Assembly: GCA_040388985.1 (NCBI GenBank)
Contig: JAZKAU010000002.1
Span: forward strand, 52,570 to 116,569
Length of the DNA stretch: 64,000 nt
Origin: Patescibacteria group bacterium
GTDB lineage: Bacteria; Patescibacteriota; Minisyncoccia; Phycocordibacterales; Phycocordibacteraceae
Direction: 5' to 3'
Of this stretch, positions 1 through 64,000 are shown one piece after another (the stretch's first letter is position 1; every line of letters begins with the position of its first letter). Below the pieces are notes generated by a model, which saw only the letters and a list, made by a program, of their open reading frames with translations, searched no databases and had not been told where the DNA came from. The translations under genes and the position numbers were made by a program.

Positions 1-265
1 CTGCTTTCTGCGCAGCGGCTACGTCAGGAGCGGTTTCTTGCACGGTGAAGGAGATGCGCGCGATATCCGGAACAGCAGCGCCCTTCCCTGTACCGTTTAC
101 AGTTATCGTATTGATCGGCGGATTGTCTCCCTTACCGAACGTACTCATGGCATCGAACGTCTTCACGAGAAGGAAGAGCGCAAGCACGGTGAGGGCTGCG
201 GCAGCAGCGAGGCGCACCGGGCGACTAGCGGCAACTATCGTATCTCTGGTTTCTGGGTTCATAAA
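1..265 (-). CDS. SIMPL/DUF541-like periplasmic protein, 5' part (gene continues beyond window start)
   Basis: Hand translation of minus strand gives MNPETRDTIVAASRPVRLAAAAALTVLALFLLV...ITVNGTGKGAAVPDIARISFTVQE, with N-terminal TM/signal and the ITVxGxG...VxPD pattern typical of SIMPL domain. Start ATG is rc of 263-265. Confidence 0.45.
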
Positions 266-319
266 ATGAATGTATTGGTTATATCTCCTACTGACGCTTA
301 TTTTACCATTTCCTTACGC

Positions 320-495
320 AAGCCTTCTGAAATTCCCCGACCTGCTGCGTTGTCGCTATCGTTCAATTCCTCACCGTACTTCAAGTACGACTCGGACTTT
401 CACCACAAGGGTACTTCTTATTTCCTACTTCCTTCGGTCGTGGAAATAAAGTCGCACTCTGCTCCGCCTTGCATCTCGGGTTTTTCAGGAGGCTC
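320..495. mobile_element. MITE-like repeat element copy A (plus orientation), ~175 bp with imperfect terminal inverted repeats
   Basis: 5' end ...GCCTTCTGAAATTCCCCGACCTGCTGCGTTGTCGC and 3' end CCGCCTTGCATCTCGGGTTTTTCAGGAGGCTC. The rc of the 3' end (GAGCCTCCTGAAAAACCCGAG) mirrors the 5' end. Homologous to copies at 44521-44643, 51625-51800 and 59184-59362. Confidence 0.5.
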
Positions 496-534
496 TTAAC
501 CTCCCTCACTGCTGCTATATACTATGTACGTCAT

Positions 535-1272
535 ATGAATCCGCTCCTCATACTCCTCGTGGCAGTCGCGGCGGCTATAGCGACCTTCCTGGGCGGCTCT
601 CTTGCGCTGCGGCTACGCGATAAGCTGCACCTCGTGCTCGGCTTCTCGGCAGGAGCCATTATCGCAGTGGCCTTCTTCGATCTCCTGCCCGAATCCCTTC
701 AGCTCGGTACTGCGTACCACAGCATAGCTACCCTTCTCACGTTTACCGCGCTCGGCTTCTTCCTCTATACCGTTCTTGACCGCTTCATCGTGCTTCATAC
801 GCACCATGATGATGGAGGCGTTCATGCGCACAACCAGCCGAAGCGTGCGATGGTTGGTGCGGGCTCCCTTTCAGGCCACAGTTTCCTCGACGGACTAGCT
901 ATCGGACTCGCCTTCCAAGCATCGGCTGCCGTGGGCGCTATCGTCGCTATAGCCGTACTTGTCCACGATTTTTCCGATGGCATCAATACCGTAAATCTCG
1001 TTCTGAAAAATGGTGGCTCGAGAGCCCTTGCCTTCCGCTGGCTCCTCGCCGACGCGCTCGCTCCGATACTCGGCGTACTCGCCACATTCTTCATACATGT
1101 AGGAGAAGGTGTGCTGTCACTCATCCTTGCCACCTTCGCCGGCTTCTTCCTCTACATCGGCGCCTCAGATCTCCTGCCTGAAAGTCACCACTCACATCCC
1201 AAGGCGCTTACTACTGTCCTCACTCTGTTGGGCGCGCTCGTACTCTACGGCGCGATACATATTGCCGGCTAA
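535..1272 (+). CDS. ZIP family metal (zinc) transporter, ZupT-like
   Basis: Multi-TM protein with HDFSDG and GLAIGLAFQ motifs typical of ZIP transporters. Start moved to ATG 535 (MNPLLILLVAVAAA) because the upstream part of the ORF overlaps the repeat element. Confidence 0.75.
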   Translation: MNPLLILLVAVAAAIATFLGGSLALRLRDKLHLVLGFSAGAIIAVAFFDLLPESLQLGTAYHSIATLLTFTALGFFLYTVLDRFIVLHTHHDDGGVHAHNQPKRAMVGAGSLSGHSFLDGLAIGLAFQASAAVGAIVAIAVLVHDFSDGINTVNLVLKNGGSRALAFRWLLADALAPILGVLATFFIHVGEGVLSLILATFAGFFLYIGASDLLPESHHSHPKALTTVLTLLGALVLYGAIHIAG

Positions 1273-2126
1273 GCGCTGAATAGCGCCGCCAGTTCCTTTT
1301 TCAGACGTACGGCGTCCGCGACTCCGTCGTCGAACGTCTCCCGAAGCTTCTTTCTGTCTCTGCTTGCCAGAGTCGTCGGCAGCTTTTTCCTGCTGACATA
1401 CAGCAGATCAACACCTGTCGGAACGATAAGCGAACGATCAGTCCATGTGTCTCTGACAAGTGCCTCTCTGAGACCTTTGGGGCACCAGAGCGCATAGAGC
1501 CGAACCAACAGGCGAATGAACATCGGCCTGGAAGAAGAGTTGTCTATGAAGAGTATCTTCGTCGCCCCCTTGCTGAGAGCGAAATCCACCTGACTCTGTA
1601 ATGACTCGCCCACAGTCCCATCAAGATACTTCCTCCCGAGAAGCGGAACGGTCTTTCCGTATAGCAACGGCAATGCCATGGTCGCGCGTAGAATTTCGAA
1701 CGGGTCAACATCATCTTTTCTCGAAATAAAGCGTATCGTTCCATCTTCAGCGTCAACGACTGAAATGTAATATTCAATGGGAGAATCCTGCAGGCTTGCG
1801 GTATCGAAAGGTGCCTGCTCCCTGAAGACCGTATCGATCAAGTAGTCGATGTCCATATCTCTCCTGAAGCGCAGATATGATATGAATTTCGGCGTGCAGA
1901 GTAACTCCGTCCATACCCGTAACGCTTCGTCGTACTGCTGCTGCTTGCGTGTCGCGTAGTAGAGCAAGTTCCCTGCATTTCCCGAGCTGCCCACCACCAT
2001 GTCAGGGGTAGTGATATTCAAATGCGTACCGAGCGCATACAAGAAACCCGCGCCATGCGCGCACCTCATTCCTCCTCCCGTACAGATGATGGCCGTCTTG
2101 TGTTCCAGATTCTCAAAGAGTACCAC
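1269..2126 (-). CDS. patatin-like phospholipase
   Basis: Oxyanion-hole CTGGGMRCAHGAGF (GGxR) and serine hydrolase GSSGNAG (GxSxG) motifs. Confidence 0.75.
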   Translation of the reverse strand: MVLFENLEHKTAIICTGGGMRCAHGAGFLYALGTHLNITTPDMVVGSSGNAGNLLYYATRKQQQYDEALRVWTELLCTPKFISYLRFRRDMDIDYLIDTVFREQAPFDTASLQDSPIEYYISVVDAEDGTIRFISRKDDVDPFEILRATMALPLLYGKTVPLLGRKYLDGTVGESLQSQVDFALSKGATKILFIDNSSSRPMFIRLLVRLYALWCPKGLREALVRDTWTDRSLIVPTGVDLLYVSRKKLPTTLASRDRKKLRETFDDGVADAVRLKKELAALFSA

Positions 2127-2145
2127 CTGCTACCGATAATCCGAC

Positions 2146-2814
2146 TTAATTCGACTGGAGCGTGCCGAGCATCGCCTCAAGCGCCTGATGCCCGGGAAGT
2201 GAACGGGTGTCGAGCTTCGCGTCTGTCCAATCTGCTACGTTATGCTCAAGTACTTCGAAGCGCAGTACGTCGTTCTCGCGCGGAAGATAGTAGAGACTAT
2301 GGACCTGCCCTTCGAAACGCTCCGCGACTATCGTCTGGAACGTCTTCCCGTTTATGATGACCGGCGTGAATGCGTCCATATTCTTCGGCTGCATGCCGGA
2401 TGACTCGTACATAGTCTCGGCGAGCATGACGTCATTCGCTCCCTTTCCGGCAGGTATAGGGTACCGGCGAACTACGATCGCATCTTTGGGCTCCGTCATC
2501 ATCGATTTCTCGTAGCTCGCTACGAGCGAATCGCCGGAGGTACTAGCGCTCGCATTTTTCGCGTAGCCTGTCGGGAGCGCGAAGAAGATACCGATCTGCG
2601 GAAGCTCTACGCTTGGAAGCGGGCACGCAGCAAAGGCGCACGACGGGCCGGTGCGTCCGACTGAAGAGCCATCCGGACACACCTTCGCTTCTGCAGTACA
2701 GGCCATAGCCTGTGAATTGGTGCCGCGCGTCGGCGCCTCGAGCGTATTGCGGTACAGGAATCCCGCGATGCCGATAATGAGTAGAAGAACGGCGAGACCA
2801 GCGAGTTGTTTCAT
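2146..2814 (-). CDS. hypothetical exported protein
   Basis: ORF with N-terminal hydrophobic helix MKQLAGLAVLLLIIGIAGFL. Start trimmed to ATG at 2814 to avoid overlap with mscL. Confidence 0.45.
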   Translation of the reverse strand: MKQLAGLAVLLLIIGIAGFLYRNTLEAPTRGTNSQAMACTAEAKVCPDGSSVGRTGPSCAFAACPLPSVELPQIGIFFALPTGYAKNASASTSGDSLVASYEKSMMTEPKDAIVVRRYPIPAGKGANDVMLAETMYESSGMQPKNMDAFTPVIINGKTFQTIVAERFEGQVHSLYYLPRENDVLRFEVLEHNVADWTDAKLDTRSLPGHQALEAMLGTLQSN

Positions 2815-2824
2815 AGAAGTAAGC

Positions 2825-3220
2825 TTATTTCTTAAGAGAGTCGCGGATCTCCTCAAGCACGATGAGTTCGGCGCTCTTATTTGCCTGCGGCGTTATTCCC
2901 TCCTCCTGCTCCTTGCGGGCAACTTTCTCGAGCCTGTTGATAAACCGGATGACCAGGAAGAGCACGAAGGCGATGATGACGAAGTCGATGACCGATTGGA
3001 TAAAGAGGCCGTATTGGATGTTCACGCTGCCGCCCAGATTAAGCGCCCAATCCTTGAAGTCGATACGGCCGAGTAAGAGGCCGATAGGCGGCGTAATCAC
3101 GTTGGTCACGAGCGATGTCGTGATATTGCTGAAGGCCGTACCGATCACGACGCCCACCGCAAGATCAAGCACGTTTCCGCGTAGCGCGAACTTCTTGAAT
3201 TCTTCGAGGAAGGATTTCAT
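2825..3220 (-). CDS. mscL: large-conductance mechanosensitive channel MscL
   Basis: 131 aa. MKSFLEEFKKFALRGNVLDLAVGVVIGTAFSNI is the canonical MscL N-terminus, with two TM helices. Confidence 0.9.
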   Translation of the reverse strand: MKSFLEEFKKFALRGNVLDLAVGVVIGTAFSNITTSLVTNVITPPIGLLLGRIDFKDWALNLGGSVNIQYGLFIQSVIDFVIIAFVLFLVIRFINRLEKVARKEQEEGITPQANKSAELIVLEEIRDSLKK

Positions 3221-3318
3221 ATCTTATGTATACACCGATGGTTCGGTAAAACAAAAAGGCCCCGCATACGCTACGCGCGGGAGCCTTTCCGATTCCTGTC
3301 TGCATTCCTTCCGCACCA

Positions 3319-4011
3319 TCACCTCCGGAACGTCAGGACCAAGCCGCCGAGAACTCCGGCCTTCCGTTCGTCGAGGTGATTGAGCGGGATCAGTACTTCG
3401 AATCCGGGCGTGATCGACATTCCCTTCGGGAGCCAGGACGGACTGAGCGTGGCCGACAAAGCTGCGGGGAGGTGCAGCCAGTCCTTGCGACGGTTATAGG
3501 CAAGCTCAGCCGAGAGACGTATCGGCACGCCGTGAACCGATTGCGCGTACGCGCCGCTCAGCCGGAAGATCTGCGTGTCGAGCTTGCCGAAGGTCGCGAG
3601 TTCCTCGAACCGGAAACCGAAATCGAGCGTCTTCCCCGTTCCCAGTCGCTGCGTCCCGCCGATGTCGACGGCGAAGTCGACTGCATCGTTCTTCGGAAGG
3701 AACCAATAGGTGACTTCCGCCCGGCACTTGAGCGTGCCGAAGCAACGCTTCACGATGCCGGGTCCTATGTCGAGTTCAGCATCGTTCGTATCCTTGCCGA
3801 CGGTCGAGAAGAGTCGGATATACGGTCCTGCCTTCTCGGTGACTTGGCCGGTCATGACGAGGACCGGATTCTCGGAGACGACCTTACCGCCGCCCGGACG
3901 GATATTCTCCGACTTCACTCCTGCGCTTACGACCGTAGTCGTCTGCGCCGCTACTGGTATGGCGATTATGGTGAAAGGTGCTGCGAACAGCACGAAAGAA
4001 CGAAAAGACAT
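3319..4011 (-). CDS. hypothetical secreted protein, possibly beta-barrel (MipA/OmpW-like pattern)
   Basis: Signal peptide MSFRSFVLFAAPFTIIAIPVAAQ. Alternating hydrophobic strands (VTYWFLP, LDFGFRFEEL, IRLSAELAYN). No confident family. Confidence 0.45.
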   Translation of the reverse strand: MSFRSFVLFAAPFTIIAIPVAAQTTTVVSAGVKSENIRPGGGKVVSENPVLVMTGQVTEKAGPYIRLFSTVGKDTNDAELDIGPGIVKRCFGTLKCRAEVTYWFLPKNDAVDFAVDIGGTQRLGTGKTLDFGFRFEELATFGKLDTQIFRLSGAYAQSVHGVPIRLSAELAYNRRKDWLHLPAALSATLSPSWLPKGMSITPGFEVLIPLNHLDERKAGVLGGLVLTFRR

Positions 4012-4038
4012 CGTTACATCTCCTTGAGGAAACCAGAT

Positions 4039-4067
4039 TTGACAGTATCAGTACTTTGTTTTAATGT
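4039..4067 (+). promoter_or_regulatory. candidate sigma70-type promoter for TrmB-like gene at 4110
   Basis: TTGACA (4039-4044), 17-bp spacer, TAATGT (4062-4067). Followed by operator-like inverted repeat TGTCGTCGAAAACCGACAAAT (4073-4093). Confidence 0.35.
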
Positions 4068-4109
4068 AAATCTGTCGTCGAAAACCGACAAATCTGTTAC
4101 TATCACCCC

Positions 4110-4916
4110 ATGCTAAGCGACCTATTCAAAGAACTGGGGCTTTCCGAAAGTGCTCACCGCATATATCTCTGGCTGCTTGAAAATGGCACGTCCACGGCTC
4201 GCACGCTTGCCGAGAACCTTGGTCTTCCCCGCCCTTCCGTATATGACCATCTGAACGCGCTCATCCAGAAGGGTCTCGTGCTCGAGCGCGAGGAAGGCCA
4301 TACGAAAACGTTCCAGATAGACGACGTGAAGAATCTTCCGCGACTTCTCGAGGAACGCATGGACGCACTTAGCGAAGAGAAAGCTGCGCTCGAGGTCCTC
4401 CTCCCGCAACTGCAGAAGCAGACCGCATCGGTCGAACCGAAGATACGCTTCTTTTCCGGAGCAGAAGGCGTACGCCAGGTGCTGAATGACATCATGTGGT
4501 ACGAGAATATCGAGACGATGAGCATGTGGCCCATTCGTGAGATGGTCGATCTCCTTGGAAAGGAGTATTTCGAAAAATTAAATCGCAAGCGCATCCCGCG
4601 CGGCATCTTCATACGAGCCGTCTGGCCGGAGAACAAGCGTGTTCCCTTCAAGGACTATCCGTTTCTGGGCACCGGAACCGGCCACTTGCGTGATCTTCGC
4701 ATCGGCCCTAAGGGTATGAGCTTTGATATGGGGTACTGGATATACGCCGACAAGGTCGCCTTCCTGTCGTCGCGCAAAGAGACATTCGGCTTCACTATTC
4801 ATAGCAAGGACTTCGCGGTGATGCTGAAGTCGCAATTCGAGGTCGTATGGGCTGCGTCAAAGCCGGTTAAGCCTGAGCCGCAGCATACCGACGCCTTTCT
4901 CGAGACGGTCAGATAG
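4110..4916 (+). CDS. TrmB-family HTH transcriptional regulator (paralog 1 of 9)
   Basis: N-terminal LGLSESAHRIYLWLLENGTSTARTLAENLGLPRPSVYDHLNALIQKGLV is a TrmB-type winged HTH. C-terminal domain is shared with 8 other ORFs in the window (e.g. conserved ...FEVVWAAS tail). Confidence 0.7.
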   Translation: MLSDLFKELGLSESAHRIYLWLLENGTSTARTLAENLGLPRPSVYDHLNALIQKGLVLEREEGHTKTFQIDDVKNLPRLLEERMDALSEEKAALEVLLPQLQKQTASVEPKIRFFSGAEGVRQVLNDIMWYENIETMSMWPIREMVDLLGKEYFEKLNRKRIPRGIFIRAVWPENKRVPFKDYPFLGTGTGHLRDLRIGPKGMSFDMGYWIYADKVAFLSSRKETFGFTIHSKDFAVMLKSQFEVVWAASKPVKPEPQHTDAFLETVR

Positions 4917-4924
4917 ATTTATCT

Positions 4925-4999
4925 TGGGGCGGCTAGAGAGAATCGAACTCTCGATGCGAGTACCACAAACTCGAGTTTTACCACTAAACTATAGCCGCC
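4925..4999 (-). tRNA. tRNA-His (GTG)
   Basis: Hand-folded cloverleaf. G-1 then acceptor GCGGCTA/TAGCCGC, anticodon stem CGAGT/ACTCG, loop TTGTGGT (anticodon GTG), T-arm GAGAG-TTCGATT-CTCTC, discriminator C, encoded CCA. Confidence 0.85.
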
Positions 5000-5478
5000 A
5001 TGAATGTTTTCCGCTCGCCCTCGTAATGGTGTACCAGAAAATGGCAGTTATGACAAAGCCACGCCAGATTTTCAAGCTTATTATTCTTACGATTCTTGTC
5101 GATATGATGCACCGCGAGTATGCGTTTATCTATAGTTTTACAAAGTCCACACACTTGAGGGAGGTTTGCTCGATTCATGACAGCACGATAGCTACTTTGT
5201 CCGGTCGTAAAATTTTTGTGCCTTTCTGCGACGTATAGTTGGTTTCTCCAACATGTCTGGCAGCTCTTGCTGCAGAAGAACTTCCCGCTCTTGGAACGTC
5301 TAAGATCCTTATTTTGCTTATATGAAATCCTCCCGCATATATCACAGGGCATATTCTTTCCCGTGGGTCTTGCTGTCTTATAACAGGCTACGCTGCAATA
5401 CTTTCCGTTACCCTGCTTAAGTGCAGAAGGCTTGCTGTAAAAGCTAGTCGTGCACACATTACAGGGAACGATCGGCAT
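4984..5478 (-). CDS. HNH endonuclease with N-terminal Cys-rich zinc-ribbon repeats
   Basis: Several CxxC pairs (CNVC, CSVAC, CDIC, CSKSC) then HNH motif HHIDKNRKNNKLENLAWLCHNCH. Last 5 codons (MAAIV-stop) overlap the 5' end of tRNA-His. Confidence 0.8.
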   Translation of the reverse strand: MPIVPCNVCTTSFYSKPSALKQGNGKYCSVACYKTARPTGKNMPCDICGRISYKQNKDLRRSKSGKFFCSKSCQTCWRNQLYVAERHKNFTTGQSSYRAVMNRANLPQVCGLCKTIDKRILAVHHIDKNRKNNKLENLAWLCHNCHFLVHHYEGERKTFMAAIV

Positions 5479-5589
5479 GCAAACAGTATGTCTTTCTTCT
5501 TCGAGTCTTGTGGAGTAAACCGACTGTGGATATATCCAGAATCCTTTATCTTTTCTTCATTTTACCTGGGTGACTCATATTCGACTCCT

Positions 5590-5700
5590 CTCCTGGGCTA
5601 CACCGAGGGCTTTCTCCTTACAGGAGCTGTATACCTTTGGGGTTTTCTCACCGAATAGAAATTCGGCTCATAAACATCGCAAAGGTCTTCAAGTCCTCTC
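5590..5700. repeat. R-element copy 1: ~110-bp repeat containing antisense pseudo-tRNA-Leu 3' fragment
   Basis: ~90% identical to 7770-7880. Plus strand carries CGCAAAGGTCTTCAAGTCCTCTCCCGTGCTACC, resembling the 3' half of tRNA-Leu (GCAAGGCGTGGAGGTTCAAGTCCTCTCCTGGGCACC) but on the opposite strand to the adjacent real tRNA. Contains hairpins CTCCTTACAGGAG and CCGAATAGAAATTCGG. Confidence 0.5.
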
Positions 5701-5718
5701 CCGTGCTACCAAGCGATA

Positions 5719-5746
5719 CGACCCCGATGCTTTCGCATCGGGGTCG
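5719..5746 (-). terminator. hairpin 3' of tRNA-Leu(GAG)
   Basis: CGACCCCGATGC-TTTC-GCATCGGGGTCG is a 12-bp stem immediately downstream of the tRNA 3' end. Weak U-tract. Confidence 0.4.
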
Positions 5747-5753
5747 TTCGCCT

Positions 5754-5838
5754 TGGTGCCCAGGAGAGGACTTGAACCTCCACGCCTTGCGGCACATCCA
5801 CCTCAAGGATGCTTGTCTACCAATTTCAACACCTGGGC
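5754..5838 (-). tRNA. tRNA-Leu (GAG)
   Basis: Type II tRNA. Acceptor GCCCAGG/CCTGGGC, anticodon stem CATCC/GGATG, loop TTGAGGT (GAG), long variable arm, T-arm GGAGG-TTCAAGT-CCTCT, encoded CCA. Confidence 0.85.
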
Positions 5839-5939
5839 CTGGTGTGCTCGTGCAGAGACTTGCCCACTATACGAAAGATATAGCTAAAAAGAAAGAGCCG
5901 CCCATAGGGCGGCTCTTTCTTTTTTCAAAATCTCTATCC

Positions 5940-6509
5940 TTAGCCTTCTTTCTCTTCGGTCGGAACTTCTTCAGGAGCGGGAGCAGCAGGTGCGGGTTCG
6001 TCGACTACGGAAGCTTCCGGAGCGCCAGCGACTTCTTCTGCAGGAGTCATATCGGTTCCGTCAGGATTCTGCGCAGGATCGACTGCCTGTACGTCTTCGA
6101 CGCTTACTTCAGGAGCCTCAACTATCTCCGCCTCTTTGAAGTCATCGGTGGAGATCTTCACGAGACGCATGTTGCGAAGCTGGCGACGTACCTCACGGGC
6201 CACCTTCTCGCGGATGAAGTAGAGCTTCGCGCGACGGACCTTCGAGCGGCGAGTGATCTCGATCTTCTCGATGAATGGCGCATACAGCGGGAAAATACGC
6301 TCGACGCCGATGCCTGACATAGTGGCGCGTACGGTGAAGGTCGCTCCGGCTTCGGTGCCGTGCTTTACCGCAAGCACGAGGCCCTCGAAATTCTGGATAC
6401 GAGTCTTTCCTTTCTCGACGATCTTCTGGTGGACACGTACGGTGTCGCCTGGGCGGATGCCAAGCTTCGAGCGCTCCTCCGTCTTAACCGGGGTGATTAC
6501 TGAATGCAT
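5940..6509 (-). CDS. rplS: 50S ribosomal protein L19 with acidic C-terminal extension
   Basis: [48 protein letters not shown]... is the classic L19. C-terminal ~70 aa is an acidic/Pro-rich tail. Start set to ATG (rc of 6507-6509). Confidence 0.85.
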
Positions 6510-6559
6510 AGTGGTGAAAACTGTACCATGGCGTACTGTACGAAGCAAATATAAGGATG

Positions 6560-7297
6560 TTAGGCCTTCTGCAGGCCAGCGGTTTCGGGAAACTTCGCGA
6601 TGGCAGAGGACCATTCAGCGGGTATGGGGGCTATGACGACCTTGGTGCCTCCTGACAGGAGCGAGAACTCCAGCTGATAGGCATGGAGGCCGAGGCGCTT
6701 AAGACCCAGGTCGCAGGGGTGATTAGGCGCGTAGAGCGCATCGCAGACGATGGGGTGATGGATGGCCTTGAGGTGTACGCGTATCTGATGGGTGCGTCCG
6801 GTTTCTGGCATGAGCTTCACGAGCGAGTGCGTACCGATGTCGCTCACGACCTCGTATCGAGTGATAGCCTCGCGCATCTGTCCCTTGGCTTTAGGCTGCG
6901 CGGAGCGCAGCCTAAAATCCTTCCGTGAGCGTCCGATGGCGAAGTCGATCACTCCTTTAGGTTCTTTCAGTACGCCGTATACGAAGGCGATGTAGGTCTT
7001 GCGTACCTCGTGTTCCTGGAAGGCCTTCTTGAGGAAGGCGTGCGCCTCTGGCGTCTTCGCAAGCACGAGGACGCCTGATGTATCGCGATCAAGCCTGTGC
7101 ACGATGCCCGAGCGGGTGATCTCCGTTCCGTCAGTAAGTCGTTGCGTTTCGCCTACTTCTCGGGAATCAGGGTAGCGCGCGGCGAACCAGTCGCTGACCG
7201 TCTCATCCTTAGTGTGGCCGTCCGGATGCGTCATCACGCCTGCCGGCTTGTTTATGGCGACCATATCGTCGTCTTCGTAGAGGATGGGGATGTCCAT
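6560..7297 (-). CDS. RluA-family pseudouridine synthase
   Basis: [14 protein letters not shown] and catalytic [16 protein letters not shown] motifs. Confidence 0.85.
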
Positions 7298-7394
7298 TAC
7301 CTACAGCCTAGCGCGCATGGAGCCCGGCCGCTAGCGGCCGGGCTCCTCCTTCAAAGATTTTGTGAAATGCGGTATGGTTGGAAAGTCCGATAAC

Positions 7395-7468
<74 letters not shown>

Positions 7469-7472
7469 CTAA

Positions 7473-7512
7473 AGTAAAACGAGCCGGATTCCTTCCGGCT
7501 CGTTTTACTTTG
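7473..7512 (+). terminator. rho-independent terminator after tRNA-Val
   Basis: AGTAAAACGAGCCGGA-loop-TCCGGCTCGTTTTACT followed by TTTG. Confidence 0.6.
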
Positions 7513-7559
7513 TATGGATAGAGACGGAGGATTCGAAAGCCGCAGGCGCGCGACCAGAA

Positions 7560-7720
7560 TTTCTTGAGCGAAGCGATTAGAAATTCGAAGTGCCCTTGTG
7601 GTGAAGCCCTTTCGAGTCCGCGAGGGCTGTTGCCGACGCGGGCGTAGATTTTGTTACGAGCTTGCGAGTTAGAAAATCAAGTGCAGAGCTTCGAGAGTGC
7701 GTGACAGAATCCGAATACTT
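7560..7720. repeat. degenerate tandem repeat related to the internal segment of MITE copies B/C
   Basis: GAATTTCTTGAGCGAAGCGATTAGAAATTCGAAGTGCCC and GATTTTGTTACGAGCTTGCGAGTTAGAAAATCAAGTGCAG resemble TAATTTCTTACGAGTAATCGAGTTAGAAATTAGGAAGTGCCC of copy B. No TIRs. Confidence 0.3.
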
Positions 7721-7769
7721 GGAGGAGTATGTCCGCAACTCGTGACCGAATCCGACTCCTTCATTTGTG

Positions 7770-7880
7770 CCCGGGAGGACTTTCTCCTTACAGGAGCTGT
7801 ACACCTTTGCGGTTTTCTCGCCGAATAGGAATTCGGCTCACAAACATCGCAAAGGTCTTCAAGTCCTCTCTCGCAAAGCG
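7770..7880. repeat. R-element copy 2 (antisense pseudo-tRNA-Leu 3' fragment repeat)
   Basis: CTTTCTCCTTACAGGAGCTGTACACCTTTGCGGTTTTCTCGCCGAATAGGAATTCGGCTCACAAACATCGCAAAGGTCTTCAAGTCCTCTC is ~90% identical to 5590-5700. Confidence 0.5.
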
Positions 7881-7895
7881 CGCAGGCGCTTCACT

Positions 7896-7945
7896 CCGGG
7901 CACAAATGAAAAAGCGCTTGTGAGCGCTTTTTCATTTGTGCCCGG
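7896..7945 (-). terminator. 22-bp perfect inverted repeat / terminator overlapping 3' end of tRNA-Leu(CAG)
   Basis: CCGGGCACAAATGAAAAAGCGC-TTGTGA-GCGCTTTTTCATTTGTGCCCGG. Core GCGC...GCGC hairpin plus U-run downstream of the tRNA on the minus strand. Confidence 0.5.
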
Positions 7946-8022
7946 GAGAGGACTTGAACCTCCACGCCCTTGCGAGCTCTACGACCTGAACGTAGCGTGT
8001 CTACCAATTTCACCACCCGGGC
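7939..8022 (-). tRNA. tRNA-Leu (CAG)
   Basis: Type II tRNA. Acceptor GCCCGGG/CCCGGGC, anticodon stem CTACG/CGTAG, loop TTCAGGT (CAG), T-arm GGAGG-TTCAAGT-CCTCT. CCA not encoded. Confidence 0.85.
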
Positions 8023-8058
8023 CTGCGGTGCACTATACCAGATACGTTGCGCGAAACG

Positions 8059-8790
8059 TCAGAGCGCGACTCCCGTAAATACCTTCTCGAGCGTACCTTT
8101 CGCGACCAGCTCCTCCGGAGAGCCCTGCGCGACTACCTTCCCCTTGTCAAGTATATAGCCGCGCGTGGCGATAGTGAGGAGCGACTTGATATTGTGTTCC
8201 ACCACGACGATGGATGTCCTGCGCTTCTCGTTTATATCCTTCACGAAGGCGAATATCTCTTTCACGACCTTGGGAGCCAGCCCGAGCGACGGCTCGTCGA
8301 GCAAGAGCACTTTGGGATCGGTCATGAGTCCGCGCGCAATGGCGAGCATCTGTTGTTGTCCGCCTGAGAGCGTGCCTGACTTCGCGCCGCGCTTCTCCTT
8401 GAGTACGGGGAAGAGTTCGTAGAGATCGCGTATGCGTTCCTTCACGAGCTGCGGGCTTTTGATCCTGAAACCGCCAATCTCGAGATTCTCCTCGACCGTA
8501 AGATCAGCGAAGACGCGACGACCCTGCGGGACGAAGGCTATGCCGCGCTCAACTACCTCGTGCGAGACCGGCGTGAACTTTTGCCCTTCCCAGGACACCG
8601 TGCCTGAAAGAATGGGAGCGAGTCCGAACAGAGCTTTGAGTATCGTCGACTTCCCTGCGCCATTGGGCCCCATCAGGGCAACTACTTCGCCCTCGTCGAG
8701 ATTCACGGACGCGCCGTCGAGCGCTTTCACGCCGCCATAGTGGACGTGGATATCATGCAGCGACAACAATGGTTCCTTGAGTTCTTTCAT
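8059..8790 (-). CDS. livF: branched-chain amino acid ABC transporter ATP-binding protein LivF-like
   Basis: Walker A GPNGAGKST, signature LSGGQQQ, Walker B LLLDEP. Typical LivF length. Confidence 0.85.
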   Translation of the reverse strand: MKELKEPLLSLHDIHVHYGGVKALDGASVNLDEGEVVALMGPNGAGKSTILKALFGLAPILSGTVSWEGQKFTPVSHEVVERGIAFVPQGRRVFADLTVEENLEIGGFRIKSPQLVKERIRDLYELFPVLKEKRGAKSGTLSGGQQQMLAIARGLMTDPKVLLLDEPSLGLAPKVVKEIFAFVKDINEKRRTSIVVVEHNIKSLLTIATRGYILDKGKVVAQGSPEELVAKGTLEKVFTGVAL

Positions 8791-9521
8791 ACGCCTAAGT
8801 ATGCCTCGATCACTGCCGCGTCACTCAGTACGTCCTGCGGCGTGCCTTCCGTAAGGAGCTTACCCGTATCCATCACGATGACGTGATCGCAGAGTTCGCG
8901 GATGAGCGCCATGTCATGCTCGATGAGCACGATGGTCTTCCCCTGCTCTCGCAGCTCTTTCATGATTCCCGATACGAGCTTCACCATCTCCGGAAAGAGC
9001 CCCGCATAGGGCTCGTCGAAGAGGACGATGTCGGCGCCTGTGGCGAGCGCCCGCGCGATTTCAAGGAGTTTACGCTGACCATAGGACAGCTCCGCCGCAT
9101 TCGCGCTCCGCTTCTCCCAGAGTCCTACGCGCTCGAGCACTGTTCGCGCGCGCTCGATATGCGCGCCGCTCGGTCGTTCGAAGAGCGAACCGAGGATGCT
9201 CCGGCGCGTGAGCGCAATGATGATATTATCGAGCACCGTCATCTGTTCGAATATGCGCACATTCTGGAAGGTGCGGGTGATGCCCAGCTTGAAGACTTCG
9301 TAAGGGCGTATGCGAGACCGTTCCTTCCCTCCTTCAACTACTACGATTCCCCCATCCATCCTATGGATACCGGTGAGAACGTTAGTGAGCGTAGTCTTCC
9401 CCGAGCCGTTTGGCCCTATCACGCCCGTTATCTTCCCTTTAGGAATAGAGATGGAAAGCCCGTTCACGGCTTTCACGCCGCCGAATACTTTAGCCAGGTT
9501 CTTTGTCTCTAGCGCAGCCAT
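8787..9521 (-). CDS. livG: branched-chain amino acid ABC transporter ATP-binding protein LivG-like
   Basis: GPNGSGKTT, LSYGQRKLLEIARAL, LFDEP. Overlaps livF by 4 bp (operon). Confidence 0.85.
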   Translation of the reverse strand: MAALETKNLAKVFGGVKAVNGLSISIPKGKITGVIGPNGSGKTTLTNVLTGIHRMDGGIVVVEGGKERSRIRPYEVFKLGITRTFQNVRIFEQMTVLDNIIIALTRRSILGSLFERPSGAHIERARTVLERVGLWEKRSANAAELSYGQRKLLEIARALATGADIVLFDEPYAGLFPEMVKLVSGIMKELREQGKTIVLIEHDMALIRELCDHVIVMDTGKLLTEGTPQDVLSDAAVIEAYLGV

Positions 9522-9545
9522 ACAAGTAGTACGATAGCACGCGTA

Positions 9546-10301
9546 TTAGGGCTTATCGTCAGGCCCTATCGGCACGGCGTCTTCCCATACTGCATCGAAA
9601 TAATATCTGAACATCGTCACCATATCTCGGTCTCGAATCTCGATAATGCGAGGCTCGTTACTCATGATCTGCAATATCACCGTGTCATGGATGATATTGA
9701 AGTTACCTATAGGATTTGAACCTTTCTGCCAGAGCCGATATTCCGTCAGATCAGGATACCGCCGCAGGAGTTCCTGCTCGTGGTCGGTTATCTCGAAGTG
9801 AATGGTCTTCCAGATGATGCGTTTCTTCTCGCGCAAATCCATATACTCTCGTACGCCGTCTTCTCCAAGCAGTTTCGTCCATATCTCATGTGAAGGCACG
9901 CCGAAGCAGTAATCGACGGTTCCTTCAGGGAACCGTTCGAGCGAACTCAGCCAATACGCACGGTAGCTATCGACGCCTTCATAGACCGTGATCTGTTGCT
10001 CGACCTGTTGTCGATACTGCTTGATCTCCTTTATCACCTCATCAGCGATCTGCTCTCTCCGTTTCAACATCGTACGTATGCTGTCAGGCTCGGTGATCTG
10101 GAACCACCATACTCCGCGCTTGCTTATCTTGGTCACGAATCCCTTGCGGATGAGGGTCTCAAGGGCCTCATATACCACGTTCCTATGTATATCGAGCTTG
10201 GCGATAATCGACCCTGCCTTAGAAGAGCCGCTCTTTATGAGCGTCTCGTAGATCTGAGATTCATTCTTTGTCAGTCCCAGGGCCTGAAGATTCTCTATCA
10301 T
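9546..10301 (-). CDS. TrmB-family HTH transcriptional regulator (paralog 2)
   Basis: LGLTKNESQIYETLIKSGSSKAGSIIAKLDIHRNVVYEALETLIRKGFV HTH. Paralogous C-terminal domain. Confidence 0.7.
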   Translation of the reverse strand: MIENLQALGLTKNESQIYETLIKSGSSKAGSIIAKLDIHRNVVYEALETLIRKGFVTKISKRGVWWFQITEPDSIRTMLKRREQIADEVIKEIKQYRQQVEQQITVYEGVDSYRAYWLSSLERFPEGTVDYCFGVPSHEIWTKLLGEDGVREYMDLREKKRIIWKTIHFEITDHEQELLRRYPDLTEYRLWQKGSNPIGNFNIIHDTVILQIMSNEPRIIEIRDRDMVTMFRYYFDAVWEDAVPIGPDDKP

Positions 10302-10509
10302 TTTGTCATTACAAATACAACAACATAAATATACGCCATTTCAACCAACAAGCAAGCCATTCTATAGCGTCCTGGCGAGCAGTTCTGTCACTCAGAATCG
10401 TTTGATGTGACTTCGCGATTTAGGTTTCCTTACACGGTCTGAGCCCTCATTCCTTAGGGACTCATATAGAACCAGCCGCTGGCTGAGCTTATAGGCGTAA
10501 TCAACCATA

Positions 10510-11637
10510 ATGAACAAGAAACTCTTGGCAGGTGCGATCATACTGATCGCGGCCATCCTCGTCATATCCTTCGTTTCTGTGCATCCAGCTAAGCAGTCAG
10601 AGGAGGCCGTGCGCATAGGACTCATAGCTCCGCTTACCGGACCGTTCGCTGACTGGGGAACCTCCATTCAGAACGGCATGCAGCTGGCAGTGCAGGACAC
10701 GCATCACACCTTCGACGTGAATTATCAGGATGATGGGTGCGCCGCTCGTAACGGCGTGTCTATCGCGCAAGAATTCTTTGACGTCGAGAACATCAAGCTC
10801 ATCATGGGGCCTGGCTGCGTAGAAGTGTTGCGTCCGATAGCACCGCTCGCAGACAGCAACGGAGCATTACTGCTCTCGACCGGACTCCTTGATGACGCCA
10901 TCTTCGCCGAACATCCGAGCGTACTCAATTTCGCCACCCAGATATCCGCTGAAGCGGAATATATGGCTGCATATCTTGAGTCGAAACAGGTGAAAAGAAT
11001 CGCTACCATATACGGAACGAATGACTTCGGGGTCGAGTTCTCCAAGCGCTTGCCAGAGTCGCTCGCCAAGCGGGGTATAACCGTAAGTGGCACCAACTCC
11101 AGCAACCTGGACATCACGGACTTCCGCACGATCATCCTGCACCTCATACAGAGCAAGCCAGATGCCATCTTCATCCATCAGGGTGAGAAGCAAGTTGGCC
11201 TGTTCGCCAAGCAACTCCGAGAGATGGGATACGACGTACCGATCTACGGAGGATATGGCACCGAAGCGGACTCGGTTCTTAATGCTGGCGGAAGTGCCGT
11301 CGAAGGCATCGAGTACACCTATCCGGTCAATAGTGCGGACGAAGCGCCAGAGAAGCTCGCCTTCGACAAGCGCTATGCGGAGATGTTCAACACTACCCCT
11401 ACGGCCACTTCGCGCTTCGTATATGACGGGATGATGATCCTCGATAAGGCGCTTGATGCATGTGCCGCGTCAGATACTACCTGCATCCGCGACTATATAC
11501 GACACATCGGAAAGTATTCCGGTATATCAGGAGACATGTACTTCAAGGAAGATGGCAGTCTCGTGCGGCCGTTCGGCATAAAGAAGATCGAGGGAGGGAA
11601 ATTCATCTGGGTCACCAAGGATATCAATATATTCTGA
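10510..11637 (+). CDS. ABC transporter substrate-binding protein, LivK/Peripla_BP_6 type (SBP 1 of 6)
   Basis: N-terminal TM/signal, IGLIAPLTGPFADWG ligand-binding loop motif typical of Leu/Ile/Val-binding protein family. ~375 aa. Confidence 0.8.
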   Translation: MNKKLLAGAIILIAAILVISFVSVHPAKQSEEAVRIGLIAPLTGPFADWGTSIQNGMQLAVQDTHHTFDVNYQDDGCAARNGVSIAQEFFDVENIKLIMGPGCVEVLRPIAPLADSNGALLLSTGLLDDAIFAEHPSVLNFATQISAEAEYMAAYLESKQVKRIATIYGTNDFGVEFSKRLPESLAKRGITVSGTNSSNLDITDFRTIILHLIQSKPDAIFIHQGEKQVGLFAKQLREMGYDVPIYGGYGTEADSVLNAGGSAVEGIEYTYPVNSADEAPEKLAFDKRYAEMFNTTPTATSRFVYDGMMILDKALDACAASDTTCIRDYIRHIGKYSGISGDMYFKEDGSLVRPFGIKKIEGGKFIWVTKDINIF

Positions 11638-11661
11638 CGGATCAGCACGAGCGGCTCGTCA

Positions 11662-12795
11662 TCAAATTCGTTCAGGTTTACCATTCCGTATTACCTTAAC
11701 GACGAAGCCCAGATCCGAGTTTCCGAGGGTATCGAGGGAGTAGGTACCCATGAGGCCTGTGTAGCCGTGTACGCTCGTCGTGAGCCAGTCATGCACGCGC
11801 TGGCTATCATCTCCCACGGCTTTGAGCGCGCCCGCTATCAGCATGACCGAGTCATAGGTGGATGCGGCGTGGAAGGCGATGAACGGCGGCGTACCGTACG
11901 TCTCCTGATACTTCGCGAAGAACACCTTCGTCGTAGTCGCGTCCGCGTCGTATGCAGGATCGGCGAAGTAGATTCCCTCGAAGGAACCGACGATATCCTT
12001 TGCGCTCGTGTTGAGGACGAAATTGAAGTCGGACATGAACGGCGCCGCTATCCCCGCTTCGCGTGCCTGCTTCACGAAGTACGCGCCACCGATTCCTGTC
12101 TGCGAGACGATGAGAATGGCATCCGGATTCTTTGCCTTCACTTTCGCGACGATGGTCCTGAAGTCATCGGTGCCAGGCTGGAACTCTTCCGAGACGACGA
12201 CCGTACCGCCCCCCTTCCCTATCTCACTCTCGAAGCTTTTCTTTAGGTCGAGCGTATATTCCGTGACTTCAGTAACAGTCGCGACATTCTTGAAACCGAG
12301 CTTGAGCGCTGCATCTGCAAGATCCTTGCCTGCAAGCGTATCGCCGTTGGCAACACGGAAGATGTACTCGCCCGCGTTGTCGACATTCGTACCGCCCGTG
12401 ACCGGCGTCATATAGATTACTTTGTTCTCATTCGCGAGAGGCGCTGCTGCCAGAGTCCCATTACTCGAGGTTCCACCGATGATGTACTTCACGCCCTCGA
12501 CGTTGATGAGCTTCTGCGCAGCCGCCAGCCCAGTCTTGCTGTCGAGACCTGCGTCTTCGACGACGAGTTCGAGCGGGCGTCCGTCTATTCCCCCTTCCGC
12601 ATTCACCTGCGCGACCGCAAGCTTCGCCGTCTGCACGATATTTTCTCCAAGCGCTGCGTAGTCGCCGGTAAGTATGGTCGATACACCTACCTTGATAGGC
12701 TCGCCAGAGGCGGGCGCATTCTTATGACTCAATACTAGATAGCCGAATCCGCCCAGCAAGATGAGAACCGCAAGCGTCCATGTAATGTATTTCAT
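11662..12795 (-). CDS. ABC transporter substrate-binding protein, LivK type (SBP 2)
   Basis: Signal peptide. VGVSTILTGDYAALG motif. 377 aa. Confidence 0.8.
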   Translation of the reverse strand: MKYITWTLAVLILLGGFGYLVLSHKNAPASGEPIKVGVSTILTGDYAALGENIVQTAKLAVAQVNAEGGIDGRPLELVVEDAGLDSKTGLAAAQKLINVEGVKYIIGGTSSNGTLAAAPLANENKVIYMTPVTGGTNVDNAGEYIFRVANGDTLAGKDLADAALKLGFKNVATVTEVTEYTLDLKKSFESEIGKGGGTVVVSEEFQPGTDDFRTIVAKVKAKNPDAILIVSQTGIGGAYFVKQAREAGIAAPFMSDFNFVLNTSAKDIVGSFEGIYFADPAYDADATTTKVFFAKYQETYGTPPFIAFHAASTYDSVMLIAGALKAVGDDSQRVHDWLTTSVHGYTGLMGTYSLDTLGNSDLGFVVKVIRNGKPERI

Positions 12796-12873
12796 GAACT
12801 TGACTTTACTTATTTTGTGTCTCTATGTATATGTGTCGTCGACAGTCCGACAACTCAGATATATAGTGTCTAT

Positions 12874-13650
12874 ATGCTTAAGGACACATTCGCCGAACTC
12901 GGGCTCTCAGAATCCTGCTATCGGGTCTACGCTACCCTGCTTGAATACGGCCCTTCTTCAGCCAAACAAATATCCGAGCGTCTCGAGCTGAACCGTCCGT
13001 CTACCTACGATTACCTGAAAGCGCTTACCAATAAAGGGTTGGTCATGGAACGCTTCGAAGATGCGAAAAACCTATTCCAAGTCGATGACCCGAAGCAAGT
13101 GACGCGCCTCTTGGACGAGCGCATCGAACAGTTGGCAGTGCAGCGCAAGCAGGTGGCACTTGAGATACCCGCGCTCATGAAGCATGCGGACTCCGTTGAC
13201 CCTACGTTCAAGTTCTATACCGGGAAAGAAGGCGTCCGGCAGGCACTCAATCAGATCGTGTACTCGGGCGAAACTGACAGCATCGCCATGTGGTCCATAG
13301 AGGACGTCGTGAACCTTCTCGGCGGCCCCGAGATGGTCGACATCGTGAAGAAACGCGTCCAGAACAAAGTGTACGTGCGAGGGATCTGGAGCTATACCGA
13401 TAATCTCGAGGACATGAATCGTAAGTTCAATCCGACCGTCGCCGAGGAGTCGCTACGTGAAGTCAGGATGGCGCCCAAGGAGATGCAGAATCTCAGCATG
13501 GGGTACTGGCTCGCCGGGAACACCGTCGCCTTCGTCTCATCCAAGCGGGAAGCATTCGGCTTCGTGCTTCGCAGCCGAGACTTCGCCGACTTCCTGCGCT
13601 CGCAGTTCGAGATGGTCTGGCAAGCTTCGACCCTTATAGTAAAAGACTAG
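12874..13650 (+). CDS. TrmB-family HTH transcriptional regulator (paralog 3)
   Basis: MLKDTFAELGLSESCYRVYATLLEYGPSSAKQISERLELNRPSTYDYLKALTNKGLV. C-terminal ...LRSQFEMVWQAS. Start set to ATG 12874. Confidence 0.7.
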   Translation: MLKDTFAELGLSESCYRVYATLLEYGPSSAKQISERLELNRPSTYDYLKALTNKGLVMERFEDAKNLFQVDDPKQVTRLLDERIEQLAVQRKQVALEIPALMKHADSVDPTFKFYTGKEGVRQALNQIVYSGETDSIAMWSIEDVVNLLGGPEMVDIVKKRVQNKVYVRGIWSYTDNLEDMNRKFNPTVAEESLREVRMAPKEMQNLSMGYWLAGNTVAFVSSKREAFGFVLRSRDFADFLRSQFEMVWQASTLIVKD

Positions 13651-13654
13651 GATC

Positions 13655-14521
13655 CTAGAGCTTGAACTTCCCTACGAGCCCCTGCGGACGATAGAGCATG
13701 AGAAGGACGAGAAGGAGGCCATAGATAAGCTGACGCATCTGAGCGGCGATATCTGTCGAGAAGCCGACGAAGCGCAGCGCCTCCGGAAGCAGGACCAGGA
13801 CGAGCGCGCCGAGCACCGCGCCGCGAAGCGTCCCGAGGCCGCCAAGGATGATGATCGAGAGCATGAAGATGGATTCAGGAATATTGAAGGAGCTCGGATC
13901 GATGAAAGTGATGTAGGAGGCGAAAAGCGCACCCGCCACTGCCGCCATACCCGCGCTGAGTACGAATATAAGGAGCTTGAATCCTGATGTGCGGTAGCCG
14001 AAGACCGAGAGCGCCTCTTCGTCTTCACGTATGGCTTCCAGGGTGCGCCCGAAGGACGACTGCGTGATGAGCCTTCCGAAGGCGTAGACGATGGCCAGCA
14101 GTAGAAGCGCAAGGAGCAGGAAGAAGGCATTGTCCGAGAATACGAAGCCGAATAGTTCGGGACGGCTGATGCCCGGGATGCCGAGCGGACCGCGCGTGAG
14201 GCCCTGCCAGTTAAGGAGTACTGAGAAGACGATGACGTTGAAGCCGAGCGAACCGAGCGCATAGTAGTCATCGCGGAATTTCGAGAGTACGAGACCGATA
14301 AGCAGTGCTGCGAGCGCGCTCCCGAGGATGCCGAGCGCAAGGGCGCCGAAGAATCCGATTCCGGTGTTCGTAAGCAATAGCGCGACCACATACGCGCCGA
14401 TGCCGTAGAAGGCTGCGTGCGTCACGGAGAGCAGGCCTGTGTAGCCGACGAGCAGCTGGAGCGATATGGCGAGGATCGCGTAGATAGAGACCAGTATCGC
14501 CAGATGGATAATATATTCCAT
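13655..14521 (-). CDS. livM: branched-chain amino acid ABC transporter permease LivM-like
   Basis: 288-aa polytopic membrane protein with LLSVTHAAFYGIGAY... LivM-type permease core. Confidence 0.8.
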   Translation of the reverse strand: MEYIIHLAILVSIYAILAISLQLLVGYTGLLSVTHAAFYGIGAYVVALLLTNTGIGFFGALALGILGSALAALLIGLVLSKFRDDYYALGSLGFNVIVFSVLLNWQGLTRGPLGIPGISRPELFGFVFSDNAFFLLLALLLLAIVYAFGRLITQSSFGRTLEAIREDEEALSVFGYRTSGFKLLIFVLSAGMAAVAGALFASYITFIDPSSFNIPESIFMLSIIILGGLGTLRGAVLGALVLVLLPEALRFVGFSTDIAAQMRQLIYGLLLVLLMLYRPQGLVGKFKL

Positions 14522-14524
14522 ATA

Positions 14525-15400
14525 TCAGATGCGCTTCTTCCCCAGTATGCCCTGGGGACGGAAGAGGAGGAACAGGATGAGCACGGTGAAGGCAATGGCG
14601 TCTTTCCATTCGCCGGATATCTGCCAGATGCCGAAGTTCTCTGCAAAGCCCAGCAAGAAGGCGCCGAGGAATCCTCCGTAGACGCTGCCGATGCCGCCGA
14701 TTATAGCCGCGATGACGCCCTTGAGGAGGATGAGGAAGCCCATACGCGGCTCGATACCCGTATCCATGCCGGCGAAGACGCCGGCGAGTCCGGCGACAGC
14801 GGAGCCGATGATGAACACAGCCCCGATGATCGAATTGGTGTCGATGCCCACGATCTTCGCGACTTCTTCGTCGTCGGAGACCGCGCGTACCGCGCGACCG
14901 AACGACGTCTTCGTGAGCACTAGTCGCAGCGCAATGAGGACAACGACCGAGGACCCCAAGATGATTGCCTGGACGCTCGTCATGACACCGCTTCCGAAGT
15001 GAATGATATGTGTCGCGCCCGTAAGCATTGCTAGCGTCCGGAACTGGCTCGTGAAGAGCATGGCGATGAGGGCTTCGACAGCCGTAAAGGCGCCGAGCGA
15101 CGCTACGAGAAGTACCAGATTCGAGGCACGCCGAGCGCGTAGCGGCCGGAAGATGAGGCGCTCGAAGCCGTATCCGACTAGGGCCGCAGCCGCCACTGCG
15201 CCAATCACCGCGACCCACACCGGCGCGCCAAGCGTACTCCCTAGGTAGAACGCAGTGTACCCGCCCACTGCAGCCAGGACGCCGTGCGCGAGGTTGAAGA
15301 ACCGGGTTGCGCCAAAGACCAGGTTGAATCCCATCGCCACCAGCGCATAGAGCGAGCCCGCGATAAGACTGTTAACGATGAGCTGCGGGACGATGTCCAT
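14525..15400 (-). CDS. livH: branched-chain amino acid ABC transporter permease LivH-like
   Basis: MDIVPQLIVNSLIAGSLYALVAMGFNLVFGATRFFNLAHG is the canonical LivH N-terminus. Confidence 0.85.
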   Translation of the reverse strand: MDIVPQLIVNSLIAGSLYALVAMGFNLVFGATRFFNLAHGVLAAVGGYTAFYLGSTLGAPVWVAVIGAVAAAALVGYGFERLIFRPLRARRASNLVLLVASLGAFTAVEALIAMLFTSQFRTLAMLTGATHIIHFGSGVMTSVQAIILGSSVVVLIALRLVLTKTSFGRAVRAVSDDEEVAKIVGIDTNSIIGAVFIIGSAVAGLAGVFAGMDTGIEPRMGFLILLKGVIAAIIGGIGSVYGGFLGAFLLGFAENFGIWQISGEWKDAIAFTVLILFLLFRPQGILGKKRI

Positions 15401-15460
15401 GTGTTCCCAGTATAAACGAGAAGGGCCGCATGCAATGCGGCCCTTCTCGAGAACTTCTGA

Positions 15461-16594
15461 CTACTGCGTGACTGGGACGATCTGTCCGTTCACGACCTGT
15501 TTGAGCACATACTCGCGCACGGCATCTCCATTTCTGTCTATCGTGAGCTGACCTGCTGCGCCCGGACGGTCTTTAACGGCGTAGAGTGCTCCTTTCACCG
15601 TATCCGGATTCGATCCATATGTAGTGATGAGATCGGTTAACAGGTGCACCGAATCGTACGTAGAAGCCCCGTAGATAGGCGGACTGCTAGGATCCATTGT
15701 TCCGAAACGCTTCGTATATGCATCGAGAAACGCTGCCGCTGCCGGTGAATTCTTGTCGAAGTTCACTTCTGCGAAGATGACCCCGTTGGACACGCCTGAG
15801 GTGAGAAGTGATGGGGTGGTCACTAATTCATTTGAGAAGAGAGGTGTCGTGATTCCCATATCCTTTACCTGACTCAGAAGGATCTGCCCACTTGCGGACG
15901 TATTTGGTACGAGATAGAGAGCATCAGGATTTGCTGCCTTCGCTTTCGTGAGCTGCGAACGGAAGTCCTTGGACGTCGTCTCGTATCCTTCCGAGGTGAC
16001 AATGGTGCCGCCGAGCTCTTTGAAGCGAGCTTCGAAGATATCCTTAAGTGCTTGGGCATAATCCGTCTGTTCGCTTATGACCGCAATGCTGCGATAGCCG
16101 CGACTCCAAATCGCTTCTGCCACTTTCTGGCCAGACGTAGCGTCCGACGCGAATGTCCGAAAGATGTAGTCTCCCGCCTTCGTGATGTCAGGACTTGAGG
16201 AGACTGGGGAGAGCAGGATGATATGCGCTGCTTCGGCGACGGGAGCTGCGCCGAGTGTTTCTCCGCTGCAGATGCCGCCGATGATGAATTTCACCTTGTC
16301 GATGTTGATCAGCTTCTGCGCAGCAGAAGCTGATGTCGGACCATCGCATCTTCCGTCTTCGTAGATGACCTCGTATTTCTGCGTGCTTGACGCATTCACT
16401 TCGTCAATGGCGCTCACGACGGCATTACGCGTCGACTCGCCGATAGGCGCCGCGTCTCCCGTGAGCGGCCCGATGAAGCCGATCTTTATGACACCGCTGC
16501 TTTGGGGCGCTGTGCGAGCAGTCCCCCACCACACGGCTCCCGCAAGGACGATAAGGGCGAGCACCGCCGCAAACGTCCGTTTCTTACTATTCAT
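15461..16594 (-). CDS. ABC transporter substrate-binding protein, LivK type (SBP 3)
   Basis: Signal peptide. IGFIGPLTGDAAPIG motif. 377 aa. Confidence 0.8.
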   Translation of the reverse strand: MNSKKRTFAAVLALIVLAGAVWWGTARTAPQSSGVIKIGFIGPLTGDAAPIGESTRNAVVSAIDEVNASSTQKYEVIYEDGRCDGPTSASAAQKLINIDKVKFIIGGICSGETLGAAPVAEAAHIILLSPVSSSPDITKAGDYIFRTFASDATSGQKVAEAIWSRGYRSIAVISEQTDYAQALKDIFEARFKELGGTIVTSEGYETTSKDFRSQLTKAKAANPDALYLVPNTSASGQILLSQVKDMGITTPLFSNELVTTPSLLTSGVSNGVIFAEVNFDKNSPAAAAFLDAYTKRFGTMDPSSPPIYGASTYDSVHLLTDLITTYGSNPDTVKGALYAVKDRPGAAGQLTIDRNGDAVREYVLKQVVNGQIVPVTQ

Positions 16595-16706
16595 AATCCA
16601 TGTAGCTATTTGTTAATAATCCACTGACGGAAATGCTATTGATTATATTGATTAGTGTCAAGAAATGTAGTATATTGTTGGCATTAGCCGACAACGATAC
16701 TAAACG

Positions 16707-17492
16707 ATGGCCAAGAACATACACGACGACTTCGCCGAGATACTAGAGTCCATCGGACTATCCGGACCCGAAGTACAGGTCTTCACGCTCCTCCTCGAGA
16801 GTACGGAGCCCATGCGAGCCACTCCCCTCTCGCGGAAGCTGCGCATTAATCGCACGACGCTCTACGGTCTACTAAAATCTCTGACCGAAAAAGGCTTGGT
16901 ATCGTCTACCGATGAACGCGGCGTGCTCTGCTTCCAGTCCATACAGCCGGAGCTTCTCGTCGACTACATCGAGCGCGCAAAGGAGCGGCTTTCTAAGAAT
17001 GCTGAGCGCATGCGCACGCTCCTCCCGGCGATCATGAGTTCCCGGAAGTCGAATCCGAAGTATTACCCCCAGATCCAATTCTTCGATGGCGTCGAAGGTA
17101 TCAAGCAGGTATACGAAGATACCCTTCGTAACAACAGATCGAAGACGATGCACGGGTTCACTGACTACACGGCAGTACTGGACTGCATGGGGCTCGACTG
17201 GGCCGGGTACTACATCAAGAAACGGAGCGAGATGAACGTCCAGTCCTACACGATCGCTCCTGATTCCGTGAAAGCGCGCGACGCGAAACGACGCGACAGG
17301 CGAGAGCATCGCATTACCAAGATATTCCCGCCCGGCTACACCTTCGATATAGAGATAGCGGCGTATGACGATCGAACGATACTCGTATCGTTCGACGCCG
17401 AGCACCCGCTCGCGGTCCTTATCATCGACCAGAAGATAGCGGACACCATGCGTTCCCTCTTCCGATACGTAGACGATACTCTTCCCGCATAA
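16707..17492 (+). CDS. TrmB-family HTH transcriptional regulator (paralog 4)
   Basis: HTH ...RATPLSRKLRINRTTLYGLLKSLTEKGLV. C-terminal ...MRSLFRYVDDTLPA. Confidence 0.7.
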   Translation: MAKNIHDDFAEILESIGLSGPEVQVFTLLLESTEPMRATPLSRKLRINRTTLYGLLKSLTEKGLVSSTDERGVLCFQSIQPELLVDYIERAKERLSKNAERMRTLLPAIMSSRKSNPKYYPQIQFFDGVEGIKQVYEDTLRNNRSKTMHGFTDYTAVLDCMGLDWAGYYIKKRSEMNVQSYTIAPDSVKARDAKRRDRREHRITKIFPPGYTFDIEIAAYDDRTILVSFDAEHPLAVLIIDQKIADTMRSLFRYVDDTLPA

Positions 17493-17582
17493 CGAAGAAC
17501 TGACACCGAGTCGCCCGTCGTGGGTAACATAGGAACAAAAGCGCCTCTTCCGAGGCGCTTTTGTTCCTATGACTTTTAGAAA

Positions 17583-18713
17583 TTATTGCGGAACGGTGAC
17601 TGCCTGTGCATTCTTTACGATCTTCACGTCGTAGGTCGCAACCTTCAGATCGCCACTCGAGTCGAAGCTGATATCCGGAAAGGAGACACCGGCTTTGTAA
17701 TCGAGAGCTTTGAGACCAGCGATAATGTCTTTGGAATCAGTTCCCTTCTGTGCGATCACCTGTGTGAGCATCTTGAGCGCATCGTACCCGAGCGGGGTAA
17801 CGATGTTGATCACCGTATCTCTTCCGTTTAATGCTTCTACTTTCGACTTGAAGTCCTCAGGACTCCCGACTGCGCCGGTAACGAACATCACGCCTTCCGC
17901 TGCAGGCGAGGTCAGGAACTCTTTCGCGATGAGCGCGTCTCCTCCGAACACGGGCGTGGTCATGCCAAGGTCGCGGAACTGCTGCGTTGCGATTGCTGCA
18001 AGTGCCGGATATGCCGGCATATAGATAAGGTCCGGCTTAGCTGCCTGTATCTTTGCCGCTACCGACTTAACGTCAGTCGCGTCCTGTGCCACGCCTTCAT
18101 TCATGACCACGGTGCCGCCGAGTTCGGTAAAACGCTCGTTAAAGACTTTTTGTAGCCCTTGACCCCAGTCGTTCTGAACATACATCACGGCCACCTTTCT
18201 CTTTCCCAGCGTGTTGTAGATGTACTCTGCCGAGAACCTCCCTTGGAAAGTATCTGTGGGATAGCTGTTGAATATCGAATCATCCCCTCCGGTAAGGCCG
18301 GGGGCAGACGCGCCGACAAGAAGCACCGGGATATTCGCAGCGCGTGCGATGGGTATTGCGGGCCCCGCCGCCGCTGAGCAGACCGGACCGATGATTGCGG
18401 TGACTTTGTCGACGCTAATCAGCTTCTGGAATACAGAGACACCGGTCGAGTCGCATTTATCATCCTCATATACGAGCTCGACCATGCGTCCCTTGATACC
18501 TCCTGCGTCGTTTATTTCCTTGAGTGCCAGTTCAAGTCCAGCTCTCCCGGCCTCACCATAGCTTGCCGCCTCCCCTGAGAGCGGCATAGAGACTCCTATG
18601 CGTATAGGGCTGGTATCAGGTGCAGGCTTACCTCCCTTGAGGAGCAACCAACTCCCAACGATCACCAGGACCATGACTACGACTGTCCCGAGCGTCTTCT
18701 TATTCTTGTCCAT
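17583..18713 (-). CDS. ABC transporter substrate-binding protein, LivK type (SBP 4)
   Basis: Signal/TM. IGVSMPLSGEAASYG motif. 376 aa. Confidence 0.8.
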   Translation of the reverse strand: MDKNKKTLGTVVVMVLVIVGSWLLLKGGKPAPDTSPIRIGVSMPLSGEAASYGEAGRAGLELALKEINDAGGIKGRMVELVYEDDKCDSTGVSVFQKLISVDKVTAIIGPVCSAAAGPAIPIARAANIPVLLVGASAPGLTGGDDSIFNSYPTDTFQGRFSAEYIYNTLGKRKVAVMYVQNDWGQGLQKVFNERFTELGGTVVMNEGVAQDATDVKSVAAKIQAAKPDLIYMPAYPALAAIATQQFRDLGMTTPVFGGDALIAKEFLTSPAAEGVMFVTGAVGSPEDFKSKVEALNGRDTVINIVTPLGYDALKMLTQVIAQKGTDSKDIIAGLKALDYKAGVSFPDISFDSSGDLKVATYDVKIVKNAQAVTVPQ

Positions 18714-18816
18714 AAATTCCGACAGGTATTACTAGTGGTATGCCTGCAAAATATACCTATCTTGACAAGAGTCAATGGCTTGTAGCATAATTGTTGATAT
18801 AATCCAACAACACGAC

Positions 18817-19602
18817 ATGGCTCAACAAATACAAGCTACTTTGACAGGCATATTCGAGAACCTCGGACTCTCATCCAGCGAGATACCTGTTCTCCTCTTC
18901 CTGCTTGAAAGCGCGAACGGTCTGCGCGCCACTGAGATAGCGCGCAAGACCCGTGTGAATCGCACGACGCTCTACGGCATATTGAAGAGCCTGACTTCCC
19001 GGGGCCTCGTATCTTCTTCGGAGGAGAACGGCATCATGCGCTTCCAATCCATACAGCCGCACCAGCTCACCGCCTATATCGAAAGCGCCAAGCAGCGACT
19101 CGAGAGCGATACGAAACGCTTGGATCAAGTCATTCCTGCGCTTGCGCATGCTCGCAAGGCTAAAGACGAGCAATATCCGCAGATACAGTTCTTCAGCGGC
19201 GTCGAAGGTATCAAGCAGGTATACGAAGACACCCTGCGGGATAACCCCTCGAAGGCTATATATGGATTCTTCGACTACGAGGCGACGCTCAAGCTTATGG
19301 ATACAGAGTGGCCTAATTACTATATTAAAAAACGAACCGAAGCAGGTATCGAGTCGCACACTATCGCGACTTATAGCCCGCTGACGCGCACCTTGAAGGA
19401 GTTCGACAAGGATTATTTACGCGTAACGAAGGAGTTCCCCGAAGGATTCTCCTTCGCCATGGAAATCAGCGCTTACGGAGATAAGACGATGCTCATATCG
19501 TTCAACGAAGATCATCCGCTCGCCATAATCATTAAGGATGCGAGGGTAGCGGAGACGATAAAGACTCTCTTCCGGTATATAGACAGCACGCTGCCAGATT
19601 GA
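18817..19602 (+). CDS. TrmB-family HTH transcriptional regulator (paralog 5)
   Basis: MAQQIQATLTGIFENLGLSSSEIPVLLFLLESANGLRATEIARKTRVNRTTLYGILKSLTSRGLV. C-terminus IKTLFRYIDSTLPD is close to paralog 4. Confidence 0.7.
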   Translation: MAQQIQATLTGIFENLGLSSSEIPVLLFLLESANGLRATEIARKTRVNRTTLYGILKSLTSRGLVSSSEENGIMRFQSIQPHQLTAYIESAKQRLESDTKRLDQVIPALAHARKAKDEQYPQIQFFSGVEGIKQVYEDTLRDNPSKAIYGFFDYEATLKLMDTEWPNYYIKKRTEAGIESHTIATYSPLTRTLKEFDKDYLRVTKEFPEGFSFAMEISAYGDKTMLISFNEDHPLAIIIKDARVAETIKTLFRYIDSTLPD

Positions 19603-19637
19603 GTCGCGGTCACTACGCGCTAAACCTTGTACGCGTC

Positions 19638-20423
19638 TTATTGTGCGCCTACCCACGACAACTCGAACATCATTCGCATCATGTTATGTATTGTTGGGTC
19701 CTCGATGATCACGCCGCTCGGCGTGTTGTTCTCGATATTCACGATAGACACCTTGTTCGTCCCGTAGACCGTAATCTCGCTCTTGTACGGGAATTGTTTT
19801 GCCGGGATATGTCTCATATTCGGCCAGAACTTCTTCGGGAGATGCGCGTATTGTGCCTTGATGAAACCCTTATCTTTTGCCGTATCAGGAACGATGCCGC
19901 GTGTCGTTATGCCGATTCGCCCTTTCTCTTTCTTATAGAACTTAAAGAAGTCTTCGGGGAAGAATTGGTCCAGGTAGCCTGCGTTCGCCCACGCGACCAT
20001 CTCGTACGGCTTTTCGACCCGGACATGGTCTTCATAGATGGAAAGTACTCCCTCCTTCCCTTCGAAGTACGTGATCTTCGGCTTATTGGGAACAAGGGTA
20101 TACATGCCTTCAAGGTCAGGCAGGAGTTCTTCGGCGGCCGCGAGCATTTCCTTGCCGCGCTCGACATTCATCTTCGCGAAGCGCAGCAGCTTCCGGGGCC
20201 GCTCTATCTGGTAATACAACTTCTTCCCTTTCTTGATCTCGGTCACGAGCCCTTTTACCGATAGGTCGAGAAGAATCTTGTATACCGTGCTTCGGTTAAT
20301 GCGTGCGTCTTTTGCAAGCGCAGAAGGATAGGCACCTCCCCGTTCCAGAAGCGTTACATAGACGACGGCAGCTTTATCCGACAGCCCTGCCTTCTTTACC
20401 TTCTCTACCAAGCGATCATCCAT
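19638..20423 (-). CDS. TrmB-family HTH transcriptional regulator (paralog 6)
   Basis: AGLSDKAAVVYVTLLERGGAYPSALAKDARINRSTVYKILLDLSVKGLV. C-terminus ...MRMMFELSWVGAQ. Confidence 0.7.
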   Translation of the reverse strand: MDDRLVEKVKKAGLSDKAAVVYVTLLERGGAYPSALAKDARINRSTVYKILLDLSVKGLVTEIKKGKKLYYQIERPRKLLRFAKMNVERGKEMLAAAEELLPDLEGMYTLVPNKPKITYFEGKEGVLSIYEDHVRVEKPYEMVAWANAGYLDQFFPEDFFKFYKKEKGRIGITTRGIVPDTAKDKGFIKAQYAHLPKKFWPNMRHIPAKQFPYKSEITVYGTNKVSIVNIENNTPSGVIIEDPTIHNMMRMMFELSWVGAQ

Positions 20424-20605
20424 GGCCGCATACTATGGCTCAAATCAAAATGTGTCAATTCGTAGGAACAGATTTGCGTAAAATGGACTGAAATCCTGTA
20501 TCTGCTTGTATGTATAGAATTATTTTGTTATTTCAAAATACCAAATTTGACATTGATGATACAAATGTGGCGTTACCGTCTACTCACCTAATTGTCCGCG
20601 CTGCT

Positions 20606-21700
20606 ATGCAAAACACTATAAAAATCGTCGCGGTCCTCGTCGTTCTCGCGCTTATCGCCTTCGGGATTTCGCTGATCTCGCGGCCGAAGAGCGACACGAC
20701 CGTGGTCCTTGGCGCCACCCTACCCCTCACCGGAGACCTAGCCTTTCTGGGCGAGGGATATAGAAACGGAATGAACTTGGCGCTTTCGGAGCTCGGAGAT
20801 ACGAAATTCAAGTATAAGATCGTATTCGAAGACGATAAGTTCGATCCTGCGACCGGTGCTACGACGGCAAATAAGCTCATCTCTGTCGACCATGCTGACG
20901 GACTATTCTCGTTCGGCTCTCCGGTCGGCAACGTCGTCAGTCCGTTAGCCCAGAAGAACAACATTGTACATATAAACGGTATAGCCTCTGATCAGAACGT
21001 TGCCAAAGGAGACTACAACTTCGTCCACTGGACTCCGCCCTACGAGGAGTCGAAGCTCCTCATCTCGGAGCTGCAGAAACGAGGCATCAGTCGCGTTGCC
21101 ATATTCGTGACGAATCAGCCAGGCGCACTCGCAGTGGCAGACCAGGTAAGCACTGACCTGAAAACGAGCGGCATCCAGTTAGTAGGATACGAGACCATCA
21201 ATCCTGGAGAGACTGATATGCGGTCGCACGTAGCTAAGGTTGCTGGTTCGAAGCCGGACATGTACATACTCTTGTCCATGTCCCCTGAGCTCGAGATACT
21301 TACGAAACAGATCAAGGAGCAGGGCATAACGACGCCGCTTACCTCTATCGAGTCCTTCGAGTGGACCACGCAGCCGCAGATGTTTGAGGGCATGTGGTAT
21401 ATAAATGCTGCCGATCCGTCTCCTGCATTCGTGGAGAAATATAAAACTGCATACGGACAGAGCCCGACCGTGGGAGCCGCCAACGGCTATGATGCCGTGA
21501 TGCTCTTCGTTCACGCAGTCGAAACGTCAGCACAAGGGACGGGTAAGCCCAGCGAGGAAGACATAAAGAATGCTCTTCTGAATGTTCGGGACTATAGCGG
21601 CGCGGTCGGTGAACATCTCTCAGTCGACCGGGACGGGCTAATTGTATCTAAGGCAGTAGTGCGAATCATCAAGGACGGCAAGCCCGTTACGGTGAAGTAA
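20606..21700 (+). CDS. ABC transporter substrate-binding protein, LivK type (SBP 5)
   Basis: MQNTIKIVAVLVVLALIAFG signal/TM. LGATLPLTGDLAFLG motif. Start set to ATG 20606 (ORF track starts at 20510). Confidence 0.75.
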   Translation: MQNTIKIVAVLVVLALIAFGISLISRPKSDTTVVLGATLPLTGDLAFLGEGYRNGMNLALSELGDTKFKYKIVFEDDKFDPATGATTANKLISVDHADGLFSFGSPVGNVVSPLAQKNNIVHINGIASDQNVAKGDYNFVHWTPPYEESKLLISELQKRGISRVAIFVTNQPGALAVADQVSTDLKTSGIQLVGYETINPGETDMRSHVAKVAGSKPDMYILLSMSPELEILTKQIKEQGITTPLTSIESFEWTTQPQMFEGMWYINAADPSPAFVEKYKTAYGQSPTVGAANGYDAVMLFVHAVETSAQGTGKPSEEDIKNALLNVRDYSGAVGEHLSVDRDGLIVSKAVVRIIKDGKPVTVK

Positions 21701-21771
21701 GTTCAGGGGAGAAGGCCTGACAAAAGCGAAACGCCCGCGAAGCGGGCGTTTCGCTTTTGTCAGGAGATGAC

Positions 21772-22923
21772 TTACTTCACGTACGGCACCATCTTGCCGC
21801 CCGTGACCGTCTCAGGACTATGTCCAGAGACAGGATCACCATTGGCGCCGATGGTAACCGCGCCGGAAGCTCCCTGCCAGTCTTTTACGCTAGTGTGCAG
21901 CCACTTCGCGATCTTCGTGCCATCATAACCTACGGCCGCAATGGCGTCGCGAACGAGATAGACGGAATCATACTCGGTCTGCGCATAGCTGAGATAGGGC
22001 GCGTCGGCTCCGTACTTCGTCTTGTACGCGGAAACCATCGCGGTGAATTTTGGATTGTCCTTCTGCGTACCGAACTCGGCTCCGAGCGCACCCTCAAGCT
22101 GCTTGGCATTCGCTGTTATCGTTGCCGGGTCGCCGATCGTAACATCGGTGAGCAGAAGAGGAAGCTTCCAATCAAGCTGCGCCATCTGCGGAAGAACGCG
22201 AGACGCGCTCGCAGGAGTCTGCGTATCTAGGAATACTGCATCCGGCTTCTCTCCCTGCACCTTCGTGATTATCGAGCGGAAGTCGGTAGTCGCAGTCGGG
22301 AACGACTCATTCGTCACGGTTCCGCCGAGCTTCGTGAAGGTCTCGGAGAACGCGTTATATATACCGACCGCATAATCGGTCTGTTCCTGGATGAACGCTA
22401 CCTTCCTCCACCCCTTATCCGTATACGCGATGTTCGCGAGGACTGCTCCTTGTGTCGCGTCGGACGGATAGTTACGGACGAAGTAGTCGCTGATCGCGGT
22501 GAGCTTCGGGCTCGACGAACCGGACGAGATGACCGCGACCTTTGCTCGCTCCGCTACCGGCACTGCTGAGAGCGATTCGCTCGAGCAGAATCCGCCGATG
22601 ATCACCTGGACCTTGTCGATGTTCACGAGCTTCGAAGCCGCGTTCGCTGCCGACGTCCCGTCGCACTTGCCGTCTTCGACGACGAGTTCCATCTGCTTGC
22701 CGTCGATACCGCCTGTGGCATTGATCTCATCGGTCGCGAGCTGCATAAAATTCTTCGCAGGCTCGCCATATGACGCTGCATCTCCCGTGAGCGGGAGGAT
22801 GATGCCGACCTTGTACGTGTCACCGACGGCGACAGGTTCGTGATGCCGGGTGATAAGGAACCAGCCCCCGACTACCACGATTACTGCGATAAGAACCCAG
22901 ACCCATTTCGGAAATCCTTCCAT
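21772..22923 (-). CDS. ABC transporter substrate-binding protein, LivK type (SBP 6)
   Basis: N-terminal TM. VGIILPLTGDAASYG motif. 383 aa. Confidence 0.8.
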   Translation of the reverse strand: MEGFPKWVWVLIAVIVVVGGWFLITRHHEPVAVGDTYKVGIILPLTGDAASYGEPAKNFMQLATDEINATGGIDGKQMELVVEDGKCDGTSAANAASKLVNIDKVQVIIGGFCSSESLSAVPVAERAKVAVISSGSSSPKLTAISDYFVRNYPSDATQGAVLANIAYTDKGWRKVAFIQEQTDYAVGIYNAFSETFTKLGGTVTNESFPTATTDFRSIITKVQGEKPDAVFLDTQTPASASRVLPQMAQLDWKLPLLLTDVTIGDPATITANAKQLEGALGAEFGTQKDNPKFTAMVSAYKTKYGADAPYLSYAQTEYDSVYLVRDAIAAVGYDGTKIAKWLHTSVKDWQGASGAVTIGANGDPVSGHSPETVTGGKMVPYVK

Positions 22924-23071
22924 AGAGAGTTATATAAGGTGTTAATTGCCAATTCTGAAGAAAGTATGAACTGCGGCGAAAGCCTGTCAACACGCTCATG
23001 TGGGGTACTATTCTGAACCCGTCCAGAAATCCTGTATCTGCCTCGATTCGTCGGGAAAAGCTGATTTAGTG

Positions 23072-23857
23072 TCACGAGCCTGACACGGCCTTCTCACTAC
23101 GCTTCGCTTCTTTCCAGGCTAGCTCGAAAACTTTCTTCATAGCATGAGCAATCTCGGCGCTTTCTATAATGATGCCGAGCTTATCGCGCCATGAGGCGAT
23201 CATTATCTTATTGTCATAGATCTCGATGTCAGGAGTTATGTCGAATTCCTCTTTAGGTATGATGGCTATGTCACGCTTCTCATCCTTGTTATGTGAGGCG
23301 CGCTCAAGCGACGCAGTAGTCTCTGGGACGATGCCGCGAATGCTGATCCCTTTCTCTGCTCGACGTTCATAGTATCTAGGGAAATAGTTTCCGAGCGTCG
23401 CGTGCATATCTTCGTATGCGGCATACGCCACGATCGGTTCAGTTGCGGTCAATGTATCTTCGTACACTTCCTTAAGCCCCTCAATACCTTCGTAGAATCG
23501 TACTTGCGGCCGGTCCTGGACCGTATGCATCGCCCTTAGCTGCGGCAAGAACGCTTTGGCGGTACGCAACTGTTGTTCCGTCTCGGATAATCTGCTATCG
23601 AGAAGCGCGATAAGCTTATCCGGAGACTCGGCGGCATATTCTTCCTTCGGTTCTTTCCCCGACAATCGTACCAGATCCTTCTGAGCCAAGGCAGCGAGTA
23701 TGTCGTAGCCGGTAGTCCTGTTTATGCCGGCCTTACGTGATATCTGGGTTACAGTCCCGCGACCGAGCTTCAATATCGCCAGATATACGCCAACCTCTCT
23801 CTTAGAAAGTCCTAACGAGATAAGCGTCTTTACGATATTCTGTTGTCCCTTTTCCAT
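23072..23857 (-). CDS. TrmB-family HTH transcriptional regulator (paralog 7)
   Basis: LGLSKREVGVYLAILKLGRGTVTQISRKAGINRTTGYDILAALAQKDLV. C-terminus MKKVFELAWKEA. Divergent from radical SAM gene. Confidence 0.7.
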   Translation of the reverse strand: MEKGQQNIVKTLISLGLSKREVGVYLAILKLGRGTVTQISRKAGINRTTGYDILAALAQKDLVRLSGKEPKEEYAAESPDKLIALLDSRLSETEQQLRTAKAFLPQLRAMHTVQDRPQVRFYEGIEGLKEVYEDTLTATEPIVAYAAYEDMHATLGNYFPRYYERRAEKGISIRGIVPETTASLERASHNKDEKRDIAIIPKEEFDITPDIEIYDNKIMIASWRDKLGIIIESAEIAHAMKKVFELAWKEAKRSEKAVSGS

Positions 23858-24033
23858 ACGATAACCATACACTACGCTCTATATTTGTGTCAATATTACT
23901 CCACAATATACATTATATCCTTTATATAAAGGATATTCGAGTGTTCTTTTATTGACATAATTGACAGTAAGGAATAATATTGTATCGGGTGCAACTTGAC
24001 ACCAACCGATAATACAAACCAAGGAGGTCAATC

Positions 24034-25284
24034 ATGAACGTATTCCCTAACGTGGCAGCAACCCTGCCGCCTAAAGGTCAGATTCCGCACAGGTATCGCC
24101 TGATGGTCAACAAATGGAGCTTTCCGGAGGACCGGATCGGCGAAACCGTTACGGCCCACGGCGAGACCATCAAGAAGATGCTCACCCTCGATATCAACAT
24201 TCCCGAGACCGGCTTCGCAGTCCTCGTCAACGCGCAGGCACCAGGATCGGACGCAGCCAAGCGCACGTTCGTGAAAAGCTATCCTTGTCCGCACGCATGC
24301 CCTGGCTGCTTCAATAACGCCGACCTGTTCAACCCGATCATGTCGCTCGAGGAGGTCTTCTCCGTCATCGACCAGGCCTGCGAACTGGGCCTGGAATCCA
24401 TGAAGTTCCTCGGTCCGGGGGAGCTGCTCGCCAATCCTCGAATGTTCTACATCCTCGACGAGCTGGCGAGGCGCAATATCGTCGCCGGCATCTTCACGAA
24501 GGCGGCAATGATGGGTAATGATATGTTGTCGCAGCACTATCACGGCATCGGCTCGGAAGAGCTGACGCGCCGGCTCGCGACATATCCCAACATTACCTTC
24601 CTGGTGGGCGGCCGATCCTTCGACCCGGCACTCGAGAATCGGTTCATTCCCCAGAACCGGCGCGAGTTCAGTGAGCGCTTCGACTACCACGCGGCACGCG
24701 GTCTCGCGATCGAGCGTCTCTGCGCGCACGGCATGAATGCCGATCTCATGCACCAACGGCTCGAGATCGCCTGCGCGCCGGTCACGAGCGAGAACATCGG
24801 CGGGTGCCTCGAGCTCTATCAATGGGGTACCGAACGCAATATCCCCGTGGTAATGCCGCCCACGATGGTAAGCGGCAAAGGCCATCGGCTGGAGAAGGCC
24901 GCTGCCGAGGTGCAGTTCGAAGACGACTATATCGAGCTTGCCGTAGCGGTCTACACCTGGGCTATCCAGCGCGGCGTCATGACCGTGGAGCAGTTGCTGC
25001 ATGAGGGCGCAGCACCCTACATCGGCATCGCTCCCTGCAACCAACTGACCCATGGCCTGTACATCCACTACGACGGTCAGGTGTGGCGGTGCCCCGGGAA
25101 CGACACTCCCGACTTCGTCGTGCACCACAATGTGCGCGAAGCTCCGTTGCGACAGATCTGGGTGAACAGCAGGAACTATGGCATTCAGGCCTTCAACAAC
25201 GGATGCGTCAAGGACGGCATATCGCTGCCAATGCGATTCTACAGCGAAGTGCCGGAGCGCGTGGTCGCGATGCTGAAGATCTGA
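24034..25284 (+). CDS. radical SAM protein (CxxxCxxC) with ~85-aa N-terminal extension and C-terminal Cys-containing (SPASM/twitch-like) region, function unknown
   Basis: SYPCPHACPGCFN is a C-x3-C-x2-C radical SAM cluster motif, followed by a Gly-rich FLGPGELL SAM-binding stretch. C-terminal CNQLTHGLYIHYDGQVWRCPGND...NNGCVKDG. Perfect SD AAGGAGG 6 nt upstream of the ATG. AT-rich promoter region 23873-24033. Confidence 0.7.
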   Translation: MNVFPNVAATLPPKGQIPHRYRLMVNKWSFPEDRIGETVTAHGETIKKMLTLDINIPETGFAVLVNAQAPGSDAAKRTFVKSYPCPHACPGCFNNADLFNPIMSLEEVFSVIDQACELGLESMKFLGPGELLANPRMFYILDELARRNIVAGIFTKAAMMGNDMLSQHYHGIGSEELTRRLATYPNITFLVGGRSFDPALENRFIPQNRREFSERFDYHAARGLAIERLCAHGMNADLMHQRLEIACAPVTSENIGGCLELYQWGTERNIPVVMPPTMVSGKGHRLEKAAAEVQFEDDYIELAVAVYTWAIQRGVMTVEQLLHEGAAPYIGIAPCNQLTHGLYIHYDGQVWRCPGNDTPDFVVHHNVREAPLRQIWVNSRNYGIQAFNNGCVKDGISLPMRFYSEVPERVVAMLKI

Positions 25285-25360
25285 GGCAGTGATTCGGTTC
25301 GAGTAATGACCTTTTTATGCGCCTGTCGGGAAACCGACGGGCGCATTTCATTTCCAGAAC

Positions 25361-26113
25361 CTACCGGCTCGGAAGCGAGTCCCAGATGACCTTGAAGAGG
25401 TTCTGTTGCATGCGCACGAGGGCTTCGGTCTCTATGACGATGGTCGTGACGGGATTGGTGAGCGGATGGATGACTATCTTACGGGGCGCGATAGCCATGT
25501 TTGCGTCGATAGTCGTTCCTTCCGGCAGTATGCGCACTTCTTCGCGATAGTTCTTCTCTGTCTTCTTATATGAGCGCGCGGTCTCTGAAGACACAAGGAT
25601 GACCTTGGTATGCACGTCTATGCGCAGCCGCCGCTCTATGAACGTCTTGAAATATTCCTTGTCGAAGTGATTCCACCGGTCCGGGTCGCCGATGACATAG
25701 TAGTCGTCACCACTGCGGAGATCCTGAAGCAGCTCATCATACGCACTTTTCATAGCTTCAACTCCCGAGTGATACCGGATGATGGAGTCGTTACCGCGCA
25801 GCGTATACAAGGCTTCGAGCTCCGGGAAGAACGACTGCAGCGCGTTCTTCTGCTCATCGAGCATGCGTTCGAGGCGTGCAGGGTTCTCCGCTACCGGAAA
25901 TTCCTTGAATCCTCTCTGCTCGACGGATACCAGTCCCTTTGCCTTCAGAGTCTCGATGACGTGGTAGATAGTCGTCCTCTTCACACCCGACTGGAGCGCA
26001 ATCTTTAGGATAGTGGTGGGGCCAAGCTCCAGCATGGCCAGATATACGGCTGCTTCGTGGTCTCCGAGCCCCGCGTGAGCCAGCATTCTCTGGAGTGATT
26101 CTCTGTTTTGCAT
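25361..26113 (-). CDS. TrmB-family HTH transcriptional regulator (paralog 8)
   Basis: AGLGDHEAAVYLAMLELGPTTILKIALQSGVKRTTIYHVIETLKAKGLV. C-terminus ...QQNLFKVIWDSLPSR. Confidence 0.7.
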   Translation of the reverse strand: MQNRESLQRMLAHAGLGDHEAAVYLAMLELGPTTILKIALQSGVKRTTIYHVIETLKAKGLVSVEQRGFKEFPVAENPARLERMLDEQKNALQSFFPELEALYTLRGNDSIIRYHSGVEAMKSAYDELLQDLRSGDDYYVIGDPDRWNHFDKEYFKTFIERRLRIDVHTKVILVSSETARSYKKTEKNYREEVRILPEGTTIDANMAIAPRKIVIHPLTNPVTTIVIETEALVRMQQNLFKVIWDSLPSR

Positions 26114-26267
26114 GATATGTCGAAAGCTCGGACAAATTTATTTCCTTATTTATAGCATTGTTTTTGTCGTATTTATATAATCTGTCGACAATTTTGGCGA
26201 AATAGATATACGCCCCCACCATTAGCGCTACGTACTACCCTGGTGCGCCTAATACCAACGAGAATAT

Positions 26268-26954
26268 ATGAAAAAAGAACTGACGCTCGCGATAGGCGAT
26301 TCGTGGCATCCGCGTGCCCTTCCCTATCTCGCGATGATCCTGATGGCCATGATGCTCATTACGAACGTCCTCAACCTGAAGTTCATCAACTTCTTCGGGC
26401 TCTCGATTATCGGATCAGAGATCATCTACGTCTTCTCTCTCATCCTTTCGGACATCATGACGGAGGTCTATGGATACCGTCGCGTGCGGCGGCTATTGTG
26501 GGCAGGCCTTTCGTGCCTCGTCCTGTACGCGGTCTTCGTACAGGCAGTCGTCCTGCTCGCTCCTGCGCATGGCTATACAAGCAATGCCGCCTTCGTGACC
26601 GTATTCGCGCAGGCGCCACGCATCGTCGTTGCGAGCATCGCCGCATACTTCGTTACCGAGCTTGCGAACTCGCTCGTCATGTCGCGCATGAAGGTCCGCT
26701 TCCGTTCGAAGTACTTTTACGCTCGCGCACTCGGCTCGACGATGGTCGCACAAGCGGCCAACGGCGTGGTGTTCTTCGGCATCGCGTTCACGGGAGTCAT
26801 GCCGCTCAACCTCATCGTTTCCGCCTGCGTCTTCAGCTGGGTCGCCGTCATTGTCTGCGAGACGCTCATCCTTCCGATCACTAAGAGGCTCGCCTATCTG
26901 CTCAAGCACTATGAGGGGGTCGAGCATTACGACCAGGCTCCGCAATCGAACTAA
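26268..26954 (+). CDS. YhhQ/DUF165 (VUT) family membrane transporter, queuosine-precursor transporter-like
   Basis: 6-TM protein. ...YVFSLILSDIMTEVYGYRRVRRLLWAG and VVFFGIAFTG segments match conserved cores of YhhQ-family proteins (F-x-F...D...EVYG; FF.IAF). Confidence 0.55.
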   Translation: MKKELTLAIGDSWHPRALPYLAMILMAMMLITNVLNLKFINFFGLSIIGSEIIYVFSLILSDIMTEVYGYRRVRRLLWAGLSCLVLYAVFVQAVVLLAPAHGYTSNAAFVTVFAQAPRIVVASIAAYFVTELANSLVMSRMKVRFRSKYFYARALGSTMVAQAANGVVFFGIAFTGVMPLNLIVSACVFSWVAVIVCETLILPITKRLAYLLKHYEGVEHYDQAPQSN

Positions 26955-27407
26955 ATTTAGTATCGGTGCCCGAAATATATCAGCATTCGAATCAGTTGAT
27001 AAAAGAGTTACATAATTGGCTAGCGTTCGGGAAAAGTTTAAAAGGAGAGAGTCTGCCGCAAGAGCAGTATGGGAAAAAGGCGGCCGTACACATGGTACGA
27101 CCGCCCGATTTCAGAATGTTCATTAGAGAAGCTTCTTGTTTCAGCTTGCTGAAGCTGAGTTAGGTCTGAGAAGACCAAAACTTCCTGGCCGATTGTCGAA
27201 AGGAGGGATAAGACGGCTTATTTCTTACCAGTCCTAGTACTCTTCGAGAGGGCTACAGCAACCCAACTCTCTCAGGTGAACAGCGCGCTCACCCTTTGAA
27301 TCACTGTATATAAAGGTATCATAGTATGTAAATTTGTCAAGCTCTTCCAACTGTGGTTCCACCATCCAATTGAGTCGCAGTATTGACTTGTCTAACTTGG
27401 TGCCCCC

Positions 27408-27482
27408 ACCTGGAATCGAACCAAGATCAAGAGCTTAGAAGTCTCCTGCTCTATCCATTGAGCTATAGGGGCGAAGCGAGGT
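27408..27482 (-). tRNA. tRNA-Arg (TCT)
   Basis: Acceptor GCCCCTA/TGGGGGC, D-arm GCTC-AATGGATA-GAGC, anticodon loop CTTCTAA (TCT), T-arm CTTGG-TTCGATT-CCAGG, encoded CCA. One mismatch in the anticodon stem. Confidence 0.75.
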
Positions 27483-27573
27483 CGAACGAGCCCCCACATG
27501 CCTATATATGGGAGCAGTATTAGCCTAGCCGCCTTGAGGCGACGGGTCAATGAATCTTTGAGGAACCTAGGGA

Positions 27574-28347
27574 CTAGTGCGCACTGGTGCCGGGAGGCAC
27601 GGGACGGTCAGGCGTTACGAAGGCGAAGGTGTCGCCCTCCCCTACGGCAAATAGCATGCCGTCGCTCTCAAGACCCTTGAGTTTGCGGGGCGCAAGATTG
27701 GTGACGAATGAGAGTTGGCGACCCACTAATGACTCGGGTTCCGGAACATAGGCGGCGATGCCGGACACTATCTGGCGGGGCGCAGCCTCGCCCACATCTA
27801 TCATCAGACGCAGGAGCTTGTCAGTCTCGGGCACGCGTTCGGCTGAAAGCACGGTTCCGACCTTTACTTCGATTTTCGCGAAGTCGTCGATGGTGATCTT
27901 TGCAGGTGCGGCTTCTGGAGCCTCCGTCTCAGGCTTTGACGGCTCCGGACGCTGCGCCGTGCGTTCAAGGTAACTCGTGAGAATGAGGGCGGCAGCGGAG
28001 GCATCGACATCCGGCGAGCCTTCCATGCGCGTGCCATCCGGGAAGCGTCTGGCTTCCTGGGTCGTATAGGTTTCAGGCTCGTAGTTGATCGGAATGCCTG
28101 TGCGCCCGGCGAGCGCCGTGCCGAGCTCTCGCGCGCTCTGCGCAACGGGATTATCACCGCCTGAAAAATTGCGGGATTCGCCGATAACTACAGCTCCGAC
28201 ATTCTTCTCCTTTATGAGCACCGCGAGTTCATCTGCGAGCTTGGGTGTGGTCGTAAGCACGCCGTGCGGGAATCCCATCTGTCCGGCTTCGTCAGACAGG
28301 GCTATGCCCGTCTTCTTCGTTCCGAAATCTATGCCGATATATTTCAT
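27574..28347 (-). CDS. fusion protein: RuvX/YqgF Holliday-junction-resolvase-like domain + C-terminal tRNA-binding (CsaA/Trbp111/EMAP-like) domain
   Basis: N-terminus MKYIGIDFGTKKTGIALSD...AVVIGE (YqgF/RuvX signature). C-terminus DDFAKIEVKVGTVLSAERVPETDKLLRLMIDVGEA...RQIVSGIAAYV...LVGRQLSFVTNLAPRKLKGLESDGMLFA (OB-fold tRNA-binding domain pattern). Start set to MKYIG ATG (rc 28345-28347). Confidence 0.6.
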   Translation of the reverse strand: MKYIGIDFGTKKTGIALSDEAGQMGFPHGVLTTTPKLADELAVLIKEKNVGAVVIGESRNFSGGDNPVAQSARELGTALAGRTGIPINYEPETYTTQEARRFPDGTRMEGSPDVDASAAALILTSYLERTAQRPEPSKPETEAPEAAPAKITIDDFAKIEVKVGTVLSAERVPETDKLLRLMIDVGEAAPRQIVSGIAAYVPEPESLVGRQLSFVTNLAPRKLKGLESDGMLFAVGEGDTFAFVTPDRPVPPGTSAH

Positions 28348-28413
28348 GTCAGCATAGTACCTTATTCTCTCCTCGTTCGCGCCTACGCACGGATATGCTA
28401 TCCTTGGTCGCAT

Positions 28414-28731
28414 ATGGACGCTATATTCACGCAGTCAGGTCTAGGCGATGCTATCGCTAACCACTTCGGAACGACTACGGTTCTCGTAGCCGTCTTGCTC
28501 GCTGCTGTCACGCTTTGGAGCCTTGCCTGGAAAGGAGTCGCACTCTGGTTCTCGGCACGCAACCACCAGAAGGCCTGGTTCGTCGTCATGCTAATCGTGA
28601 ACACGCTCGGCATCCTCGAGATCATCTATCTCCTCTTCTTCCGTCGCGACAAGCAGCCGGGAGCAACGAAGTCACTCTTCAACAATCCGCTTCCGGACGA
28701 GACTGACGCTGAAGTTGCTTCAGCGCCGTAA
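28414..28731 (+). CDS. hypothetical small membrane protein
   Basis: MDAIFTQSGLGDAIANHFGTTTVLVAVLLAAVTLWSLAWKGVALWF...MLIVNTLGILEIIYLLFF has two TM helices. Start trimmed from ORF-track 28264. Confidence 0.4.
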   Translation: MDAIFTQSGLGDAIANHFGTTTVLVAVLLAAVTLWSLAWKGVALWFSARNHQKAWFVVMLIVNTLGILEIIYLLFFRRDKQPGATKSLFNNPLPDETDAEVASAP

Positions 28732-28737
28732 GCGTAG

Positions 28738-29262
28738 TTGAATGGGGTTCTGGGAGGAGTGCGTGAGTGGTATAATAGGTTAGTGACTGAAAAATACCGA
28801 CGGAATGCAAATACCGCATGCAGGACCTGTCTGAAGCCAATTTATCGAAGACCATCTGAGGTAAAGTCTGGGAAGGTTTTCTGTAGTTCATTGTGCTACG
28901 GAGCGGCAAACCGCAAAGAGAAACCCTGCGTTATTTGTGGGAAACTTATTCTTGCTAGAGCAAATAAGAAGACTTGCAGCCGAGAGTGTGCTAATCGAAA
29001 CCGAGCAGGAATCAAGTACAAGATTGGGCGGCCGCGTGATAAGTCTAATACGATACGCACGATCAAGCTGCATCTCATCAATGAGCGCGGATCGGAATGT
29101 GAACGTTGCGGATACGACAAGCGAGAGATACTACACGTTCATCACAAAGACCGAGATCGCTCGAACAATGAGGTGTCGAATCTTGAGCTCATCTGTCCGA
29201 ATTGCCACTATGAGGAGCATTATCTGGAAAAAAGCTGGCTTGATGGTAGACTGACCTCCTAA
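28738..29262 (+). CDS. HNH endonuclease with N-terminal Cys-rich zinc-ribbon repeats (paralog of 4984-5478)
   Basis: CRTCL...CSSLCY, CVICG...CSREC then HVHHKDRDRSNNEVSNLELICPNCH HNH motif. Ends 4 nt before tRNA-Ser. Confidence 0.8.
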   Translation: MNGVLGGVREWYNRLVTEKYRRNANTACRTCLKPIYRRPSEVKSGKVFCSSLCYGAANRKEKPCVICGKLILARANKKTCSRECANRNRAGIKYKIGRPRDKSNTIRTIKLHLINERGSECERCGYDKREILHVHHKDRDRSNNEVSNLELICPNCHYEEHYLEKSWLDGRLTS

Positions 29263-29266
29263 AGAA

Positions 29267-29352
<86 letters not shown>

Positions 29353-29397
29353 TAAATTAGAGACCAATTTGAAGGAGCAGATCGTCTTATCTAGACA

Positions 29398-29745
29398 ATG
29401 AACACAAACTACAACAGGCTCGCCAATGCAATGGTTTTCCTCCACCTTGTCTGGTTTGCAATAGGTATCGCAGCGTTGCCCTTGGTACTTAGCGTAGCAG
29501 CCTCACAGATTTTTATACGAGTGTTTGTAATCGGCACTGTTCTTTCGTGGATTATCTGGAAGGGTTGTGTCTTTAGAATCTGGGAAAATGACTTTAGGCG
29601 CCGTCACGATACGCGTACAGCGTACCAGGGCACTTTTTCATCTCATTACTTGAAGAGAACCTTTGGAATCTCAGTCCCTGACACCTTAGTAAGAATGAGT
29701 ATTTATATCTATCTCGCCTTGCTTCTACTACTATCGTTACGATAG
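29398..29745 (+). CDS. hypothetical membrane protein
   Basis: ORF with two predicted TM helices (VFLHLVWFAIGIAALPLVLSV, IFIRVFVIGTVLSWIIW). No family assignment. Confidence 0.35.
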   Translation: MNTNYNRLANAMVFLHLVWFAIGIAALPLVLSVAASQIFIRVFVIGTVLSWIIWKGCVFRIWENDFRRRHDTRTAYQGTFSSHYLKRTFGISVPDTLVRMSIYIYLALLLLLSLR

Positions 29746-29824
29746 GCCGACCGAGAGACGGCGCCGACATATGTAGTACTCGCGATTCGGGCTCTTAAAA
29801 TCATGTTTAGGCTACAATGAACGT

Positions 29825-30655
29825 ATGAAAAAGCTTCTGATCATAGCCGATATGGAGGGGATCGCAGGTATCGGGCACGATGATTTCTGGTCGACCATCA
29901 AAGGCCACCCGCTGTATTACCTGAAGCGTCACTTACTTGTCGAGGAAGTGAACGCTGCTATAACTGGCGCTCTGAATGCTGGGTTATGGGCGGAGGAGAT
30001 CGTGGTCGCTGATTGGCATCTCACCAACTATAATTTCTACCAGAATGAACTGCCTCAAGGGGTAACGCTCGTGCGGGCTGGCGAAGAGAAATTCCTGAAA
30101 GAGGGCGCCGAGAAAGTATTTCTCGTGGGGTTTCATGGCGCTGTCGGAACACCACCTCGTCTTGCCCATAGTTTTAGCTATGCGATTAAGGAACTCATCA
30201 TTCATGGCAGTCCTGGAGGAGAGGCAACGATGTGCGCCTATATGGCCGGAAGCGCCGGAGTACCCGTCGCCTTGCTGTCAGGAGATGAGTTCGCTATCAG
30301 CGAGATACGGGACTTGGGAATGGATACCCTATGCATAGATACGAAGAGTCAGAGCAATACGATTTCTCCTGCACAGAAGCATGAAGAAATAACTCGTGCT
30401 TCAGAAGAGGTTTTCACCAAGAATATCCAGCCGCTCTTTTCTCCATCGCCATTCGTCGTCAAGTTTTCTTTCAAGTCTGCCAGCATGGCGCGACATCTTC
30501 CGAAAGAGTACTTTACCCGTCGAGAAGGCGAGTATTTCGTAATCGAAACGTCAACGGCGTACGAAGCGTACGAGGCCTTCCATATAAAAGTAGGCTCTTA
30601 TATGCGAAGCAGGTTTCTCGGCCATCGACTCCTGTCCATGTTCGAACGAACGTAG
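29825..30655 (+). CDS. peptidase M55 / D-aminopeptidase DppA-like
   Basis: N-terminus MKKLLIIADMEGIAGIGHDDFW matches the DppA (M55) start (MKxYxSxDMEGIxGx). GFHGAVGTP block. Confidence 0.6.
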   Translation: MKKLLIIADMEGIAGIGHDDFWSTIKGHPLYYLKRHLLVEEVNAAITGALNAGLWAEEIVVADWHLTNYNFYQNELPQGVTLVRAGEEKFLKEGAEKVFLVGFHGAVGTPPRLAHSFSYAIKELIIHGSPGGEATMCAYMAGSAGVPVALLSGDEFAISEIRDLGMDTLCIDTKSQSNTISPAQKHEEITRASEEVFTKNIQPLFSPSPFVVKFSFKSASMARHLPKEYFTRREGEYFVIETSTAYEAYEAFHIKVGSYMRSRFLGHRLLSMFERT

Positions 30656-30744
30656 AGATTGGCTACTGCTTCAAGTAGTGCGCCGTGCACAGAAATAGTG
30701 TCTTCCCCGGCTCTACCTGACCACGGTCAGGGTATACTTTCATC

Positions 30745-31926
30745 ATGAAAATCAGGCGTGTGTATATCGGAGGATGGTTTCAGCGGACGACGCTTCACCT
30801 TTCCGAGATCTATGACTTCCTGCGCGAAGGAACGTCGGGACTTGAACTTGATCCGAAGAAGCTGAAGAGCCTCCAGAAGGCACTCGCTATCAAGTCGGTA
30901 GAACTGAAAGTCGACGGACTCGAACACATCGAGCTGGTGAGCTCGAACGGCATATCGCTCAAGGTGCACGAAGACGGCCTTATCGTGTTGCGGCGCGACT
31001 ATGGCATAGGCGACAACCTATCCGCTGACATCAAGATACTGACCGAATACTACGAGAAGAAGCTGTCGCCGGCCTTCAGTTATATCTTCAGCCTCGGCGC
31101 TCCGGTTCCGAAAGAGCTCGCGAACATAAAGACGGTGTATCCCTACTTCGTCGTCGTCGAAGACACGACGCGCGAGGAGATCACGAAGCTGATGGAGTCG
31201 TTCAAGGAGAAGAAATACTTCGAGGTTACGGGTAAGCGGTTCGACCTGTTCCGTGGTGACAAGTTCTACATCGTGGATATGAAGGAGGACCTCGGTCATT
31301 GCGAACGCTTCATCGAGGAGCAGATATTCCTGCGCGAATTCAAGGGACAGCTCCACCGCTATCTGAACCTGCACCGCATCATCTGGGAACGTATCGCGCA
31401 GGTGAAAGAACGAGGGAATATCAAGGGCGCCGATATCGGCGAATTCCGCGATAAGGTACAGGGATATGCCAAGACCATCAACCTCATCGAGGCGCGCATC
31501 AATCAGATGGGCACCTATCTGCACACGCGCGAACGCATCGTGAAGAGCGACGAGAATCTGACCAGTTTCCTCTCCTTGCTCGAATACCGGTACGAGACGC
31601 TCGGCGATACGCTCGACTACCTGAAGCAGATCTGGACTATGACGAAGAATTACGTGAACTCCGCGCTTGATCTCTTCTCGAGCCTCCAGGCGCAAGCAAC
31701 GCAGAACTCGGTCAAGAATCTCACCGTCGTTACGTCCATGGGCGTGGGCGCCACTCTCATCGGACTTTTCACTACTGACTCGATACCGAAATTCACGATG
31801 TTCGGCATAGCGTACTTCCTGGCGCTCGCGGCTATCGGCTATTTCGCGAACAAGACAACGAACTGGTTCTACGCGCGCAAGGCCTACAACATCTCGGACA
31901 TCGACTACGACAAGGACATCAAGTAG
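30745..31926 (+). CDS. hypothetical protein with C-terminal transmembrane helices
   Basis: 393-aa ORF. Soluble N-terminal region, two C-terminal TM segments (LTVVTSMGVGATLIGLF, FTMFGIAYFLALAAIGYF). Confidence 0.45.
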   Translation: MKIRRVYIGGWFQRTTLHLSEIYDFLREGTSGLELDPKKLKSLQKALAIKSVELKVDGLEHIELVSSNGISLKVHEDGLIVLRRDYGIGDNLSADIKILTEYYEKKLSPAFSYIFSLGAPVPKELANIKTVYPYFVVVEDTTREEITKLMESFKEKKYFEVTGKRFDLFRGDKFYIVDMKEDLGHCERFIEEQIFLREFKGQLHRYLNLHRIIWERIAQVKERGNIKGADIGEFRDKVQGYAKTINLIEARINQMGTYLHTRERIVKSDENLTSFLSLLEYRYETLGDTLDYLKQIWTMTKNYVNSALDLFSSLQAQATQNSVKNLTVVTSMGVGATLIGLFTTDSIPKFTMFGIAYFLALAAIGYFANKTTNWFYARKAYNISDIDYDKDIK

Positions 31927-31952
31927 TGACGGTGGCGCGCTTCGCGCGCCAC

Positions 31953-33128
31953 CTATTTTCGTCCCGTAAGCGCAAAGGCGTAGCGCAAGCCCCAAAGCAT
32001 CAGTACCGCAAGGATGAGGAAGCTCCACCTTAACGATATGGCTTGGAGCGCGAGCGAAGCGACTATAGCTGCCGCTATGTAGGTTGCCGGACGAGCGGCA
32101 CGGAAAAGGCTTATGGTATCAGCCAACGCGCCGTCTACATGCCTGAAGAAGTAGCTCTCGGTAGCAATCTCGGTGCATGCGGCGCCGATACGGCTCACGA
32201 AAAGGACAGCGGTCCAGAGTACGAACGATGGCGCGGTCAGGAACGGGATGACGGCGACGGCGCCCGCCATGAGCAGGAAGCCGACGATCATGATGAACTT
32301 CTCCGGCAGCTTCGTGTCGCTCATGCGCCCGAGCGGCAATTCGAGCAGCAGGAATGGCAGCAGCATGATGGCGAACATCGTACCTATCTGCGGCCAGGTG
32401 AATCCTATGTAGTTCGAAAGATAGAGCGGCGTATAAATGACCATCCATGCGTAGAAGAAGCGGAGGAGGAACTGGGCGACGACGACATGGTAGAGGGTCT
32501 GGTGCTTGAAGACATAGAGCGCGCTCTGCCAGAGCGTGCGCGGATGATAGCGGGCGTCATCGAACTTCCGGAGGTAGCCGACTATGGTTATGACTGCGGC
32601 GAACAGGAATGCGAGGGAGATGGTGTAGACCCGCCAGTATTCGTTGGCGATGAGCAGGAAGCCCACCAGAAACGGGCAGAGCACTTGCGTAATGTTCTGC
32701 ATGCTGAGGAACATGCCGCGTATGCCGCCGGTCGCTCCCTCATCCTTTATGGATTTCTCGAGGAAGATATCGAGATTGAGGTAAATGACCGGCGAGACAG
32801 CGATGAACAGGACGAAGGCCGCGATGACGACGTGGCCGCGACCGAAGCCCAAGCCCAGGAGCGCGAGCGCCTCGAGCGCGATATAGATAAGGATCAGGCG
32901 ATAGTTGCCGATGCGCTGCACCGCGCTCGCGAAGAAGGAGAAGAGACCGACGCTCACTATCGAGCCGATGATGTAGAGGAGGCTCAGACGCTCCGCATTC
33001 ACGTATGCGGAGAGGAATGTCGACGTTATGTATATGACGAGGAAATAGTGGAAGGAGACGAGAAGATTCGAAACGTATATGGCTATCCTTCCGGTTCCGG
33101 GCGCGCGCGATGACATGATGCTGAGCAT
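31953..33128 (-). CDS. MFS-type transporter
   Basis: 391 aa, about 12 predicted TM helices, two-halves architecture. Confidence 0.6.
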   Translation of the reverse strand: MLSIMSSRAPGTGRIAIYVSNLLVSFHYFLVIYITSTFLSAYVNAERLSLLYIIGSIVSVGLFSFFASAVQRIGNYRLILIYIALEALALLGLGFGRGHVVIAAFVLFIAVSPVIYLNLDIFLEKSIKDEGATGGIRGMFLSMQNITQVLCPFLVGFLLIANEYWRVYTISLAFLFAAVITIVGYLRKFDDARYHPRTLWQSALYVFKHQTLYHVVVAQFLLRFFYAWMVIYTPLYLSNYIGFTWPQIGTMFAIMLLPFLLLELPLGRMSDTKLPEKFIMIVGFLLMAGAVAVIPFLTAPSFVLWTAVLFVSRIGAACTEIATESYFFRHVDGALADTISLFRAARPATYIAAAIVASLALQAISLRWSFLILAVLMLWGLRYAFALTGRK

Positions 33129-33254
33129 AGCACGCTGTCCTCAGGTATGAAGAGAGAGACTTGTCAGAAAAGCTACTCCCTCTTCCTCCTATTGAGTTCA
33201 CAGTACGCGCATACGTGCCGTATCGTTGCTGGAATCGGGTGCTATCATGGCTGC

Positions 33255-33728
33255 ATGCCCCGAGAACCGCTCTTTAGCTGGGAAGGACAGGAATACTCGT
33301 TCGAGGAACGCGGTGCTGACTGGTATTGGGCGCTCGGAATCATCACGATTGCCGCAGTACTCGTCGCGATCCTCTTCAGTAACATCCTCCTTGCGCTCGT
33401 CATCCTTGCGGGCGCCGCCACCGTCGCACTCCAGGCGGCTAAGCACCGCCGCACGCACCGCTTCGCTATCTACGAGAATGGTCTCGCTATAGACGATAAC
33501 CTGTATCTATTCACCGACATGCAGGACTTCGCCATCCTCGAGTACCTCGACGAGACGCTGCCGCCTGCCCTTTCCATAAAGACCAATCATATCTTCGCGC
33601 CGCATCTCCTCGTCCCGATACACGACTATGATCCGATGGATGTCTACGACTATGTCTCGATACATCTTCCTGAGGGAATGCACGAGGAGACGCTGCTCGA
33701 TCGTCTGATAGCGCTTCTGCGATTCTGA
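33255..33728 (+). CDS. hypothetical membrane-anchored protein
   Basis: MPREPLFSWEGQEYSFEERGADWYWALGIITIAAVLVAILF... Start set to internal ATG 33255. Confidence 0.4.
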   Translation: MPREPLFSWEGQEYSFEERGADWYWALGIITIAAVLVAILFSNILLALVILAGAATVALQAAKHRRTHRFAIYENGLAIDDNLYLFTDMQDFAILEYLDETLPPALSIKTNHIFAPHLLVPIHDYDPMDVYDYVSIHLPEGMHEETLLDRLIALLRF

Positions 33729-33773
33729 TCAGGCTTGCGAATAGGCGCTAAGAACGGTACAGTCGGAAACGAC

Positions 33774-33845
33774 GCTCTCGTCGTTCAATGGATAGGACGC
33801 GACCTTGCGGAGGTCGTAATGATGGTTCGATTCCATCCGAGAGCA
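33774..33845 (+). tRNA. tRNA-Arg (GCG)
   Basis: Acceptor GCTCTCG/CGAGAGC, D-arm GTTC-AATGGATA-GGAC, anticodon stem CGACC/GGTCG, loop TTGCGGA (GCG), T-arm GATGG-TTCGATT-CCATC, discriminator A. Confidence 0.75.
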
Positions 33846-33852
33846 CCTTAGA

Positions 33853-33893
33853 AAGACAAAGGCCGCCACGTATGTGACGGCCTTTGTCTTTGG
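33853..33893 (+). terminator. terminator hairpin after tRNA-Arg(GCG)
   Basis: AAGACAAAGGCCG-loop-CGGCCTTTGTCTT, 13-bp stem with T-rich 3' side. Confidence 0.5.
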
Positions 33894-33902
33894 AGCGGAA
33901 CA

Positions 33903-34193
33903 CTATCTCATATGGAATACCGCCATGTCGCTGCGGCCGTTGGGATGATGCATAGTCGTGTGCAGCTCATTCCCACGTATCTCGAACCACGGATGTGCCT
34001 GCCTGCCGTCAGGATGATGCATGGTCGTGTACACCTTGGTGCCTCTGATCTCGTAGTCAGGGAGAGGCTTACGGCCAGCTGGGTTGTAGATGGTTGAATA
34101 GATGTGGCTCCCTCGTACTTCATACTGCGGATGCAGCGTATCGGCACCATGGGCACCGTAATGCGAGGTATATATCTTTGCGTTCGTCAGCAT
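33903..34193 (-). CDS. His-rich mini-protein with three internal ~23-aa repeats (E[VI]RG...TT[IM][YH][NH]P[ADN]GR)
   Basis: 96 aa. Units PQYEVRGSHIYSTIYNPAGRKPL / PDYEIRGTKVYTTMHHPDGRQAH / PWFEIRGNELHTTMHHPNGRSDM. The three units are conserved at protein level but diverged at DNA level, which suggests purifying selection. Confidence 0.5.
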   Translation of the reverse strand: MLTNAKIYTSHYGAHGADTLHPQYEVRGSHIYSTIYNPAGRKPLPDYEIRGTKVYTTMHHPDGRQAHPWFEIRGNELHTTMHHPNGRSDMAVFHMR

Positions 34194-34252
34194 ATGCGTA
34201 TATTAGACTCGTCATGCCATTATACCCCCGAGATGCTATAGTCCTCTACGAC

Positions 34253-34324
34253 GCTCTCGTCGTTCAATGGATAGGACACTTCCCTCCGAAGGAAGAAATG
34301 CTGGTTCGATTCCAACCGAGAGCA
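34253..34324 (+). tRNA. tRNA-Arg (CCG)
   Basis: Same acceptor and D-arm as 33774-33845 (GCTCTCGTCGTTCAATGGATAGGAC). Anticodon stem CTTCC/GGAAG, loop CTCCGAA (CCG), T-arm GCTGG-TTCGATT-CCAAC (one mismatch). Confidence 0.7.
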
Positions 34325-34334
34325 CCGGCATAAA

Positions 34335-34378
34335 AGAGAAAACCGCCGGCCCCTAGGGGCCGGCGGTTTTCTCTTTAC
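34335..34378. terminator. bidirectional terminator (tRNA-Arg(CCG) / rpsT)
   Basis: AGAGAAAACCGCCGGCCCC-TAG-GGGCCGGCGGTTTTCTCT is a 19-bp near-perfect palindrome with U-runs on both strands. Overlaps the rpsT stop codon. Confidence 0.6.
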
Positions 34379-34647
34379 GCTTTCTTCGTCGCTGCGCGCT
34401 TCACGTTCGCGGCAAGACGGGATTTCTTGCGACTCGCCGTATTCTTCTTGATGACTCCGCGCTTGGCGGCCTTATCGATTGCCTTGTACGCGGCCGAGAG
34501 GGACTCCCGTGCCTTCGCTGCGTCGGTCGTAATCGCCTTGGCGACGTCCTTGGTTGCGGAAGTAAGGACACGCTTGCGGCGCAGGTTGAATACGTGCTTC
34601 TTAAGCGACGCGCGCTGTGCCTTCTTTGCTGAAGTGGTAATAGCCAT
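34375..34647 (-). CDS. rpsT: 30S ribosomal protein S20
   Basis: MAITTSAKKAQRASLKKHVFNLRRKR... is the canonical S20. Start set to MAITT ATG. Confidence 0.85.
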   Translation of the reverse strand: MAITTSAKKAQRASLKKHVFNLRRKRVLTSATKDVAKAITTDAAKARESLSAAYKAIDKAAKRGVIKKNTASRKKSRLAANVKRAATKKA

Positions 34648-34769
34648 ATGTGAGAGCATCGTACGCTAGAGAGCCCGTTCCTGCAAGCGGCTCGAGGCTC
34701 TGCCTGTGCCGCCTCGTCCCTGCTTATGCCGCCGTATTAAGGAAGACGTGCACCTGCTAGAATGACCCT

Positions 34770-35321
34770 ATGATCCGACAGATACGCGGCACGGTACTTA
34801 GCAATGAGCCGGGCGGCACCATCGTTGACGTGGGCGGTTGGGGCGTCTTCGTCTATATGGGCACGAGCGACATGCCGGTACCCGGCAGCCAAGTCTCTCT
34901 TCTCACCTATCTGGCCGTGACACAGAACGGCATCGACCTCTACGGCTTCACAGATCCCCTAGACCGCCGCTTCTTCGAGCAGCTCCTCACGGTTTCGGGC
35001 GTCGGTCCCAAGACCGCGCTCTCAATCTTGAATCGCGCTCCGCGCGAGGCGCTTGAAGGCGCGATAGCAAAGCGAGATATCTCGTATCTGACGCGCGTAG
35101 TAGGGCTCGGGAAGAAAGCTGCGGAAAAGCTCGCCGTCGAGCTTTCCGAGAAGATGGAACTTGGTAACGCTCCGCATGACGGCGCGGACGCGGAAGTCTT
35201 CGATACGCTCGTCGCTCTCGGCTATACCGAACGCGAGGCGCGCAAGGCGCTTGCGGGTATTCCGCTCCATGTTTCCGGGCGCGACGCGCGGCTTAAGGCC
35301 GCGCTCAGTAACGGTTCCTAG
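34770..35321 (+). CDS. ruvA: Holliday junction DNA helicase RuvA
   Basis: MIRQIRGTV...; HhH motif region LLTVSGVGPKTALSIL. 183 aa. Confidence 0.85.
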   Translation: MIRQIRGTVLSNEPGGTIVDVGGWGVFVYMGTSDMPVPGSQVSLLTYLAVTQNGIDLYGFTDPLDRRFFEQLLTVSGVGPKTALSILNRAPREALEGAIAKRDISYLTRVVGLGKKAAEKLAVELSEKMELGNAPHDGADAEVFDTLVALGYTEREARKALAGIPLHVSGRDARLKAALSNGS

Positions 35322-35328
35322 TTTTCCT

Positions 35329-36597
35329 ATGTATCGACTCATCAACATCGTCGTCGGTATCCTGAAATCCATACTTCCGGACTGGCTCGTCCGTCCGCTT
35401 CTTCCCTTCTATCACCGGGTCCTGGCCTTCCTCCTCGCCTTTTCCTACGGTTTCCCAGCGCGCGGACTCACGGTCATCGGCGTCACCGGCACCAAGGGGA
35501 AATCATCTGTGTCCGACATGCTTTTCACCGTCCTGCGTCATGCGGGATATGCAGCGGCGGTCGCAGGCACGATACGATTCGCGATCAACGACGAATCGGA
35601 ACCGAACCTCTATAAGATGACGATGCCGGGTCGCGGCTTCATCCACTCCTTCCTGGCGCGCGCGCGGAAGGCGCACTGCACGCATGCGGTCGTAGAGATT
35701 ACGAGCGAGAGCGTTCGCCAATATCGCCATACGTACCTATATCTCAACGCCCTCATCTTCACGAATCTCCAGAAAGAGCATATCGAGTCTCACGGCTCTT
35801 TCGAGAATTATGCAGCGGCTAAGCTTGAGATAGGCAAGGAGCTCGCACGCTCGCCCAAACGTCCGCGCGCGATCATTGCAAACGCAGACAACCCGCATAG
35901 CGGTCCCTTCCTCGCGCTTCCCGTAGAGGATGTTCGTCCCTTCTCATATGGCGAGGCGAGGGACGTGAAGCTCGGTCCGGGCGCAGCGACGTTTACGTAC
36001 GAGAGCGTACCCTTCAGCCTCCACTTGCCGGGCAGCTTCAGCATCATGAATGCGCTGGCTGTAATAAAGGCTGCGCAATTCGTGGGAGTGCCGCTTCCGA
36101 CCATCAGCGATGCGCTCGCGCAGCTCAAGCGCATCCCCGGACGCACTGAGCGCATCGATGAAGGTCAGGACTTCCAGGCGATAGTTGACTACGCCCATAC
36201 GCCCGATTCCCTTTCCGCGCTCTACGAAGCGTATCCGGTCCGGAAGATATGCGTGCTCGGTAACACCGGTGGCGGGCGCGACACGTGGAAGCGGCCGGAG
36301 ATGGGTACGATCGCGGACGAGTCCTGCGACGAGGTCATCCTTACGAACGAAGACCCATATGACGAGGACCCTCGCGCGATTCTGGACGCCATGGCCGCCG
36401 GCATGAAGCGGACTCCGCGCATCATCATGGACAGGCGCGAAGCCATCGCGGCCGCGCTCGCGCTCGCGCGTCCGGGCGACGCCGTACTTATCACCGGCAA
36501 GGGTACCGATCCGTACATAATGGAAGCGAATGGCAAGAAGACGCCCTGGAGCGACGCTCGGGTAGTATCTGAAGAACTGAAAAAGCTGGGGATCTAG
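35329..36597 (+). CDS. Mur ligase family protein (MurE/MurT-like; exact specificity unclear)
   Basis: ATP-binding P-loop IGVTGTKGKSS typical of Mur ligases. N-terminal TM-like segment. Start set to ATG 35329 after the ruvA stop. Confidence 0.55.
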   Translation: MYRLINIVVGILKSILPDWLVRPLLPFYHRVLAFLLAFSYGFPARGLTVIGVTGTKGKSSVSDMLFTVLRHAGYAAAVAGTIRFAINDESEPNLYKMTMPGRGFIHSFLARARKAHCTHAVVEITSESVRQYRHTYLYLNALIFTNLQKEHIESHGSFENYAAAKLEIGKELARSPKRPRAIIANADNPHSGPFLALPVEDVRPFSYGEARDVKLGPGAATFTYESVPFSLHLPGSFSIMNALAVIKAAQFVGVPLPTISDALAQLKRIPGRTERIDEGQDFQAIVDYAHTPDSLSALYEAYPVRKICVLGNTGGGRDTWKRPEMGTIADESCDEVILTNEDPYDEDPRAILDAMAAGMKRTPRIIMDRREAIAAALALARPGDAVLITGKGTDPYIMEANGKKTPWSDARVVSEELKKLGI

Positions 36598-36741
36598 ACC
36601 GTATCTATAAAAGCTTCGGATGCGAGGCGCGGGTAGACGAAGAATGCAGGCGTACTGAACGTACGACGGAGTGATGAGTCGGGACCCGCAACAAAGCAGA
36701 TGAGGTTTTTAGACACGGTCTAGGGCTGGTACTATGGCAAT

Positions 36742-37677
36742 ATGAAAAGCGACTTCGTCCTCTTCTTAGCGATCCTCATCTTCATATTCGTCCTCTGGCT
36801 CTACACGGGCGGGCCTACGCACCCGATATCCTTCGCAGGACCTTATCTCACACCCGTCACGACTAGCGGTGGACAGTCGCAAGCATACGGAAACCCGAGC
36901 GACCTCTCAGGCGGCTCGTTCCTGCATAGCCTGTCGAGCGGGTTCGGTAAAAGCGGAAGCCTCGGCGGAGATACGAGCGGAAGCTCGAATATCTCCTCTG
37001 TCCCTGCAGGCGATCAGTCGCCTTATGCGGGCAAGGTACATATAAACGGGGGCGATCCTTCCGCCACCTCAGTGCGACAGGAGTATCTTGCGCTCCAGTC
37101 AGCGTCGGGTTCCGGGAATATCAATATCACTGGCTGGCAGTTGGTGAGCACGCAGTCGGGAGCGCAGGCTGTGATACGTGCAGGCGAACGTATACCGGAC
37201 GTGAGCAGCGAAAGTTCCATCGTCCTCAATCCGGGAGACGAAGCTATTGTCACGACCGGACAGTCCCCCTATCGCAGCACGTCTTTTAAGGAGAATAAGT
37301 GCACCGGCTATCTTGATTCGAGTTCATACTCTCCGTCACTCTCGACGAGCAACTGCCCGGCTCCCATAGACGAGCTCGGGGACTTCTACTCTGGGAACGC
37401 TAATCATTATGACGACTGTGCCGACTATGTACGGACCCTTTCGAGCTGCCGAGTACCGGGTACCTCGCCCCAAGGCACGCCTTCATTCTGCAGGGACTTC
37501 GTCCGGGATCGCCTCGACTATTCCGGCTGCGTAGACGGACACAAAAACGATGCTGACTTCGTCGGCGACACGTGGCGCATCTACCTCGACGAGAACAAGC
37601 AGCTTTGGCGCAGCGACAACGATACTATCCGGCTGCTTGATCAGAACGGGAAGGTGGTAGACCAGTACTCGTATTAG
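36742..37677 (+). CDS. hypothetical secreted protein, Gly/Ser-rich N-terminal region and Cys-rich C-terminal domain
   Basis: N-terminal TM/signal MKSDFVLFLAILIFIFVLWLYTG. C-terminus has at least 8 Cys residues. Confidence 0.45.
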   Translation: MKSDFVLFLAILIFIFVLWLYTGGPTHPISFAGPYLTPVTTSGGQSQAYGNPSDLSGGSFLHSLSSGFGKSGSLGGDTSGSSNISSVPAGDQSPYAGKVHINGGDPSATSVRQEYLALQSASGSGNINITGWQLVSTQSGAQAVIRAGERIPDVSSESSIVLNPGDEAIVTTGQSPYRSTSFKENKCTGYLDSSSYSPSLSTSNCPAPIDELGDFYSGNANHYDDCADYVRTLSSCRVPGTSPQGTPSFCRDFVRDRLDYSGCVDGHKNDADFVGDTWRIYLDENKQLWRSDNDTIRLLDQNGKVVDQYSY

Positions 37678-38507
37678 ATCTGGTAGGAATCAATGGCACG
37701 AGCAAGTAAGTCCCGCTTCTCGACGTGTTCTTTCCAGATACTATTAGATCGATTTCCGTTTACTCGCACACCGGGGGAGAAGTTGATTTCCTTTTGAAAT
37801 TTCAATAGTTCACTTTTTCCTGTTATAAGGACTTCATTTGGAAGAACGATATGTGCGTTGATATCTAGATCTGCGAGAAGTGACTGAACGATTGATAAAA
37901 TACGTATATTTTTCTGATATCCGCGCACCCTTCTTTTATTACGTGCTGGTCTAAAGTCCATGCAGCCCTCGTCATCGAAAAATGCTCTGAGGAATTCGCG
38001 TTTGCATTCTCTTGGCATTCTCTCTATTTCTTCCAGGAGTTCCTCAGCCTTCTTGAGAAGATAGGTGCCGAGAGCGACATTATTATATCCGATCTTAGTT
38101 ACCCCTGTGATGGGATTTACATATAGTTTTGGATCAAAGTCATATATACCTTTCATGAGAGTCCTTACTCGCTGTATGAGAGCTCCGCTTCGATTATTGT
38201 ATCTGCAGCCGCTTGAACTAAGCTCTCCGTCGAATATGAGATGGGCGACTAGTAGTACTAGCTGGGGACTCCAAGTACTAAATTCCTTGAACATTCGGAC
38301 ACTCTTTCCTTTTCTACTTAACGCAAATTCGCGCATTCTGTCTCCTGCTCTCTGCCGAATCGAATCTTTTCTCTCTGCTGACAGCGGCAAATCGCGTATA
38401 TACGAATATACTGTTGTTTTTGGACCTCCTGTGCGCTCAACTATTTCGGATAATGTATATCCTTCTTTCCTCAGCGCTACGCACACTTCTCTCAACGTAG
38501 TCTCCAT
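37674..38507 (-). CDS. LAGLIDADG-family homing endonuclease (two motifs) with N-terminal HTH
   Basis: Motif 1 LVAHLIFDGELSSS and motif 2 LRAFFDDEGCMD (LAGLIDADG-like xxFxDxEG). N-terminal TLREVCVALRKEGYTLSEIVERTG HTH. Start ATG (rc 38505-38507) lies 2 nt downstream of the tRNA-Lys 3' end. Confidence 0.6.
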   Translation of the reverse strand: METTLREVCVALRKEGYTLSEIVERTGGPKTTVYSYIRDLPLSAERKDSIRQRAGDRMREFALSRKGKSVRMFKEFSTWSPQLVLLVAHLIFDGELSSSGCRYNNRSGALIQRVRTLMKGIYDFDPKLYVNPITGVTKIGYNNVALGTYLLKKAEELLEEIERMPRECKREFLRAFFDDEGCMDFRPARNKRRVRGYQKNIRILSIVQSLLADLDINAHIVLPNEVLITGKSELLKFQKEINFSPGVRVNGNRSNSIWKEHVEKRDLLARAIDSYQI

Positions 38508-38508
38508 G

Positions 38509-38581
38509 TGCGCCCGGATGGGCTCGAACCATCGACCCACTGCTTAAAAGGCAGTTGCTCTACCGACTGAGCTACGGGCGC
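38509..38581 (-). tRNA. tRNA-Lys (TTT)
   Basis: Acceptor GCGCCCG/CGGGCGC, D-arm GCTC-AGTCGGTA-GAGC, anticodon stem ACTGC/GCAGT, loop CTTTTAA (TTT), T-arm GATGG-TTCGAGC-CCATC. Confidence 0.85.
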
Positions 38582-38624
38582 ATGCCTTTAGATACTAGCA
38601 GACGATGGTTCTGATTTCTAGGAT

Positions 38625-38784
38625 TCTAGTGCGTCATCTTATACGCCACCCAGATACCTGCCATGCCGCCGATAGCGCTCAAGAAGATGGAGGAGAATGA
38701 CAATACTCCCGCGCCCCATAGGTTCGGAATGAATCCGCCGATGGTGGAGCCTACGACGAGCCCGAGCCAGATCATTTGCTTCAT
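38625..38784 (-). CDS. hypothetical 52-aa membrane peptide
   Basis: Hand translation gives MKQMIWLGLVVGSTIGGFIPNLWGAGVLSFSSIFLSAIGGMAGIWVAYKMTH. Gly-rich hydrophobic, not in the ORF track (under 60 aa). Confidence 0.35.
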
Positions 38785-38809
38785 AGCCGTAGTGTACACG
38801 AGTAAGAAA

Positions 38810-38845
38810 GGCGAAAGCGCGCCGCCTTTAGGCGGCGCGCTTTCG
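38810..38845 (-). terminator. terminator after DoxX gene
   Basis: GCGAAAGCGCGCCGCC-TTTA-GGCGGCGCGCTTTCGC 16-bp stem. U-rich tail on the minus strand. Confidence 0.55.
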
Positions 38846-38868
38846 CGGGATATTCCGAACGTTCAGGC

Positions 38869-39294
38869 TTATGCGTGCGGCAAGGTGTCCCTCTTCACGG
38901 CTGCGTACTGAGCGCCATAGACCGAGATGTAGAGAAGTCCTGCGATAAGTCCCAAGTGGCTTATGAACTGCCCCATCACCATCGGGTCAGCGAAGTTCCG
39001 GTAGAAGATAAGTGCGAGGGCGAGCGTGAATATCGCAAGCACGAAAGCTGCGTTGCGCACATGCCAGCCGACGATGAGCGATACGCCAAGGACAACCTCG
39101 AGCACGAAGGCGAGCGCCACGGCGATGGTCGCGAGCGGTACGCCAGCTGCCGCCGTCATGCCCGACTCCATGATGAAGCCTTGCGTGCCGGGAATCTTGA
39201 AGGCAGCTCCCATAAGGAAGAGTCCGCCGAAGAGCACACGCGCCACGACTGGCGCCCAGTTCTCATATGCTCGTGAAAAATGTGGGAGATTCAT
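38869..39294 (-). CDS. DoxX family membrane protein
   Basis: MNLPHFSRAYENWAPVVARVLFGGLFLMGAAFKIPGTQGF... is a typical DoxX start (..ARV/RIxLGxxFxxxGxxK). Start set to internal ATG. Confidence 0.65.
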   Translation of the reverse strand: MNLPHFSRAYENWAPVVARVLFGGLFLMGAAFKIPGTQGFIMESGMTAAAGVPLATIAVALAFVLEVVLGVSLIVGWHVRNAAFVLAIFTLALALIFYRNFADPMVMGQFISHLGLIAGLLYISVYGAQYAAVKRDTLPHA

Positions 39295-39506
39295 ATCTCT
39301 GGTTTGAAGGATTATGTAGATAGATTCGAACACTAGAATCCTAGCATGGGGGGTACGGTTAGACCCTCTTTTCACGGTCTCCATATCTTGATAACGCACA
39401 TGGGCAAAGGGCAAATATACAGAATCTTCTTGGTGCGGTCATAGAACCATCCGATCCAGAAGTCGTACCAGAGAAAAGCGAGCTGAACACGATACTTAGT
39501 CATATC

Positions 39507-40055
39507 TTAGTAAGTTGATGTGTTGTGGTGACTTTCAACTGATCTAAGCGCTGGGAAGAAGGAGTCCACGACAAAATGAAAAGCTCCTCCAAAGGACTCT
39601 GGGTGGAGATTTAATTCCTCTTTTAATTCCTGTTCGGTAAAGTAGCGATAACTTTCAGACTCGTGATTCAGGACTGGTTCAACGTCTGAGAATATCTTAT
39701 ACATCACGAATAGATGATTCTCATGTCGTCCTAGTACACTCCGATTAAATATTGCTTTCCCGATTAGTTCGTAGGTAAACTCTCCCTGTAATCCGACTTC
39801 CTCTTCGGCTTCGCGTCTTAGCGCCGTTTCGTCAGATTCTCCAGATTGGACATGGCCGCCGACTGGAGATACGTATTGCCCTGCGTCCTGCCTATCGCTC
39901 GACTGCCGAATCATGAGCCATCGACCCTCCGTATCTACAATCTCGCCTATTACCGTCTTGTGGAGTAATCCTTGCTCATGTGCTTTACGTTTTGAGACAT
40001 TGCTAATTACTGCCCCGTTCTCGTCCACCACGTCTACTAACTCGTCGGGATTCAT
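39507..40055 (-). CDS. NUDIX hydrolase
   Basis: Nudix box GGHVQSGESDETALRREAEEEVGL (GX5EX7REUXEEXGU). Confidence 0.8.
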   Translation of the reverse strand: MNPDELVDVVDENGAVISNVSKRKAHEQGLLHKTVIGEIVDTEGRWLMIRQSSDRQDAGQYVSPVGGHVQSGESDETALRREAEEEVGLQGEFTYELIGKAIFNRSVLGRHENHLFVMYKIFSDVEPVLNHESESYRYFTEQELKEELNLHPESFGGAFHFVVDSFFPALRSVESHHNTSTY

Positions 40056-40099
40056 CGAGAATAGTATACGTTACTAAGCGAGAGACTAGAGGCGTGGGC

Positions 40100-40750
40100 C
40101 TACGAAAGCGAAAGCGCGAAGCGCTCGAGCGCAGGGCCGAGCTCGAGATCGCGGCCGCGCGAGTCGGAAAGGAGCTCGATGAGATTGCGCGAGAGCAGAC
40201 GCGCTTGCGAGCGCGGCCACGCGCGACTTCCCTTCTGCATCAGGTCGCGCGCTTTCCAGTGGAGCAGACCGTGCACCATCTCAGGCGCGTCCCCCTGCCG
40301 GTATGCCTTCACTATCTCCTTCCAGAGGGTGTCCCCCTCGCGCGCAGCGAGCGCATTCACGAGCGCACCATTGAAGCCGCGCGCGGGTTTCGCTGTCGCA
40401 TCTATCTTGAATACTTTTTCAGCTTTGGTTTCTACCTTCTTTGCGCGTGCTGCAAGGAGTTTGGGTGCTAGTATGGCGACGATGTTTTCGCTTGCGGCAA
40501 GTTCTGAGAGAAGTCCGAGCACTGCCTCTGCGGGCTCGTTACTGGCGAACGGATCATCGAGCATGACGAGGGTCTTGGAGAAGAAGAGTCCCTGCATGCT
40601 TATGGCCTCGCGAAGCGAGGCCGGGGAGATAGCGTCCGCATCAAGACGGAGATAATACGCGTCCGGGGCTTTCGCGCGCGCAGCCGCGACCCACTGGAAC
40701 GCTTTGGCGCGCACTTTATTAGTATCTGAGCCGTGGAAGAGATAGATCAC
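40100..40750 (-). CDS. hypothetical protein, possibly DNA polymerase III delta (HolA)-like
   Basis: N-terminus MIYLFHGSDTNKVRAKAFQW resembles the HolA start (LYLLYGEE...). Ala-rich, weak call. Confidence 0.3.
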   Translation of the reverse strand: MIYLFHGSDTNKVRAKAFQWVAAARAKAPDAYYLRLDADAISPASLREAISMQGLFFSKTLVMLDDPFASNEPAEAVLGLLSELAASENIVAILAPKLLAARAKKVETKAEKVFKIDATAKPARGFNGALVNALAAREGDTLWKEIVKAYRQGDAPEMVHGLLHWKARDLMQKGSRAWPRSQARLLSRNLIELLSDSRGRDLELGPALERFALSLS

Positions 40751-41090
40751 GCACGTATTGTATACCGAGCACTCATTTTCGTATAAAAGAATCTCCCGGA
40801 CTATATAAACAGGAAAGGCGGCCGTTATTGCGGTCGCGCCTTTCTTTTCAGCGACCGAAAGATGACTCGGATGTCACCGCCCGAAGATGACCCACGCGAG
40901 CCAGAGCCAAGCCGCAAATCCAATGCCGACCGCGACTATCGTGGGACCTCCTTCAGGCATTTCTCGATCGTTTGAGGATGTGGTGCGGCCTGCTGGGCCG
41001 CCCATGTCACCCGTGTCCATGACATCATACTCCTCGCTGCCTGGCCCCAGTATGCTCCCGACTTCCGTTTATGCAAGAGCTTGGTTGGTA

Positions 41091-43574
41091 TCAAGCGACG
41101 GCTTCCATCTCCCCCCAATTCGCGCCTTTCTTCGCTTGGGCGATTATGGGAACGCCCTTCGTCTCGTCTTCCGGAAGGACGGACTCCATGATGTTCTTTA
41201 TCTTCTCTGTCAGCTCCCGTGTCCGCGTCACACGTATCTCGAAAACGAGCTCATCGTGTACCTGGAGAATCGGGTACGCGTCCTCGGTAGCGGTATCAGC
41301 GACGAGCATATTCTGGATCTCAACCATCGCGAGCTTGATGACGTCAGCCTGCGTTCCCTGGATAGGCGCATTGATGGCCATACGCTCAGCCTGCGCGCGT
41401 ACATACGGGAGTGCTGATTTCATGCCGGTGAATTCGCGGCGGCGGCCGAAGAGCGTTTCGGTGAATCCTTGGCGACGGGCGGCCCCCTTGGTGAGCTCTA
41501 GGTATTCGGCGAGCGTGCTGAACGTACGGAAATAGTCTTCGTAGAACTGATGGGCTTCGGAGGTCGAGGTCCCCAGCTGCGCCTTAAGCGCATTCACGCC
41601 CATGCCATAAAGGATGCCGAAATTTATGATCTTCGCGCGGCGGCGCATCTCGCGATCGACTTGCTCAGCTGAGACGCCGAAGACCGCTGCGGCCACCTCC
41701 TGATGTACGTCCCGTCCGGACTTGAATATATCGATGAGCTTCTCGTCGCCCGAAAGTATGGCCGCCAGGCGCAGCTCAATCTGCGAATAGTCGAGGGCGA
41801 CTAAGGTGAACCCCTCGGATGCCTTGAAGGCAGTACGTATGGCGCGCCCGCGATCGCTGCGTATAGGTATGTTTTGGAGGTTCGGATTCGCGCTTGCCAT
41901 GCGGCCGGTCGTTGTTCCGGTCTGGATGAACTGCGCGTGGAGCCTGCCATCGGTATCGAGAAGAGGCGGGATGCTTTCGACATAGGTACCGAGCAACTTC
42001 TGCACTTGTCGATACTCAAGGATGTCATTGATTATGGGGTGCACGTCCCGCAATTTCTCGAGCTCCGACTCCTTGGTGGAGCGCTGACCGGTTGCCGTCT
42101 TCTTCTGCTTGTTTCCAGCACCAGGAGCCTTGAGCGCGAGCTCGTCGAAGAGTACGTCACCAAGCTGCTTGGGCGAGCTCACGTTGAATTCGTGTCCGAC
42201 GACCTCGAAGATGCGTTTCTCGATGGCTTCCAGTTCCGCGCGGTAGCGGGCACGCAGGTCTTCGAGGACATCACGGTCGACGCATACGCCATGCGCTTCC
42301 ATGCCGCGCAGTATCGGAATGAGCGGCTTCTCTATCTTCTCGTACACTTCGTCGAGCCTGCCGGTCGTCGCTATCTTGGTCTCAAGCACCTTGTACGCGG
42401 CAGAGAAGGTCTGCGCCTTCGTATAGGCGAGAATATCCTCGAGGTTCGGGTTGGTGAGGTCGGAAGCAAGGAGCCAGAGCATCACCTGCGCTTCCTCCAG
42501 CTTGTCCTTCGGAACGTTCTCTTCTGCTTCCCCGTTCTCAGTCGCTCCTTCCTCGCGTGCCTCTGTGCTCCCCTCCTCCGCGCCGAAGACGGCGCGGGCC
42601 CTTCCGCGCAGCGTCCGGAAGCCGAGCTCGTCGAAAAGCGCGAGTACGGTCGGCAGCGTATTCCCGTTATGCCAGACCGCTTCGGGCAACTTGAAGGCGA
42701 TAGGCGCGTCCATGCGTATGGTGGCAAGCATCTTCGAGAAAATAGCGTCTTCTTCGTGCTCCTTCAGGAGTCCCACGATGCGCGGCTTTATTCCCTTCGC
42801 TAGGAATACGGATTCATCTTTCTTCAGCTGCTTGTACATGCTCTCGATGGTCCCGAATTCCTGCACGAGCGTCGTCGCGGTCTTCTCGCCGATGCCGGGA
42901 ATGCCGATGATGTTGTCGGACGGGTCGCCACGCAATCCTTTCCAGTCGGAGACGAGTATGGGATCGAAACCGTAACGCGCGACCACGGCTGCGGCGTCAT
43001 ACATGATGGTATCGTTGAGCCCTTTCTTGAGGGTATAGACCTTCACCCGGCTCTTCTCGACGAGCTGGAGCGTATCCATGTCGCCGGAGGCGATGATGAT
43101 CTCGATATCCATATCATCCTTCAAGAGGTGCGTGATGGTTCCGAGAATGTCGTCAGCCTCGAACCCCTCGCGTTCATAGATGGGTATGCAGAAGGCTTTG
43201 AATACGTCGCGCGACGTATTCAGCTGCGTCGCAAGCGCATCGTCTATCTTCATGCGCGTCGATTTATACCCTTCGTACGCCTCATGCCGCATCGTAGGCT
43301 TAGGCAGGTCGTAGCAGGCGGCGATGTAGTCGGGCTTCAGCTCTTGGATGATGCGCAGAAGCATGGACGAGAGACCGTAAAGCGCGCCCGTGGGTTGACC
43401 TGCCGGGCTCTGGAAATCTGGGAGCGCGTGGTAGGCACGATGGATGATGGCGTGGGCGTCCAGTAGGATGAGCCGCTTCTTCTTTGCGCCAGCTGGCGTA
43501 TTCTTTTTAGCCGCTTTTTTGTCGCCCGGAGCAGCGGTCTTTTTTGCGGGGGCTTTAGGCATATGAAATTGCAC
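41091..43574 (-). CDS. polA: DNA polymerase I
   Basis: 827 aa. 5'-3' exonuclease N-terminal domain (LILLDAHAIIHRAYHAL). Polymerase motifs RRRAKIINFGILYGMG (motif B) and ILQVHDELVFE (motif C). Confidence 0.9.
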   Translation of the reverse strand: MQFHMPKAPAKKTAAPGDKKAAKKNTPAGAKKKRLILLDAHAIIHRAYHALPDFQSPAGQPTGALYGLSSMLLRIIQELKPDYIAACYDLPKPTMRHEAYEGYKSTRMKIDDALATQLNTSRDVFKAFCIPIYEREGFEADDILGTITHLLKDDMDIEIIIASGDMDTLQLVEKSRVKVYTLKKGLNDTIMYDAAAVVARYGFDPILVSDWKGLRGDPSDNIIGIPGIGEKTATTLVQEFGTIESMYKQLKKDESVFLAKGIKPRIVGLLKEHEEDAIFSKMLATIRMDAPIAFKLPEAVWHNGNTLPTVLALFDELGFRTLRGRARAVFGAEEGSTEAREEGATENGEAEENVPKDKLEEAQVMLWLLASDLTNPNLEDILAYTKAQTFSAAYKVLETKIATTGRLDEVYEKIEKPLIPILRGMEAHGVCVDRDVLEDLRARYRAELEAIEKRIFEVVGHEFNVSSPKQLGDVLFDELALKAPGAGNKQKKTATGQRSTKESELEKLRDVHPIINDILEYRQVQKLLGTYVESIPPLLDTDGRLHAQFIQTGTTTGRMASANPNLQNIPIRSDRGRAIRTAFKASEGFTLVALDYSQIELRLAAILSGDEKLIDIFKSGRDVHQEVAAAVFGVSAEQVDREMRRRAKIINFGILYGMGVNALKAQLGTSTSEAHQFYEDYFRTFSTLAEYLELTKGAARRQGFTETLFGRRREFTGMKSALPYVRAQAERMAINAPIQGTQADVIKLAMVEIQNMLVADTATEDAYPILQVHDELVFEIRVTRTRELTEKIKNIMESVLPEDETKGVPIIAQAKKGANWGEMEAVA

Positions 43575-43998
43575 GCGTGTCGTCTGGGAGCACGGTAAGA
43601 GTCAGCGCGTGATCAGCTTTCGGCAATTGGCCTTCGACCATCTCCGGCCACTCGAGCACGATGAGACTCTGCGGATTGGCACAGAGTTCTGAAAATTCGA
43701 GCGGTATGAGCGACTTCTCTCCCTCAAGGCGATACGCGTCCACGTGCACGAGCCGCGCAAAGCCGCGGCTCGTGTCGCTCGGCACGTCATATATCTTCTC
43801 GAGCACGAAGGTCGGGCTCGTGATGCTCTCCGTGATGCCGAGTGCGCGTGCCAGTCCCTGCGTAAACGACGTCTTCCCTGCTCCCAGCTCTCCTGAAAGG
43901 GTCACGAGCACCGCAGCATCAGCCTTGGGAGTGAGCGTACTTACAAAATGCACCGCTTCAGTCTGTAAGTCCTCCAGAGATGTGAGGTTCTTTTCCAC
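43555..43998 (-). CDS. tsaE: tRNA threonylcarbamoyladenosine biosynthesis protein TsaE
   Basis: LSGELGAGKTSFTQGLARALGI P-loop typical of YjeE/TsaE. 147 aa. Confidence 0.8.
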   Translation of the reverse strand: MEKNLTSLEDLQTEAVHFVSTLTPKADAAVLVTLSGELGAGKTSFTQGLARALGITESITSPTFVLEKIYDVPSDTSRGFARLVHVDAYRLEGEKSLIPLEFSELCANPQSLIVLEWPEMVEGQLPKADHALTLTVLPDDTRAISYA

Positions 43999-44086
43999 CC
44001 ATGCATTGTATCAAAATAGTGAGAGGCCCGTCCGCGCATGCGCGAGCGAGCCTCCCGATTCGACCTTCTCCAAGGGTCGAGCTTGT

Positions 44087-44398
44087 TCAGAACCTGGTCT
44101 GCGGCGCCGGGGGCGAATAGCCGCCGTACAACCGGCCGCTGGCGTCCCGATTGAAGTTGGAATGGGTCTCGGTGTCGAAGTAATTGAACGCGCCGGACTG
44201 GTCGTACGCGCCCCACCCTTCCCGGCAAAGACGGCCGGGAACCGGGCCCGAGATCTGGCGCGACTCGTTGGTGCGCGTATTGATGTACTGCATGCTGCAG
44301 TTGGGCGCGACATAGATTCCGGAGCGATTGCTCACGAAATTCTGCCCCGCACAAGATGCAAGCAGGCCCGCAAGGGCCAAGATAGCAATCCGCTTCAT
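44087..44398 (-). CDS. hypothetical lipoprotein
   Basis: MKRIAILALAGLLASCAGQ has signal peptide plus lipobox (LLASC). Confidence 0.5.
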   Translation of the reverse strand: MKRIAILALAGLLASCAGQNFVSNRSGIYVAPNCSMQYINTRTNESRQISGPVPGRLCREGWGAYDQSGAFNYFDTETHSNFNRDASGRLYGGYSPPAPQTRF

Positions 44399-44520
44399 TC
44401 TGACTTCCAATCCTGTGTTGGAGTGTTGAGAAATTGTCGGTGAACTCGCGAACACCTGAAAATAATACTACTCTAAATCTGCTGTTTTGTCAATAGGTCC
44501 GCAGCGTCCCAGTATCTTGA

Positions 44521-44643
44521 GAGGTTTCTGAAAAACCCGATATGCAAGGCGCTGAGGAGTGAAAGACCGAGTCGTACTCAGGCGTACGGTGAGGTCTTGA
44601 GCGACGAGAGTAACGCAGCAGATCGGGGAATTTCAGGAAGCTC
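44521..44643. mobile_element. MITE-like element copy D (minus orientation, short 123-bp variant of copy A)
   Basis: rc reads GAGCTTCCTGAAATTCCCCGATCTGCTGCGTT...AGTACGACTCGGTCTTTCAC...CGCCTTGCATATCGGGTTTTTCAGAAACCTC. Both TIRs present. Confidence 0.5.
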
Positions 44644-44649
44644 TGCGGC

Positions 44650-46344
44650 GTGGGGTATGATAGGGACTATATGCCGAGCCATTTCGACACTGACGCCGAG
44701 GACGCGAAGCTCGCCTACGTGCGTGCGGAAGAGGAGGAGGACCTGACGCGCATCCTCTCGGACAAATACGGCATCACGTATACCGACCTTTCCGTCGTAC
44801 CTATAAATATGGACGCGCTGCGCGTCATCGGCGAAGCTGAAGCTAAGGACGCACAGGCCATCGCCTTCGATAAGAACGGAAAGCACCTCTCCGTGGCGTT
44901 GCGTGACCCGAAGAGCGATACTTATACGCGGCTGCGTGCGCGCCTCACGGACGCGGGCTACATCCTCGAAGAATTCCTCGTCTCCGAAGCGGGCATCACC
45001 CGCGGCATCTCCCGCTATGCCGATCTCTCGCAGGCGCATGGCGACGATGCGGGCGTCTTTGCCATCTCCGAAGACGACGTGAAGACCCTCGGGCCCAAAC
45101 TCTCTACAGTGGCGCTCCTGCGTGACTATCTGACCGAGGCCATCTCCACCAAGCATCCCTCCCAGATATCAACCCTTCTCGAAGACATCCTCGTGGCAGC
45201 GCTCACGATGAAAGCTTCCGACATCCATTTCGAGCCGGGTGAGGACGGCACGCGCCTGCGCCTGCGGCTCGACGGCATATTGACCGATACCTTCCTCTTT
45301 AACGAACACTCGTACCGTCTTCTGAGCTCCCGCATCAAGCTTCTCTCGGGACTCAAGCTTAATATCAGCGACCGGGCCCAGGACGGCCGTTTCAGTATCG
45401 GCATCGGCGCGATCGAAGTTGAGATCCGAACATCCTCCATTCCCGGCAACTATGGCGAGTCCATCGTGCTGCGCGTCCTTGATCCGAACGCAACTACCCA
45501 TTCCTTCACCGACATGGGCATCCATCCGAAGCTCTTGAAGCGACTCGAAGCTGAGATACGCCGCCCTACCGGAATGCTGCTCACCACCGGCCCTACTGGA
45601 AGCGGTAAGACCACGACGCTCTATGCCTTCATGCGCGCGATTCATACGCCGGAGATAAAGATAGTGACCATCGAGGACCCGGTCGAGTACCACCTGCCAG
45701 GCATCGTGCAGACCCAAGTAAATGGCGAAGACTACACCTTCGCTTCGGGACTCCGTTCCGTGCTGCGTCAGGACCCGGACGTCATCATGGTGGGCGAGAT
45801 CCGTGACGGTGAAGTCGCAGAAGTCGCCATCCAGGCGGCGCTCACCGGACACTTCGTCTTCTCTACTCTTCACACTAATAACGCTGCGGGCGCTTTCCCG
45901 CGCCTCGCAGATCTCGGCATAGATCCTAAGTCCTTCGCCTCAGCCGTTACGGTCGCTATGGCACAGCGTCTCGTGCGCACCCTTGACCCCGCAACTCGCG
46001 TAAAGCGCGCGGCCACTGACGAAGAGAAGAAAATCATGCAACGTATCTTCGAAGGCCTCTCCGATCCATCGCTCATGCCAGCGTCCTTCGACGAAGTCTG
46101 GAGCGCTGCTACGGGCGAGGACAGCGATACCGGCTACAAGGGCCGCACAGGGCTTGTCGAGGCTATATTCATGGACGAAGAGCTCGGCGAATTCCTGCGC
46201 GACAATCCGTCATCAAGCGATATTGCTAAGCATGTGGAGCGCCAAGGCTATCTCACTATGGCGCAGGATGGCGTTACCAAGGCACTCTCTGGCATCACCT
46301 CGCTCGAAGAAGTCTTCAAGGTCATCGACCTTCCGCGAGATTAA
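44650..46344 (+). CDS. type II/IV secretion system ATPase (PilB/GspE family)
   Basis: Walker A TGPTGSGKTTTLYA; Asp box, Walker B VIMVGEIRD. His box not seen. 564 aa. Confidence 0.8.
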   Translation: MGYDRDYMPSHFDTDAEDAKLAYVRAEEEEDLTRILSDKYGITYTDLSVVPINMDALRVIGEAEAKDAQAIAFDKNGKHLSVALRDPKSDTYTRLRARLTDAGYILEEFLVSEAGITRGISRYADLSQAHGDDAGVFAISEDDVKTLGPKLSTVALLRDYLTEAISTKHPSQISTLLEDILVAALTMKASDIHFEPGEDGTRLRLRLDGILTDTFLFNEHSYRLLSSRIKLLSGLKLNISDRAQDGRFSIGIGAIEVEIRTSSIPGNYGESIVLRVLDPNATTHSFTDMGIHPKLLKRLEAEIRRPTGMLLTTGPTGSGKTTTLYAFMRAIHTPEIKIVTIEDPVEYHLPGIVQTQVNGEDYTFASGLRSVLRQDPDVIMVGEIRDGEVAEVAIQAALTGHFVFSTLHTNNAAGAFPRLADLGIDPKSFASAVTVAMAQRLVRTLDPATRVKRAATDEEKKIMQRIFEGLSDPSLMPASFDEVWSAATGEDSDTGYKGRTGLVEAIFMDEELGEFLRDNPSSSDIAKHVERQGYLTMAQDGVTKALSGITSLEEVFKVIDLPRD

Positions 46345-46351
46345 GACCTTT

Positions 46352-46397
46352 TAGAGAAATGCAAAACCGCCTTTTGGGGCGGTTTTGCATTTCTCTA
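46352..46397 (+). terminator. long hairpin after PilB-like gene
   Basis: TAGAGAAATGCAAAACCGCC-TTTTGG-GGCGGTTTTGCATTTCTCTA, 20-bp stem. No clear trailing U-tract. Confidence 0.4.
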
Positions 46398-46705
46398 AAA
46401 TATTCGCGAACACTACCCTCCAGGCACTCCTCCTTATGAATAAGCAGGTGGACACAGTGCCTGAGGAGGCTCCCAGTTGCCTGCATCGAGTGCAGGACCA
46501 GAAGATCCTTGGGAAAGTGTCCTGAAGCCGTCAAGCCTTGCCTAGAGGGTGGTACTAACGAATATCAAGAATATGAAACCGATGGCAAAGAAAAAACCTC
46601 CCGAAGAAGGTGCGATTACGGGGCCGACCCCCATAGACACGCTCGTTTGTTATACGTTTACCGTACCAAACCTGGTGTGATAGAATACTAGCATACCCGT
46701 ATTTT

Positions 46706-47698
46706 ATGTCAAGTACCCCACTCCCTACTGACTCTGTGGTGAAGATACGCGACCAGGCGCTTGATAGCGCGCTACGCCCCTCGGTATGGGATGACTACGT
46801 GGGGCAAGGGCATGTTAAGGCCAATGTCCAGGTCATTTTAGAGGCCGCGAAGAAGCGCGGCGACATGCCTGAGCACGTACTTTTCTACGGACCGCCCGGC
46901 GTAGGCAAGACGACGCTCGCCCACCTCGTCGCCGCGACTCTCGAGGCGCCTTTGAAGACCACGTCCGGTGTCGCTATCGAGCGCGCTGGCGACCTCGCCG
47001 CCATCCTCACGAATCTCGAGCCCGGCACCGTGCTTTTCATCGACGAGATCCACCAGCTCTCGAATAAGATAGAGGAGCTTCTCTATCCGGCGCTCGAGAA
47101 CGGTTCGCTCGATATCATCCTCGGCAAGGGCCCGTCTGCGCGCACGGTCGAGCTCTCCCTTCCTCCGTTCACGCTCGTGGGTGCGACTACCCGCGTCGCG
47201 CAATTGTCGGGGCCTTTGCGCTCGCGCTTCGGCGGCGGCGTCTATCAGCTCGATTTCTATAGCGATGACGATGTGCGCTCTATCGTGAAGCGTTCCGCTG
47301 GTGTGCTCGGTATGCCTATTACGGATGAGGTCGTGAATAAGATAGCGCTACGCAGTCGCGCGACCCCGCGCGTGGCCAACGCACTCCTCAAGCGCGTTCG
47401 CGACTACGCGCAGGTGCACGAGAAAGACATCACGCCGGAAGTCTGCGATCTTGCCTGCAAACTGTTCGGTATCGACGAGCTCGGACTCACCAAGGACGAC
47501 GTCCGCTACCTCAAGACGCTACGCGATGGCTTCAAAGGCGGGCCCGCCGGCATCCGCGCGCTCGCGAGCTCGCTCCATGAGGATCCCGATACCCTTGAGA
47601 ACGTCTACGAGCCCTTCCTCCAGCGCCTCAATTTCATAGAACGCACCCCCCGCGGCCGCATCCTCACCGAAAAAGGTCGAGAGTATCTGGACTCCTGA
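46706..47698 (+). CDS. ruvB: Holliday junction DNA helicase RuvB
   Basis: FYGPPGVGKTTLAHLVA Walker A; LFIDEIH Walker B. 330 aa. Confidence 0.9.
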   Translation: MSSTPLPTDSVVKIRDQALDSALRPSVWDDYVGQGHVKANVQVILEAAKKRGDMPEHVLFYGPPGVGKTTLAHLVAATLEAPLKTTSGVAIERAGDLAAILTNLEPGTVLFIDEIHQLSNKIEELLYPALENGSLDIILGKGPSARTVELSLPPFTLVGATTRVAQLSGPLRSRFGGGVYQLDFYSDDDVRSIVKRSAGVLGMPITDEVVNKIALRSRATPRVANALLKRVRDYAQVHEKDITPEVCDLACKLFGIDELGLTKDDVRYLKTLRDGFKGGPAGIRALASSLHEDPDTLENVYEPFLQRLNFIERTPRGRILTEKGREYLDS

Positions 47699-47777
47699 CC
47701 GCCCTGATACGTGCTTCAACATATAAATGAAGGTCGCCGCGAGCATGCTCGCGGCGACTAAGTTCCTGACCCATACG

Positions 47778-49223
47778 TCAGCCGGGATCGGCCAGCGCAG
47801 CCATAACCGACGGGCTGTAGAAGAGTGCCAACACCTCATCCTCGAGCAACTGCCCGAGTAGGGATAGCCGCAGGACGACAGCCCCGTCGCGCTCGGTCTG
47901 GACGAGCACGCCGAGGTTCAGGAGTTGTCCGACCAGCCGGTAATAGTGCTCCGAGAGCGCAGGATACCGCTGCCGTGCCAGGCCGTCAGCCTCGGTCTCG
48001 ATCCGTCCGGTACGCAGTCCCGCGACATACGAAGTCGCGAGTTGCTCCGCAAGATCGATCTCGAGTGCCGTCCCAATGGGCACGCGCCCCTCTTCGATAC
48101 GCGCCACGTACTGGCCGCCCTTGTTCTCCGGTAGGTTCCGGAAGAACAAGCCGCAAGTCTCCCCGGTCACGCGGGAATAGGCCGACGCGCCGATTCCGAG
48201 AAGGTCGTTCGTTCCGGCTAGCCGGGTATTCTTGAACGGATCGACGTAACGCTCGTCCAAGACGAATCGGTTGCCATCCACCTGGCGATAGCCCATCTTG
48301 CGGAGTTGCTGCCAGATGAGCATGCGCCCAAGGAAGGTGTCCTGTTCACCCTCGAAGTCCCGCTGCGTCTTCGGATCGGCACGGCGCCTGCCCTGAGGGC
48401 GATCTGGGTCGAACCGGCCGTGATACCAGGTGATGTGCGGCGGCCGTATAGTTTCCAGTACTTGCAGATTATCCCAAACCTCGTCAGGCGTGCCGCTCGA
48501 AAGCGACTGTATGAGATCGACGTTCCAGTTATCGAACACCTCGCGCACGTACGCGCAGGCGCCAACAGCGATCTCGCGGCCGTATCCACGCCCTGCTTCT
48601 TGTAAGACCCGGTTATCGAAGGATTGGATGCCAAAACTGAAACGCGTGACACCCTCTCTTTTCAGTGCGCGGAGCTTCTGAGGTCCTTCTTCTGCGGTGA
48701 TGGTAAGCGGACTTCCCTCTACGCAGATCTCGGCATCTGGAAGCAGGTTGAACTTTTCCCGGATAAAGCGGACCAGGTTGACCAAATCCGCTTCTTCGAG
48801 CACCAGCGGCGTGCCGCCGCCGATGTAAAGCGACGAGATCGCCGTTCCCGTGCGACGCAGCTGCTCCGCCCAGAAATCCAGGTCCCATGTCAGGGCTTCC
48901 ATGTACCGGCCGACTTTCGCCTGCGTGCGGAGCCCTTTCCAAAGCATGACGTCGTAATGGCAGAATGGGCATTTGCTTTCGCACGGAACGATGTGGACGT
49001 ATAGGTTCGTCGTTCTGCCGTACTTTGGCACGTTTATTCCTTCGATGGACGTAACCGTCCGCAAGGCTTTCAGCGGCGGGTAGGTGACCACGGAATGACT
49101 CCCTCCCAAGGTTAGACGACTGATTTGTAGTCCGGCTCCGCGCAGCTTCGGCAGGATGCCGGGAATACCGAGACGTACCAAGGCTTTGTTCGCTCTTGCG
49201 AAAGCGATTGACTTATCACTCAT
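47778..49223 (-). CDS. radical SAM HemN/HemW-family protein (coproporphyrinogen-oxidase-like)
   Basis: VPCESKCPFCHYD (CxxxCxxC). YIGGGTPLVL is the HemN-family GGGTP motif. 481 aa. Confidence 0.7.
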   Translation of the reverse strand: MSDKSIAFARANKALVRLGIPGILPKLRGAGLQISRLTLGGSHSVVTYPPLKALRTVTSIEGINVPKYGRTTNLYVHIVPCESKCPFCHYDVMLWKGLRTQAKVGRYMEALTWDLDFWAEQLRRTGTAISSLYIGGGTPLVLEEADLVNLVRFIREKFNLLPDAEICVEGSPLTITAEEGPQKLRALKREGVTRFSFGIQSFDNRVLQEAGRGYGREIAVGACAYVREVFDNWNVDLIQSLSSGTPDEVWDNLQVLETIRPPHITWYHGRFDPDRPQGRRRADPKTQRDFEGEQDTFLGRMLIWQQLRKMGYRQVDGNRFVLDERYVDPFKNTRLAGTNDLLGIGASAYSRVTGETCGLFFRNLPENKGGQYVARIEEGRVPIGTALEIDLAEQLATSYVAGLRTGRIETEADGLARQRYPALSEHYYRLVGQLLNLGVLVQTERDGAVVLRLSLLGQLLEDEVLALFYSPSVMAALADPG

Positions 49224-49435
49224 GACTTCCTCCTGAGATGCGTATTGCGTTGTGAAATAACTTATTCGACAGAATATCCTAACTGATGTCTAATCTACGT
49301 TCGATATACTTATATGTCAAGTATATCTAACAGTGCTTGGATGTATAGATATACTAATATATGGCTATTTTTACGTATACAAGTAGTTGTTATATTTTAT
49401 TGACACAATTATGACCTTAGATATATACTTACTTT

Positions 49436-50221
49436 ATGGAAAAGACATCTCAAAAACTGAAGGAGTCGCTTACTTCTCTAGGACTATCTCAGAAGGAAGC
49501 GGCCATCTATATTGCTCTCTTGGAGCTTGGTAGATCGACCGTATCGCAAATCTCGCGGAAGGCGGCCGTGAACCGCGCGACCGGCTATGTCATCCTCGAT
49601 TCCCTTATCACTAAAGGGCTCGTCAGTATCTCCGGCAAGGAGCCGAAGCAGGAATATGTCGCAGAGTCTCCCGATAAGCTGCCTGAGTTTTTCAGGAACG
49701 AGCAGAAAGAAGCTCGAGAGAAGGAGGAGAAGGCACAGGAGCTCTCGCTTCAGCTGAAGTCGATACAGAAGGTCGGTGATCGGCCGCAAGTACGTTTTTA
49801 CGAGGGAGAGGAAGGGATAAAGGCCGTCTTCGAGGATTCCCTGACTGCGACGTCAGGAAAGATAATTGCTTTCACCTCTATAGAGGACCAGCATACGTCT
49901 ATTCCAAACTACTTCCCCGAATACTACCAGCGCCGCAAGAGGAAGAAGATATTCATGCGGTCGATATTTCCCGACACGCCCATGGGTATCGAGAGACAGG
50001 GAGCGAACGAGAGCGAGTATCGCGAGTCAGTCCTCGTTCCCAGAGAGATGTACGGCATCCACCCTGCTATAAACGTATACGACAACAAGCTTATGATCGC
50101 TTCCTTTCGCGAAAAGCTCGGTATCCTCGTGGAAAGCGCCGAGATCGCGGACGCGATGAAGAAGATATTCGAACTCGCGTGGATCGGCGCGCATTCCCTG
50201 GAAACACAAAAAGAAACATGA
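49436..50221 (+). CDS. TrmB-family HTH transcriptional regulator (paralog 9)
   Basis: LGLSQKEAAIYIALLELGRSTVSQISRKAAVNRATGYVILDSLITKGLV. C-terminus MKKIFELAWIGA is closest to paralog 7. Confidence 0.7.
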   Translation: MEKTSQKLKESLTSLGLSQKEAAIYIALLELGRSTVSQISRKAAVNRATGYVILDSLITKGLVSISGKEPKQEYVAESPDKLPEFFRNEQKEAREKEEKAQELSLQLKSIQKVGDRPQVRFYEGEEGIKAVFEDSLTATSGKIIAFTSIEDQHTSIPNYFPEYYQRRKRKKIFMRSIFPDTPMGIERQGANESEYRESVLVPREMYGIHPAINVYDNKLMIASFREKLGILVESAEIADAMKKIFELAWIGAHSLETQKET

Positions 50222-50239
50222 TTTTGGTATACTGAGCGT

Positions 50240-50806
50240 ATGTCAGGACACAACAAGTGGTCGCAGATAAAGCAGCAGAAAGGCGCGACTGATGCAGCTA
50301 AGAGCCGTACGTTCTCGAAGTTCGCGCGGCTCCTCACTATCGAGTCTAAGAAGGCGGCCGGGAACGCTGCGTCTCCGGCACTCCTCGCCGTCGTCGCGCG
50401 CGCGAAAGCTGCGAATATGCCTAAGGAGAACATCGAGCGCGCTATCGCCAAGGGAAACTCTAAGGACGCGGGCGAGCTTGAGCATGTAAGCTATGAATTC
50501 TTCGGTCCTGGCGGCTCCGCGGTCATCGTCTCGGCGCTGACCGATAACCGCAACCGTACGACGCAGGAAATAAAGCATCTGCTTACTAAGAACGGATTCG
50601 AGCTTGGCGCGCCAGGGAGCGCAGCGTGGGCATTCACGAAAGCTGGTGACGGAACGTATACGCCGAACGCACCTCTCGTTACGGTAGAAGGGACCGACCA
50701 AGAAAAGCTCGAGATGCTCCTCAACCTCTTCGATGATCACGACGACGTGCAGGATGTCTTCAGTAATGCGATAGGCTATGAGTCCTCACGCGAAGATGCT
50801 GACTGA
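50240..50806 (+). CDS. YebC/PmpR-family probable transcriptional regulator (DUF28)
   Basis: MSGHNKWSQIKQQKGATDAAKSRTFSKFARLLTIESK is the canonical YebC N-terminus. Shorter than usual at 188 aa. Confidence 0.7.
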   Translation: MSGHNKWSQIKQQKGATDAAKSRTFSKFARLLTIESKKAAGNAASPALLAVVARAKAANMPKENIERAIAKGNSKDAGELEHVSYEFFGPGGSAVIVSALTDNRNRTTQEIKHLLTKNGFELGAPGSAAWAFTKAGDGTYTPNAPLVTVEGTDQEKLEMLLNLFDDHDDVQDVFSNAIGYESSREDAD

Positions 50807-51016
50807 TATATGCCCCGTATGACAACTTCGCATCGCTCCCCTGCTATGAATACTTTCAAGCAGCATTGCGCCCAGCGGATTTCGAAGGTAAGGTGCGCAA
50901 CATTATGTGCCGGCGCGAGCGAGTATTCGTACATGCCTACTTCGATATATATGAGTACTTTTACAAGCACGGCGTTTAGTCGAAACGCCGGTGATGCGAA
51001 GTTGTCATAACGGGGT

Positions 51017-51484
51017 ATGAGAGTGCTTGGCGTAGACCCGGGATTCGACAGGCTCGGGCTCGCGGTGCTCGAAGGTGACCCGAGCAGACCCAGCCTCGTG
51101 TGGAGCGACTGTGTGACGCCCGCTCAAGGACTACCTGAAGAGCGGCTAGCTGCGGTATATGCGGCTATAACCGAGGCGCTTACGCACCATACGCCGGACA
51201 CCATCGCGGTCGAGACGCTCTTCTTCAGCACGAATAAGAAGACGGCCTTGGCGGTGGCGCAGGCGCGCGGCGCCATACTTGCCGCCGCAGGCGCGCTCAG
51301 GGTGCGGGTCCAGGAGTACAGCCCTGCACAGGTGAAACTCGCGGTGACCGGCCACGGCGCGGCGGATAAGGTAGCTATCGCGCGCATGATTCCGCACCTG
51401 GTCGCGCTCTCCAGCCGCAAGCGGCTCGATGACGAGATGGATGCGATTGCGGTGGGTATTGCAGGCCTCGCTGACCGACGCTGA
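51017..51484 (+). CDS. ruvC: crossover junction endodeoxyribonuclease RuvC
   Basis: MRVLGVDPGFDRLGLAVLEG...; catalytic Asp context. 155 aa. Confidence 0.8.
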   Translation: MRVLGVDPGFDRLGLAVLEGDPSRPSLVWSDCVTPAQGLPEERLAAVYAAITEALTHHTPDTIAVETLFFSTNKKTALAVAQARGAILAAAGALRVRVQEYSPAQVKLAVTGHGAADKVAIARMIPHLVALSSRKRLDDEMDAIAVGIAGLADRR

Positions 51485-51624
51485 GATCGCTGGTTTCCTG
51501 ATCTGCTTTGAGCCGTCTAGGTGTCACCTAGACAGCTGCTATCCACACGAACGTTATCCACTACTTGCAAAGAAATACGATTCTGTTCAAATAGGAGGGC
51601 TACGCGGAATTCCGCGGCATAACG

Positions 51625-51800
51625 AGCTTCCTGAAATTCCCCGGTCTGCTGTGTTGTCGCTGCTTCGAAATTCTCACGTACGCCCCTAATTTCTTACGAG
51701 TAATCGAGTTAGAAATTAGGAAGTGCCCTTGGGGTGCGCCTTAGTACGCCTGGGAATTTCTCATTGCTCCGCCTTGCATCTCGGGTTTTTCAGAAACCTC
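51625..51800. mobile_element. MITE-like element copy B (plus orientation)
   Basis: 5' TIR GAGCTTCCTGAAATTCCCCGG; 3' end CTCGGGTTTTTCAGAAACCTC (rc GAGGTTTCTGAAAAACCCGAG; 15/21 identical to the 5' TIR). Internal segment is shared with inverted copy C. Confidence 0.55.
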
Positions 51801-51823
51801 TATAATAAGTAATTGCGACCATA

Positions 51824-51985
51824 ATGACTGACGACGACCTGCTCGACGAAGATGCGCTTGATGACAAGGGTCTTCCGCTCGACCTCTCAGACGAGGACGG
51901 AGAGTCCGGAATCCTCGACGACGAGGAAGAGGATCCGCTCGCTATCCCTGAAGGGATGCACGAGATCGAAGATGATGGATTCTAA
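51824..51985 (+). CDS. hypothetical 53-aa highly acidic protein
   Basis: Hand translation gives MTDDDLLDEDALDDKGLPLDLSDEDGESGILDDEEEDPLAIPEGMHEIEDDGF. TATAAT at 51801-51806. Hairpin GAACGCCCG-CCTCC-CGGGCGTTC downstream (52014-52038). Confidence 0.3.
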   Translation: MTDDDLLDEDALDDKGLPLDLSDEDGESGILDDEEEDPLAIPEGMHEIEDDGF

Positions 51986-52058
51986 GCCTCTATTTACTGA
52001 GCCTGTGTGAAAAGAACGCCCGCCTCCCGCGGGCGTTCGTGCTACCATTGCCTGTAGC

Positions 52059-54257
52059 ATGATCAGGAAGAAATCAGCTGCGCCAAAAACGAAAGAGTCA
52101 CGCCTCGGGAAGCTGCTTCATAGCCCTCACCCGGTCGTAAAGGCCGGATATGTCGTGATAGGACTTGGATTCTTGATACTCGGCATAAGCATCCTTTGGG
52201 TAGCGTTTACGCCGATTCCCGCCCTTAACACCTTTGACTCGCGGAAGGTTGCGCAGTCAACCAAGATCTATGACCGCACCGGGAAGACAGTGCTCTATGA
52301 CCTCAATCACAACGTGAAGCGTGACGTCGTGCCACTTTCGGAAATTCCGCTGAATCTGCAGCATGCGACCATCTCCATCGAGGACTCCGGTTTCTATCAG
52401 CACGGCGGCGTGAGCTTTACGGGCATCGCTCGCTCCTTCCTGACCGATATAGTGCGCATGTCGTTTGCGCAAGGCGGTTCGACCCTCACGCAGCAGGTGG
52501 TGAAGAATACTATCCTTACGGGCAATAAGAACATTATCCGTAAGGTACAGGAGTGGATACTGGCCATACGTCTCGAACAGAAATATACGAAGGACCAGAT
52601 CCTTGAGTTCTATTTCAACGTCACGCCATACGGCGGGACGCTCTACGGCGCGCAAGTAGCGAGCCGTTCCTTCTTCGCAAAGGACGTGAGCGAACTCGAC
52701 CTGGCTGAGTCCGCCTATCTCGCTGCCATACCGCAGCTTCCGACCTACTACTCTCCGTATGGGAACAATCGCGCTGCGCTCGACGTTCGCAAGAATATCG
52801 TGCTCGACCGCATGCTTACTCTCGGCTATATCACGCAGGCAGAGCATGATTCGGCGAAGAAAGAGCAGGTGGTCTTCAGTCGCCAGCAGGATAACTCCAT
52901 TCTCGCGCCGCACTTCGTCTTCTATATCGAGCAGCAGCTCGAGGCGAAATACGGCACGGACGTCGCGACCCAGGGACTTACCGTCATCACGACTATCGAC
53001 GCGGACCTTCAGAGCCAGGCTGACCGTCTCGTGAATCAGTACGCGCTCGCGAACGTGAAGAAGTTCAACGCGAGCAATGCCGCGCTCGTCGCCATCGATC
53101 CTAAGACCGGGCAGATACTCGCCATGGTAGGCTCGCGCGACTATTTCGATACGCAGATAGACGGCAACTACAATGCAGCTCTCGCGCTTCGCCAGCCGGG
53201 CTCGTCCTTCAAGCCCTTTGTGTACGCGACGGCGCTGCAGAAAGGCTATACGCCGGAGACCGCTATATTCGATCTTCCGACACAGTTCTCGACCACCTGC
53301 GCAGTTAGCGATAACTTCAACGATACGCCTCCTTGTTATGCGCCGGGAAACTACGACGGCCTGTTCCGGGGTCCCATGACGTTCACCACGGCACTCGCGC
53401 AGTCCATCAACATCCCGGCCGTGAAGACGCTGTATCTGGCTGGCATCCCTGACGTGCTGACGCTCGCCAAGAATATGGGCCTCACGTCGCTCGGCTCACC
53501 GAAGGATTACGGTCTCTCTCTTGCACTCGGGGCGGCGGAAGTCCGCCTCCTTGACCTCACGAGCGCGTACAGCGGATTTGCCAACGAAGGCATGCTGAAC
53601 GCACCGACCGGCATCCTGAAGATCACGGACTCGGACGGAAAGACTATAGATGAATACAAGGCAGCAGCGCGCCAGGCTATAGAGCCTGAGATAGCGCGCG
53701 AGATGTCCTCTATGCTCTCTAATAATGAGGCGCGCTCGCCTGAGTATCCTCCCGATAACCCGTTCCACTTCCCGGGCTACGATGTAGCCGCAAAGACCGG
53801 TACTACCAACGAGTCGCGCGACGCGTGGACCATCGGCTACACGCCGTCGATCGCTATCGGCGTATGGGCTGGCAACAACGACAACAGTCCGATGGTGAAG
53901 GAAATCGCTGGATACATCGTCGCTCCTATGTGGCATGACGTGATGCAATACGCCATCACTAAGTACCCCCAGGAGTTCTTTACGCCGCCCGAGCCTATTC
54001 CAGACTCCGTCCCAGGCGCACTGCGCGGCCTCTACAGCGACGGCACGTCCTATCACGACATCCTCTACTGGGTGAATAGGGATAATCCGCGCGTTCCCGG
54101 AAACTCCATGAACGACGGTCAGTTCCCCTACTGGGAATACCCTCTAAGCGGCGGCTGGGGGTCAGGTGCGGCTGCTCCACAGGCTACAACTACCACGACA
54201 GTTACCGGCGAGACTCCTGCTGCTGACCAGGGTCAGGACGCTGGCAATCCTCATTGA
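52059..54257 (+). CDS. class A penicillin-binding protein (transglycosylase + transpeptidase)
   Basis: GT51 motifs (EDSGFYQHGG, GGSTLTQQ). Transpeptidase SxxK (PGSSFKPF), SxN, KTG (AAKTGTT). 732 aa. Confidence 0.85.
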   Translation: MIRKKSAAPKTKESRLGKLLHSPHPVVKAGYVVIGLGFLILGISILWVAFTPIPALNTFDSRKVAQSTKIYDRTGKTVLYDLNHNVKRDVVPLSEIPLNLQHATISIEDSGFYQHGGVSFTGIARSFLTDIVRMSFAQGGSTLTQQVVKNTILTGNKNIIRKVQEWILAIRLEQKYTKDQILEFYFNVTPYGGTLYGAQVASRSFFAKDVSELDLAESAYLAAIPQLPTYYSPYGNNRAALDVRKNIVLDRMLTLGYITQAEHDSAKKEQVVFSRQQDNSILAPHFVFYIEQQLEAKYGTDVATQGLTVITTIDADLQSQADRLVNQYALANVKKFNASNAALVAIDPKTGQILAMVGSRDYFDTQIDGNYNAALALRQPGSSFKPFVYATALQKGYTPETAIFDLPTQFSTTCAVSDNFNDTPPCYAPGNYDGLFRGPMTFTTALAQSINIPAVKTLYLAGIPDVLTLAKNMGLTSLGSPKDYGLSLALGAAEVRLLDLTSAYSGFANEGMLNAPTGILKITDSDGKTIDEYKAAARQAIEPEIAREMSSMLSNNEARSPEYPPDNPFHFPGYDVAAKTGTTNESRDAWTIGYTPSIAIGVWAGNNDNSPMVKEIAGYIVAPMWHDVMQYAITKYPQEFFTPPEPIPDSVPGALRGLYSDGTSYHDILYWVNRDNPRVPGNSMNDGQFPYWEYPLSGGWGSGAAAPQATTTTTVTGETPAADQGQDAGNPH

Positions 54258-54425
54258 AAGAACGGTGAGGGTGTTTAGAGGCATCTGACCTTCAATATTC
54301 CTGGGGGGTTAGTACGAATGATTAACGAGAGATTGAAGACACGCTTGCGTCTGTTAGAATAGAAATATGCATATATTGATTGCGAACGCTCAGAACCGTC
54401 GTAGGAGCAACCTCTTTGAGGCCGC

Positions 54426-54674
54426 TTGTTCTTTAGGGGAAAGGGTCAAGGAATGTCTAAGGATCTGCTTATAACGCGTAGCGATTATTTGAAGCTTAAA
54501 GCACTAGCACCTGGCAGTAGCGTTGAGGTGTTCGTACTATCCAGCAACCGGTTCCCAGGCACGTACAATAGTACGTCCGGGTCACACGCGAAACCGATCG
54601 CCTGTCGTGCAGAGATTGTGCATGTGAAGAAGAGGCGGCAGCCTCGAGTGCGGGTAAGACTAACCAGAGAATAA
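54426..54674 (+). CDS. hypothetical small protein
   Basis: 82-aa ORF followed by a good intrinsic terminator GGCGGGGTC-TTCG-GACCCCGC-TTTCTTT (54697-54725). No homology recognised. Confidence 0.3.
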   Translation: MFFRGKGQGMSKDLLITRSDYLKLKALAPGSSVEVFVLSSNRFPGTYNSTSGSHAKPIACRAEIVHVKKRRQPRVRVRLTRE

Positions 54675-54759
54675 AAAGGTCTATGCAAGATATTTGGGGC
54701 GGGGTCTTCGGACCCCGCTTTCTTTACGATTACCAGAAACAAGTGCTGATCGAGATACA

Positions 54760-55014
54760 CTATTTGATCGTCTGTATAGAAATTCCTTTCTTTTCTAAAA
54801 GGGAGAGAATATCTTTTCTCTTCAGGTGGAGCGCTGATTTCACGACCGGGGGGGAGGAAACGATGAGTATGGAGTCTTTGAAGACGATCTGTTTCGGTTG
54901 AATAGGAATGCCGAGCTGTTCACTTAATACTTCGGCGATAGTGTGGCGATCATTCGATTCCTTGAGCCCGGGAATCGGGAGCCGCGCCAGGATATCGCTT
55001 AGCCGCTTCTCCAT
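54760..55014 (-). CDS. DUF721/DciA-like small protein downstream of dnaN
   Basis: 84 aa. Position immediately 3' of dnaN and pattern ...KDSILIVSSPPVVKSALHLKRKDILSLL are compatible with the dnaN-associated DUF721 family. Confidence 0.35.
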   Translation of the reverse strand: MEKRLSDILARLPIPGLKESNDRHTIAEVLSEQLGIPIQPKQIVFKDSILIVSSPPVVKSALHLKRKDILSLLEKKGISIQTIK

Positions 55015-55018
55015 ATCC

Positions 55019-56119
55019 CTACTGATTCATCGGCATCACGAGGTAGAGAAGCGTGTTATCCCCTACTCCACGAATGACAAGCGGGCGTCCTATACCTGCG
55101 GACGAGAGTGAGAGGCTTTCGGTCGTGATGAGTGGAAGAGGCGCCGAGAGATAGCGATGATTGAAGGAGAGTTCGACCGATTCGCCAGTAATTGATGCGG
55201 GGACGCTCTCGGAAGACTCTCCGATGTCGCTATTACGGGCTGAGAAGACAACTTTCTTATCCTCACTTGAGAATCCTATACGGACCTTCTGGAATGAGTC
55301 TGAGAAGACTGAGGTACGCTTAAGTGCAGTCTCGAAATCCTTCCTGAGTAATGTCGCTTCCGATACGAAAGACTTCGGGATGATCTGTGCGTAGTCGGGG
55401 TACGGGACAGTGACAAGACGGGTAGTGACGATGCCGTTATTCCACGAGAACGCGCACTGGTGCTCATCGATAAGGACTTCGACCATGTCGTCCGGTAAGG
55501 TCTGAACGATGTCGATGGCGTTCTTAGCAGGAATGAGTATTGAAAATGGAGATATTGCGCCTGCGACAGAGAGTTTCTTCTCTGCCAGACGGAAGGAATC
55601 AGTCGCAACCGCCTTCACTACACCTCCTTCAGCGGATAGGAGTACGCTGCCGAGTTCTGGGCGTACTGTTGAAGGGGAGGCACATGAGGCGACCGTGAGT
55701 ACGAGGGTGCGTAGTGCACTTCCTGCAAGCTGGAATTTCGTCGCAGAGGCCTCTGGAAACGGGAGTGTGGGGAAATCCTCGTATGAGAGGGTTTTAAGCT
55801 GGCTCTGCCCCGCAGGAGAGCGTATGACGACTGTCTCGCCTGCGTGCTCGAGTGTAATCGTACCTGTTCCCGAGAACGAGGAGGTGATCTCACGAAGCGT
55901 CGCTGCAGGTAATGCTACGACACCCGCATCTTGTATGGTTCCAGCAACTTTTAAATCGATCCCGGTCTCGAGATTAGTTGCTCGCAGCTTTATCCCATCG
56001 TCACCAGCGACGATGGCGATACCTGCAAGTACCGGAAGAGTCGCCGAACGCCGCTCCGCAAAGCGCGCAACTCTCGCAACAGCCTCAGAGAACTCTTTTT
56101 TTTCTAAAGTAATAACCAT
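55019..56119 (-). CDS. dnaN: DNA polymerase III beta subunit (sliding clamp)
   Basis: MVITLEKKEFSEAVARVARFAERRSATLPVLAGIAIVAGDDGIKLRATNLE... gives the three-domain clamp. Start trimmed to MVITLEK (ORF track extends to 56272). Confidence 0.8.
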   Translation of the reverse strand: MVITLEKKEFSEAVARVARFAERRSATLPVLAGIAIVAGDDGIKLRATNLETGIDLKVAGTIQDAGVVALPAATLREITSSFSGTGTITLEHAGETVVIRSPAGQSQLKTLSYEDFPTLPFPEASATKFQLAGSALRTLVLTVASCASPSTVRPELGSVLLSAEGGVVKAVATDSFRLAEKKLSVAGAISPFSILIPAKNAIDIVQTLPDDMVEVLIDEHQCAFSWNNGIVTTRLVTVPYPDYAQIIPKSFVSEATLLRKDFETALKRTSVFSDSFQKVRIGFSSEDKKVVFSARNSDIGESSESVPASITGESVELSFNHRYLSAPLPLITTESLSLSSAGIGRPLVIRGVGDNTLLYLVMPMNQ

Positions 56120-56358
56120 ACGCTTATTATTAGGGGTGTTGATACTGGGGAAAGAGCGATACGACCAGTATATACGCTCTGGAGTGCTTCGCCCACATCT
56201 CGCTATCCTGTGAGCCTGGACCTTGTATCTTGGGGACAAGTCATTCGTCTGATATCGGCTTATAATCCTCACCTCGTTTCCCCCGCACTCTCAGAATCTT
56301 TTCCCCACCCGTTTCCACCTCCACTGCCTCGCTATACACATTCTTTTCCCTCTTGCGC

Positions 56359-57798
56359 CTAGACCAGGAGCGTGCGTATGTCCTGGATCTCTTTAGCAAG
56401 TTCCATATCATCCGCTATCTCCCGCTTCACCTTCTCGCAGGAATGGATGACGGTGGTGTGATCGCGTCCGCCGAGCTTGTTGCCAATGGTCGGGTACGAG
56501 ACGCTGAAATCCTCACGCAGGATGTACATGATGACCTGACGCGGACGTACCACTTCCCTCCTACGCGTCTTCTCGTAGATGCTGTCTTCATCGATACCGT
56601 AGAATTCCGCGACTTTCGATACGACATGTTTCACCGATATCTGCTTCGTAGGACGCGAGAAAGAACGCAGTGACTGCTTCACTTCAGCCAGATCTGGCGG
56701 AACTCCCTTTACTTGTGTGTGGCAGACGATGCTATTGATGACGCCTTCAAGCTCACGGATGGATCCTGCGACCGAGGTCGCGATGTACTCGACTGATTCG
56801 TCCGCGAGCGTTACGCCGTTGCTTGCCAGCTTCTTCCGCACGATATTGACCCTCGATTCGGTGTCCGGTTCCCCGATATCGACCGTCATGCCGCTTGCGA
56901 GCCGGCCTCGCAGGCGGTCGACGATGTCGGGGATAGCCACTGGCGCGCGGTCGGAGGAGAACAATATCTGCTTGTTGTTGTCGTAGAGGGAGTTGAAGAG
57001 GTGGAAGAGTTCTTCCTGGAACTTATCCTTCTTCGAAAAGAATTGGACGTCGTCGATTATAAGGAGGTCGTACTGGCGGTACTTCTCCTTGAAACGGTTT
57101 GCGGTGCCCGCCTGAAGCGAGTCTGTATACTCATTGCCGAAGCGATCGCTCGTCAGGTAATAGACCTTGCGGTTAGGATAGAGTTTCTTGTACTGATTGC
57201 CGATGGCTTGGATGAGGTGGGTCTTCCCTCTCCCGGTGTCTCCGTAGATGAAGAGCGGGTTGTAGGTAATGCCGGGACGATGTAGTGCAGCCTGAGCTGC
57301 CGTAAAGGCAAGCTCGTTAAAGGAGCCCACGACGAAGGAGTCGAAGGTATAGCGCGGATTGAGGTTATCGCTCTTATTTATATAGAAATCATCAAGAGGC
57401 AGCTCAGGAGTCGGAACGGGCGCACGGCGCGTCTCTTTGGGCTTGCGGGCCACATCCTTCACGATCGTGTACTCGATATTCCGGTACTCGTACGAGACCC
57501 CACGCAGTACTTTGAGCAGCAGCGTATTGAATTTCTTCAGGTACCAGTCCCGGAAGAAGAGGCTCGGTACGCCGATGTACACGATACCGTCCTCTATCTT
57601 CACGATGGAGCTTTCCCGGAACCACGTGTTGAAATTCGCGCTCGAGATGGAGAGTTCTATCTGGCTCAGCACGTATTCCCAGAGCTCGTGGGGGTCTGCG
57701 CGGTTTACCGTGCTTGTCGCGACCATAGTCATAGGCGATGAATGATTCGTGAATAATGCGTCGTATCTGCTATTTCCACCGCCTCTATCGTCCCGCAA
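56359..57798 (-). CDS. dnaA: chromosomal replication initiator DnaA
   Basis: AAA+ Walker [11 protein letters not shown]; sensor motifs. C-terminal DNA-binding domain (...[16 protein letters not shown]). 479 aa. Confidence 0.9.
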
Positions 57799-57900
57799 GC
57801 GTACATCGTAGCAGTAGTATACGCGCCCTACAGCTCGTGGAAAGAGGCTCGCATTTCTTGCACATCCCGAGTCAACCTGGTACTATCCTGTGGACAACGT

Positions 57901-58062
57901 ATGCCCAAGCGCACCTATCAACCGAAGAAGCGAAAGCGTGCTCGAACGCACGGCTTTCTCGCCCGTTCCGCCACCCCAGGCGGCCGCCGCGTGCTTCTCG
58001 CCCGTCGCCGTAAGGGTCGCGCGAGCCTCGCCGTTTCCCCGACCAAGGCTCCTAGCAAGTAA
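57901..58062 (+). CDS. rpmH: 50S ribosomal protein L34
   Basis: Hand translation gives [53 protein letters not shown]. Not in the ORF track (53 aa). Confidence 0.85.
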
Positions 58063-58074
58063 ATAAGCCCTCCT

Positions 58075-58401
58075 ATGCTGCCTCGCTCGCTGCGGCTCAG
58101 TAGGCAGGGATTCGCGCTCGCCGGAAGGATGCGGCGTATCTCGAGCGCGCACTTCTCACTCTCGTATGCTGATCATCAGCAGATCGGCGGCTCCGCTGTC
58201 ATAGTCCCGAAGAAAGCCGTCAAAGGGGCGGTCGCACGTCACCTTCTGAAGCGGCGCGTACGCGCCGCACTCCTTCCCTTCAGCCGTCCGGACCGCGTCC
58301 TTATCATCTCTGCACGCACCGGGAGCGAAAAGCTTTCCTTTGCCGAGCTCGAGGCCGAGCTTTCTGAGCTCATTCGTCCTATAATGGGAACTACTACATG
58401 A
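58075..58401 (+). CDS. rnpA: ribonuclease P protein component
   Basis: Basic 108-aa protein in the rpmH-rnpA-yidC context (...RLSYADHQQIGGSAVIVPKKAVKGAVARHLLKRR...). Confidence 0.8.
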   Translation: MLPRSLRLSRQGFALAGRMRRISSAHFSLSYADHQQIGGSAVIVPKKAVKGAVARHLLKRRVRAALLPFSRPDRVLIISARTGSEKLSFAELEAELSELIRPIMGTTT

Positions 58402-59141
58402 TCGCTTCGCTCTTTCACAATATCCTCTACGTTCCGATCTATAACCTCCTTATCTTCTTCACGGGCAGTATCCCGGGCGGAGACGTGGGAATCGCCGTCA
58501 TCATCGTTACCATCATCGTGAAGCTGATCGTGATGCCACTTTCAATAAGCGCCGCGAAGACGCAGCGTCGGATGAAGCACGTCGAGCCGCAGATAAAGGC
58601 TATTCGCGAAAAATATAAGGACGATAAGCAGGCACAGGCCGCCGAGACGATGGCGCTCTACAAGAATAACGGCATCAAGCCGTTCTCAAGCATTTTTGCC
58701 GTATTCCTCCAATTGCCGATCATCATCGCGCTCTATATGGTGTTCCGGCACGAGCACTTGCTTACCGCGAATCTTTCGCTCATTTATCCTTTCATCACGC
58801 TCCCGGCCAGTATCTCCCCCTACTTCCTCGGCCTCTTCGCCACGACCGGCCACAGCATCACGCTGGCTGTCGTCGCAGCTGCCAGTCAGTTCCTCCAGGC
58901 GCGGCTCACCATACCTGTTCCTGAAAGATCTACGAGCGCAAAACCGTCTTCGAGCGAAGAGTTCGCGCGCGCGCTCGCACTCCAGTCCCGATTCATCCTC
59001 CCGGTCCTTATCGGCGTATTCGCTTACACCACGGGCGCCATCGCTCTCTATTTCATAACCAGCAGCATCGTCGCCGTCTTGCAGGAACTCTATTTGCGGC
59101 GAGTACGGCACATGTCTCCGGCAGAGCTCGTGACGACATAG
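58398..59141 (+). CDS. yidC: membrane protein insertase YidC/Oxa1 family (short form)
   Basis: 5-TM core (MIASLFHNILYVPIYNLLIFF...IVKLIVMPLS...). Conserved position after rnpA. Confidence 0.8.
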   Translation: MIASLFHNILYVPIYNLLIFFTGSIPGGDVGIAVIIVTIIVKLIVMPLSISAAKTQRRMKHVEPQIKAIREKYKDDKQAQAAETMALYKNNGIKPFSSIFAVFLQLPIIIALYMVFRHEHLLTANLSLIYPFITLPASISPYFLGLFATTGHSITLAVVAAASQFLQARLTIPVPERSTSAKPSSSEEFARALALQSRFILPVLIGVFAYTTGAIALYFITSSIVAVLQELYLRRVRHMSPAELVTT

Positions 59142-59183
59142 CCGTAGGGTGTCGCCACCTCACATTCCCTTCGACCAGCAGCT

Positions 59184-59362
59184 AAGCCTGTTGAAAAACC
59201 CGAGATGCAAGGCGGAGCAATGAGAAATTCCCAGGCGTACTAAGGCGCACCCCAAGGGCACTTCCTAATTTCTAACTCGATTACTCGTAAGAAATTAGGG
59301 GCGTACGTGAGAATTTCGAAGCAGCGACAACACAGCAGGTCGGGGAATTTCAGCAGGCTTAG
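59184..59362. mobile_element. MITE-like element copy C (minus orientation; inverted relative to copy B)
   Basis: Plus strand reads ...CTGTTGAAAAACCCGAGATGCAAGGCGGAGCAATGAGAAATTCCCAGGCGTACTAAGGCGCACCCCAAGGGCACTTCCTAATTTCTAACTCGATTACTCGTAAGAAATTAGGGGCGTACGTGAGAATTTCGAAGCAGCGACAACACAGCAGGTCGGGGAATTTCAGCAGGCTT, the reverse complement of copy B. Confidence 0.55.
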
Positions 59363-60615
59363 AGATCATACGCATATAAAGCCCCGCTACGCTTATCCGT
59401 GAAGAACAGCATATCTTCTGCCGGGTCTACCGAAAGAGCGACCGCATCCACCGATATCGCCCCGATCTGTGACGGGTCAACGACTAGTGTCGCCACGCGC
59501 CCCGTCAGATCTATCTTCCATATCCTGTCGGTGAAGGATGTGGCTCCCTGATACCAGTCATCGGGCAGATTCCCCGAAAGCCCGGTAGGAACGCCGCAGT
59601 ATGCGGAGAGTCCGTTCGCCGCCCACGCACACTTCTCTGAAAGGGTCGCAACCGGAAGTGCGGTAGCTGAGTGGCTCGCTATGTCCAGAACAGCCAAGTG
59701 ATAGACTCCTCCACTGATGTAACTATATATGACCTCGCTCCCAGATGGGCTCGGAAGAAGGGAGAGACCTTGTAGCGGCCCTAAGATACGGGTAAACGCC
59801 CCGGACGTCCTATTTATACTGAAACCATAGCCCCCGACCTCTGAGGCAGCCTTAGTAGCTGCGTACAGGTTTCCGCTGGTGGGATGCACGATGATAGAGG
59901 AAAGGAGCGAGGAGAAGAGGGTGCGCGACTTACTGCCATCAGCTTGCGCTATAGTCCCGACCGAGCCGGTCGTACCAGAGAAAAGCGTGAAGAGCGTGCT
60001 GCTCCCGGCGACGCTTGCTTGTACAAGATCTTGTTCAAGCAGGTATCCAGAACCTCCCGTGGCATCCAGGGCATAGGTACCTACGTGCTCGCTACCGTCG
60101 GCTGAGGAGAGGAACTGCGCGTACGCACGCGTACCGTCAGCGGTCCAGGAGGCCCTCTGTACGCCCGGCAAGGTCTTATTGCTGATACGCACCAGGGTAC
60201 GCGCGTGCGCGGTATACGCATAGACGTTCCCGCTCGCGCGATCGATAAAGCGTCCCTCGACATCAGGTATCGTGGGCGGCTTTGCGAGGGTCGTGGAGGC
60301 GGTCGATGATGCATTAACCGCCGTATCAGTAGTCGGTACGCCCGGCAACTGGACATCTATTGCGCTCATGCCAAGCGCGATCGGACCGTCAGTTACTTTT
60401 ACGAGACGCGGCGCGATATCCACCCCTGCACTCGATACGACTTCGTCGGTGCTCGGAAGATCACCACCCGGGGTAACGGTACCACTTCCGGTATTACCGA
60501 AAGGATTCCCTACCGAAAGCGTCGCTGCGCCTTTCGAAAAGATTAGGAAGTATATGCCGATAGCGATGCCGAGGACGACGATCACTCCCGCAACGATGAT
60601 AAGTATGCGTCTCAT
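59359..60615 (-). CDS. hypothetical membrane-anchored extracytoplasmic protein
   Basis: N-terminal TM MRRILIIVAGVIVVLGIAIGIYFLIF followed by ~390 aa Ser/Thr/Gly-rich, likely beta-rich domain. Confidence 0.45.
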   Translation of the reverse strand: MRRILIIVAGVIVVLGIAIGIYFLIFSKGAATLSVGNPFGNTGSGTVTPGGDLPSTDEVVSSAGVDIAPRLVKVTDGPIALGMSAIDVQLPGVPTTDTAVNASSTASTTLAKPPTIPDVEGRFIDRASGNVYAYTAHARTLVRISNKTLPGVQRASWTADGTRAYAQFLSSADGSEHVGTYALDATGGSGYLLEQDLVQASVAGSSTLFTLFSGTTGSVGTIAQADGSKSRTLFSSLLSSIIVHPTSGNLYAATKAASEVGGYGFSINRTSGAFTRILGPLQGLSLLPSPSGSEVIYSYISGGVYHLAVLDIASHSATALPVATLSEKCAWAANGLSAYCGVPTGLSGNLPDDWYQGATSFTDRIWKIDLTGRVATLVVDPSQIGAISVDAVALSVDPAEDMLFFTDKRSGALYAYDL

Positions 60616-60630
60616 AAGGTAGTAATCATA

Positions 60631-61608
60631 TTATTTCGGCTTTCCGCAGCAGATAGTATTGAGCGGACTTCCCGTACAACATCCGTGAGGAATAGCGAGG
60701 TATCCGTTAGCCGTGTTGCATTTATTTATCGAGGTCGCGGTAGTCGAAGCGATCTCCGTATATAGCATCTGGCATTGGTCGCCGGTTTGCGGCACGTTAG
60801 CATTCGCCGTACATACGTTGTAGTTGTTCTCATCAGTAGCGCATTGCTCGGAAGCAGGGACGACTCTGTATGTCGAAACGTCTTTTTTTACGCATCGATA
60901 CGTGATAGTCCCGTTGCTCTGCGTACATCGCGTAGCGTCAGCAGCCCTATCTCCTACATGCTCCCAGAGCATGGCATCTGATTCGGCAAATTGTCCGGGA
61001 ACTTTGACCTGACTGAGCTGGCCCGGCTGTAGCTGGCTAACGTCGAGGGAGAGGTTGAGTATCTTAGGGTTGATGATTCCGAAGACGATGGCGGGCGAGA
61101 GAACGAGCACGAGACCTATAAGGGCATTCTGTATGAGCGATTTAGCGTGCTCGTTGCCCGACACGCTGCCTTTATTCACCATGAACTCGAAGCCGGCACG
61201 CATGATCTGGATCACGGCGATGACTGCCGCAGCACCTATGCAGAGCTTATAGAGCCCGTTGAAAAAGGTCGGCAGATTCGGACTGTTCGCCGCTTCGATA
61301 AAGCCAGGGATAACGTTGAGGGGAACGAAGGCGCTGGTTACGGGAGCGGAATCCACCTGTGTCGCTTGTTGCGGCGCAGCCCCTTGCGTTGCAGGAGCGT
61401 TCGTTGGCTTAGCTGCGGGAGCGGGAGTCGAAGCTGGCTGGCTGGCTGGCGTCCCGTTCGCCGGCTGGCCCTCAGGCACGGGCGCGACAGGCGCAGGTCT
61501 GGTCACTGGCCCAGAGGTCTCCTGTGCATAGCTTGCAAGCGGCGCACACATGCCTAAGAGAATGAGTATCTGAGCGGTGCCGAGCGCGATGGTGCGGAAG
61601 TGTTTCAT
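60631..61608 (-). CDS. hypothetical secreted protein with VirB2/TrbC-pilin-like hydrophobic hairpin and Cys-rich C-terminal domain
   Basis: Signal peptide, Pro/Ala/Thr-rich linker, two adjacent TM helices (LCIGAAAVIAVIQIM / LIGLVLVLSPAIVFGII), C-terminal domain with about 10 Cys. Confidence 0.3.
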   Translation of the reverse strand: MKHFRTIALGTAQILILLGMCAPLASYAQETSGPVTRPAPVAPVPEGQPANGTPASQPASTPAPAAKPTNAPATQGAAPQQATQVDSAPVTSAFVPLNVIPGFIEAANSPNLPTFFNGLYKLCIGAAAVIAVIQIMRAGFEFMVNKGSVSGNEHAKSLIQNALIGLVLVLSPAIVFGIINPKILNLSLDVSQLQPGQLSQVKVPGQFAESDAMLWEHVGDRAADATRCTQSNGTITYRCVKKDVSTYRVVPASEQCATDENNYNVCTANANVPQTGDQCQMLYTEIASTTATSINKCNTANGYLAIPHGCCTGSPLNTICCGKPK

Positions 61609-61610
61609 GG

Positions 61611-62585
61611 TCAGAATCCGAATATGCCGGTACTTGCAGCCCCGAAGGAGACCGAAAGCGAGTTACCTCCGGACTGGATCGGCGCGCTCGACTGTGCTTG
61701 TATGCCGAGAAGCGCCGTTCCTTTGCCGTTTCCTGACGGGCGTACGGTTATATCTTGCCCTGTCTGGCTCGCCGTTCCGTTCACCTGCCAAGTGAGGCTT
61801 GGGGCGGTCGAGAAGTAATACGGTACGGCACGGTAGCTCTGTTCCGAATCCGTCAGGGTCGTCGCGCTCCCGAGCGCATTCTCGTAGCGCGGGCCGAGCA
61901 GCGGATCATTCTCGTAGATACGCACGGTCGGATCGGTAGGAGAGATGAGCGTGCTGGCTGAGCCGACCACGCTGCTATCCTGGCTCGCTACGGTGACCGA
62001 TATCGTCGTATCCCGATAGCGCACCGGCGCGGTAGCGGTAAGTACTGACTTTCCTATGCCGCTCGAGCTCTGAAGGATCTGATCCCCGTTCTTCCAGGTA
62101 TAGACGAGATTCTCGGGCGCGATAGGCGTTCCCGCACTCGTGCGCAAGTCTGGAATCGCGATAAGCCGCAGACGCCCTTCGCTCCCGATGAGCGGGCTGC
62201 CGTCGTAGAACGGATGAGTGCTTGAAATAGGTTCAACGACGAGCGCGACGTCGGCCGGATGTATCACGAGCTGCTTGGTATAGGTCTGCCCGTTCTGCAC
62301 CGCAGTCACGGTGATAGTCGTCGTCTGACCCGGTCCTCCCACGGCGACGCTCGCGCTCTCAGCACCACTGCCCTTCTGTACGACCGTGCCGTTCACCGAG
62401 AACGTCACGGTGCTTGCGGAGAGGTCGATGAGCGTGCTTTGGGGAGTGACGGTCACTATCTGATACGGTTCAGGATACTGCGGGTCTATGGAAATGCTAA
62501 GTGGGTCGACATTACCGAACTGGGCATGCGCTGAAAGCGCCCCTAAGAGCAGCAAGATGCCTATGAAAGTGAGGCGTGCGCGCAT
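61611..62585 (-). CDS. hypothetical secreted protein
   Basis: Signal peptide MRARLTFIGILLLLGALSAHAQ. Thr/Ser/Val-rich beta-type sequence. Confidence 0.45.
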   Translation of the reverse strand: MRARLTFIGILLLLGALSAHAQFGNVDPLSISIDPQYPEPYQIVTVTPQSTLIDLSASTVTFSVNGTVVQKGSGAESASVAVGGPGQTTTITVTAVQNGQTYTKQLVIHPADVALVVEPISSTHPFYDGSPLIGSEGRLRLIAIPDLRTSAGTPIAPENLVYTWKNGDQILQSSSGIGKSVLTATAPVRYRDTTISVTVASQDSSVVGSASTLISPTDPTVRIYENDPLLGPRYENALGSATTLTDSEQSYRAVPYYFSTAPSLTWQVNGTASQTGQDITVRPSGNGKGTALLGIQAQSSAPIQSGGNSLSVSFGAASTGIFGF

Positions 62586-62679
62586 TGCTCCCAGTATACC
62601 GCCTTATCTGCCCGGGAATGCCAGATTATACCCACTGAATCCCTGCTCGGCTTAGCAAGGCCAGCAACAGGAGGCAGTC

Positions 62680-63570
62680 TTAATTCACTCTGCTCGGTGC
62701 CTGACCATATCTGACCGCAGTCCCGTTATCCCGGAGGAATCTGAACGCCGACCGTATCTTTTCCGGGTAGGTCTCATCAGAACCCTGATCATTCTTTATC
62801 GTGATAACGAATTCTGCAGATTGCCAGGTGGAGCCACCCGCAAGCTCCCGTTCAGAATATTGCCTGTCGGCGAATCCGACCCCGGCGCTCCGCAGAAGCA
62901 TTCTCGCCTTACCAAGGTCGCTCTCCGGAACGACGAACTCGTTTGCCTTAAGCTGTTCCTCTATACGTTGGTCCGCATTCGCCCTGGACTTCTGAACAGC
63001 TGTTTCTGCTTCTTCGTCCTCTTCGTCGGACTCCTGCATCTCTTCGTCTTCGCGCTCCCGTTGCTCGAGCGCTTTCCGGTCTTGCAGTGCCGCTATTACC
63101 TTCTCGCCATAATCGAACCTCCTCTGCGCATCGGCAACTTCGGCCATCTTCGCTTCTCGCTGTGCTTTTTCAGCCTTAATCACCGCTTCTTCCTCGTCAC
63201 GTTTCCGGGAGTAATAGATAACCGTAATTACTCCAATTGTTATACCTGGTAGCGCGTCGAGAAACGGTACCAGCTCGATCACGAGAGAAATAAATGCAGT
63301 CGCAATTATTATGCCGGCGTGCCTGCCGGCAAAAAAGTTCACTCGCATCACACCGAACGCGACGAAAAAGAAACAGGATGCCAAAAATCCGACCAGGAAT
63401 GCGAATGGGGCACCGAGTACGGTAAGGTCGAGCAGAAACTGAAAACAATCAAGGATGAAGGCGATGCCGACCAAGAACCCGGCGACCACCAGAGGGACCT
63501 TATACGAAGCCTTTCCCTTAGGGATCTCATTCCAAACCCGTCGCGCACGATTCTTGAAGGTGTCTGCCAT
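62680..63570 (-). CDS. hypothetical membrane protein with acidic coiled-coil middle region
   Basis: 4 predicted TM helices N-terminal, then EEAVIKAEKAQREAKMAEVADAQRR...EDEEMQESDEEDEEAE. Confidence 0.45.
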   Translation of the reverse strand: MADTFKNRARRVWNEIPKGKASYKVPLVVAGFLVGIAFILDCFQFLLDLTVLGAPFAFLVGFLASCFFFVAFGVMRVNFFAGRHAGIIIATAFISLVIELVPFLDALPGITIGVITVIYYSRKRDEEEAVIKAEKAQREAKMAEVADAQRRFDYGEKVIAALQDRKALEQREREDEEMQESDEEDEEAETAVQKSRANADQRIEEQLKANEFVVPESDLGKARMLLRSAGVGFADRQYSERELAGGSTWQSAEFVITIKNDQGSDETYPEKIRSAFRFLRDNGTAVRYGQAPSRVN

Positions 63571-63616
63571 CTTTCTCAGTATAACGCGGACGATTATCCC
63601 GTAACCGGGAATCTAA

Positions 63617-64000
63617 CTACGCAACCTTAGTCTCCCCTTCTACCTCTGCTCGTTGCTTTTCTCGCTTGATAGCCAGGAGCTGCGACGGGTCGCTCGTTAT
63701 GATCTGATCCTCAGTGTAGGAAGCGACTATCTTGATAGCCACGTGCTTGAGACCTGCGAAGAAGAGCCCCTCCCCCACTCCAGACTCCAGAAGAAGGAAC
63801 TTCTCCTCGTCAGTCAGGTTGAAGGTTTCCTTGAGAATGTCGATGGTGGTCGGCGACTGCTTGAGAAGCAGCTGGATGGAAGAGTTCGTGAGGATAGGAC
63901 GGCCATACGGGCTCCTGAGGAAGTCCTCCACATCCTGCGTGATGGTGGCAAGCCCTAGGTAGTACTTGCGGCCCCGTTTGGCGAGGCTGTAGAGGAAGGA
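63617..64000 (-). CDS. VirB4/TrbE-like conjugative/T4SS ATPase, C-terminal fragment (gene continues past window end)
   Basis: The reading frame stays open to position 64000 (...RKYYLGLATITQDVEDFLRSPYGRPIL...GEGLFFAG...), resembling the C-terminal region of VirB4-family ATPases. Confidence 0.35.
   Translation of the reverse strand, partial: SFLYSLAKRGRKYYLGLATITQDVEDFLRSPYGRPILTNSSIQLLLKQSPTTIDILKETFNLTDEEKFLLLESGVGEGLFFAGLKHVAIKIVASYTEDQIITSDPSQLLAIKREKQRAEVEGETKVA

Follow-up and report, generated by a model that had tools for sequence, protein, structure and literature searches.

The locus analysed here raises the question of how six substrate-binding proteins (SBPs), each encoded beside a TrmB-like regulator, are deployed and controlled around a single Liv-type ABC importer. 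It lies within a 64-kb stretch of DNA (the window) from a Patescibacteria (CPR) bacterium with a tiny genome; an archaeal host is excluded. The window encodes one LivHMGF-type core, six Peripla_BP_6 SBPs (S1 to S6) and nine proteins that contain a winged helix-turn-helix (wHTH) domain of the TrmB type (T1 to T9). We propose, with a probability of roughly 0.6, that autoregulated local regulators gate each SBP gene, and that T1 and T3 extend this control to the ATPase and permease operons of a shared translocator.

A single Liv core split by SBP-regulator cassettes

All four core genes reside on the minus strand. The LivG-like ABC ATPase gene (8787-9521; ABC_tran, 2.7e-28; BCA_ABC_TP_C, 1e-8) is located 24 bp downstream of T1, and the LivF-like ATPase gene (8059-8790; ABC_tran, 1.6e-33) would be the final member of a T1-livG-livF unit. 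Genes for the two Liv permeases occupy operon positions 1 (14525-15400; BPD_transp_2, 6e-41) and 2 (13655-14521; BPD_transp_2, 4.9e-49). The gap between S3 and the permeases contains a strong attenuator- or terminator-like hairpin (15417-15449, minus strand), whose 15-bp stem includes 10 GC pairs and is followed by TTTAT. As the original prediction had it, the ATPase pair is separated from the permease pair by a 4-kb block comprising T1, S1, S2 and T2. Its claim that only one set of core genes is present also holds, as HMM searches revealed no further ATPase or permease copy among ORFs of at least 150 aa in the window.

Profile searches establish that all genes discussed here are intact ORFs carrying the claimed domain. 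The six SBP genes expected to be full-length yield near full-length Peripla_BP_6 matches (1e-44 to 5e-60) and are not pseudogenes. Likewise, the expected nine TrmB paralogs, including those at 4110 and 49436 outside the block, match PF01978 above the gathering score (1e-11 to 3e-15). Every SBP gene adjoins one T gene (6/6), and five of these pairs are divergent (T1|S1, S2|T2, S3|T3, S4|T4 and T5|S5; intergenic regions of 78-208 bp), in agreement with the arrangement first suggested. The sixth pair, T6 followed by S6, is in tandem.

Binding pockets of the SBPs

Each SBP carries an N-terminal hydrophobic anchor, a lipobox cysteine is absent from all six, and identities among them are 21-39%. Their pockets were compared with that of LivJ by using a published residue list (PMC6983066). 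S4 (17583-18713, minus strand; Peripla_BP_6, 1.7e-54) has the most LivJ-like pocket, with Y18, C78, S79, S102, W150, Y202 and D226. The protein that heads the S3-permease unit (S3; 15461-16594, minus strand; 1.2e-56) has the amino-acid binders 3td9, LivK and LivJ as its best PDB matches, and retains C78/S79, S102, Y150 and E226, where we take Glu226 to be a LivJ pocket position. S1 (10510-11637, plus strand; 5.6e-46) has a divergent pocket, with V, L and Y at LivJ-equivalent positions 79, 102 and 226. The remaining family members are S2 (11662-12795, minus strand; 4.7e-60), S5 (20606-21700, plus strand; 1.3e-44; start chosen from alignment and the gene call in related locus L002) and S6 (21772-22923, minus strand; 9.6e-54). 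Judged by their pockets, S3, S4, S6 and in part S5 resemble alpha-amino-acid binders; no such resemblance is seen for S1 and S2.

The absence of an alpha-amino-acid binding signature from S1 and S2 could indicate that some SBPs are extracytoplasmic sensors, or that they serve a different, unlinked translocator. This reading also draws on the finding that all six fall short of the NCBIfam LivJ/K and urea cut-offs, and on a view limited to 64 kb of the genome. We consider it highly improbable, given that S3 shares an operon with the permeases, that domain searches of the block turned up neither a sensor kinase nor a chemoreceptor nor any other signalling partner, and that such SBP arrays are invariably found with one Liv core in relatives. 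The arrangement that we favour is one in which a single LivHMGF-type (HAAT family) translocator would serve six membrane-anchored LivK-family binding proteins with differing pockets.

The regulators share the architecture of TrmBL2

T1 (9546-10301, minus strand; PF01978, 1.1e-14) is a TrmBL2-type wHTH regulator encoded directly upstream of livG-livF. T2 (12874-13650, plus strand; 2.1e-14; start chosen from alignment) is divergent from S2 and convergent with a permease gene across a 4-bp gap. T3 (16707-17492, plus strand; 6.8e-11) and T4 (18817-19602, plus strand; 5.3e-11) are 52% identical. T5 (19638-20423, minus strand; 2.2e-12) is the regulator divergent from S5, and for T6 (23072-23857, minus strand; 6.7e-14) a start at 23857 fits better than one at 23872. 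T6 lies upstream of S6 and diverges from a radical SAM (rSAM)/SPASM gene. T7 (25361-26113, minus strand; 6.2e-14) converges with a radical SAM/SPASM gene and diverges from the gene for a Vut_1 transporter (26268-26954; Vut_1, 9.5e-36). Outside the block, T8 (4110-4916, plus strand; 2.8e-15) is 42% identical to T2, and T9 (49436-50221, plus strand; TrmB wHTH, PF01978), which diverges from an rSAM gene (47778-49223) and is followed downstream by yebC and ruvC, is 52% identical to T6. The closest paralogs of T2 and T6 are therefore regulators without SBPs, and because T7 also has no SBP partner, this family evidently works without SBPs as well. All other T-T identities are 19-31%; judged by these low values and those among the SBPs, the paralogs are evidently old.

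The T proteins (~255 aa) combine a TrmB wHTH with a long helix and a PLD-like domain that is catalytically dead, which is the TrmBL2 architecture. An AF2 model of T3 (pLDDT 91.7) yields TrmBL2 as its top Foldseek matches, and its C-terminal domain has the PLD fold. The recognition helix carries an invariant Arg and an invariant Tyr, the latter corresponding to Tyr50 of TrmB, which contacts DNA (PMC4158304). The Pfam TrmB match is confined to the N-terminal ~65 aa. The C-terminal part, first expected to be the conserved TrmB domain, is not the TrmB sugar-binding domain, since the proteins stop after the PLD-like subdomain, like TrmBL2, and Pfam Regulator_TrmB does not match them. Alignment of the T proteins revealed no invariant polar residues marking a pocket. 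With the subdomain that makes most of TrmB's sugar contacts missing, any ligand sensing by the C-terminal domain is putative. We know of no ligand for TrmBL2, the closest structure.

That the closest solved structure and architecture are those of TrmBL2 raises an alternative in which the T proteins act as nucleoid-associated proteins or global repressors that coat DNA with low specificity, like the archaeal protein, and their adjacency to SBP genes results from family expansion and local duplication rather than from dedicated control. The nine copies in 64 kb fit this view, as do the huge size of the family in CPR (24,581 representatives at E<=1e-3) and the many members that stand alone. However, nine paralogs that are only ~20-30% identical are unexpected for an abundant architectural protein, and the DNA sites described below bear further on the matter.

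A conserved dyad upstream of every T gene

A TGT-N11-13-ACA dyad is present at most 45 nt upstream of the start codon in all nine T genes, with the core TGTYG-N8-CRACA. The candidate operator of T3 (TGTTG-N8-CGACA, 16676-16693) begins at the final base of the predicted T3 -10 (16671-16676), and that of T4 (TGTTG-N8-CAACA, 18792-18809) directly follows the T4 -10 (promoter TTGACA-18-CATAAT, 18762-18791). Since the T3 and T4 half-sites are near-identical, regulators may cross-talk instead of each serving a single cassette. The dyads of T2 (TGTCG-N9-CGACA, 12834-12852), T5 (TGTTC-N8-TGACA on the minus strand, 20453-20470; promoter 20458->20430) and T6 (23888-23905) overlap predicted -35 elements, as does one of the two at T9 (49388-49405 and 49315-49332). 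Those of T7 (TGTCG-N7-GGACA, 26118-26134) and T8 (4073-4090) likewise lie upstream of their genes, and that of T1 (TGTCA-N9-CAACA, 10304-10322) is a degenerate N13 form positioned 3-21 nt upstream of the ATG. A second dyad at S4 (TGTCC-N8-CGACA, 18707-18724) spans the S4 start codon, and its centre is 85 bp from that of the T4 operator.

Within the window, TTGTYG-N8-CRACAA occurs three times (0.42 expected), always directly upstream of a T gene, and TGT-N12-ACA occurs 17 times (6.9 expected), including six matches in the 720 nt that lie upstream of T genes. Because the dyad was defined from regions of the window, P-values for these window counts are post hoc, and only the comparison with independent loci is independent. 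In such loci from other genomes, the dyad is found upstream of 38 of 114 T genes versus 14 of 924 control genes (odds ratio 32, P 4e-28). This ~30-fold enrichment of a specific dyad, its fixed promoter positions with half-sites kept in orthologs, and the retention of particular T-S pairs as units render a global-repressor role quite unlikely.

The dyads of T3, T4 and T8 lie between the predicted -10 and the ATG and would be transcribed, and they could therefore fold into RNA hairpins within the T mRNA 5' leaders and so affect translation or stability, rather than act as DNA operators. We find this barely plausible. The T5, T6 and T9 dyads overlap the untranscribed -35, and the stems would have just 5-6 bp with an 8-nt, AT-rich loop. 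Moreover, orthologous half-sites keep their sequence (the Y/R position alone varies) with no clear compensatory changes and the spacer varies, which is the signature of a protein-binding site. For T3, this pattern is seen in orthologous loci L002 and L006-L011. The T5 block TTTGTTCG-N7-TTGACA is kept in six orthologous loci.

Cassettes recur in relatives and are inherited as units

A synteny check revealed that at least 14 related CPR loci likewise have such cassettes arrayed about a single Liv core. Of the six cassettes in the window, five have an orthologous counterpart elsewhere. In L002, a T5 ortholog (79% identical) is paired with an SBP 71% identical to S5. In L010, a T6 ortholog (65%) is divergent from an S6-like SBP (54%), and an S2 ortholog (67%) is paired with a T2 ortholog. 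A TrmB gene is also found directly upstream, on the same strand, of a Liv-locus ATPase-pair gene in L002 (livF) and L004, and of an SBP-ATPase pair in L086, resembling T1.

A nearest-neighbour test was applied to 40 cassettes, drawn from the window and from 14 other loci, with partners shuffled within genomes. For 14 of the 40, the closest foreign T and the closest foreign S come from one and the same cassette, compared with 2.7 expected (0/1000 shuffles), and the global T-S Mantel correlation is r=0.71 (0/2000). SBP divergence correlates with that of the T C-terminal domain at r 0.71, slightly above the r of 0.59 for the wHTH. The proposed co-diversification of adjacent pairs is thus supported across loci, but the signal for co-duplication within this genome itself is borderline (Mantel r=0.48, 44/720; P of about 0.05 when pooled within genomes). 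The T family is a general CPR regulator, and in a sample of its divergent partners 35 of 85 are LivK-type SBPs, with the remainder diverse. The pairing of LivK-type SBPs with TrmB-type regulators, which had been considered unusual, is indeed present, but it is recurrent rather than odd within CPR.

The T proteins might nevertheless autoregulate only, or act on distant targets, with the SBPs being constitutive or otherwise controlled and adjacency being incidental to cassette-like insertions at a recombination-prone locus. Dyads are proximal to T starts and never to S starts, except for the second dyad at S4. In addition, the promoter predicted for S6 itself (22990->22963) has no dyad, relatives differ in cassette number and position, and an exact 16-nt repeat, separate from the dyads, lies upstream of S5 and S6 and might control them. 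We judge this alternative unlikely. In S3|T3 (112 bp) and S4|T4 (103 bp), the only regions where both promoters are predicted, these overlap back to back, such that occupancy would hardly spare the S promoter. Furthermore, no other divergent partner is nearly as common as LivK SBPs, and orthologous T-S linkage survives rearrangement of all surroundings. The T-proximal dyad at S3 and S4 lies ~50-60 bp upstream of the predicted SBP transcription start, which is also compatible with activation.

A model for cassette function

We hypothesize that each regulator, as a dimer or higher oligomer, would bind a TGTnn-N8-nnACA dyad at its own -35 or +1 region and repress itself. As the regulator and SBP promoters are back to back within a shared intergenic region of 80-200 bp, the same binding event would set expression of the partner SBP. 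T1 would be co-transcribed with livG-livF, and the T3-controlled region would drive S3 and both permease genes, so that core expression would be tied to two cassettes. By analogy with TrmB at the trehalose/maltose ABC operon, a cytoplasmic signal, most simply imported substrate on the C-terminal domain, might relieve repression. The cassette layout suggests how these uncultured CPR bacteria switch nutrient uptake. We found no description of it in the searchable literature; recurrence of the array, joint inheritance of T-S units, the dyad at all nine T genes and its enrichment elsewhere are new here.

Comparison with known systems

The E. coli LivJ/LivK-LivHMGF system (HAAT family, TC 3.A.1.4) also combines several SBPs with one translocator that consists of two BPD_transp_2 permeases plus two ATPases, and its SBPs share their folds and most pocket positions with S3, S4 and S6. 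However, E. coli has two periplasmic SBPs, whereas the window encodes six that are membrane-anchored and have diversified pockets, and the core operon here is physically split by cassettes. Control in E. coli involves Lrp and attenuation, instead of the candidate regulator per SBP seen here. Borrelia burgdorferi, an auxotroph with a reduced genome, likewise uses multiple SBPs with separate promoters (oppA1-5) and one translocator (OppBCDF), but these belong to the peptide ABC family and are not known to have a dedicated adjacent regulator per SBP.

TrmB from Thermococcus litoralis and Pyrococcus furiosus binds a palindrome at the SBP-gene promoter, from which the transported substrate releases it (PMC4158304). 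As in its trehalose/maltose ABC operon, the regulators here are encoded inside an ABC-importer cluster, and T proteins share with TrmB the wHTH, DNA-contacting Tyr, long helix and PLD-like first half of the effector domain. In contrast, TrmB has 338 aa and a C-terminal subdomain holding most sugar contacts, whereas T proteins end ~80 aa earlier. The systems also differ in operator (TACT-N3-AGTA versus TGTnn-N8-nnACA), partner SBP (MalE-type sugar versus LivK-type), promoters (archaeal TBP/TFB versus bacterial sigma-70-like) and regulator count (one per system versus six cassettes).

TrmBL2 (TK0471 / PF0496), which also lacks the sugar-binding subdomain (PMC4158304), has the same length and domain architecture as the T proteins and provides their best full-length sequence-profile and Foldseek matches, at a sequence identity of about 13-15%. 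This chromatin protein of archaea acts as a global repressor and shows little specificity in its binding to coding and intergenic DNA (PMC3031468). Whereas TrmBL2 is single, highly conserved and abundant, the window carries nine divergent paralogs, each with a dyad at its own promoter.

One Liv-type importer is surrounded by paired receptors and regulators

The original prediction placed a single Liv-type ABC importer among paralogous substrate-binding proteins (SBPs) and TrmB-like regulators, and all of the genes that it named were recovered by ORF listing and Pfam scans. The ATPase pair comprises a LivF-like gene (8059-8790, minus strand) and a LivG-like gene whose product carries a BCA_ABC_TP_C tail (8787-9521, minus strand), and two BPD_transp_2 permeases are encoded at 13655-14521 and 14525-15400. 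Two such permeases and two ATPases, one of them with the LivG C-terminal motif, constitute an importer of the HAAT (LivHMGF) type. The ATPases and permeases of the window were also made into HMMs, which detected no extra copy of either in the 64 kb. Searches with PF01978 and Peripla_BP_6, as proposed with the prediction, confirmed nine proteins with a TrmB winged helix-turn-helix (wHTH) domain (T1 through T9) and six intact LivK-type SBPs (S1 through S6).

Five of the SBP genes are arranged in divergent pairs with a regulator gene (T1 with S1, S2 with T2, S3 with T3, S4 with T4 and T5 with S5), and the members of each pair are 78-208 bp apart. T6 is located on the same strand as S6, 148 bp upstream, and T7 has no SBP partner. 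Comparison with the paralog T9 indicates that the T6 start codon is probably at 23857 (MEKGQQ...). The cassette block, in which a cassette is an SBP gene with its adjoining T gene, is flanked by tRNA-Leu (7938-8022) and tRNA-Arg (27398-27472).

The regulators resemble TrmBL2 in architecture

Each T protein (250-268 amino acids) begins with a TrmB winged helix that scores 42-56 bits against the PF01978 gathering cut-off of 25.6, and the C-terminal ~170 residues match no Pfam family. Identity between T proteins is 19-31%, except for T3/T4 (52%), T6/T9 (52%) and T2/T8 (42%), and identity between SBPs is 21-39%; both sets of paralogs are ancient. A tyrosine in the recognition helix and an arginine four residues earlier are invariant in all nine window paralogs, and in an alignment of 26 sequences the tyrosine is invariant and the arginine nearly so. 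Profile alignment equates this tyrosine with Tyr50 of TrmB, a conserved DNA-contacting residue of the recognition helix (PMC4158304 Table 1).

A profile built from all nine T proteins can be aligned end to end with TrmBL2 (5bpd; positions 3-255 with 2-263, E 2e-9). With TrmB (3qph), only its N-terminal 143 positions align, and a separate alignment to 3qph spans no more than 183 of 335 residues. T3 was modelled with AlphaFold2 at high confidence (pLDDT 91.7). Its winged helix is followed by a helix of 34 residues and then an alpha/beta domain; the model stops after the PLD-like subdomain, and all of its best eight Foldseek matches are TrmBL2 chains. The size of about 260 amino acids, the succession of wHTH, long helix and PLD-like alpha/beta domain, and the end-to-end alignment are those of a TrmBL2-type protein. 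The PLD catalytic motif HxK(x)4D (HKD) is not conserved in the T family, and the only invariant residues of the C-terminal domain are the glycine of a GxEG motif and one phenylalanine.

The suggestion that each regulator senses its ligand through a conserved TrmB C-terminal domain is unsupported as written, because the T proteins end where TrmBL2 does. None of the nine matches Regulator_TrmB (PF11495) at E<=0.01, and the NCBIfam TrmB/TrmBL1 equivalogs score only 20-42 bits, at the N-terminus only, against cut-offs of 600-650. The second C-terminal effector subdomain of TrmB (~70-80 amino acids), which makes most of the sugar contacts, is absent. TrmBL2-type proteins lack the ~70 residues that hold the sugar-binding part (PMC4158304), and the window T proteins stop at the same point. 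Their genomic partners are LivK-type SBPs, not sugar SBPs. We therefore assign T1 through T9 to the TrmB superfamily on the strength of their predicted DNA-binding domain and overall architecture, and place them outside the sugar-sensing TrmB sensu stricto (TrmB/TrmBL1), whose defining features they lack. A ligand pocket of another kind may exist.

Outside the window, many T-family relatives (P0019, P0021, P0030, P0135) are 387, 514, 650, 790, 926 or 1061 amino acids long. These carry a single N-terminal TrmB wHTH followed by 2-7 tandem PLD-like C-terminal domains of ~135 amino acids, each closing with F-x-x-L-W-x-Q-D/E. The tandem copies identify the C-terminal domain as an independently repeating module.

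The binding proteins probably differ in specificity

S1 through S6 are intact proteins of 364-383 amino acids with near end-to-end Peripla_BP_6 matches (E 1e-44 to 5e-60). All six have an N-terminal hydrophobic helix and none has a lipobox cysteine, and they would thus be membrane-anchored on the outer face of a cell without an outer membrane. A cytoplasmic sensor role of the AmiC/AmiR kind was also considered for the SBPs, and is ruled out by these anchors.

The nearest solved structures to S3 are the amino-acid binders 3td9, 4gnr, LivK and LivJ. Glu226 is a residue that we take to belong to the LivJ pocket. Pocket positions of LivJ were mapped onto the SBPs using the residue list of PMC6983066 plus Glu226. 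S3, S4 and S6 retain Ser79, a hydroxyl at 102 and an acidic residue at 226 (LivJ numbering), S5 does so in part, and S4 has a nearly complete LivJ pocket. S1 (Val, Leu, Tyr) has lost this signature, as has S2 (Ser, Gly, Phe). All six fall short of the NCBIfam cut-offs set for LivJ/K and for urea binders, and scores against the LivJ/LivK equivalog PRK15404 are 43-142 bits compared with a cut-off of 477. The pocket variation and the failure to reach these cut-offs make it likely that the six proteins differ in specificity.

Regulator and receptor are inherited together

Across 40 cassettes from the window and from related loci, T-T identity correlates with S-S identity (r=0.71; 0 of 2000 permutations as high). 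For 14 of the 40, one and the same foreign cassette supplies both the closest T and the closest S, compared with 2.7 expected when partners are shuffled within genomes (0 of 1000 shuffles reach 14). Orthologous cassettes matching in both members were identified for five of the six in the window: T2/S2 in L010 (67% identity for T, 67% for S), T3/S3 in L008 (50% and 52%), T4/S4 in L009 (50% and 64%), T5/S5 in L002 (79% and 71%) and T6/S6 in L010 (65% and 54%).

The proposal that adjacent pairs co-diversified thus holds for T-S pairs conserved across genomes, and is borderline for duplication of cassettes as units inside one genome. Co-phylogeny within the window alone is too weak to decide (r=0.48, 44 of 720 permutations), and the pooled within-genome correlation is r=0.61 with P about 0.05. 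The closest paralogs of T2 and T6 sit outside the block, without SBPs. SBP divergence correlates slightly more closely with the T C-terminal domain (r=0.71; 0.36 among distant pairs) than with the wHTH (0.59; 0.20), which is suggestive only, since the C-terminal domain has more residues and gives less noisy identities.

A candidate operator precedes the regulator genes

An inverted repeat (dyad) of the form TGT-N11-13-ACA lies within 45 nt of the start codon of all nine T genes, with T1, T2 and T7 carrying N13, N13 and N11 versions, respectively. The longer form TTGTYG-N8-CRACAA (<=1 mismatch) occurs three times in the window, compared with 0.42 expected, and all three are directly before T8, T3 and T4. 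TGT-N12-ACA occurs 17 times (6.9 +/- 2.5 expected), and the 720 nt that precede T genes contain 6 of the 17. Because these window statistics are post hoc, the dyad was tested in foreign loci. There, TGT-N12-ACA is present within 80 nt upstream of 38 of 114 T genes and 14 of 924 controls (odds ratio 32, P 4e-28). The strict form TGTYG-N7-9-CRACA has 37 sites in 1.28 Mb, about two thirds of them at T genes. This enrichment upstream of family genes argues for site-specific binding by the T proteins. TrmBL2, as a chromatin protein, is abundant and coats DNA largely irrespective of sequence.

Among T3 and T4 orthologs the half-sites are constant and the 8-nt spacer is variable, and among T5 orthologs TTTGTTCG-N7-TTGACA is the sole conserved block of the intergenic region. 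The dyads overlap or abut predicted promoter elements. The T4 dyad starts immediately after the predicted -10 (TTGACA-18-CATAAT) and the T3 dyad at the last base of the -10; those of T2, T5 and T6 lie over the -35 in a consensus promoter scan, as does that of T9 by eye. The dyads might instead act as RNA hairpins, but this is unlikely given that several lie within untranscribed -35 regions and that the half-sites keep their sequence with no co-variation. As DNA operators, the T3 and T4 sites would probably be subject to cross-talk, since these two regulators have near-identical recognition helices and half-sites.

The predicted promoters of S3 and T3 are arranged back to back, as are those of S4 and T4. 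A second dyad, 85 bp from that of T4, lies across the start codon of S4, and T9 has two dyads 73 bp apart; such spacings fit looping by an oligomer, which is speculation. The predicted -10 elements end ~7 nt before the ATG of T2 (12867-12874), T5 (20423-20430) and T6 (23857-23864), and about 8 nt before that of T9 (about 49425-49436; by eye), which suggests that these four mRNAs are leaderless.

Two further repeats were observed in intergenic regions. An exact 16-nt repeat, GAAATCCTGTATCTGC, occurs at 20490-20505 and 23026-23041 (expected count 0.39 at <=3 mismatches), ~100-118 nt upstream of the S5 and S6 start codons, and its orientation relative to S5 is the reverse of that relative to S6; no related locus contains it. 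At 23915-23936, between T6 and a radical SAM gene, is a perfect 22-bp palindrome, ATATCCTTTATATAAAGGATAT, and a similar repeat, GATATACTT...AAGTATATC, is upstream of T9 at 49299-49331. The palindrome may be a second regulatory site peculiar to the T6/T9 subgroup.

Cassette arrays recur in CPR bacteria

The best database relatives of T3 are metagenomic and 45-55% identical, and the named one is from a Patescibacteria group bacterium. An exact look-up of T3 in a contig collection gave no match, and the genome is also absent from the GTDB representatives, where the best match has 51% identity. A scan of one genome per prokaryotic species yielded 80 loci, nearly all CPR-labelled and none closer than 51%, from Parcubacteria/Paceibacteria, Doudnabacteria, Nomurabacteria, Magasanikiibacteriota, Gracilibacteria, Peregrinibacteria, Berkelbacteria and Saccharibacteria. 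Annotation of 84 fetched loci with HMMs built from window genes located SBP-regulator arrays, mostly of divergent pairs, in close relatives (L002, L006-L010) and in more distant CPR genomes, including L022 and L046 (Magasanikiibacteriota), L033-L035, L042 (Parcubacteria) and L043. Each distant locus slice contains at most one Liv permease pair (L022, L042) or a single permease gene. Separate gene calls with precomputed Pfam matches likewise revealed arrays in L002-L004, L085 and L086. The recommended synteny comparison thus bears out recurrence of the cassette arrays around Liv genes.

The position of cassettes relative to the Liv core varies between loci. One cassette lies between livF and livG in L002, and two separate livG from the permease genes both in the window and in L085, in whose gene calls there is no livF. 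In L002 and L004, a T gene is on the same strand as, and directly upstream of, an ATPase gene (5 bp from livF in L002), as T1 is 24 bp from livG in the window. The L086 counterpart lies upstream of an SBP gene and, beyond it, livF, all on the same strand.

A lone T gene is present in about 60 of the 80 loci from the scan. In a sample biased to T3/T4 relatives, 85 T genes have a divergent upstream neighbour within 500 bp; this is a LivK-type SBP gene in 35 cases, and the other 50 are diverse (five radical SAM proteins, four methyltransferases, three TyrRS and others). The family is large: a threshold of E<=1e-3 gives 24,581 cluster representatives, and one of E<=1e-30 gives 5,167. By genomic context, the T family appears to act as an all-purpose local regulator in CPR bacteria; its commonest partners in the sample are LivK-type SBP genes.

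In the window, T7 is divergent from a gene for a Vut_1/YhhQ-type (vitamin or queuosine-precursor) transporter (26268-26954), so the family is paired with an uptake gene of a second type as well. T6 and T9 are each divergent from a radical SAM gene (24034-25284, plus strand, with a weak SPASM domain, and 47778-49223, minus strand); a duplicated cassette was ruled out here, as the two radical SAM proteins are unrelated. Immediately after T8, a weak HNH endonuclease ORF (4984-5478) lies 3' of tRNA-His (4925-4998) with a 15-nt overlap.

The remaining genes include dnaA-dnaN, the ruvA/B/C region, yebC, a class A PBP, L19 and nine scattered tRNAs (4925-8022, 27398-38581). The dnaN and dnaA genes (55019-57798, minus strand), followed by an intergenic region at 57.8-58.4 kb, probably mark the chromosomal origin region. 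Four consecutive minus-strand ORFs of 296-418 amino acids (59359-63570) may encode CPR-specific surface or pilus proteins. Three of these were scanned (all except the 296-aa ORF at 62680-63570); two had no Pfam match and one had a weak T4SS_pilin match below the gathering score. An archaeal origin of the window is ruled out by its sigma-70-like promoters, dnaA/dnaN, RuvABC, class A PBP and CPR best matches. Since the rest of the window is ordinary bacterial chromosome, comparison with archaeal sugar systems is one of analogy, not context.

A model for the locus and its relation to known systems

From the observed gene content, fold, pairing and conservation, and from the predicted operator, we infer the direction of regulation, the effect on the S promoters, the sharing of the translocator and the sensing of a ligand as follows. 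In the best-supported model, one HAAT-type translocator would be common to six anchored receptors, and each receptor gene would be gated by its own autoregulated TrmBL2-like regulator via the dyad in the shared promoter region. The ATPase genes would be carried on the T1 transcript, whereas the permease genes would belong to the S3 transcript and follow a strong hairpin (15417-15449). Each regulator would be modulated by a signal from inside the cell, for which the imported compound is the simplest candidate, as in the TrmB/malE paradigm (PMC4158304).

We also raise, as a rather improbable extension, that the ~135-aa PLD-like domain is an unrecognised small-molecule (amino acid or nutrient) sensor that diversifies with its partner SBP. 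Each cassette would then match an extracellular receptor with an intracellular sensor of the same compound and be shuffled in and out of a shared translocator locus, and the 2-7 repeats behind one wHTH would form a multi-input sensor. If the domain is such a receptor-matched module, the finding ranks higher.

CPR/Patescibacteria have small genomes, few recognised transcription factors and a reliance on imported building blocks, and to our knowledge almost nothing is known of their gene regulation. The locus offers a concrete regulon model, testable in a heterologous host, in which a CPR-wide TrmBL2-like family would act at the candidate operator TGTnn-N8-nnACA on the genes for the binding proteins that serve one shared importer. 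Conservation of the T-S pairs provides a route to assigning ligands to two uncharacterised protein families together, and the cassette layout suggests that the uptake repertoire changes by gain and loss of modules with no duplication of the translocator.

Multi-receptor ABC systems and local regulators beside binding-protein genes are well known, and TrmB itself was discovered within an ABC-transporter cluster. What is new is the bacterial (CPR) host, the pairing of a short regulator form with LivK-type receptors, the repetition of this pairing as cassettes that interrupt the core operon, and a predicted family-wide operator. In the literature searched, nothing linked TrmB-type regulators, PF01978 or LivK-type SBP arrays to CPR/Patescibacteria, and a 2011 survey listed TrmB-plus-effector-domain proteins in only 19 bacterial genera (PMC3031468). 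The model would extend the regulatory logic of TrmB and its ABC transporters from archaeal sugar systems to bacterial systems of the amino-acid type.

Follow-up and report, generated by a model that had tools for sequence, protein, structure and literature searches.

We found that the gene at 24034..25284 (+) of the window, by which we mean the whole analysed stretch of 64,000 nucleotides from a Patescibacteria (CPR) bacterium, encodes a true radical SAM enzyme whose structure falls into the SPASM/Twitch class (416 aa, ATG start; hereafter rSAM). Its family is rare and patchy, (almost) confined to CPR bacteria and DPANN archaea, strongly conserved and without a characterised relative. Its members are nearly always accompanied by a divergent regulator and, in some lineages, by a predicted riboswitch-like leader. 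We tentatively lean, with slightly less than even confidence, towards the reading that rSAM is a stand-alone accessory enzyme that would transform a small molecule under ligand control, as part of a divergent regulator module.

CPR bacteria and DPANN archaea are ultra-small symbionts that rely on hosts and have little metabolism of their own, and for most genes particular to these lineages no function has been assigned. Because conservation, lineage restriction, regulator and leader combine in this family, rSAM is a tractable target, and the regulator or the leader could serve to fish for the ligand and thereby reveal the substrate. At the same time, radical SAM subfamilies of this uncharacterised kind abound and rSAM is one more well-documented orphan among them; the superfamily has ~700,000 members, the majority of them uncharacterised, as stated in the RadicalSAM.org paper (PMC9477430).

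Motifs, predicted fold and family assignment of rSAM

The earlier note on this DNA had described a radical SAM motif that comes late in the chain, and this was confirmed. The cluster motif CPHACPGC (C85-X3-C89-X2-C92) follows residues 1-84 and is invariant in sets of 36 and of 50 homologs. Its cysteines lie ~68-85 aa deeper into the chain than in PqqE-type enzymes, with profile positions 15-93 corresponding to residues 83-160. The Gly-rich SAM-binding stretch noticed before is KFLGPGE (residues 124-130), a GGE-like motif that is invariant across 36 homologs. The GGE-type motif and a partial (beta/alpha)6 TIM barrel are both present, as expected of a radical SAM enzyme; the AF2 model has a pLDDT of 90.7. 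The N-terminal extension (aa 1-84) is conserved and family-specific, and in the model it is predicted to pack on the core.

The C-terminal cysteines had been likened to those of an auxiliary-cluster domain, and they indeed follow the Twitch pattern. SPASM domains sensu stricto carry the seven-Cys motif CX9-15GX4C-gap-CX2CX5CX3C-gap-C and bind two auxiliary clusters; Twitch is a truncated SPASM that has the CX9-15GX4C half-motif round a beta-hairpin and a single auxiliary cluster (PMC6231123). In rSAM we found C335-X12-G348-X4-C353 followed by C391, with cluster binding being predicted, and the prediction places strands at residues 341-344 and 362-364 within this region. Only six cysteines are invariant in the family, namely the three of the radical SAM cluster and C335, C353 and C391, which are invariant across the homologs aligned; the CX2CX5CX3C element of full SPASM is absent. 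Since there are only three C-terminal cysteines, we assign one auxiliary site to the protein, and the C-terminal domain appears as a Twitch-type domain with ligands for one predicted auxiliary Fe-S cluster. The putative fourth cluster position is occupied by His340 in CPR, by Cys in close DPANN orthologs and by a residue not expected to ligate a cluster in distant relatives. His340 is a possible fourth ligand.

The protein had also been taken for a member of an unrecognised family, distinct from QueE, MoaA and Cfr, and our searches agree: no curated Pfam or NCBIfam family scored above its cutoff for rSAM. The general model PF04055 (Pfam Radical_SAM) reached 23.5 bits against a cutoff of 29.5, and Pfam SPASM 20.4 against 21.5. 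Many homologs have a precomputed PF04055 match and distant relatives score 28.6-51.4 bits; we attribute the miss to sequence divergence and do not count it against radical SAM membership. When Pfam, NCBIfam and PADLOC were applied to rSAM and ten distant relatives, only generic Radical_SAM/SPASM matches were obtained. Neither the NCBIfam equivalog cutoff of MoaA nor the family HMM cutoffs of QueE, Cfr-RlmN and viperin were reached. A glycyl-radical activase was rejected on the basis of the wrong size, the presence of a Twitch domain and the absence of a GRE gene nearby. Searches of the PDB by sequence and profile gave only a spurious designed repeat protein and a local match to Cfr/NifB, and in the literature we found no description of the rSAM family or of CPR TrmB regulators.

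The structural neighbours of rSAM are the Twitch enzymes BtrN, MoaA, SkfB and SpeY and, from the wider SPASM group, anSME, PqqE, SuiB, CteB and ChlB. However, identity to these enzymes is just 10-19%, with Foldseek TM < 0.5. In contrast to them, rSAM has, where an RRE would be, a unique and strongly conserved N-terminal extension of 84 aa, three invariant C-terminal cysteines with a fourth position that is His, Cys or neither depending on the lineage, and a stand-alone gene with a regulator outside any biosynthetic cluster. BlsE (cytosylglucuronate decarboxylase), DesII and viperin-like enzymes show no family-level sequence match to rSAM, and the NCBIfam and PADLOC models of viperin did not match it. 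In structure, the invariant three-Cys auxiliary site and the N-terminal extension probably set the family apart from BlsE, DesII and viperin.

These comparisons bear on an alternative that we regard as quite unlikely, in which rSAM modifies nucleotides or RNA, acting either like MoaA, viperin or BlsE on a nucleoside (tri)phosphate bound at the open Fe site or like Cfr/RlmN on rRNA or tRNA; the modification would be conditional and could serve, for instance, resistance or antiviral nucleotide chemistry. The top structural matches include BlsE, DesII, viperin-like enzymes and MoaA, and Cfr is the top PDB profile match (E 0.001, local only), but these matches reflect generic core similarity at 10-15% identity, and the viperin, MoaA, QueE and Cfr models stay far under their cutoffs. 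The resemblance of the three-Cys auxiliary site to the open-site cluster of MoaA would fit such chemistry, whereas no RNA-binding domain and no PADLOC match were found in rSAM. Basic residues are invariant in the family (K48, K124, K156, R194, R268, R368 and K393), yet K48, R194, R368 and K393 are not retained in the distant branch of the superfamily. NUDIX genes occur near some archaeal and distant homologs, but this adjacency is sporadic. As a neighbour shared by the DPANN loci, a NUDIX or receiver-like small protein was rejected, being present in only 3-5 loci.

The family comprises 134 clusters, all from Patescibacteria/CPR or DPANN archaea, and its members share 42-78% identity across the two domains of life. 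Among 185,579 species genomes we counted 49 rSAM loci, and none was found in the viral contigs searched. This cross-domain distribution bears on gene exchange among episymbionts.

The divergent regulator and the shared control region

Upstream of rSAM lies its cognate TrmB-family regulator gene (23072..23872, (−); PF01978 51.9 bits against a cutoff of 25.6). Its annotated start is GTG 23872, but ATG 23857 is more likely and gives a protein of 261 aa. The predicted model consists of a wHTH domain, a long coiled-coil helix and a PLD/Nuc-like C-terminal domain, similar to TrmBL2. The pairing pointed out in the earlier note proved to be general in CPR: trmB is divergent and adjacent to rSAM in 21 out of 21 complete CPR loci, among them that of the window, and the TrmB proteins beside rSAM are orthologous to one another. 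Since this adjacency holds in loci with different outer genes (PGK, pilin and NusA, for example), the pair seems to be kept or moved as a unit.

The signal to which the regulator might respond cannot be read off from its family name. The NCBIfam TrmB and TrmBL1 equivalogs gave 33-42 bits against cutoffs of 600-650, and a sugar-sensing TrmB sensu stricto (~340 aa, two-subdomain C-terminus) was rejected, as the model of the partner has the PLD-like subdomain only. Because of this short, TrmBL2-like architecture, sugar-type sensing cannot be assumed. Unlike TrmB and TrmBL2 of Thermococcales, the partner is a bacterial (CPR) protein of 261 aa without the C-terminal sugar-binding subdomain of TrmB, and belongs to a family that has multiplied strongly in this genome (nine paralogs within the 64 kb, the partner among them) and whose members are one-to-one local partners of single genes. 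In the window, TrmB paralogs pair one-to-one with uptake genes, namely six for Peripla_BP_6 binding proteins and one for YhhQ. In Thermococcales, TrmBL2 acts as a global repressor of chromatin-like character and is not known to have a ligand; ligand control of the partner is for this reason not assured.

The intergenic region between trmB and rSAM spans 161 bp from GTG 23872 or 176 bp from ATG 23857. As reported before, it is AT-rich (GC 0.32-0.40, whereas the genes on either side have 0.52-0.64) and rich in TTGACA/TGTCAA. Such elements lie at 23888, 23952, 23961 and 23996, representing four of the 17 copies in the 64-kb window. In a shuffle test the mean was 0.12 and none of 20,000 shuffles reached four copies (P < 5e-5). 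The region can be aligned across 12 CPR loci with fixed spacing, which supports these elements as conserved promoter or operator elements; plain promoter −35 sequence accounts for some of the conserved TTGACA signal. A promoter scan returned five promoter-like sites where 1.4 were expected.

On the minus strand, a sigma-70-like trmB promoter (23864..23893; 10 out of 12 positions matching) consists of −35 TTGACA (23893-23888), an 18-nt spacer and −10 TATGGT (23869-23864), and TGTCAA is equally placed in the 12 aligned CPR loci. Given this position, the trmB leader before ATG 23857 would be very short or absent. The −35 element is overlapped by block A, an imperfect inverted repeat (TTTGTGTCAATATTACTCCACAATA, 23883..23907). 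Its family consensus, TGTCAAT-N5-TTCCACAAAAATA, is kept in at least 12 CPR intergenic regions, and in locus L023 it forms a perfect TGTCAA-N6-TTGACA. We propose block A as a candidate autoregulatory operator. Midway between both promoters we found a 22-bp perfect palindrome that is unique in the window (ATATCCTTTATATAAAGGATAT, 23915..23936). In the control-region alignment it stands where the central conserved block of the family, ATATTGATAAATA(A/T)GG, lies, and it is a candidate operator for a regulator dimer.

On the plus strand, the sigma-70-like rSAM promoter (23952..23980; again a 10/12 match) has −35 TTGACA at 23952-23957, a 17-nt spacer and −10 TAATAT at 23975-23980, and the same arrangement is present in 11 other CPR loci. 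A second TTGACA (23961-23966) overlaps the spacer, where the family consensus reads TGACG-N8-TTGACA. It is followed by a short leader hairpin (TATCGGGTG...CACCAACCGATA, 23983..24011 (+); RNAfold of 23981-24036, −9.2 kcal/mol), which contains the third TTGACA (23996-24001), possibly an additional operator half-site within the 5′ UTR. The Shine-Dalgarno sequence AAGGAGG, already noticed, is located at 24021..24027 (+), 6 nt before the rSAM ATG.

In DPANN, the divergent position of trmB is taken by a fused tandem Lrp/AsnC regulator in ~28 of 32 loci. This regulator consists of two complete units in one ~327-aa chain, and its conservation is strong, with 427-444 bits in comparisons between phyla. 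Each of the two halves resembles Lrp, LrpA, AsnC and PH1519 across the HTH and RAM domains, but in contrast to ordinary Lrp/AsnC (FFRP) proteins the two units are fused. Amino-acid sensing is known for the Lrp/AsnC family. A reading as NirDL/AhbAB siroheme decarboxylase, accompanied by a NirJ-like radical SAM enzyme, was rejected at 18-30 bits against cutoffs of 125-140. Homology between the TrmB and DPANN regulator types was rejected as well, as only a weak HTH match was obtained (hhalign probability 13%). The intergenic gaps between the DPANN regulator and rSAM measure only 30-137 bp, and these control regions hold inverted repeats whose arms differ among subgroups (AACCG...CGGTT or AGCAT...ATGCT).

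It is very unlikely, in our view, that the adjacency of trmB has no regulatory meaning, with rSAM merely sitting or inserting beside a global or chromatin protein of the TrmBL2 kind that is widespread in CPR. With 1,815 matches against 134, the TrmB clade exceeds the enzyme family more than tenfold, and close orthologs are present on long contigs without an rSAM gene, and the regulator is for both reasons not dedicated to rSAM. The TrmBL2-like architecture of the partner and the nine paralogs of the window point in the same direction. Against this, the divergent pairing is found in all 21 complete CPR loci despite their differing outer flanks, conservation extends over the entire intergenic region, its fixed spacing included, and DPANN independently keep the divergent layout with an unrelated regulator family. 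The narrower idea of a TrmB clade dedicated to radical SAM genes was dropped, as the TrmB partnership of a second pair in the window is unconserved in two other CPR genomes.

Gene neighbourhood and transcription units

Between the rSAM stop and a convergent gene (25361-26113) lies a 13-bp GC-rich hairpin (25317..25346; folding energy of 25285-25360, −33.1 kcal/mol), which likely is a bidirectional terminator. With its own promoter, Shine-Dalgarno sequence and this terminator, the rSAM gene would therefore be monocistronic. Around the CPR and DPANN loci examined, no conserved neighbour of rSAM other than the regulator was found.

The identity of the YhhQ-type transporter two genes downstream was upheld (YhhQ/Vut_1, 26268..26954; TIGR00697 96 bits against a cutoff of 50.95), but the connection of rSAM with it that the earlier note suggested was not. 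A role of rSAM as a deazapurine or vitamin salvage enzyme tied to this queuosine-precursor transporter and its block is extremely improbable and largely refuted. The YhhQ gene does lie 1 kb downstream, with six binding-protein genes and Liv-type ABC components upstream of rSAM. However, YhhQ is missing from every rSAM locus examined other than the window, and within the window a terminator hairpin and a convergent gene separate it from rSAM, YhhQ having its own divergent TrmB paralog and being a separate transcription unit. A distant branch of the rSAM superfamily, on two unrelated contigs, is embedded in Liv/HAAT ABC-importer operons, which would suit a transporter link; these relatives are related only distantly and have an extra ~330-aa domain. 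A binding-protein link for the CPR family was also rejected, such genes being near only 4 of 17 loci, about chance level, and a candidate of this type beside TrmB (cluster c3) proved to be NusA.

A peptide-modifying role had been considered as well. In this alternative, which we judge unlikely, rSAM is a peptide or protein maturase (a RiPP cross-linker, an epimerase or an anSME-like enzyme) whose substrate gene is located elsewhere and whose auxiliary cluster re-oxidises the substrate radical. The absence of a precursor-peptide ORF noted before extends to the homologous loci: near none of ~55 rSAM loci did we find a conserved short ORF, protease or exporter, and the gaps in DPANN leave no room for a precursor gene. 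In addition, the AF2 model has no RRE-like winged-helix domain, and the three C-terminal cysteines suffice for a single auxiliary site and fall short of the seven-Cys SPASM arrangement. A conservation of 42-78% over Bacteria and Archaea would also be unusual among RiPP enzymes. A PqqE-type maturase in particular was rejected, given the low NCBIfam score (26 bits against a cutoff of 381), the lack of an RRE-like fold and the lack of a conserved neighbouring short ORF.

Proposed role and structured leaders

Several of these results make us lean towards a small-molecule substrate: the single auxiliary site, the absence of an RRE-like domain and of a precursor ORF, the short DPANN gaps, the 42-78% identity over two domains, the Lrp/AsnC-type regulator, the pairing of the TrmB paralogs in the window with uptake genes, the distant branch within Liv/HAAT operons, and the leader RNA in seven orthologous loci. 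These functional arguments are all contextual. In the small-molecule reading, the regulator would bind the TTGAC repeats or palindromic elements that overlap both promoters, and would control the rSAM gene and its own gene upon a small-molecule signal. In a sub-clade, a structured leader that sequesters the Shine-Dalgarno sequence and AUG may act as a second layer. The 5′-deoxyadenosyl radical would then remove a hydrogen atom from a small metabolite that the cell scavenges from its host or surroundings, most plausibly amino-acid-like or nucleoside/sugar-like. The auxiliary cluster may either anchor the substrate at an open Fe site, as in MoaA, or take an electron from the substrate radical, as in BtrN/anSME-like oxidation. 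The role of rSAM would thus be ligand-induced salvage or conversion rather than housekeeping or peptide maturation.

We consider it distinctly doubtful that all parts of this picture extend further, i.e. that enzyme, regulator and (in the sub-clade) leader together carry out a radical SAM reaction for salvage or conversion that is under ligand control, has not been described before, is specific to ultra-small episymbionts and was exchanged between CPR and DPANN, that the leader is a new riboswitch class with the substrate or product as its ligand, and that the chemistry of the three-Cys (+His/Cys) Twitch cluster is new to the superfamily.

Searching the window at 22800-26400 with Rfam 15 (E up to 1) returned only noise and no known riboswitch or leader, and a covariance model of the long structured leader found it neither in the window, whose short leader hairpin is a different element, nor in loci beyond the seven described next. 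In seven orthologous rSAM loci, a structured 5′ leader RNA was found, with 13 compensatory pairs. The structured leaders of L017, L019, L021 and L023 matched no Rfam 15 family, and the leader RNA of the seven loci appears to be new, unclassified and riboswitch-like.

A second TrmB-rSAM pair is located in the window at 47778-50221. The earlier note had missed this pair, as well as the DPANN share of the rSAM family.

The radical SAM enzyme and its auxiliary site

ORF 24034..25284(+) encodes a radical SAM (rSAM) enzyme of 416 aa, which carries the motif CPHACPGC and three C-terminal cysteines as described in the earlier note; the other sequence features given there were likewise found. The motif provides C85, C89 and C92 and is followed by KFLGPGE (residues 124-130), and the C-terminal cysteines are C335 (PCNQ), C353 (RCPGND) and C391 (NNGCVKD). 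In alignments of 36 and 50 family members, these six were the only invariant cysteines. C335-X12-G348-X4-C353 matches CX9-15GX4C, the first half of the published SPASM motif, while the second half, CX2CX5CX3C...C, is absent and replaced by the single C391. Following the definitions of SPASM and Twitch domains (PMC6231123), the C-terminal domain is of the Twitch type with one predicted auxiliary cluster, and not SPASM. Thus, of the SPASM/twitch-like domain first proposed, the Twitch part with its one site stands and the full SPASM motif does not. Position 340 is His in all 17 CPR (Patescibacteria) members and Cys in 8 of the 10 close members from DPANN (ultra-small archaea) in the 50-member alignment, and distant relatives have Thr, Asn or Ser. 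This variability suggests that the predicted auxiliary site has three constant ligands and a fourth that varies; it might be a MoaA-like open site or a fully ligated electron-transfer cluster. Residues 1-84 are strongly conserved (W28, K48, T51, D53, N66, Y83) and were modelled with high confidence as a small three-stranded sheet with two helices, which does not have the appearance of an RRE-type winged helix.

The family was not recognised in the earlier note, and searches of curated family libraries gave only generic matches below threshold: 23.5 bits for Radical_SAM (cutoff 29.5), 20.4 bits for SPASM (cutoff 21.5) and 26 bits for the PqqE model (cutoff 381). The PADLOC scan gave no match, and when the PDB was searched by sequence and by profile, it yielded just a local match to Cfr/NifB at the cluster loop. 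Values in our comparison table were 19.1 for ChlB, 19.0 for both anSME and SkfB, 18.1 for SuiB, 17.2 for BlsE, 17.0 for MoaA and 15.3 for viperin. When the enzyme model was searched with Foldseek, BlsE was the top match (TM 0.47), followed by PqqE, DesII, EpeE and viperin-like enzymes, and by this model-based search there is no close structural relative. A full-library profile search placed the enzyme in a wider superfamily with 83 representatives below 1e-30, which have the core in common with it and different N- or C-terminal additions; no curated family membership was found for these relatives.

Among 5.8 billion proteins, 134 clusters matched the enzyme family. The window enzyme's own NCBI entry, from a MAG of a Patescibacteria group bacterium, is annotated 'SPASM domain-containing protein'. 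The remaining matches come from CPR (Taylor-, Nomura-, Pacebacteria and others; 52-78% identical to the enzyme) and DPANN (Woese-, Pace-, Micrarchaeota; 42-47%). With one genome scanned for each of 185,579 species, 49 loci were found, and the family gained a DPANN branch at 31-38% identity and a few MAGs labelled Proteobacteria. No member was found on viral contigs. This distribution indicates that the family is rare, patchy and accessory, yet strongly constrained. The enzyme represents an orphan Twitch-type rSAM family common to CPR and DPANN, which forms a conserved module with its regulator.

Head-to-head pairing with two types of regulator

The gene upstream of the enzyme, 23072..23872(-), encodes a TrmB-family winged-helix protein (PF01978, 51.9 bits). 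We predicted ORFs in about 55 loci and grouped all neighbouring genes by clustering. Besides the enzyme, only two clusters were recurrent, each directly upstream and on the opposite strand. The linkage to TrmB proposed earlier is conserved, as a TrmB protein of ~260 aa adjoins the enzyme in all 21 complete CPR loci (window included), and a ~327-aa protein does so in about 28 of 32 DPANN loci, the distant branch included. The outer flanks vary (PGK, TIM, pilin, NusA, HU, RNase Y). A YhhQ/Vut_1 gene does lie two genes downstream of the enzyme (26268..26954(+); TIGR00697, 96 bits, cutoff 50.95); the suggested tie to this transporter was not borne out, since YhhQ is absent from all other loci examined. 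Moreover, it is divergent from another TrmB paralog, 25361..26113(-), and therefore forms a separate regulator-target unit outside the rSAM unit.

For the enzyme-adjacent TrmB proteins, the best match was the window's adjacent copy in 16/16 tested loci (176-385 bits). A single close window paralog ranked second (168-290 bits), and the other seven window paralogs scored far lower (125 bits or less). By these sequence matches, the enzyme-adjacent TrmB proteins are orthologs across CPR loci. The TrmB clade (1,815 matches; more than 120 clusters with at least 59% identity) is far larger than the enzyme family, and close TrmB orthologs occur on contigs of 0.3-0.8 Mb without any enzyme among the matches listed. 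The CPR enzyme is thus always accompanied by the TrmB regulator, whereas the regulator often occurs without the enzyme.

The DPANN partner is a fused tandem Lrp/AsnC protein, each half of which aligns with the Lrp, LrpA, AsnC and PH1519 structures (HTH and RAM). It scored 84-92 bits with regulator models. A siroheme decarboxylase of the NirDL/AhbAB type working with a NirJ-like enzyme was also considered and rejected, as AhbA/B reached only 18-30 bits (cutoffs 125-140). TrmB and the tandem Lrp/AsnC regulators show a weak HTH match at most. Thus, two distinct regulator families have come to occupy one and the same head-to-head position.

Control regions and a structured leader RNA

The 176-bp spacer between enzyme and trmB is AT-rich as first described (GC 0.32-0.40 versus 0.52-0.64 in the flanking genes), and the perfect Shine-Dalgarno sequence AAGGAGG was found at 24021-24027, 6 nt upstream of the enzyme ATG. 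TTGACA/TGTCAA occurs four times in the spacer and 17 times in the entire 64 kb; shuffles keeping composition contained 0.12 copies on average, and none of 20,000 had four. Two predicted sigma-70-like promoters are arranged back-to-back, one for the enzyme (23952-23980, plus strand; TTGACA-17-TAATAT) and one for trmB (23893-23864, minus strand; TTGACA-18-TATGGT), and the position of the latter puts the likely TrmB start near the transcription start, at the ATG at 23857. Between the two promoters is a perfect 22-bp palindrome (23915-23936), a second TTGACA (23961) overlaps the enzyme promoter within its spacer and a third (23996) is located in a short leader hairpin. A 13-bp GC-rich hairpin (25317-25346) follows the enzyme stop codon, so the enzyme gene is monocistronic.

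An alignment of twelve CPR control regions shows three blocks with nearly fixed spacing: TGTCAAT-N5-TTCCACAAAAATA; ATATTGATAAATA(A/T)GG, the window counterpart of which is the palindrome; and TGACG-N8-TTGACA followed after 17-18 nt by an extended -10. The enzymes of these loci are only 64-78% identical, and conservation of non-coding DNA despite this divergence argues for a function of the blocks, although some of the signal is merely promoter sequence. The regulator gene of DPANN loci has an archaeal TATA box with an inverted repeat on its flanks, and a BRE/TATA element, GAAAGTTTAATATA, lies upstream of the enzyme gene. The repeat arms are AACCG...CGGTT (TAACCG...CGGTTA) in the close group (L007, L014, L029, L030, L033, L036) and AGCAT...ATGCT ((G)AGCATA...TATGCT(C)) in the distant group (L042-L047, L052, L057, L059, L064). 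In a strict search, the arms were exact in 8/25 DPANN loci and imperfect in the others. The change of arms with enzyme subgroup fits candidate operators co-evolving with the tandem Lrp/AsnC proteins.

In seven orthologous CPR loci outside the window, a leader of ~150 nt separates promoter and enzyme gene (L017:9464-9615, L019:9840-9997, L020:1706-1866, L022:8129-8286, L023:6416-6560, L073:7310-7458 and L100:6501-6656, minus strand). RNAalifold predicted a multi-helix junction of 46 pairs, 13 with compensatory double changes. In the predicted closing helices, the SD-like GGUG/GAUG is paired with CACC/CAUC, and the AUG itself with a CAU further upstream. No Rfam 15 family matched, and each full copy in the metagenome scan precedes the enzyme family. 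The covariance model found no copy elsewhere in the sequences analysed and none in the window. From these few sequences, we consider the leader a candidate for a new, riboswitch-like cis-regulatory RNA.

A proposed small-molecule substrate, uptake genes and relatives

We propose that the regulator would bind the TTGAC and palindromic elements and control both promoters according to a small-molecule signal, and that the enzyme would abstract hydrogen from a small scavenged metabolite. We lean towards a small molecule because of the single auxiliary site, the lack of an RRE in the enzyme and its unusual cross-domain conservation. Furthermore, no precursor ORF was found near the enzyme in about 55 loci, with DPANN gaps of merely 30-137 bp. 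The DPANN partner points the same way, as Lrp/AsnC is a family known for amino-acid sensing, and so do the pairing of window TrmB paralogs with uptake genes and a distant superfamily branch inside complete Liv/HAAT-type ABC importer operons on two unrelated contigs. Orphan rSAM families are numerous; the regulator and, in related loci, the leader RNA make this one unusually tractable.

The window TrmB paralogs adjoin single genes one-to-one (six Peripla_BP_6 genes, YhhQ and two rSAM genes), suggesting that the TrmB family is a general local switch in this lineage. In the block 8059-22923, the six Peripla_BP_6 (LivJ-like) binding-protein genes (10510, 11662, 15461, 17583, 20510, 21772) each lie beside their own TrmB paralog (9546, 12817, 16707, 18775, 19638, 23072), which suggests one-to-one local regulation of uptake genes in this CPR genome. 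By inspection, this block also holds two putative ABC ATPase genes (8059-9521) and two likely Liv-type permease genes (13655-15400).

Among the paralogs, TrmB 49436..50221(+) is closest to the regulator (275 bits) and stands head-to-head with a second rSAM gene, 47778..49223(-), across a 212-bp AT-rich gap. The HemN-like product of this rSAM gene (481 aa, motif CESKCPFC) has no sequence kinship to the enzyme, and its top NCBIfam matches (STM4012, ChuW/HutW, HemW) reached 111-121 bits, all below cutoff. Two other CPR genomes examined lack the pairing of this gene with TrmB. A Bradyrhizobium homolog lies in an MbnB/TglH-type peptide cluster with methyltransferases. In another CPR genome (L103:5328-7467), the HemN-like rSAM gene lies among the same conserved housekeeping genes (HU, RNase Y, ClpP, trigger factor, PPase, NusA) that surround the Twitch-type enzyme in L004:7058-13225 and in L001. 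Accessory genes may favour this neighbourhood.

The importer operons (L065:5526-12274 and L105:91-6299; in a Draconibacterium genome and an unrelated metagenome contig) contain long distant relatives of 707-761 aa in the order ATPase(s), Peripla_BP_6, rSAM, an ORF of 128-142 aa and two BPD_transp_2 permeases. The Draconibacterium copy adjoins pAgo (Piwi), type I R-M and HEPN genes. In DPANN, a second paralogous rSAM gene directly follows the first in L007:9333-10571 (= L031) and L045:11035-12087, and in the Micrarchaeota tandem locus NUDIX and two methyltransferase genes come next. A few genes from a DPANN enzyme-regulator pair, L014:1054-3540 encodes an 828-aa archaeal rSAM-like protein that matches Radical_SAM and Fer4_12 weakly and is split by an intein carrying a LAGLIDADG endonuclease. 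By inspection, window ORF 27574-28413(-) (279 aa) appears to be an unusual fusion of a YqgF/RuvX-type resolvase-like start (MKYIGIDFGTKKTGIAL...) with an end resembling a tRNA-binding (EMAP-like) domain, and 28738-29262(+) is a Cys-rich, HNH endonuclease-like ORF.

What the first reader, a model, noticed from the sequence alone, without database searches (positions are those of the whole stretch)
27574..28347. Fusion of RuvX/YqgF resolvase-like nuclease domain with a C-terminal OB-fold tRNA-binding (CsaA/EMAP-like) domain
The N-terminal ~140 aa match YqgF/RuvX (pre-16S rRNA nuclease / putative Holliday junction resolvase). The C-terminal ~110 aa match the Myf/CsaA tRNA-binding domain found at MetRS or PheT C-termini. 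I do not know this domain combination as a standard architecture. It may target the nuclease to tRNA or rRNA substrates. The gene is next to tRNA-Arg(TCT).
Basis: partly seen in the sequence, partly recalled or inferred. Interest (0 to 1): 0.5.

Follow-up and report, generated by a model that had tools for sequence, protein, structure and literature searches.

The report
RuvX nuclease fused to tRNA-end binder
This gene really does join a RuvX/YqgF nuclease to a domain that grips the 3' end of tRNAs; in related uncultured bacteria (Paceibacteria) the two parts are neighbouring genes that have fused repeatedly, which hints that this poorly understood nuclease works on tRNA-like RNA ends.

Summary
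Window 27574-28347 (minus strand) is one 257-aa ORF with a RuvX/YqgF nuclease domain (aa 1-129), a disordered Ala/Pro/Glu-rich linker (aa 130-150), and a Trbp111/MetRS-C-type OB domain (aa 151-257). It is not a frameshift artefact: the identical protein occurs in other assemblies, and more than 100 protein clusters (41-78% identity, Parcubacteria/Paceibacteria) share the architecture.

In 38 related reference genomes the two domains are separate, adjacent, often overlapping genes (for example an 8-nt ATGGATAA stop/start overlap). Fused and split forms interleave in the tree, with at least 9 inferred transitions. The window gene is therefore a Rosetta-stone fusion of a conserved ruvX-trbp pair.

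The nuclease triad (D7/E92/D115) and the pocket residues that bind a 3'-terminal adenosine (K177, R221, S228, M231) are essentially invariant.

Best reading (moderate confidence): a dimeric RNase whose OB module captures 3'-CA ends, such as tRNA CCA tails. Main rival: a neutral fusion of co-transcribed neighbours.

The adjacency to tRNA-Arg(TCT) reflects conserved synteny, not a demonstrated link. No paper describing the fusion or the gene pair was found. Novelty: new variant of known kinds.

The parts
27574..28347 (-). Complete CDS of the RuvX-Trbp fusion protein (257 aa plus TAG stop at 27574-27576)
   Evidence: ORF list and sequence. Both Pfam domains lie in one frame. An identical protein was called on NCBI contig JAWVHB010012230.1 and in Logan SRR26324622.
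27961..28347 (-). RuvX/YqgF RNase H-fold nuclease domain (aa 1-129). Catalytic triad codons: D7 (28327-28329), E92 (28072-28074), D115 (28003-28005).
   Evidence: PF03652 and TIGR00250 score above their cutoffs. The domain aligns to E. coli YqgF 1nu0, B. subtilis 1vhx, M. tuberculosis RuvX 7ess and D. radiodurans YqgF 7w89. Foldseek TMt is 0.7-0.84. The triad is invariant in 129 fused and 38 split homologues and matches the D/E/D triad defined in PMC9601230.
27898..27960 (-). Flexible Ala/Pro/Glu-rich interdomain linker (aa 130-150, ...TAQRPEPSKPETEAPEAAPAK)
   Evidence: AlphaFold pLDDT is about 56-57 for aa 131-150 and below 50 for aa 136-144, and pTM is 0.48. Across 129 fused proteins the linker is 7-62 aa long (median 19). 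Identity to the window among close relatives is about 21%, against 68% (N domain) and 84% (C domain).
27577..27897 (-). Trbp111/MetRS-C-type OB-fold domain (aa 151-257). 3'-end pocket codons: K177 (27817-27819), R221 (27685-27687), S228 (27664-27666), M231 (27655-27657).
   Evidence: PF01588 and TIGR00399 score above their cutoffs. Best PDB sequence hits are the MetRS C-terminus and Trbp111 (8vtz/1pyb, E about 1e-23). Foldseek TMt is 0.86-0.90. Residues equivalent to Trbp111 K33, R75, S82 and M85 are invariant or nearly so. Their roles come from PMC11286949.
27398..27472 (-). tRNA-Arg(tct), same strand, 101 nt downstream. This is context, not shown to be functionally linked.
   Evidence: ARAGORN and Rfam. 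No promoter-like or terminator-like site was predicted between the gene and the tRNA. In relatives the same tRNA lies 2.5-3.5 kb downstream, after a pilM-like gene block.
28414..28731 (+). Divergently transcribed DUF5652 membrane-protein gene, a recurrent upstream neighbour (context)
   Evidence: PF18893. The same neighbour is called in L081, L082 and L083, and its ORF family (fam11) occurs in 10 of the fetched loci.

Best explanation
The gene encodes a two-module enzyme that arose by in-frame fusion of a conserved, translationally coupled ruvX-trbp gene pair of Paceibacteria (Parcubacteria, Patescibacteria/CPR). Shown: the N-terminal module is an RNase H-fold RuvX/YqgF nuclease with an intact Asp-Glu-Asp triad. 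The C-terminal module is a Trbp111/MetRS-C-type OB fold that retains the pocket residues which, in Trbp111, clamp the 3'-terminal adenosine of the tRNA CCA end. It also retains the N- and C-terminal segments that form the Trbp111 homodimer interface. A non-conserved flexible linker of about 20 residues joins the two modules. Inferred: the protein is a homodimer held together by the OB domains, with two nuclease domains on flexible tethers. The OB dimer captures single-stranded 3'-CA-OH ends, above all the CCA tails of tRNAs or tRNA-like RNAs. This would raise the local substrate concentration for the RuvX RNase, in the way the same OB domain lowers the Km for tRNA when it is appended to MetRS. 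Because the 5' and 3' ends of a tRNA lie side by side in the acceptor stem, the tether would place the nuclease near the 5' side or acceptor end of the bound RNA. YqgF enzymes have reported 5'-3' exo/endo RNase activity. The most likely role is therefore RNA maturation or surveillance, not Holliday-junction resolution. In relatives with split genes the same job would be done by a non-covalent RuvX-Trbp complex made in equal amounts by coupled translation.
For: Architecture and integrity. Not an artefact: the identical protein occurs in other assemblies. More than 100 clusters at 90% identity carry both domains, and about 16-20 clusters at 50% identity do so among 1.84 billion representatives. 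Deep-branching fused genes were verified as single ORFs at the same locus. Operon origin: all 38 adjacent two-domain loci among 80 reference-genome loci are split. Of these, 12 have stop/start overlaps of 4-14 nt and 13 have gaps of 0-30 nt. Recurrent fusion or fission: the window's fused clade has 95% bootstrap support, the neighbouring split clade has 87%, and Fitch parsimony needs at least 9 state changes in all 100 replicates. Both activities are under selection: D7/E92/D115 and K177/R221/S228/M231 are essentially invariant in 129 fused and 38 split sets, whereas the linker is unconstrained. Residue roles, 3'-CA specificity, the dimer interface and the Km-lowering role of the OB domain in aaRS fusions come from PMC11286949. 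The YqgF triad, RNase activity, 16S rRNA role and monomer/dimer issue come from PMC9601230. A canonical RuvB and RuvC are encoded elsewhere in the window, and RuvA in the syntenic relative, so RuvX is not needed as the Holliday-junction resolvase.
Against: No biochemical data exist for any member, and substrate, dimerisation and RuvX-Trbp contact are all inferred. The whole region is highly syntenic in these compact genomes, so conserved adjacency alone is weak evidence of a functional link. Overlapping frames make fusion mechanically easy. The pair is not universal: L069 keeps trbp without ruvX, L038 keeps ruvX without trbp, and L027 and L040 have genes inserted between them. The Phe that stacks on C75 in Trbp111 is Lys or Arg here, so specificity for the penultimate C may differ. 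RNase P protein is present, so ordinary tRNA 5' maturation probably does not need this enzyme. AlphaFold gives no defined interdomain contact (pTM 0.48).
Confidence: 0.45

Rival explanations
1. Neutral or merely tolerated fusion of two co-transcribed neighbours with independent jobs. RuvX does its usual housekeeping task (for example 16S rRNA 5' maturation). The Trbp module acts separately as a general tRNA 3'-end chaperone or as a trans-acting 'MetRS beta subunit'-like cofactor. The fusion adds no new targeting.
For: The whole neighbourhood, including tRNA order, DUF5652 and the pilM-like block, is conserved, so adjacency may simply reflect frozen synteny. Stop/start overlaps of 4-14 nt mean a single indel can fuse the frames, which could explain recurrent fusion without selection. 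Some lineages keep only one partner or tolerate insertions between the genes. Stand-alone Trbp proteins exist in other Patescibacteria in unrelated contexts. AlphaFold predicts no interdomain contact.
Against: Fused forms persist through large, diverse clades. The window's clade has 95% bootstrap support and dozens of 90%-identity clusters, all with in-frame linkers. At least 9 transitions were inferred, yet the two genes almost never drift apart. 25 of 38 split pairs lie within 30 nt of each other or overlap, the arrangement typical of subunits made in equal amounts.
Confidence: 0.3
2. The OB domain serves mainly as an ultra-stable dimerisation module. It would turn a monomeric YqgF nuclease into a dimer able to make paired cuts in Holliday junctions or other branched DNA, as dimerisation does for M. 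tuberculosis RuvX. 3'-CA DNA tails might serve as an additional handle.
For: The Trbp111 dimer interface segments (residues 1-15 and 90-111) are retained and conserved here (aa 149-159 and 236-257). Dimerisation distinguishes HJ-resolving MtRuvX from monomeric EcYqgF and DrYqgF. Trbp111 binds DNA 3' tails as well as RNA tails. Trbp111 has been used as an engineered dimerisation tag (PDB 7d8r/7d8s).
Against: The window encodes RuvC and RuvB, and RuvA is present in the syntenic relative, so a dedicated resolvase system already exists. If only dimerisation mattered, the 3'-end pocket residues K177, R221, S228 and M231 would not need to stay invariant. In the split state, dimerising Trbp would not dimerise RuvX unless the two also bind each other.
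Confidence: 0.2
3. Artefact: a sequencing or assembly frameshift has merged two genes in this window.
For: Relatives have two overlapping genes, so one indel would fuse them. Two database 'fusions' (P0096, P0100) have garbled, out-of-frame junctions consistent with such errors.
Against: The window junction is a clean 22-aa linker with both flanking domains intact. The identical protein occurs in other records. More than 100 independent clusters have in-frame linkers of 7-62 aa. Fused genes P0115 and P0079 were each verified on two contigs from different sources, and P0005 and P0118 as single ORFs on long contigs.
Confidence: 0.02

Closest known systems
Stand-alone RuvX/YqgF (E. coli YqgF, B. 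subtilis YrrK, M. tuberculosis RuvX, D. radiodurans YqgF)
   Same: Same RNase H-like fold, same Asp (beta1) / Glu (end of beta5) / Asp (alpha3) triad and same length for the nuclease domain. Scores are above the Pfam and TIGRFAM thresholds.
   Different: Canonical RuvX is a single-domain protein of about 140 aa. Here it carries a C-terminal OB domain, or in relatives is translationally coupled to one. The 'GLPxNMDG' motif of E. coli YqgF is replaced by 'GESxxFxG'. Identity to solved YqgF structures is only about 23-32%.
Aquifex aeolicus Trbp111 ('MetRS beta subunit') and the C-terminal domain of dimeric MetRS
   Same: About 43% identity to Trbp111 and TMt 0.86-0.90. The 3'-A76 pocket residues (K33, R75, S82, M85 equivalents) and the dimer-interface segments are conserved. 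The score is just above the TIGR00399 cutoff.
   Different: The domain is attached to a nuclease, not to an aminoacyl-tRNA synthetase, and it is not free-standing. The C75-stacking Phe78 is Lys or Arg. Full-length MetRS models score far below their cutoffs (117 against 598 bits).
[quoted passage not shown]
   Same: The same modular logic applies: a small OB domain that binds tRNA 3' ends is appended to a partner to recruit tRNA (discussion of PMC11286949).
   Different: The fusion partners discussed in PMC11286949 are aminoacylation, scaffold or trafficking proteins. A nuclease partner was not found in the searchable literature. Here the OB domain is the dimeric Trbp111 type, not the monomeric pseudo-dimer EMAPII type.
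Tex / Spt6 family (YqgF-like domain plus S1 OB-fold domain in one polypeptide); recalled from general knowledge, not tested beyond Pfam
   Same: It is a precedent for a YqgF-type RNase H-fold domain sharing a polypeptide with an OB-fold RNA-binding domain.
   Different: The OB class is different (S1, not Trbp/EMAPII), the proteins are much larger and multidomain, and the YqgF-like domain is usually considered non-catalytic. Pfam reported only RuvX and tRNA_bind for this protein.
CsaA export chaperone
   Same: Same OB fold and dimeric organisation; Foldseek TMt is about 0.85.
   Different: CsaA-specific models score far below their cutoffs (45.7 against 119.65 bits, and 53.2 against 171 bits). 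The context is not secretion-related here, although one unrelated Patescibacteria locus (L033) has a stand-alone trbp directly after a SecA-like gene.

Membership tests
RuvX/YqgF nuclease (PF03652, TIGR00250) | Profile score above the curated threshold | tested here: met
   PF03652 scores 86.2 bits against 29.2. TIGR00250 scores 52.1 against 43.25.
RuvX/YqgF nuclease (PF03652, TIGR00250) | RNase H-like fold (five strands, three helices) | tested here: met
   The AlphaFold model is confident for the domain outside the 101-109 loop (block-mean pLDDT 76-96 over aa 1-90). Foldseek TMt is 0.80 to 1nu0, 0.81 to 7w89 and 0.71 to 7ess.
RuvX/YqgF nuclease (PF03652, TIGR00250) | Three catalytic carboxylates: Asp on beta1, Glu at the end of beta5, Asp on alpha3 (PMC9601230) | tested here: met
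   D7, E92 and D115 align to the conserved Asp, Glu and Asp positions of E. coli and D. radiodurans YqgF. They are invariant in 129 fused and 38 split homologues.
RuvX/YqgF nuclease (PF03652, TIGR00250) | Single-domain stand-alone protein of about 130-170 aa | tested here: not met
   The protein is 257 aa with an added linker and OB domain. Split relatives do meet this feature.
RuvX/YqgF nuclease (PF03652, TIGR00250) | Metal-dependent nuclease activity (RNA 5'-3' exo/endo, or HJ cleavage) | not testable with these tools
   Requires biochemistry.
Trbp111 / MetRS C-terminal tRNA_bind OB domain (PF01588, TIGR00399) | Profile score above the curated threshold | tested here: met
   PF01588 scores 92.6 bits against 27. 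TIGR00399 scores 120.6 against 116.65.
Trbp111 / MetRS C-terminal tRNA_bind OB domain (PF01588, TIGR00399) | Residues that bind the 3'-terminal CA (Trbp111 K33, R75, I77, S82, M85 for A76; F78 for C75) | tested here: met
   K177, R221, L/I223, S228 and M231 are conserved in at least 128 of 129 fused proteins. The exception is the F78 equivalent, which is K or R (118 of 129). The A76 pocket is therefore met and the C75 stacking residue is not.
Trbp111 / MetRS C-terminal tRNA_bind OB domain (PF01588, TIGR00399) | Homodimer formed by N-terminal (1-15) and C-terminal (90-111) segments | tested here: inconclusive
   Both segments are present and conserved (aa 149-159 and 236-257). Oligomeric state could not be predicted or measured with these tools.
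Trbp111 / MetRS C-terminal tRNA_bind OB domain (PF01588, TIGR00399) | Binds tRNA / 3'-CCA ends | not testable with these tools
   Requires binding assays.
Methionine--tRNA ligase (the name given to several database homologues) | Class I catalytic core (HIGH/KMSKS Rossmann fold) in the same protein, or a full-length model score above the cutoff | tested here: not met
   NF008900 scores 117 bits against 598 and NF001100 scores 112 against 587, and only the last ~130 positions of each model match. There is no catalytic domain. No MetRS gene lies in the window or in the fetched flanks.
CsaA export chaperone | Score above the CsaA-specific model cutoffs | tested here: not met
   TIGR02222 scores 45.7 bits against 119.65. 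NF007496 scores 53.2 against 171.
EMAPII / Arc1p / AIMP1-type OB | Monomeric pseudo-dimer with an extra C-terminal structural half-domain | tested here: not met
   The protein ends where Trbp111 ends. Matches to 1euj, 1fl0 and 4r1j cover only about 100 of about 165-175 residues (TMt 0.53-0.58).
RuvC Holliday-junction resolvase | RuvC profile match and a role in RuvABC | tested here: not met
   A separate bona fide RuvC (51017-51484, PF02075, 124 bits) and RuvB (46706-47698) are encoded in the window. The target protein hits RuvX, not RuvC.

The most novel reading that the evidence does not exclude
RuvX-Trbp, fused or as a coupled pair, is a previously unrecognised RNase guided by tRNA 3' ends. 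On this reading it defines a lineage-wide RNA maturation or tRNA quality-control step in Paceibacteria. It would also give natural 'Rosetta-stone' evidence that the physiological substrates of the enigmatic, often essential YqgF/RuvX family are CCA-ended RNAs and not Holliday junctions.
Probability: 0.3. Interest if true: 0.7.

Novelty: new variant of a known kind. Interest (0 to 1): 0.5.

Why it matters
YqgF/RuvX is nearly universal in bacteria and essential in several model species. Its real job is still disputed: Holliday-junction resolvase, 16S rRNA 5'-end nuclease, or antitermination factor (PMC9601230). A whole bacterial class that couples this nuclease to a module now known to read the 3'-CA end of tRNAs, and repeatedly fuses the two, is independent comparative evidence for an RNA-end-directed role. 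It also yields a simple in vitro test using a recombinant 257-aa protein, ACCA-ended RNAs and point mutants. In addition it extends the set of partners of the widespread Trbp/EMAPII OB fold from synthetases and scaffolds to a nuclease. Finally, it shows that database names for these proteins ('methionine--tRNA ligase subunit beta', 'tRNA-binding protein', 'Holliday junction resolvase RuvX') each describe only half of the protein.

Tried and rejected
1. Possible script bug: when the reference loci appeared split, I suspected my ORF script. Direct three-frame translations and domain-wise tblastn confirmed genuinely separate genes.

2. Programmed frameshifting at the ATGGATAA overlap to make a fused product in split species: considered and rejected as unsupported. 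I did not see a slippery motif in the overlap, and termination-reinitiation coupling is the simpler reading.

3. MetRS form: I looked for a MetRS gene in the window (KMSKS/HIGH motifs) and in all fetched Patescibacteria flanks (blastp with four MetRS sequences), to test whether MetRS has lost its C-domain. None was found, and the question stays open.

4. First regex-based linker statistics matched only 10 sequences. They were replaced by an alignment-based count.

5. Rfam scan of the whole window and folding of the gene-tRNA spacer (z = -0.68): nothing besides tRNAs.

6. Promoter/terminator scan: no site between the gene and tRNA-Arg, and counts were at chance level.

7. tRNA CCA check: only 3 of 9 tRNA genes encode a full CCA. 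This is not informative for the mechanism.

8. Five literature queries combining YqgF or RuvX with Trbp111, tRNA-binding, CPR or Parcubacteria returned nothing.

9. Immediate tRNA-Arg adjacency as a functional clue: rejected, because relatives have a pilM-like gene block of about 3 kb in between.

The absence of fused loci among its 80 loci therefore says nothing about how rare they are.
Full report
**1.

On the minus strand, 27574-28347 is one open reading frame of 257 codons plus a stop, beginning MKYIGIDFG. A longer version from an ATG at 28413 is possible. Homologues and the gene calls in other assemblies start at 28347.

- Pfam places RuvX (PF03652) on aa 1-128 (E 3e-24) and tRNA_bind (PF01588) on aa 161-254 (E 1.6e-26), both far above the gathering scores.
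- NCBIfam agrees: TIGR00250 RNAse_H_YqgF scores 52.1 against 43.25, and TIGR00399 metG_C_term scores 120.6 against 116.65. Models for full-length MetRS, CsaA, PheT and YtpR all fall far below their cutoffs.
- PDB sequence searches hit MetRS C-termini and Aquifex Trbp111 for the C-half (E about 1e-23). For the N-half they hit E. coli YqgF, B. subtilis YrrK, M. tuberculosis RuvX and D. radiodurans YqgF.
- tRNA-Arg(tct) lies 101 nt downstream on the same strand.

**2. It is not an artefact and not a singleton**

The identical 257-aa protein is called on an NCBI metagenome contig (L081) and in a Logan read-set assembly (L082), with the same neighbours.

A search of 5.8 billion proteins returned 1130 hits. 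Nearly all of the 120 listed (116) carry both Pfam domains, at 41-78% identity and about 240-330 aa. The named ones come from Parcubacteria, Paceibacterota or the Patescibacteria group. Their annotations are inconsistent: 'methionine--tRNA ligase subunit beta', 'tRNA-binding protein', 'Holliday junction resolvase RuvX', 'putative transcription antitermination factor YqgF'.

An exhaustive HMMER scan of 1.84 billion 50%-identity representatives found about 16-20 representatives with a full-length two-domain match. The other strong hits are stand-alone RuvX (~130-140 aa), stand-alone Trbp (~110-140 aa) or MetRS C-termini.

Fused genes from distant branches (P0005, P0079, P0115, P0118) were confirmed as single ORFs at the same genomic position. 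P0115 and P0079 were each recovered on two contigs from different sources. P0079 is from a Parcubacteria genome assembly deposited in GenBank (GCA_001189215.1).

**3. The twist: relatives have two genes**

A scan of one genome per GTDB species returned 80 loci.

- In 38 of them, all Patescibacteria labelled Kaiser-, Nomura-, Taylorbacteria, Paceibacterota, Parcubacteria or Minisyncoccia, the RuvX and OB matches are adjacent on one strand, and in every one of the 38 they are separate ORFs. One further locus (L008) scored as split but looks truncated, and I left it out of later counts.
- In the closest split relatives, ruvX ends ...LTSYLS[R/H]THG* and trbp starts inside the stop region. Five loci share an 8-nt ATGGATAA overlap.
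- Over all 38, 12 have overlaps of 4-14 nt, 13 have gaps of 0-30 nt and only 3 have gaps over 100 nt. This geometry is typical of translational coupling.
- Some split Trbp proteins (L004, L020) already carry a Pro/Ala/Glu-rich N-terminal extension that resembles the window's linker.
- Outside Patescibacteria the OB match is the C-terminus of a 640-690-aa MetRS.

On a tree of concatenated N and C domains (134 sequences), fused and split forms interleave. With 100 bootstrap replicates on 82 taxa:

- the window's fused clade has 95% support;
- the neighbouring split clade has 87% support;
- Fitch parsimony needs at least 9 fused/split changes in every replicate.

This is an NJ tree with weak deep nodes, and a few database fusions may be errors. 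P0096 and P0100 have out-of-frame junctions. The exact number is therefore soft, but multiple events are robust. The window gene is a Rosetta-stone fusion of a conserved gene pair.

**4. Surroundings**

Paceibacteria share a striking macro-synteny:

- upstream: tRNA-Lys(ttt) ... tRNA-Arg(ccg) and tRNA-Arg(gcg) ... tRNA-Ser(tga);
- then, divergently, DUF5652 in a subset of loci (10 of those fetched);
- then ruvX-trbp, an occasional VTT-domain gene, a pilM-like gene and two or three small genes;
- then tRNA-Arg(tct), tRNA-Leu(cag)/tRNA-Val(tac), tRNA-Leu(gag) and tRNA-His.

The window keeps the same tRNA order in reverse orientation. It lacks the pilM-like block, so tRNA-Arg(tct) abuts the fusion gene. 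It also has about 19 kb of regulator and binding-protein paralogues inserted further on.

No promoter-like or terminator-like site separates the gene from the tRNA. Rfam finds only tRNAs in the window, and the spacer does not fold unusually.

The pair is not absolute. L027 and L040 have genes inserted between the partners. L069 has trbp without ruvX, and L038 has ruvX without trbp.

**5. Anatomy**

AlphaFold gives two confidently folded domains, a low-confidence linker (pLDDT about 56-57 for aa 131-150) and pTM 0.48. There is no fixed interdomain orientation. Foldseek matches the C-half to Trbp111 and MetRS-C (TMt 0.86-0.90) and the N-half to RuvX/YqgF (TMt 0.7-0.84). No solved structure spans both halves.

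The YqgF catalytic triad is Asp on beta1, Glu at the end of beta5 and Asp on alpha3; alanine substitutions impair or abolish DrYqgF RNase activity (PMC9601230). It corresponds to D7, E92 and D115. These are invariant in 129 fused and 38 split homologues.

For the OB domain, the 2024 Trbp111-tRNA co-crystal study shows several points (PMC11286949):

- this fold binds only the single-stranded 3'-terminal CA of mature tRNAs;
- the contacts are K33, R75, I77, S82 and M85 for A76, and F78 for C75;
- it binds DNA tails equally well;
- it forms a very stable dimer through residues 1-15 and 90-111.

Through the alignment these residues map to K177, R221, L223, S228 and M231, each conserved in at least 128 of 129 fused proteins. 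The F78 equivalent is K224 (Lys or Arg in 118 of 129). F78A gave the mildest defect in that study. The interface segments (aa 149-159 and 236-257) are present and conserved.

The linker is 7-62 aa long (median 19) and rich in Ala, Pro and Glu. Among close relatives it is about 21% identical, against 68% for the N domain and 84% for the C domain.

**6. Mechanism**

Shown: an intact nuclease module, an intact 3'-end-binding module, a flexible tether, and an origin from a coupled operon.

Inferred:

- the protein is an OB-mediated homodimer carrying two tethered RuvX domains;
- the OB dimer captures 3'-CA-OH ends, above all tRNA CCA tails;
- this raises the local substrate concentration for the RNase, just as the same domain lowers the Km for tRNA when fused to synthetases.

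The tRNA 5' end lies next to the 3' tail, and YqgF enzymes have reported 5'-3' exo/endo RNase activity and a role at the 16S rRNA 5' end. A role in RNA maturation or surveillance is therefore the most economical reading. RuvB and RuvC are encoded elsewhere in the window, and RuvA in the syntenic relative, which argues against a need for RuvX as the Holliday-junction resolvase. RNase P protein is also present, so routine tRNA 5' processing probably does not depend on this enzyme.

I give this model about 0.45. The rivals are:

- a neutral or tolerated fusion of neighbours with independent functions, including a MetRS-cofactor role for the OB part (about 0.3);
- the OB domain acting mainly as a dimerisation device for a branched-DNA nuclease (about 0.2; partly compatible with the main model);
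- an artefact (about 0.02).

**7. Comparison and membership**

The N-half is a bona fide RuvX/YqgF domain by profile, fold and triad. It fails only the single-domain architecture. The C-half is a bona fide Trbp111/MetRS-C-type tRNA_bind domain by profile, fold and A76 pocket. Its dimer state is untested and the C75-stacking Phe is not conserved. The protein is not a MetRS or a MetRS subunit in any tested sense, and it is not CsaA, EMAPII-type or RuvC.

The general logic matches other fusions of this OB fold (MetRS, PheRS beta, TyrRS, Arc1p, AIMP1, tRip). The partner, a nuclease, is new as far as I could find. Tex/Spt6, which combine a YqgF-like domain with an S1 OB fold, are a loose precedent that I recall from general knowledge.

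**8. Novelty and limits**

Five full-text searches pairing YqgF or RuvX with Trbp111, tRNA-binding, CPR or Parcubacteria returned no paper. The sequences themselves are public under half-correct names. I therefore rate it a new variant of known kinds, of moderate interest.

Not tested: whether MetRS in these genomes lacks its C-domain; whether a second ruvX exists; the oligomeric state; any RuvX-Trbp contact; and any biochemical activity.

Noticed in passing
window 8059-26113: A block of about 18 kb holds 8 of the window's 10 paralogous TrmB-family regulator genes, interleaved with 6 paralogues of a ~376-aa putative secreted substrate-binding protein and two ABC ATPase genes. It sits between tRNA-Leu(cag) and tRNA-Arg(tct), which relatives separate by only ~0.1-4 kb (often under 2 kb). 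It looks like a lineage-specific expansion or insertion.
   Followed up: partly
window 28738-29262 and 4984-5478; also L004, L010, L014, L022, L023, L072, L075: Two paralogous HNH-endonuclease genes each directly abut a tRNA gene: tRNA-Ser(tga) at 29267 and tRNA-His at 4925-4998. The same family sits next to the same tRNAs in several relatives. This suggests mobile homing-type elements associated with tRNA genes.
   Followed up: partly
window 27473-27573, compared with L083 10835-13374: The pilM/pilN-like gene block that follows ruvX-trbp in nearly all relatives is missing downstream of the window gene. As a result tRNA-Arg(tct) is immediately adjacent to it.
   Followed up: partly
L033 1025-3987: In a different Patescibacteria lineage, a stand-alone 109-aa Trbp-type gene directly follows an 873-aa SecA-like ORF. 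This context recalls the SecA-associated chaperone CsaA.
   Followed up: no
L027 2072-3487; L040 9962-11658: The ruvX-trbp pair is interrupted by insertions. In L027 these are two small ORFs (102 and 89 aa, the second with an HTH/XRE-like N-terminus, toxin-antitoxin-like). In L040 it is one 246-aa ORF, and the Trbp of L040 also carries a large internal insertion.
   Followed up: no
P0096 and P0100 (alignment A1): Two database 'fusion' proteins have garbled junctions that match the out-of-frame translation of the ruvX 3' end in split relatives. They are probably frameshift errors or pseudogenes, not true fusions.
   Followed up: partly
L002 7-80: ARAGORN calls a tRNA with anticodon tta ('tRNA-Stop') at the very edge of a contig. 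It could be a suppressor-type tRNA or a miscall.
   Followed up: no
window tRNA genes: Only 3 of the 9 tRNA genes (His, Leu-gag, Arg-tct) encode a full 3' CCA. The others would need a CCA-adding enzyme.
   Followed up: partly
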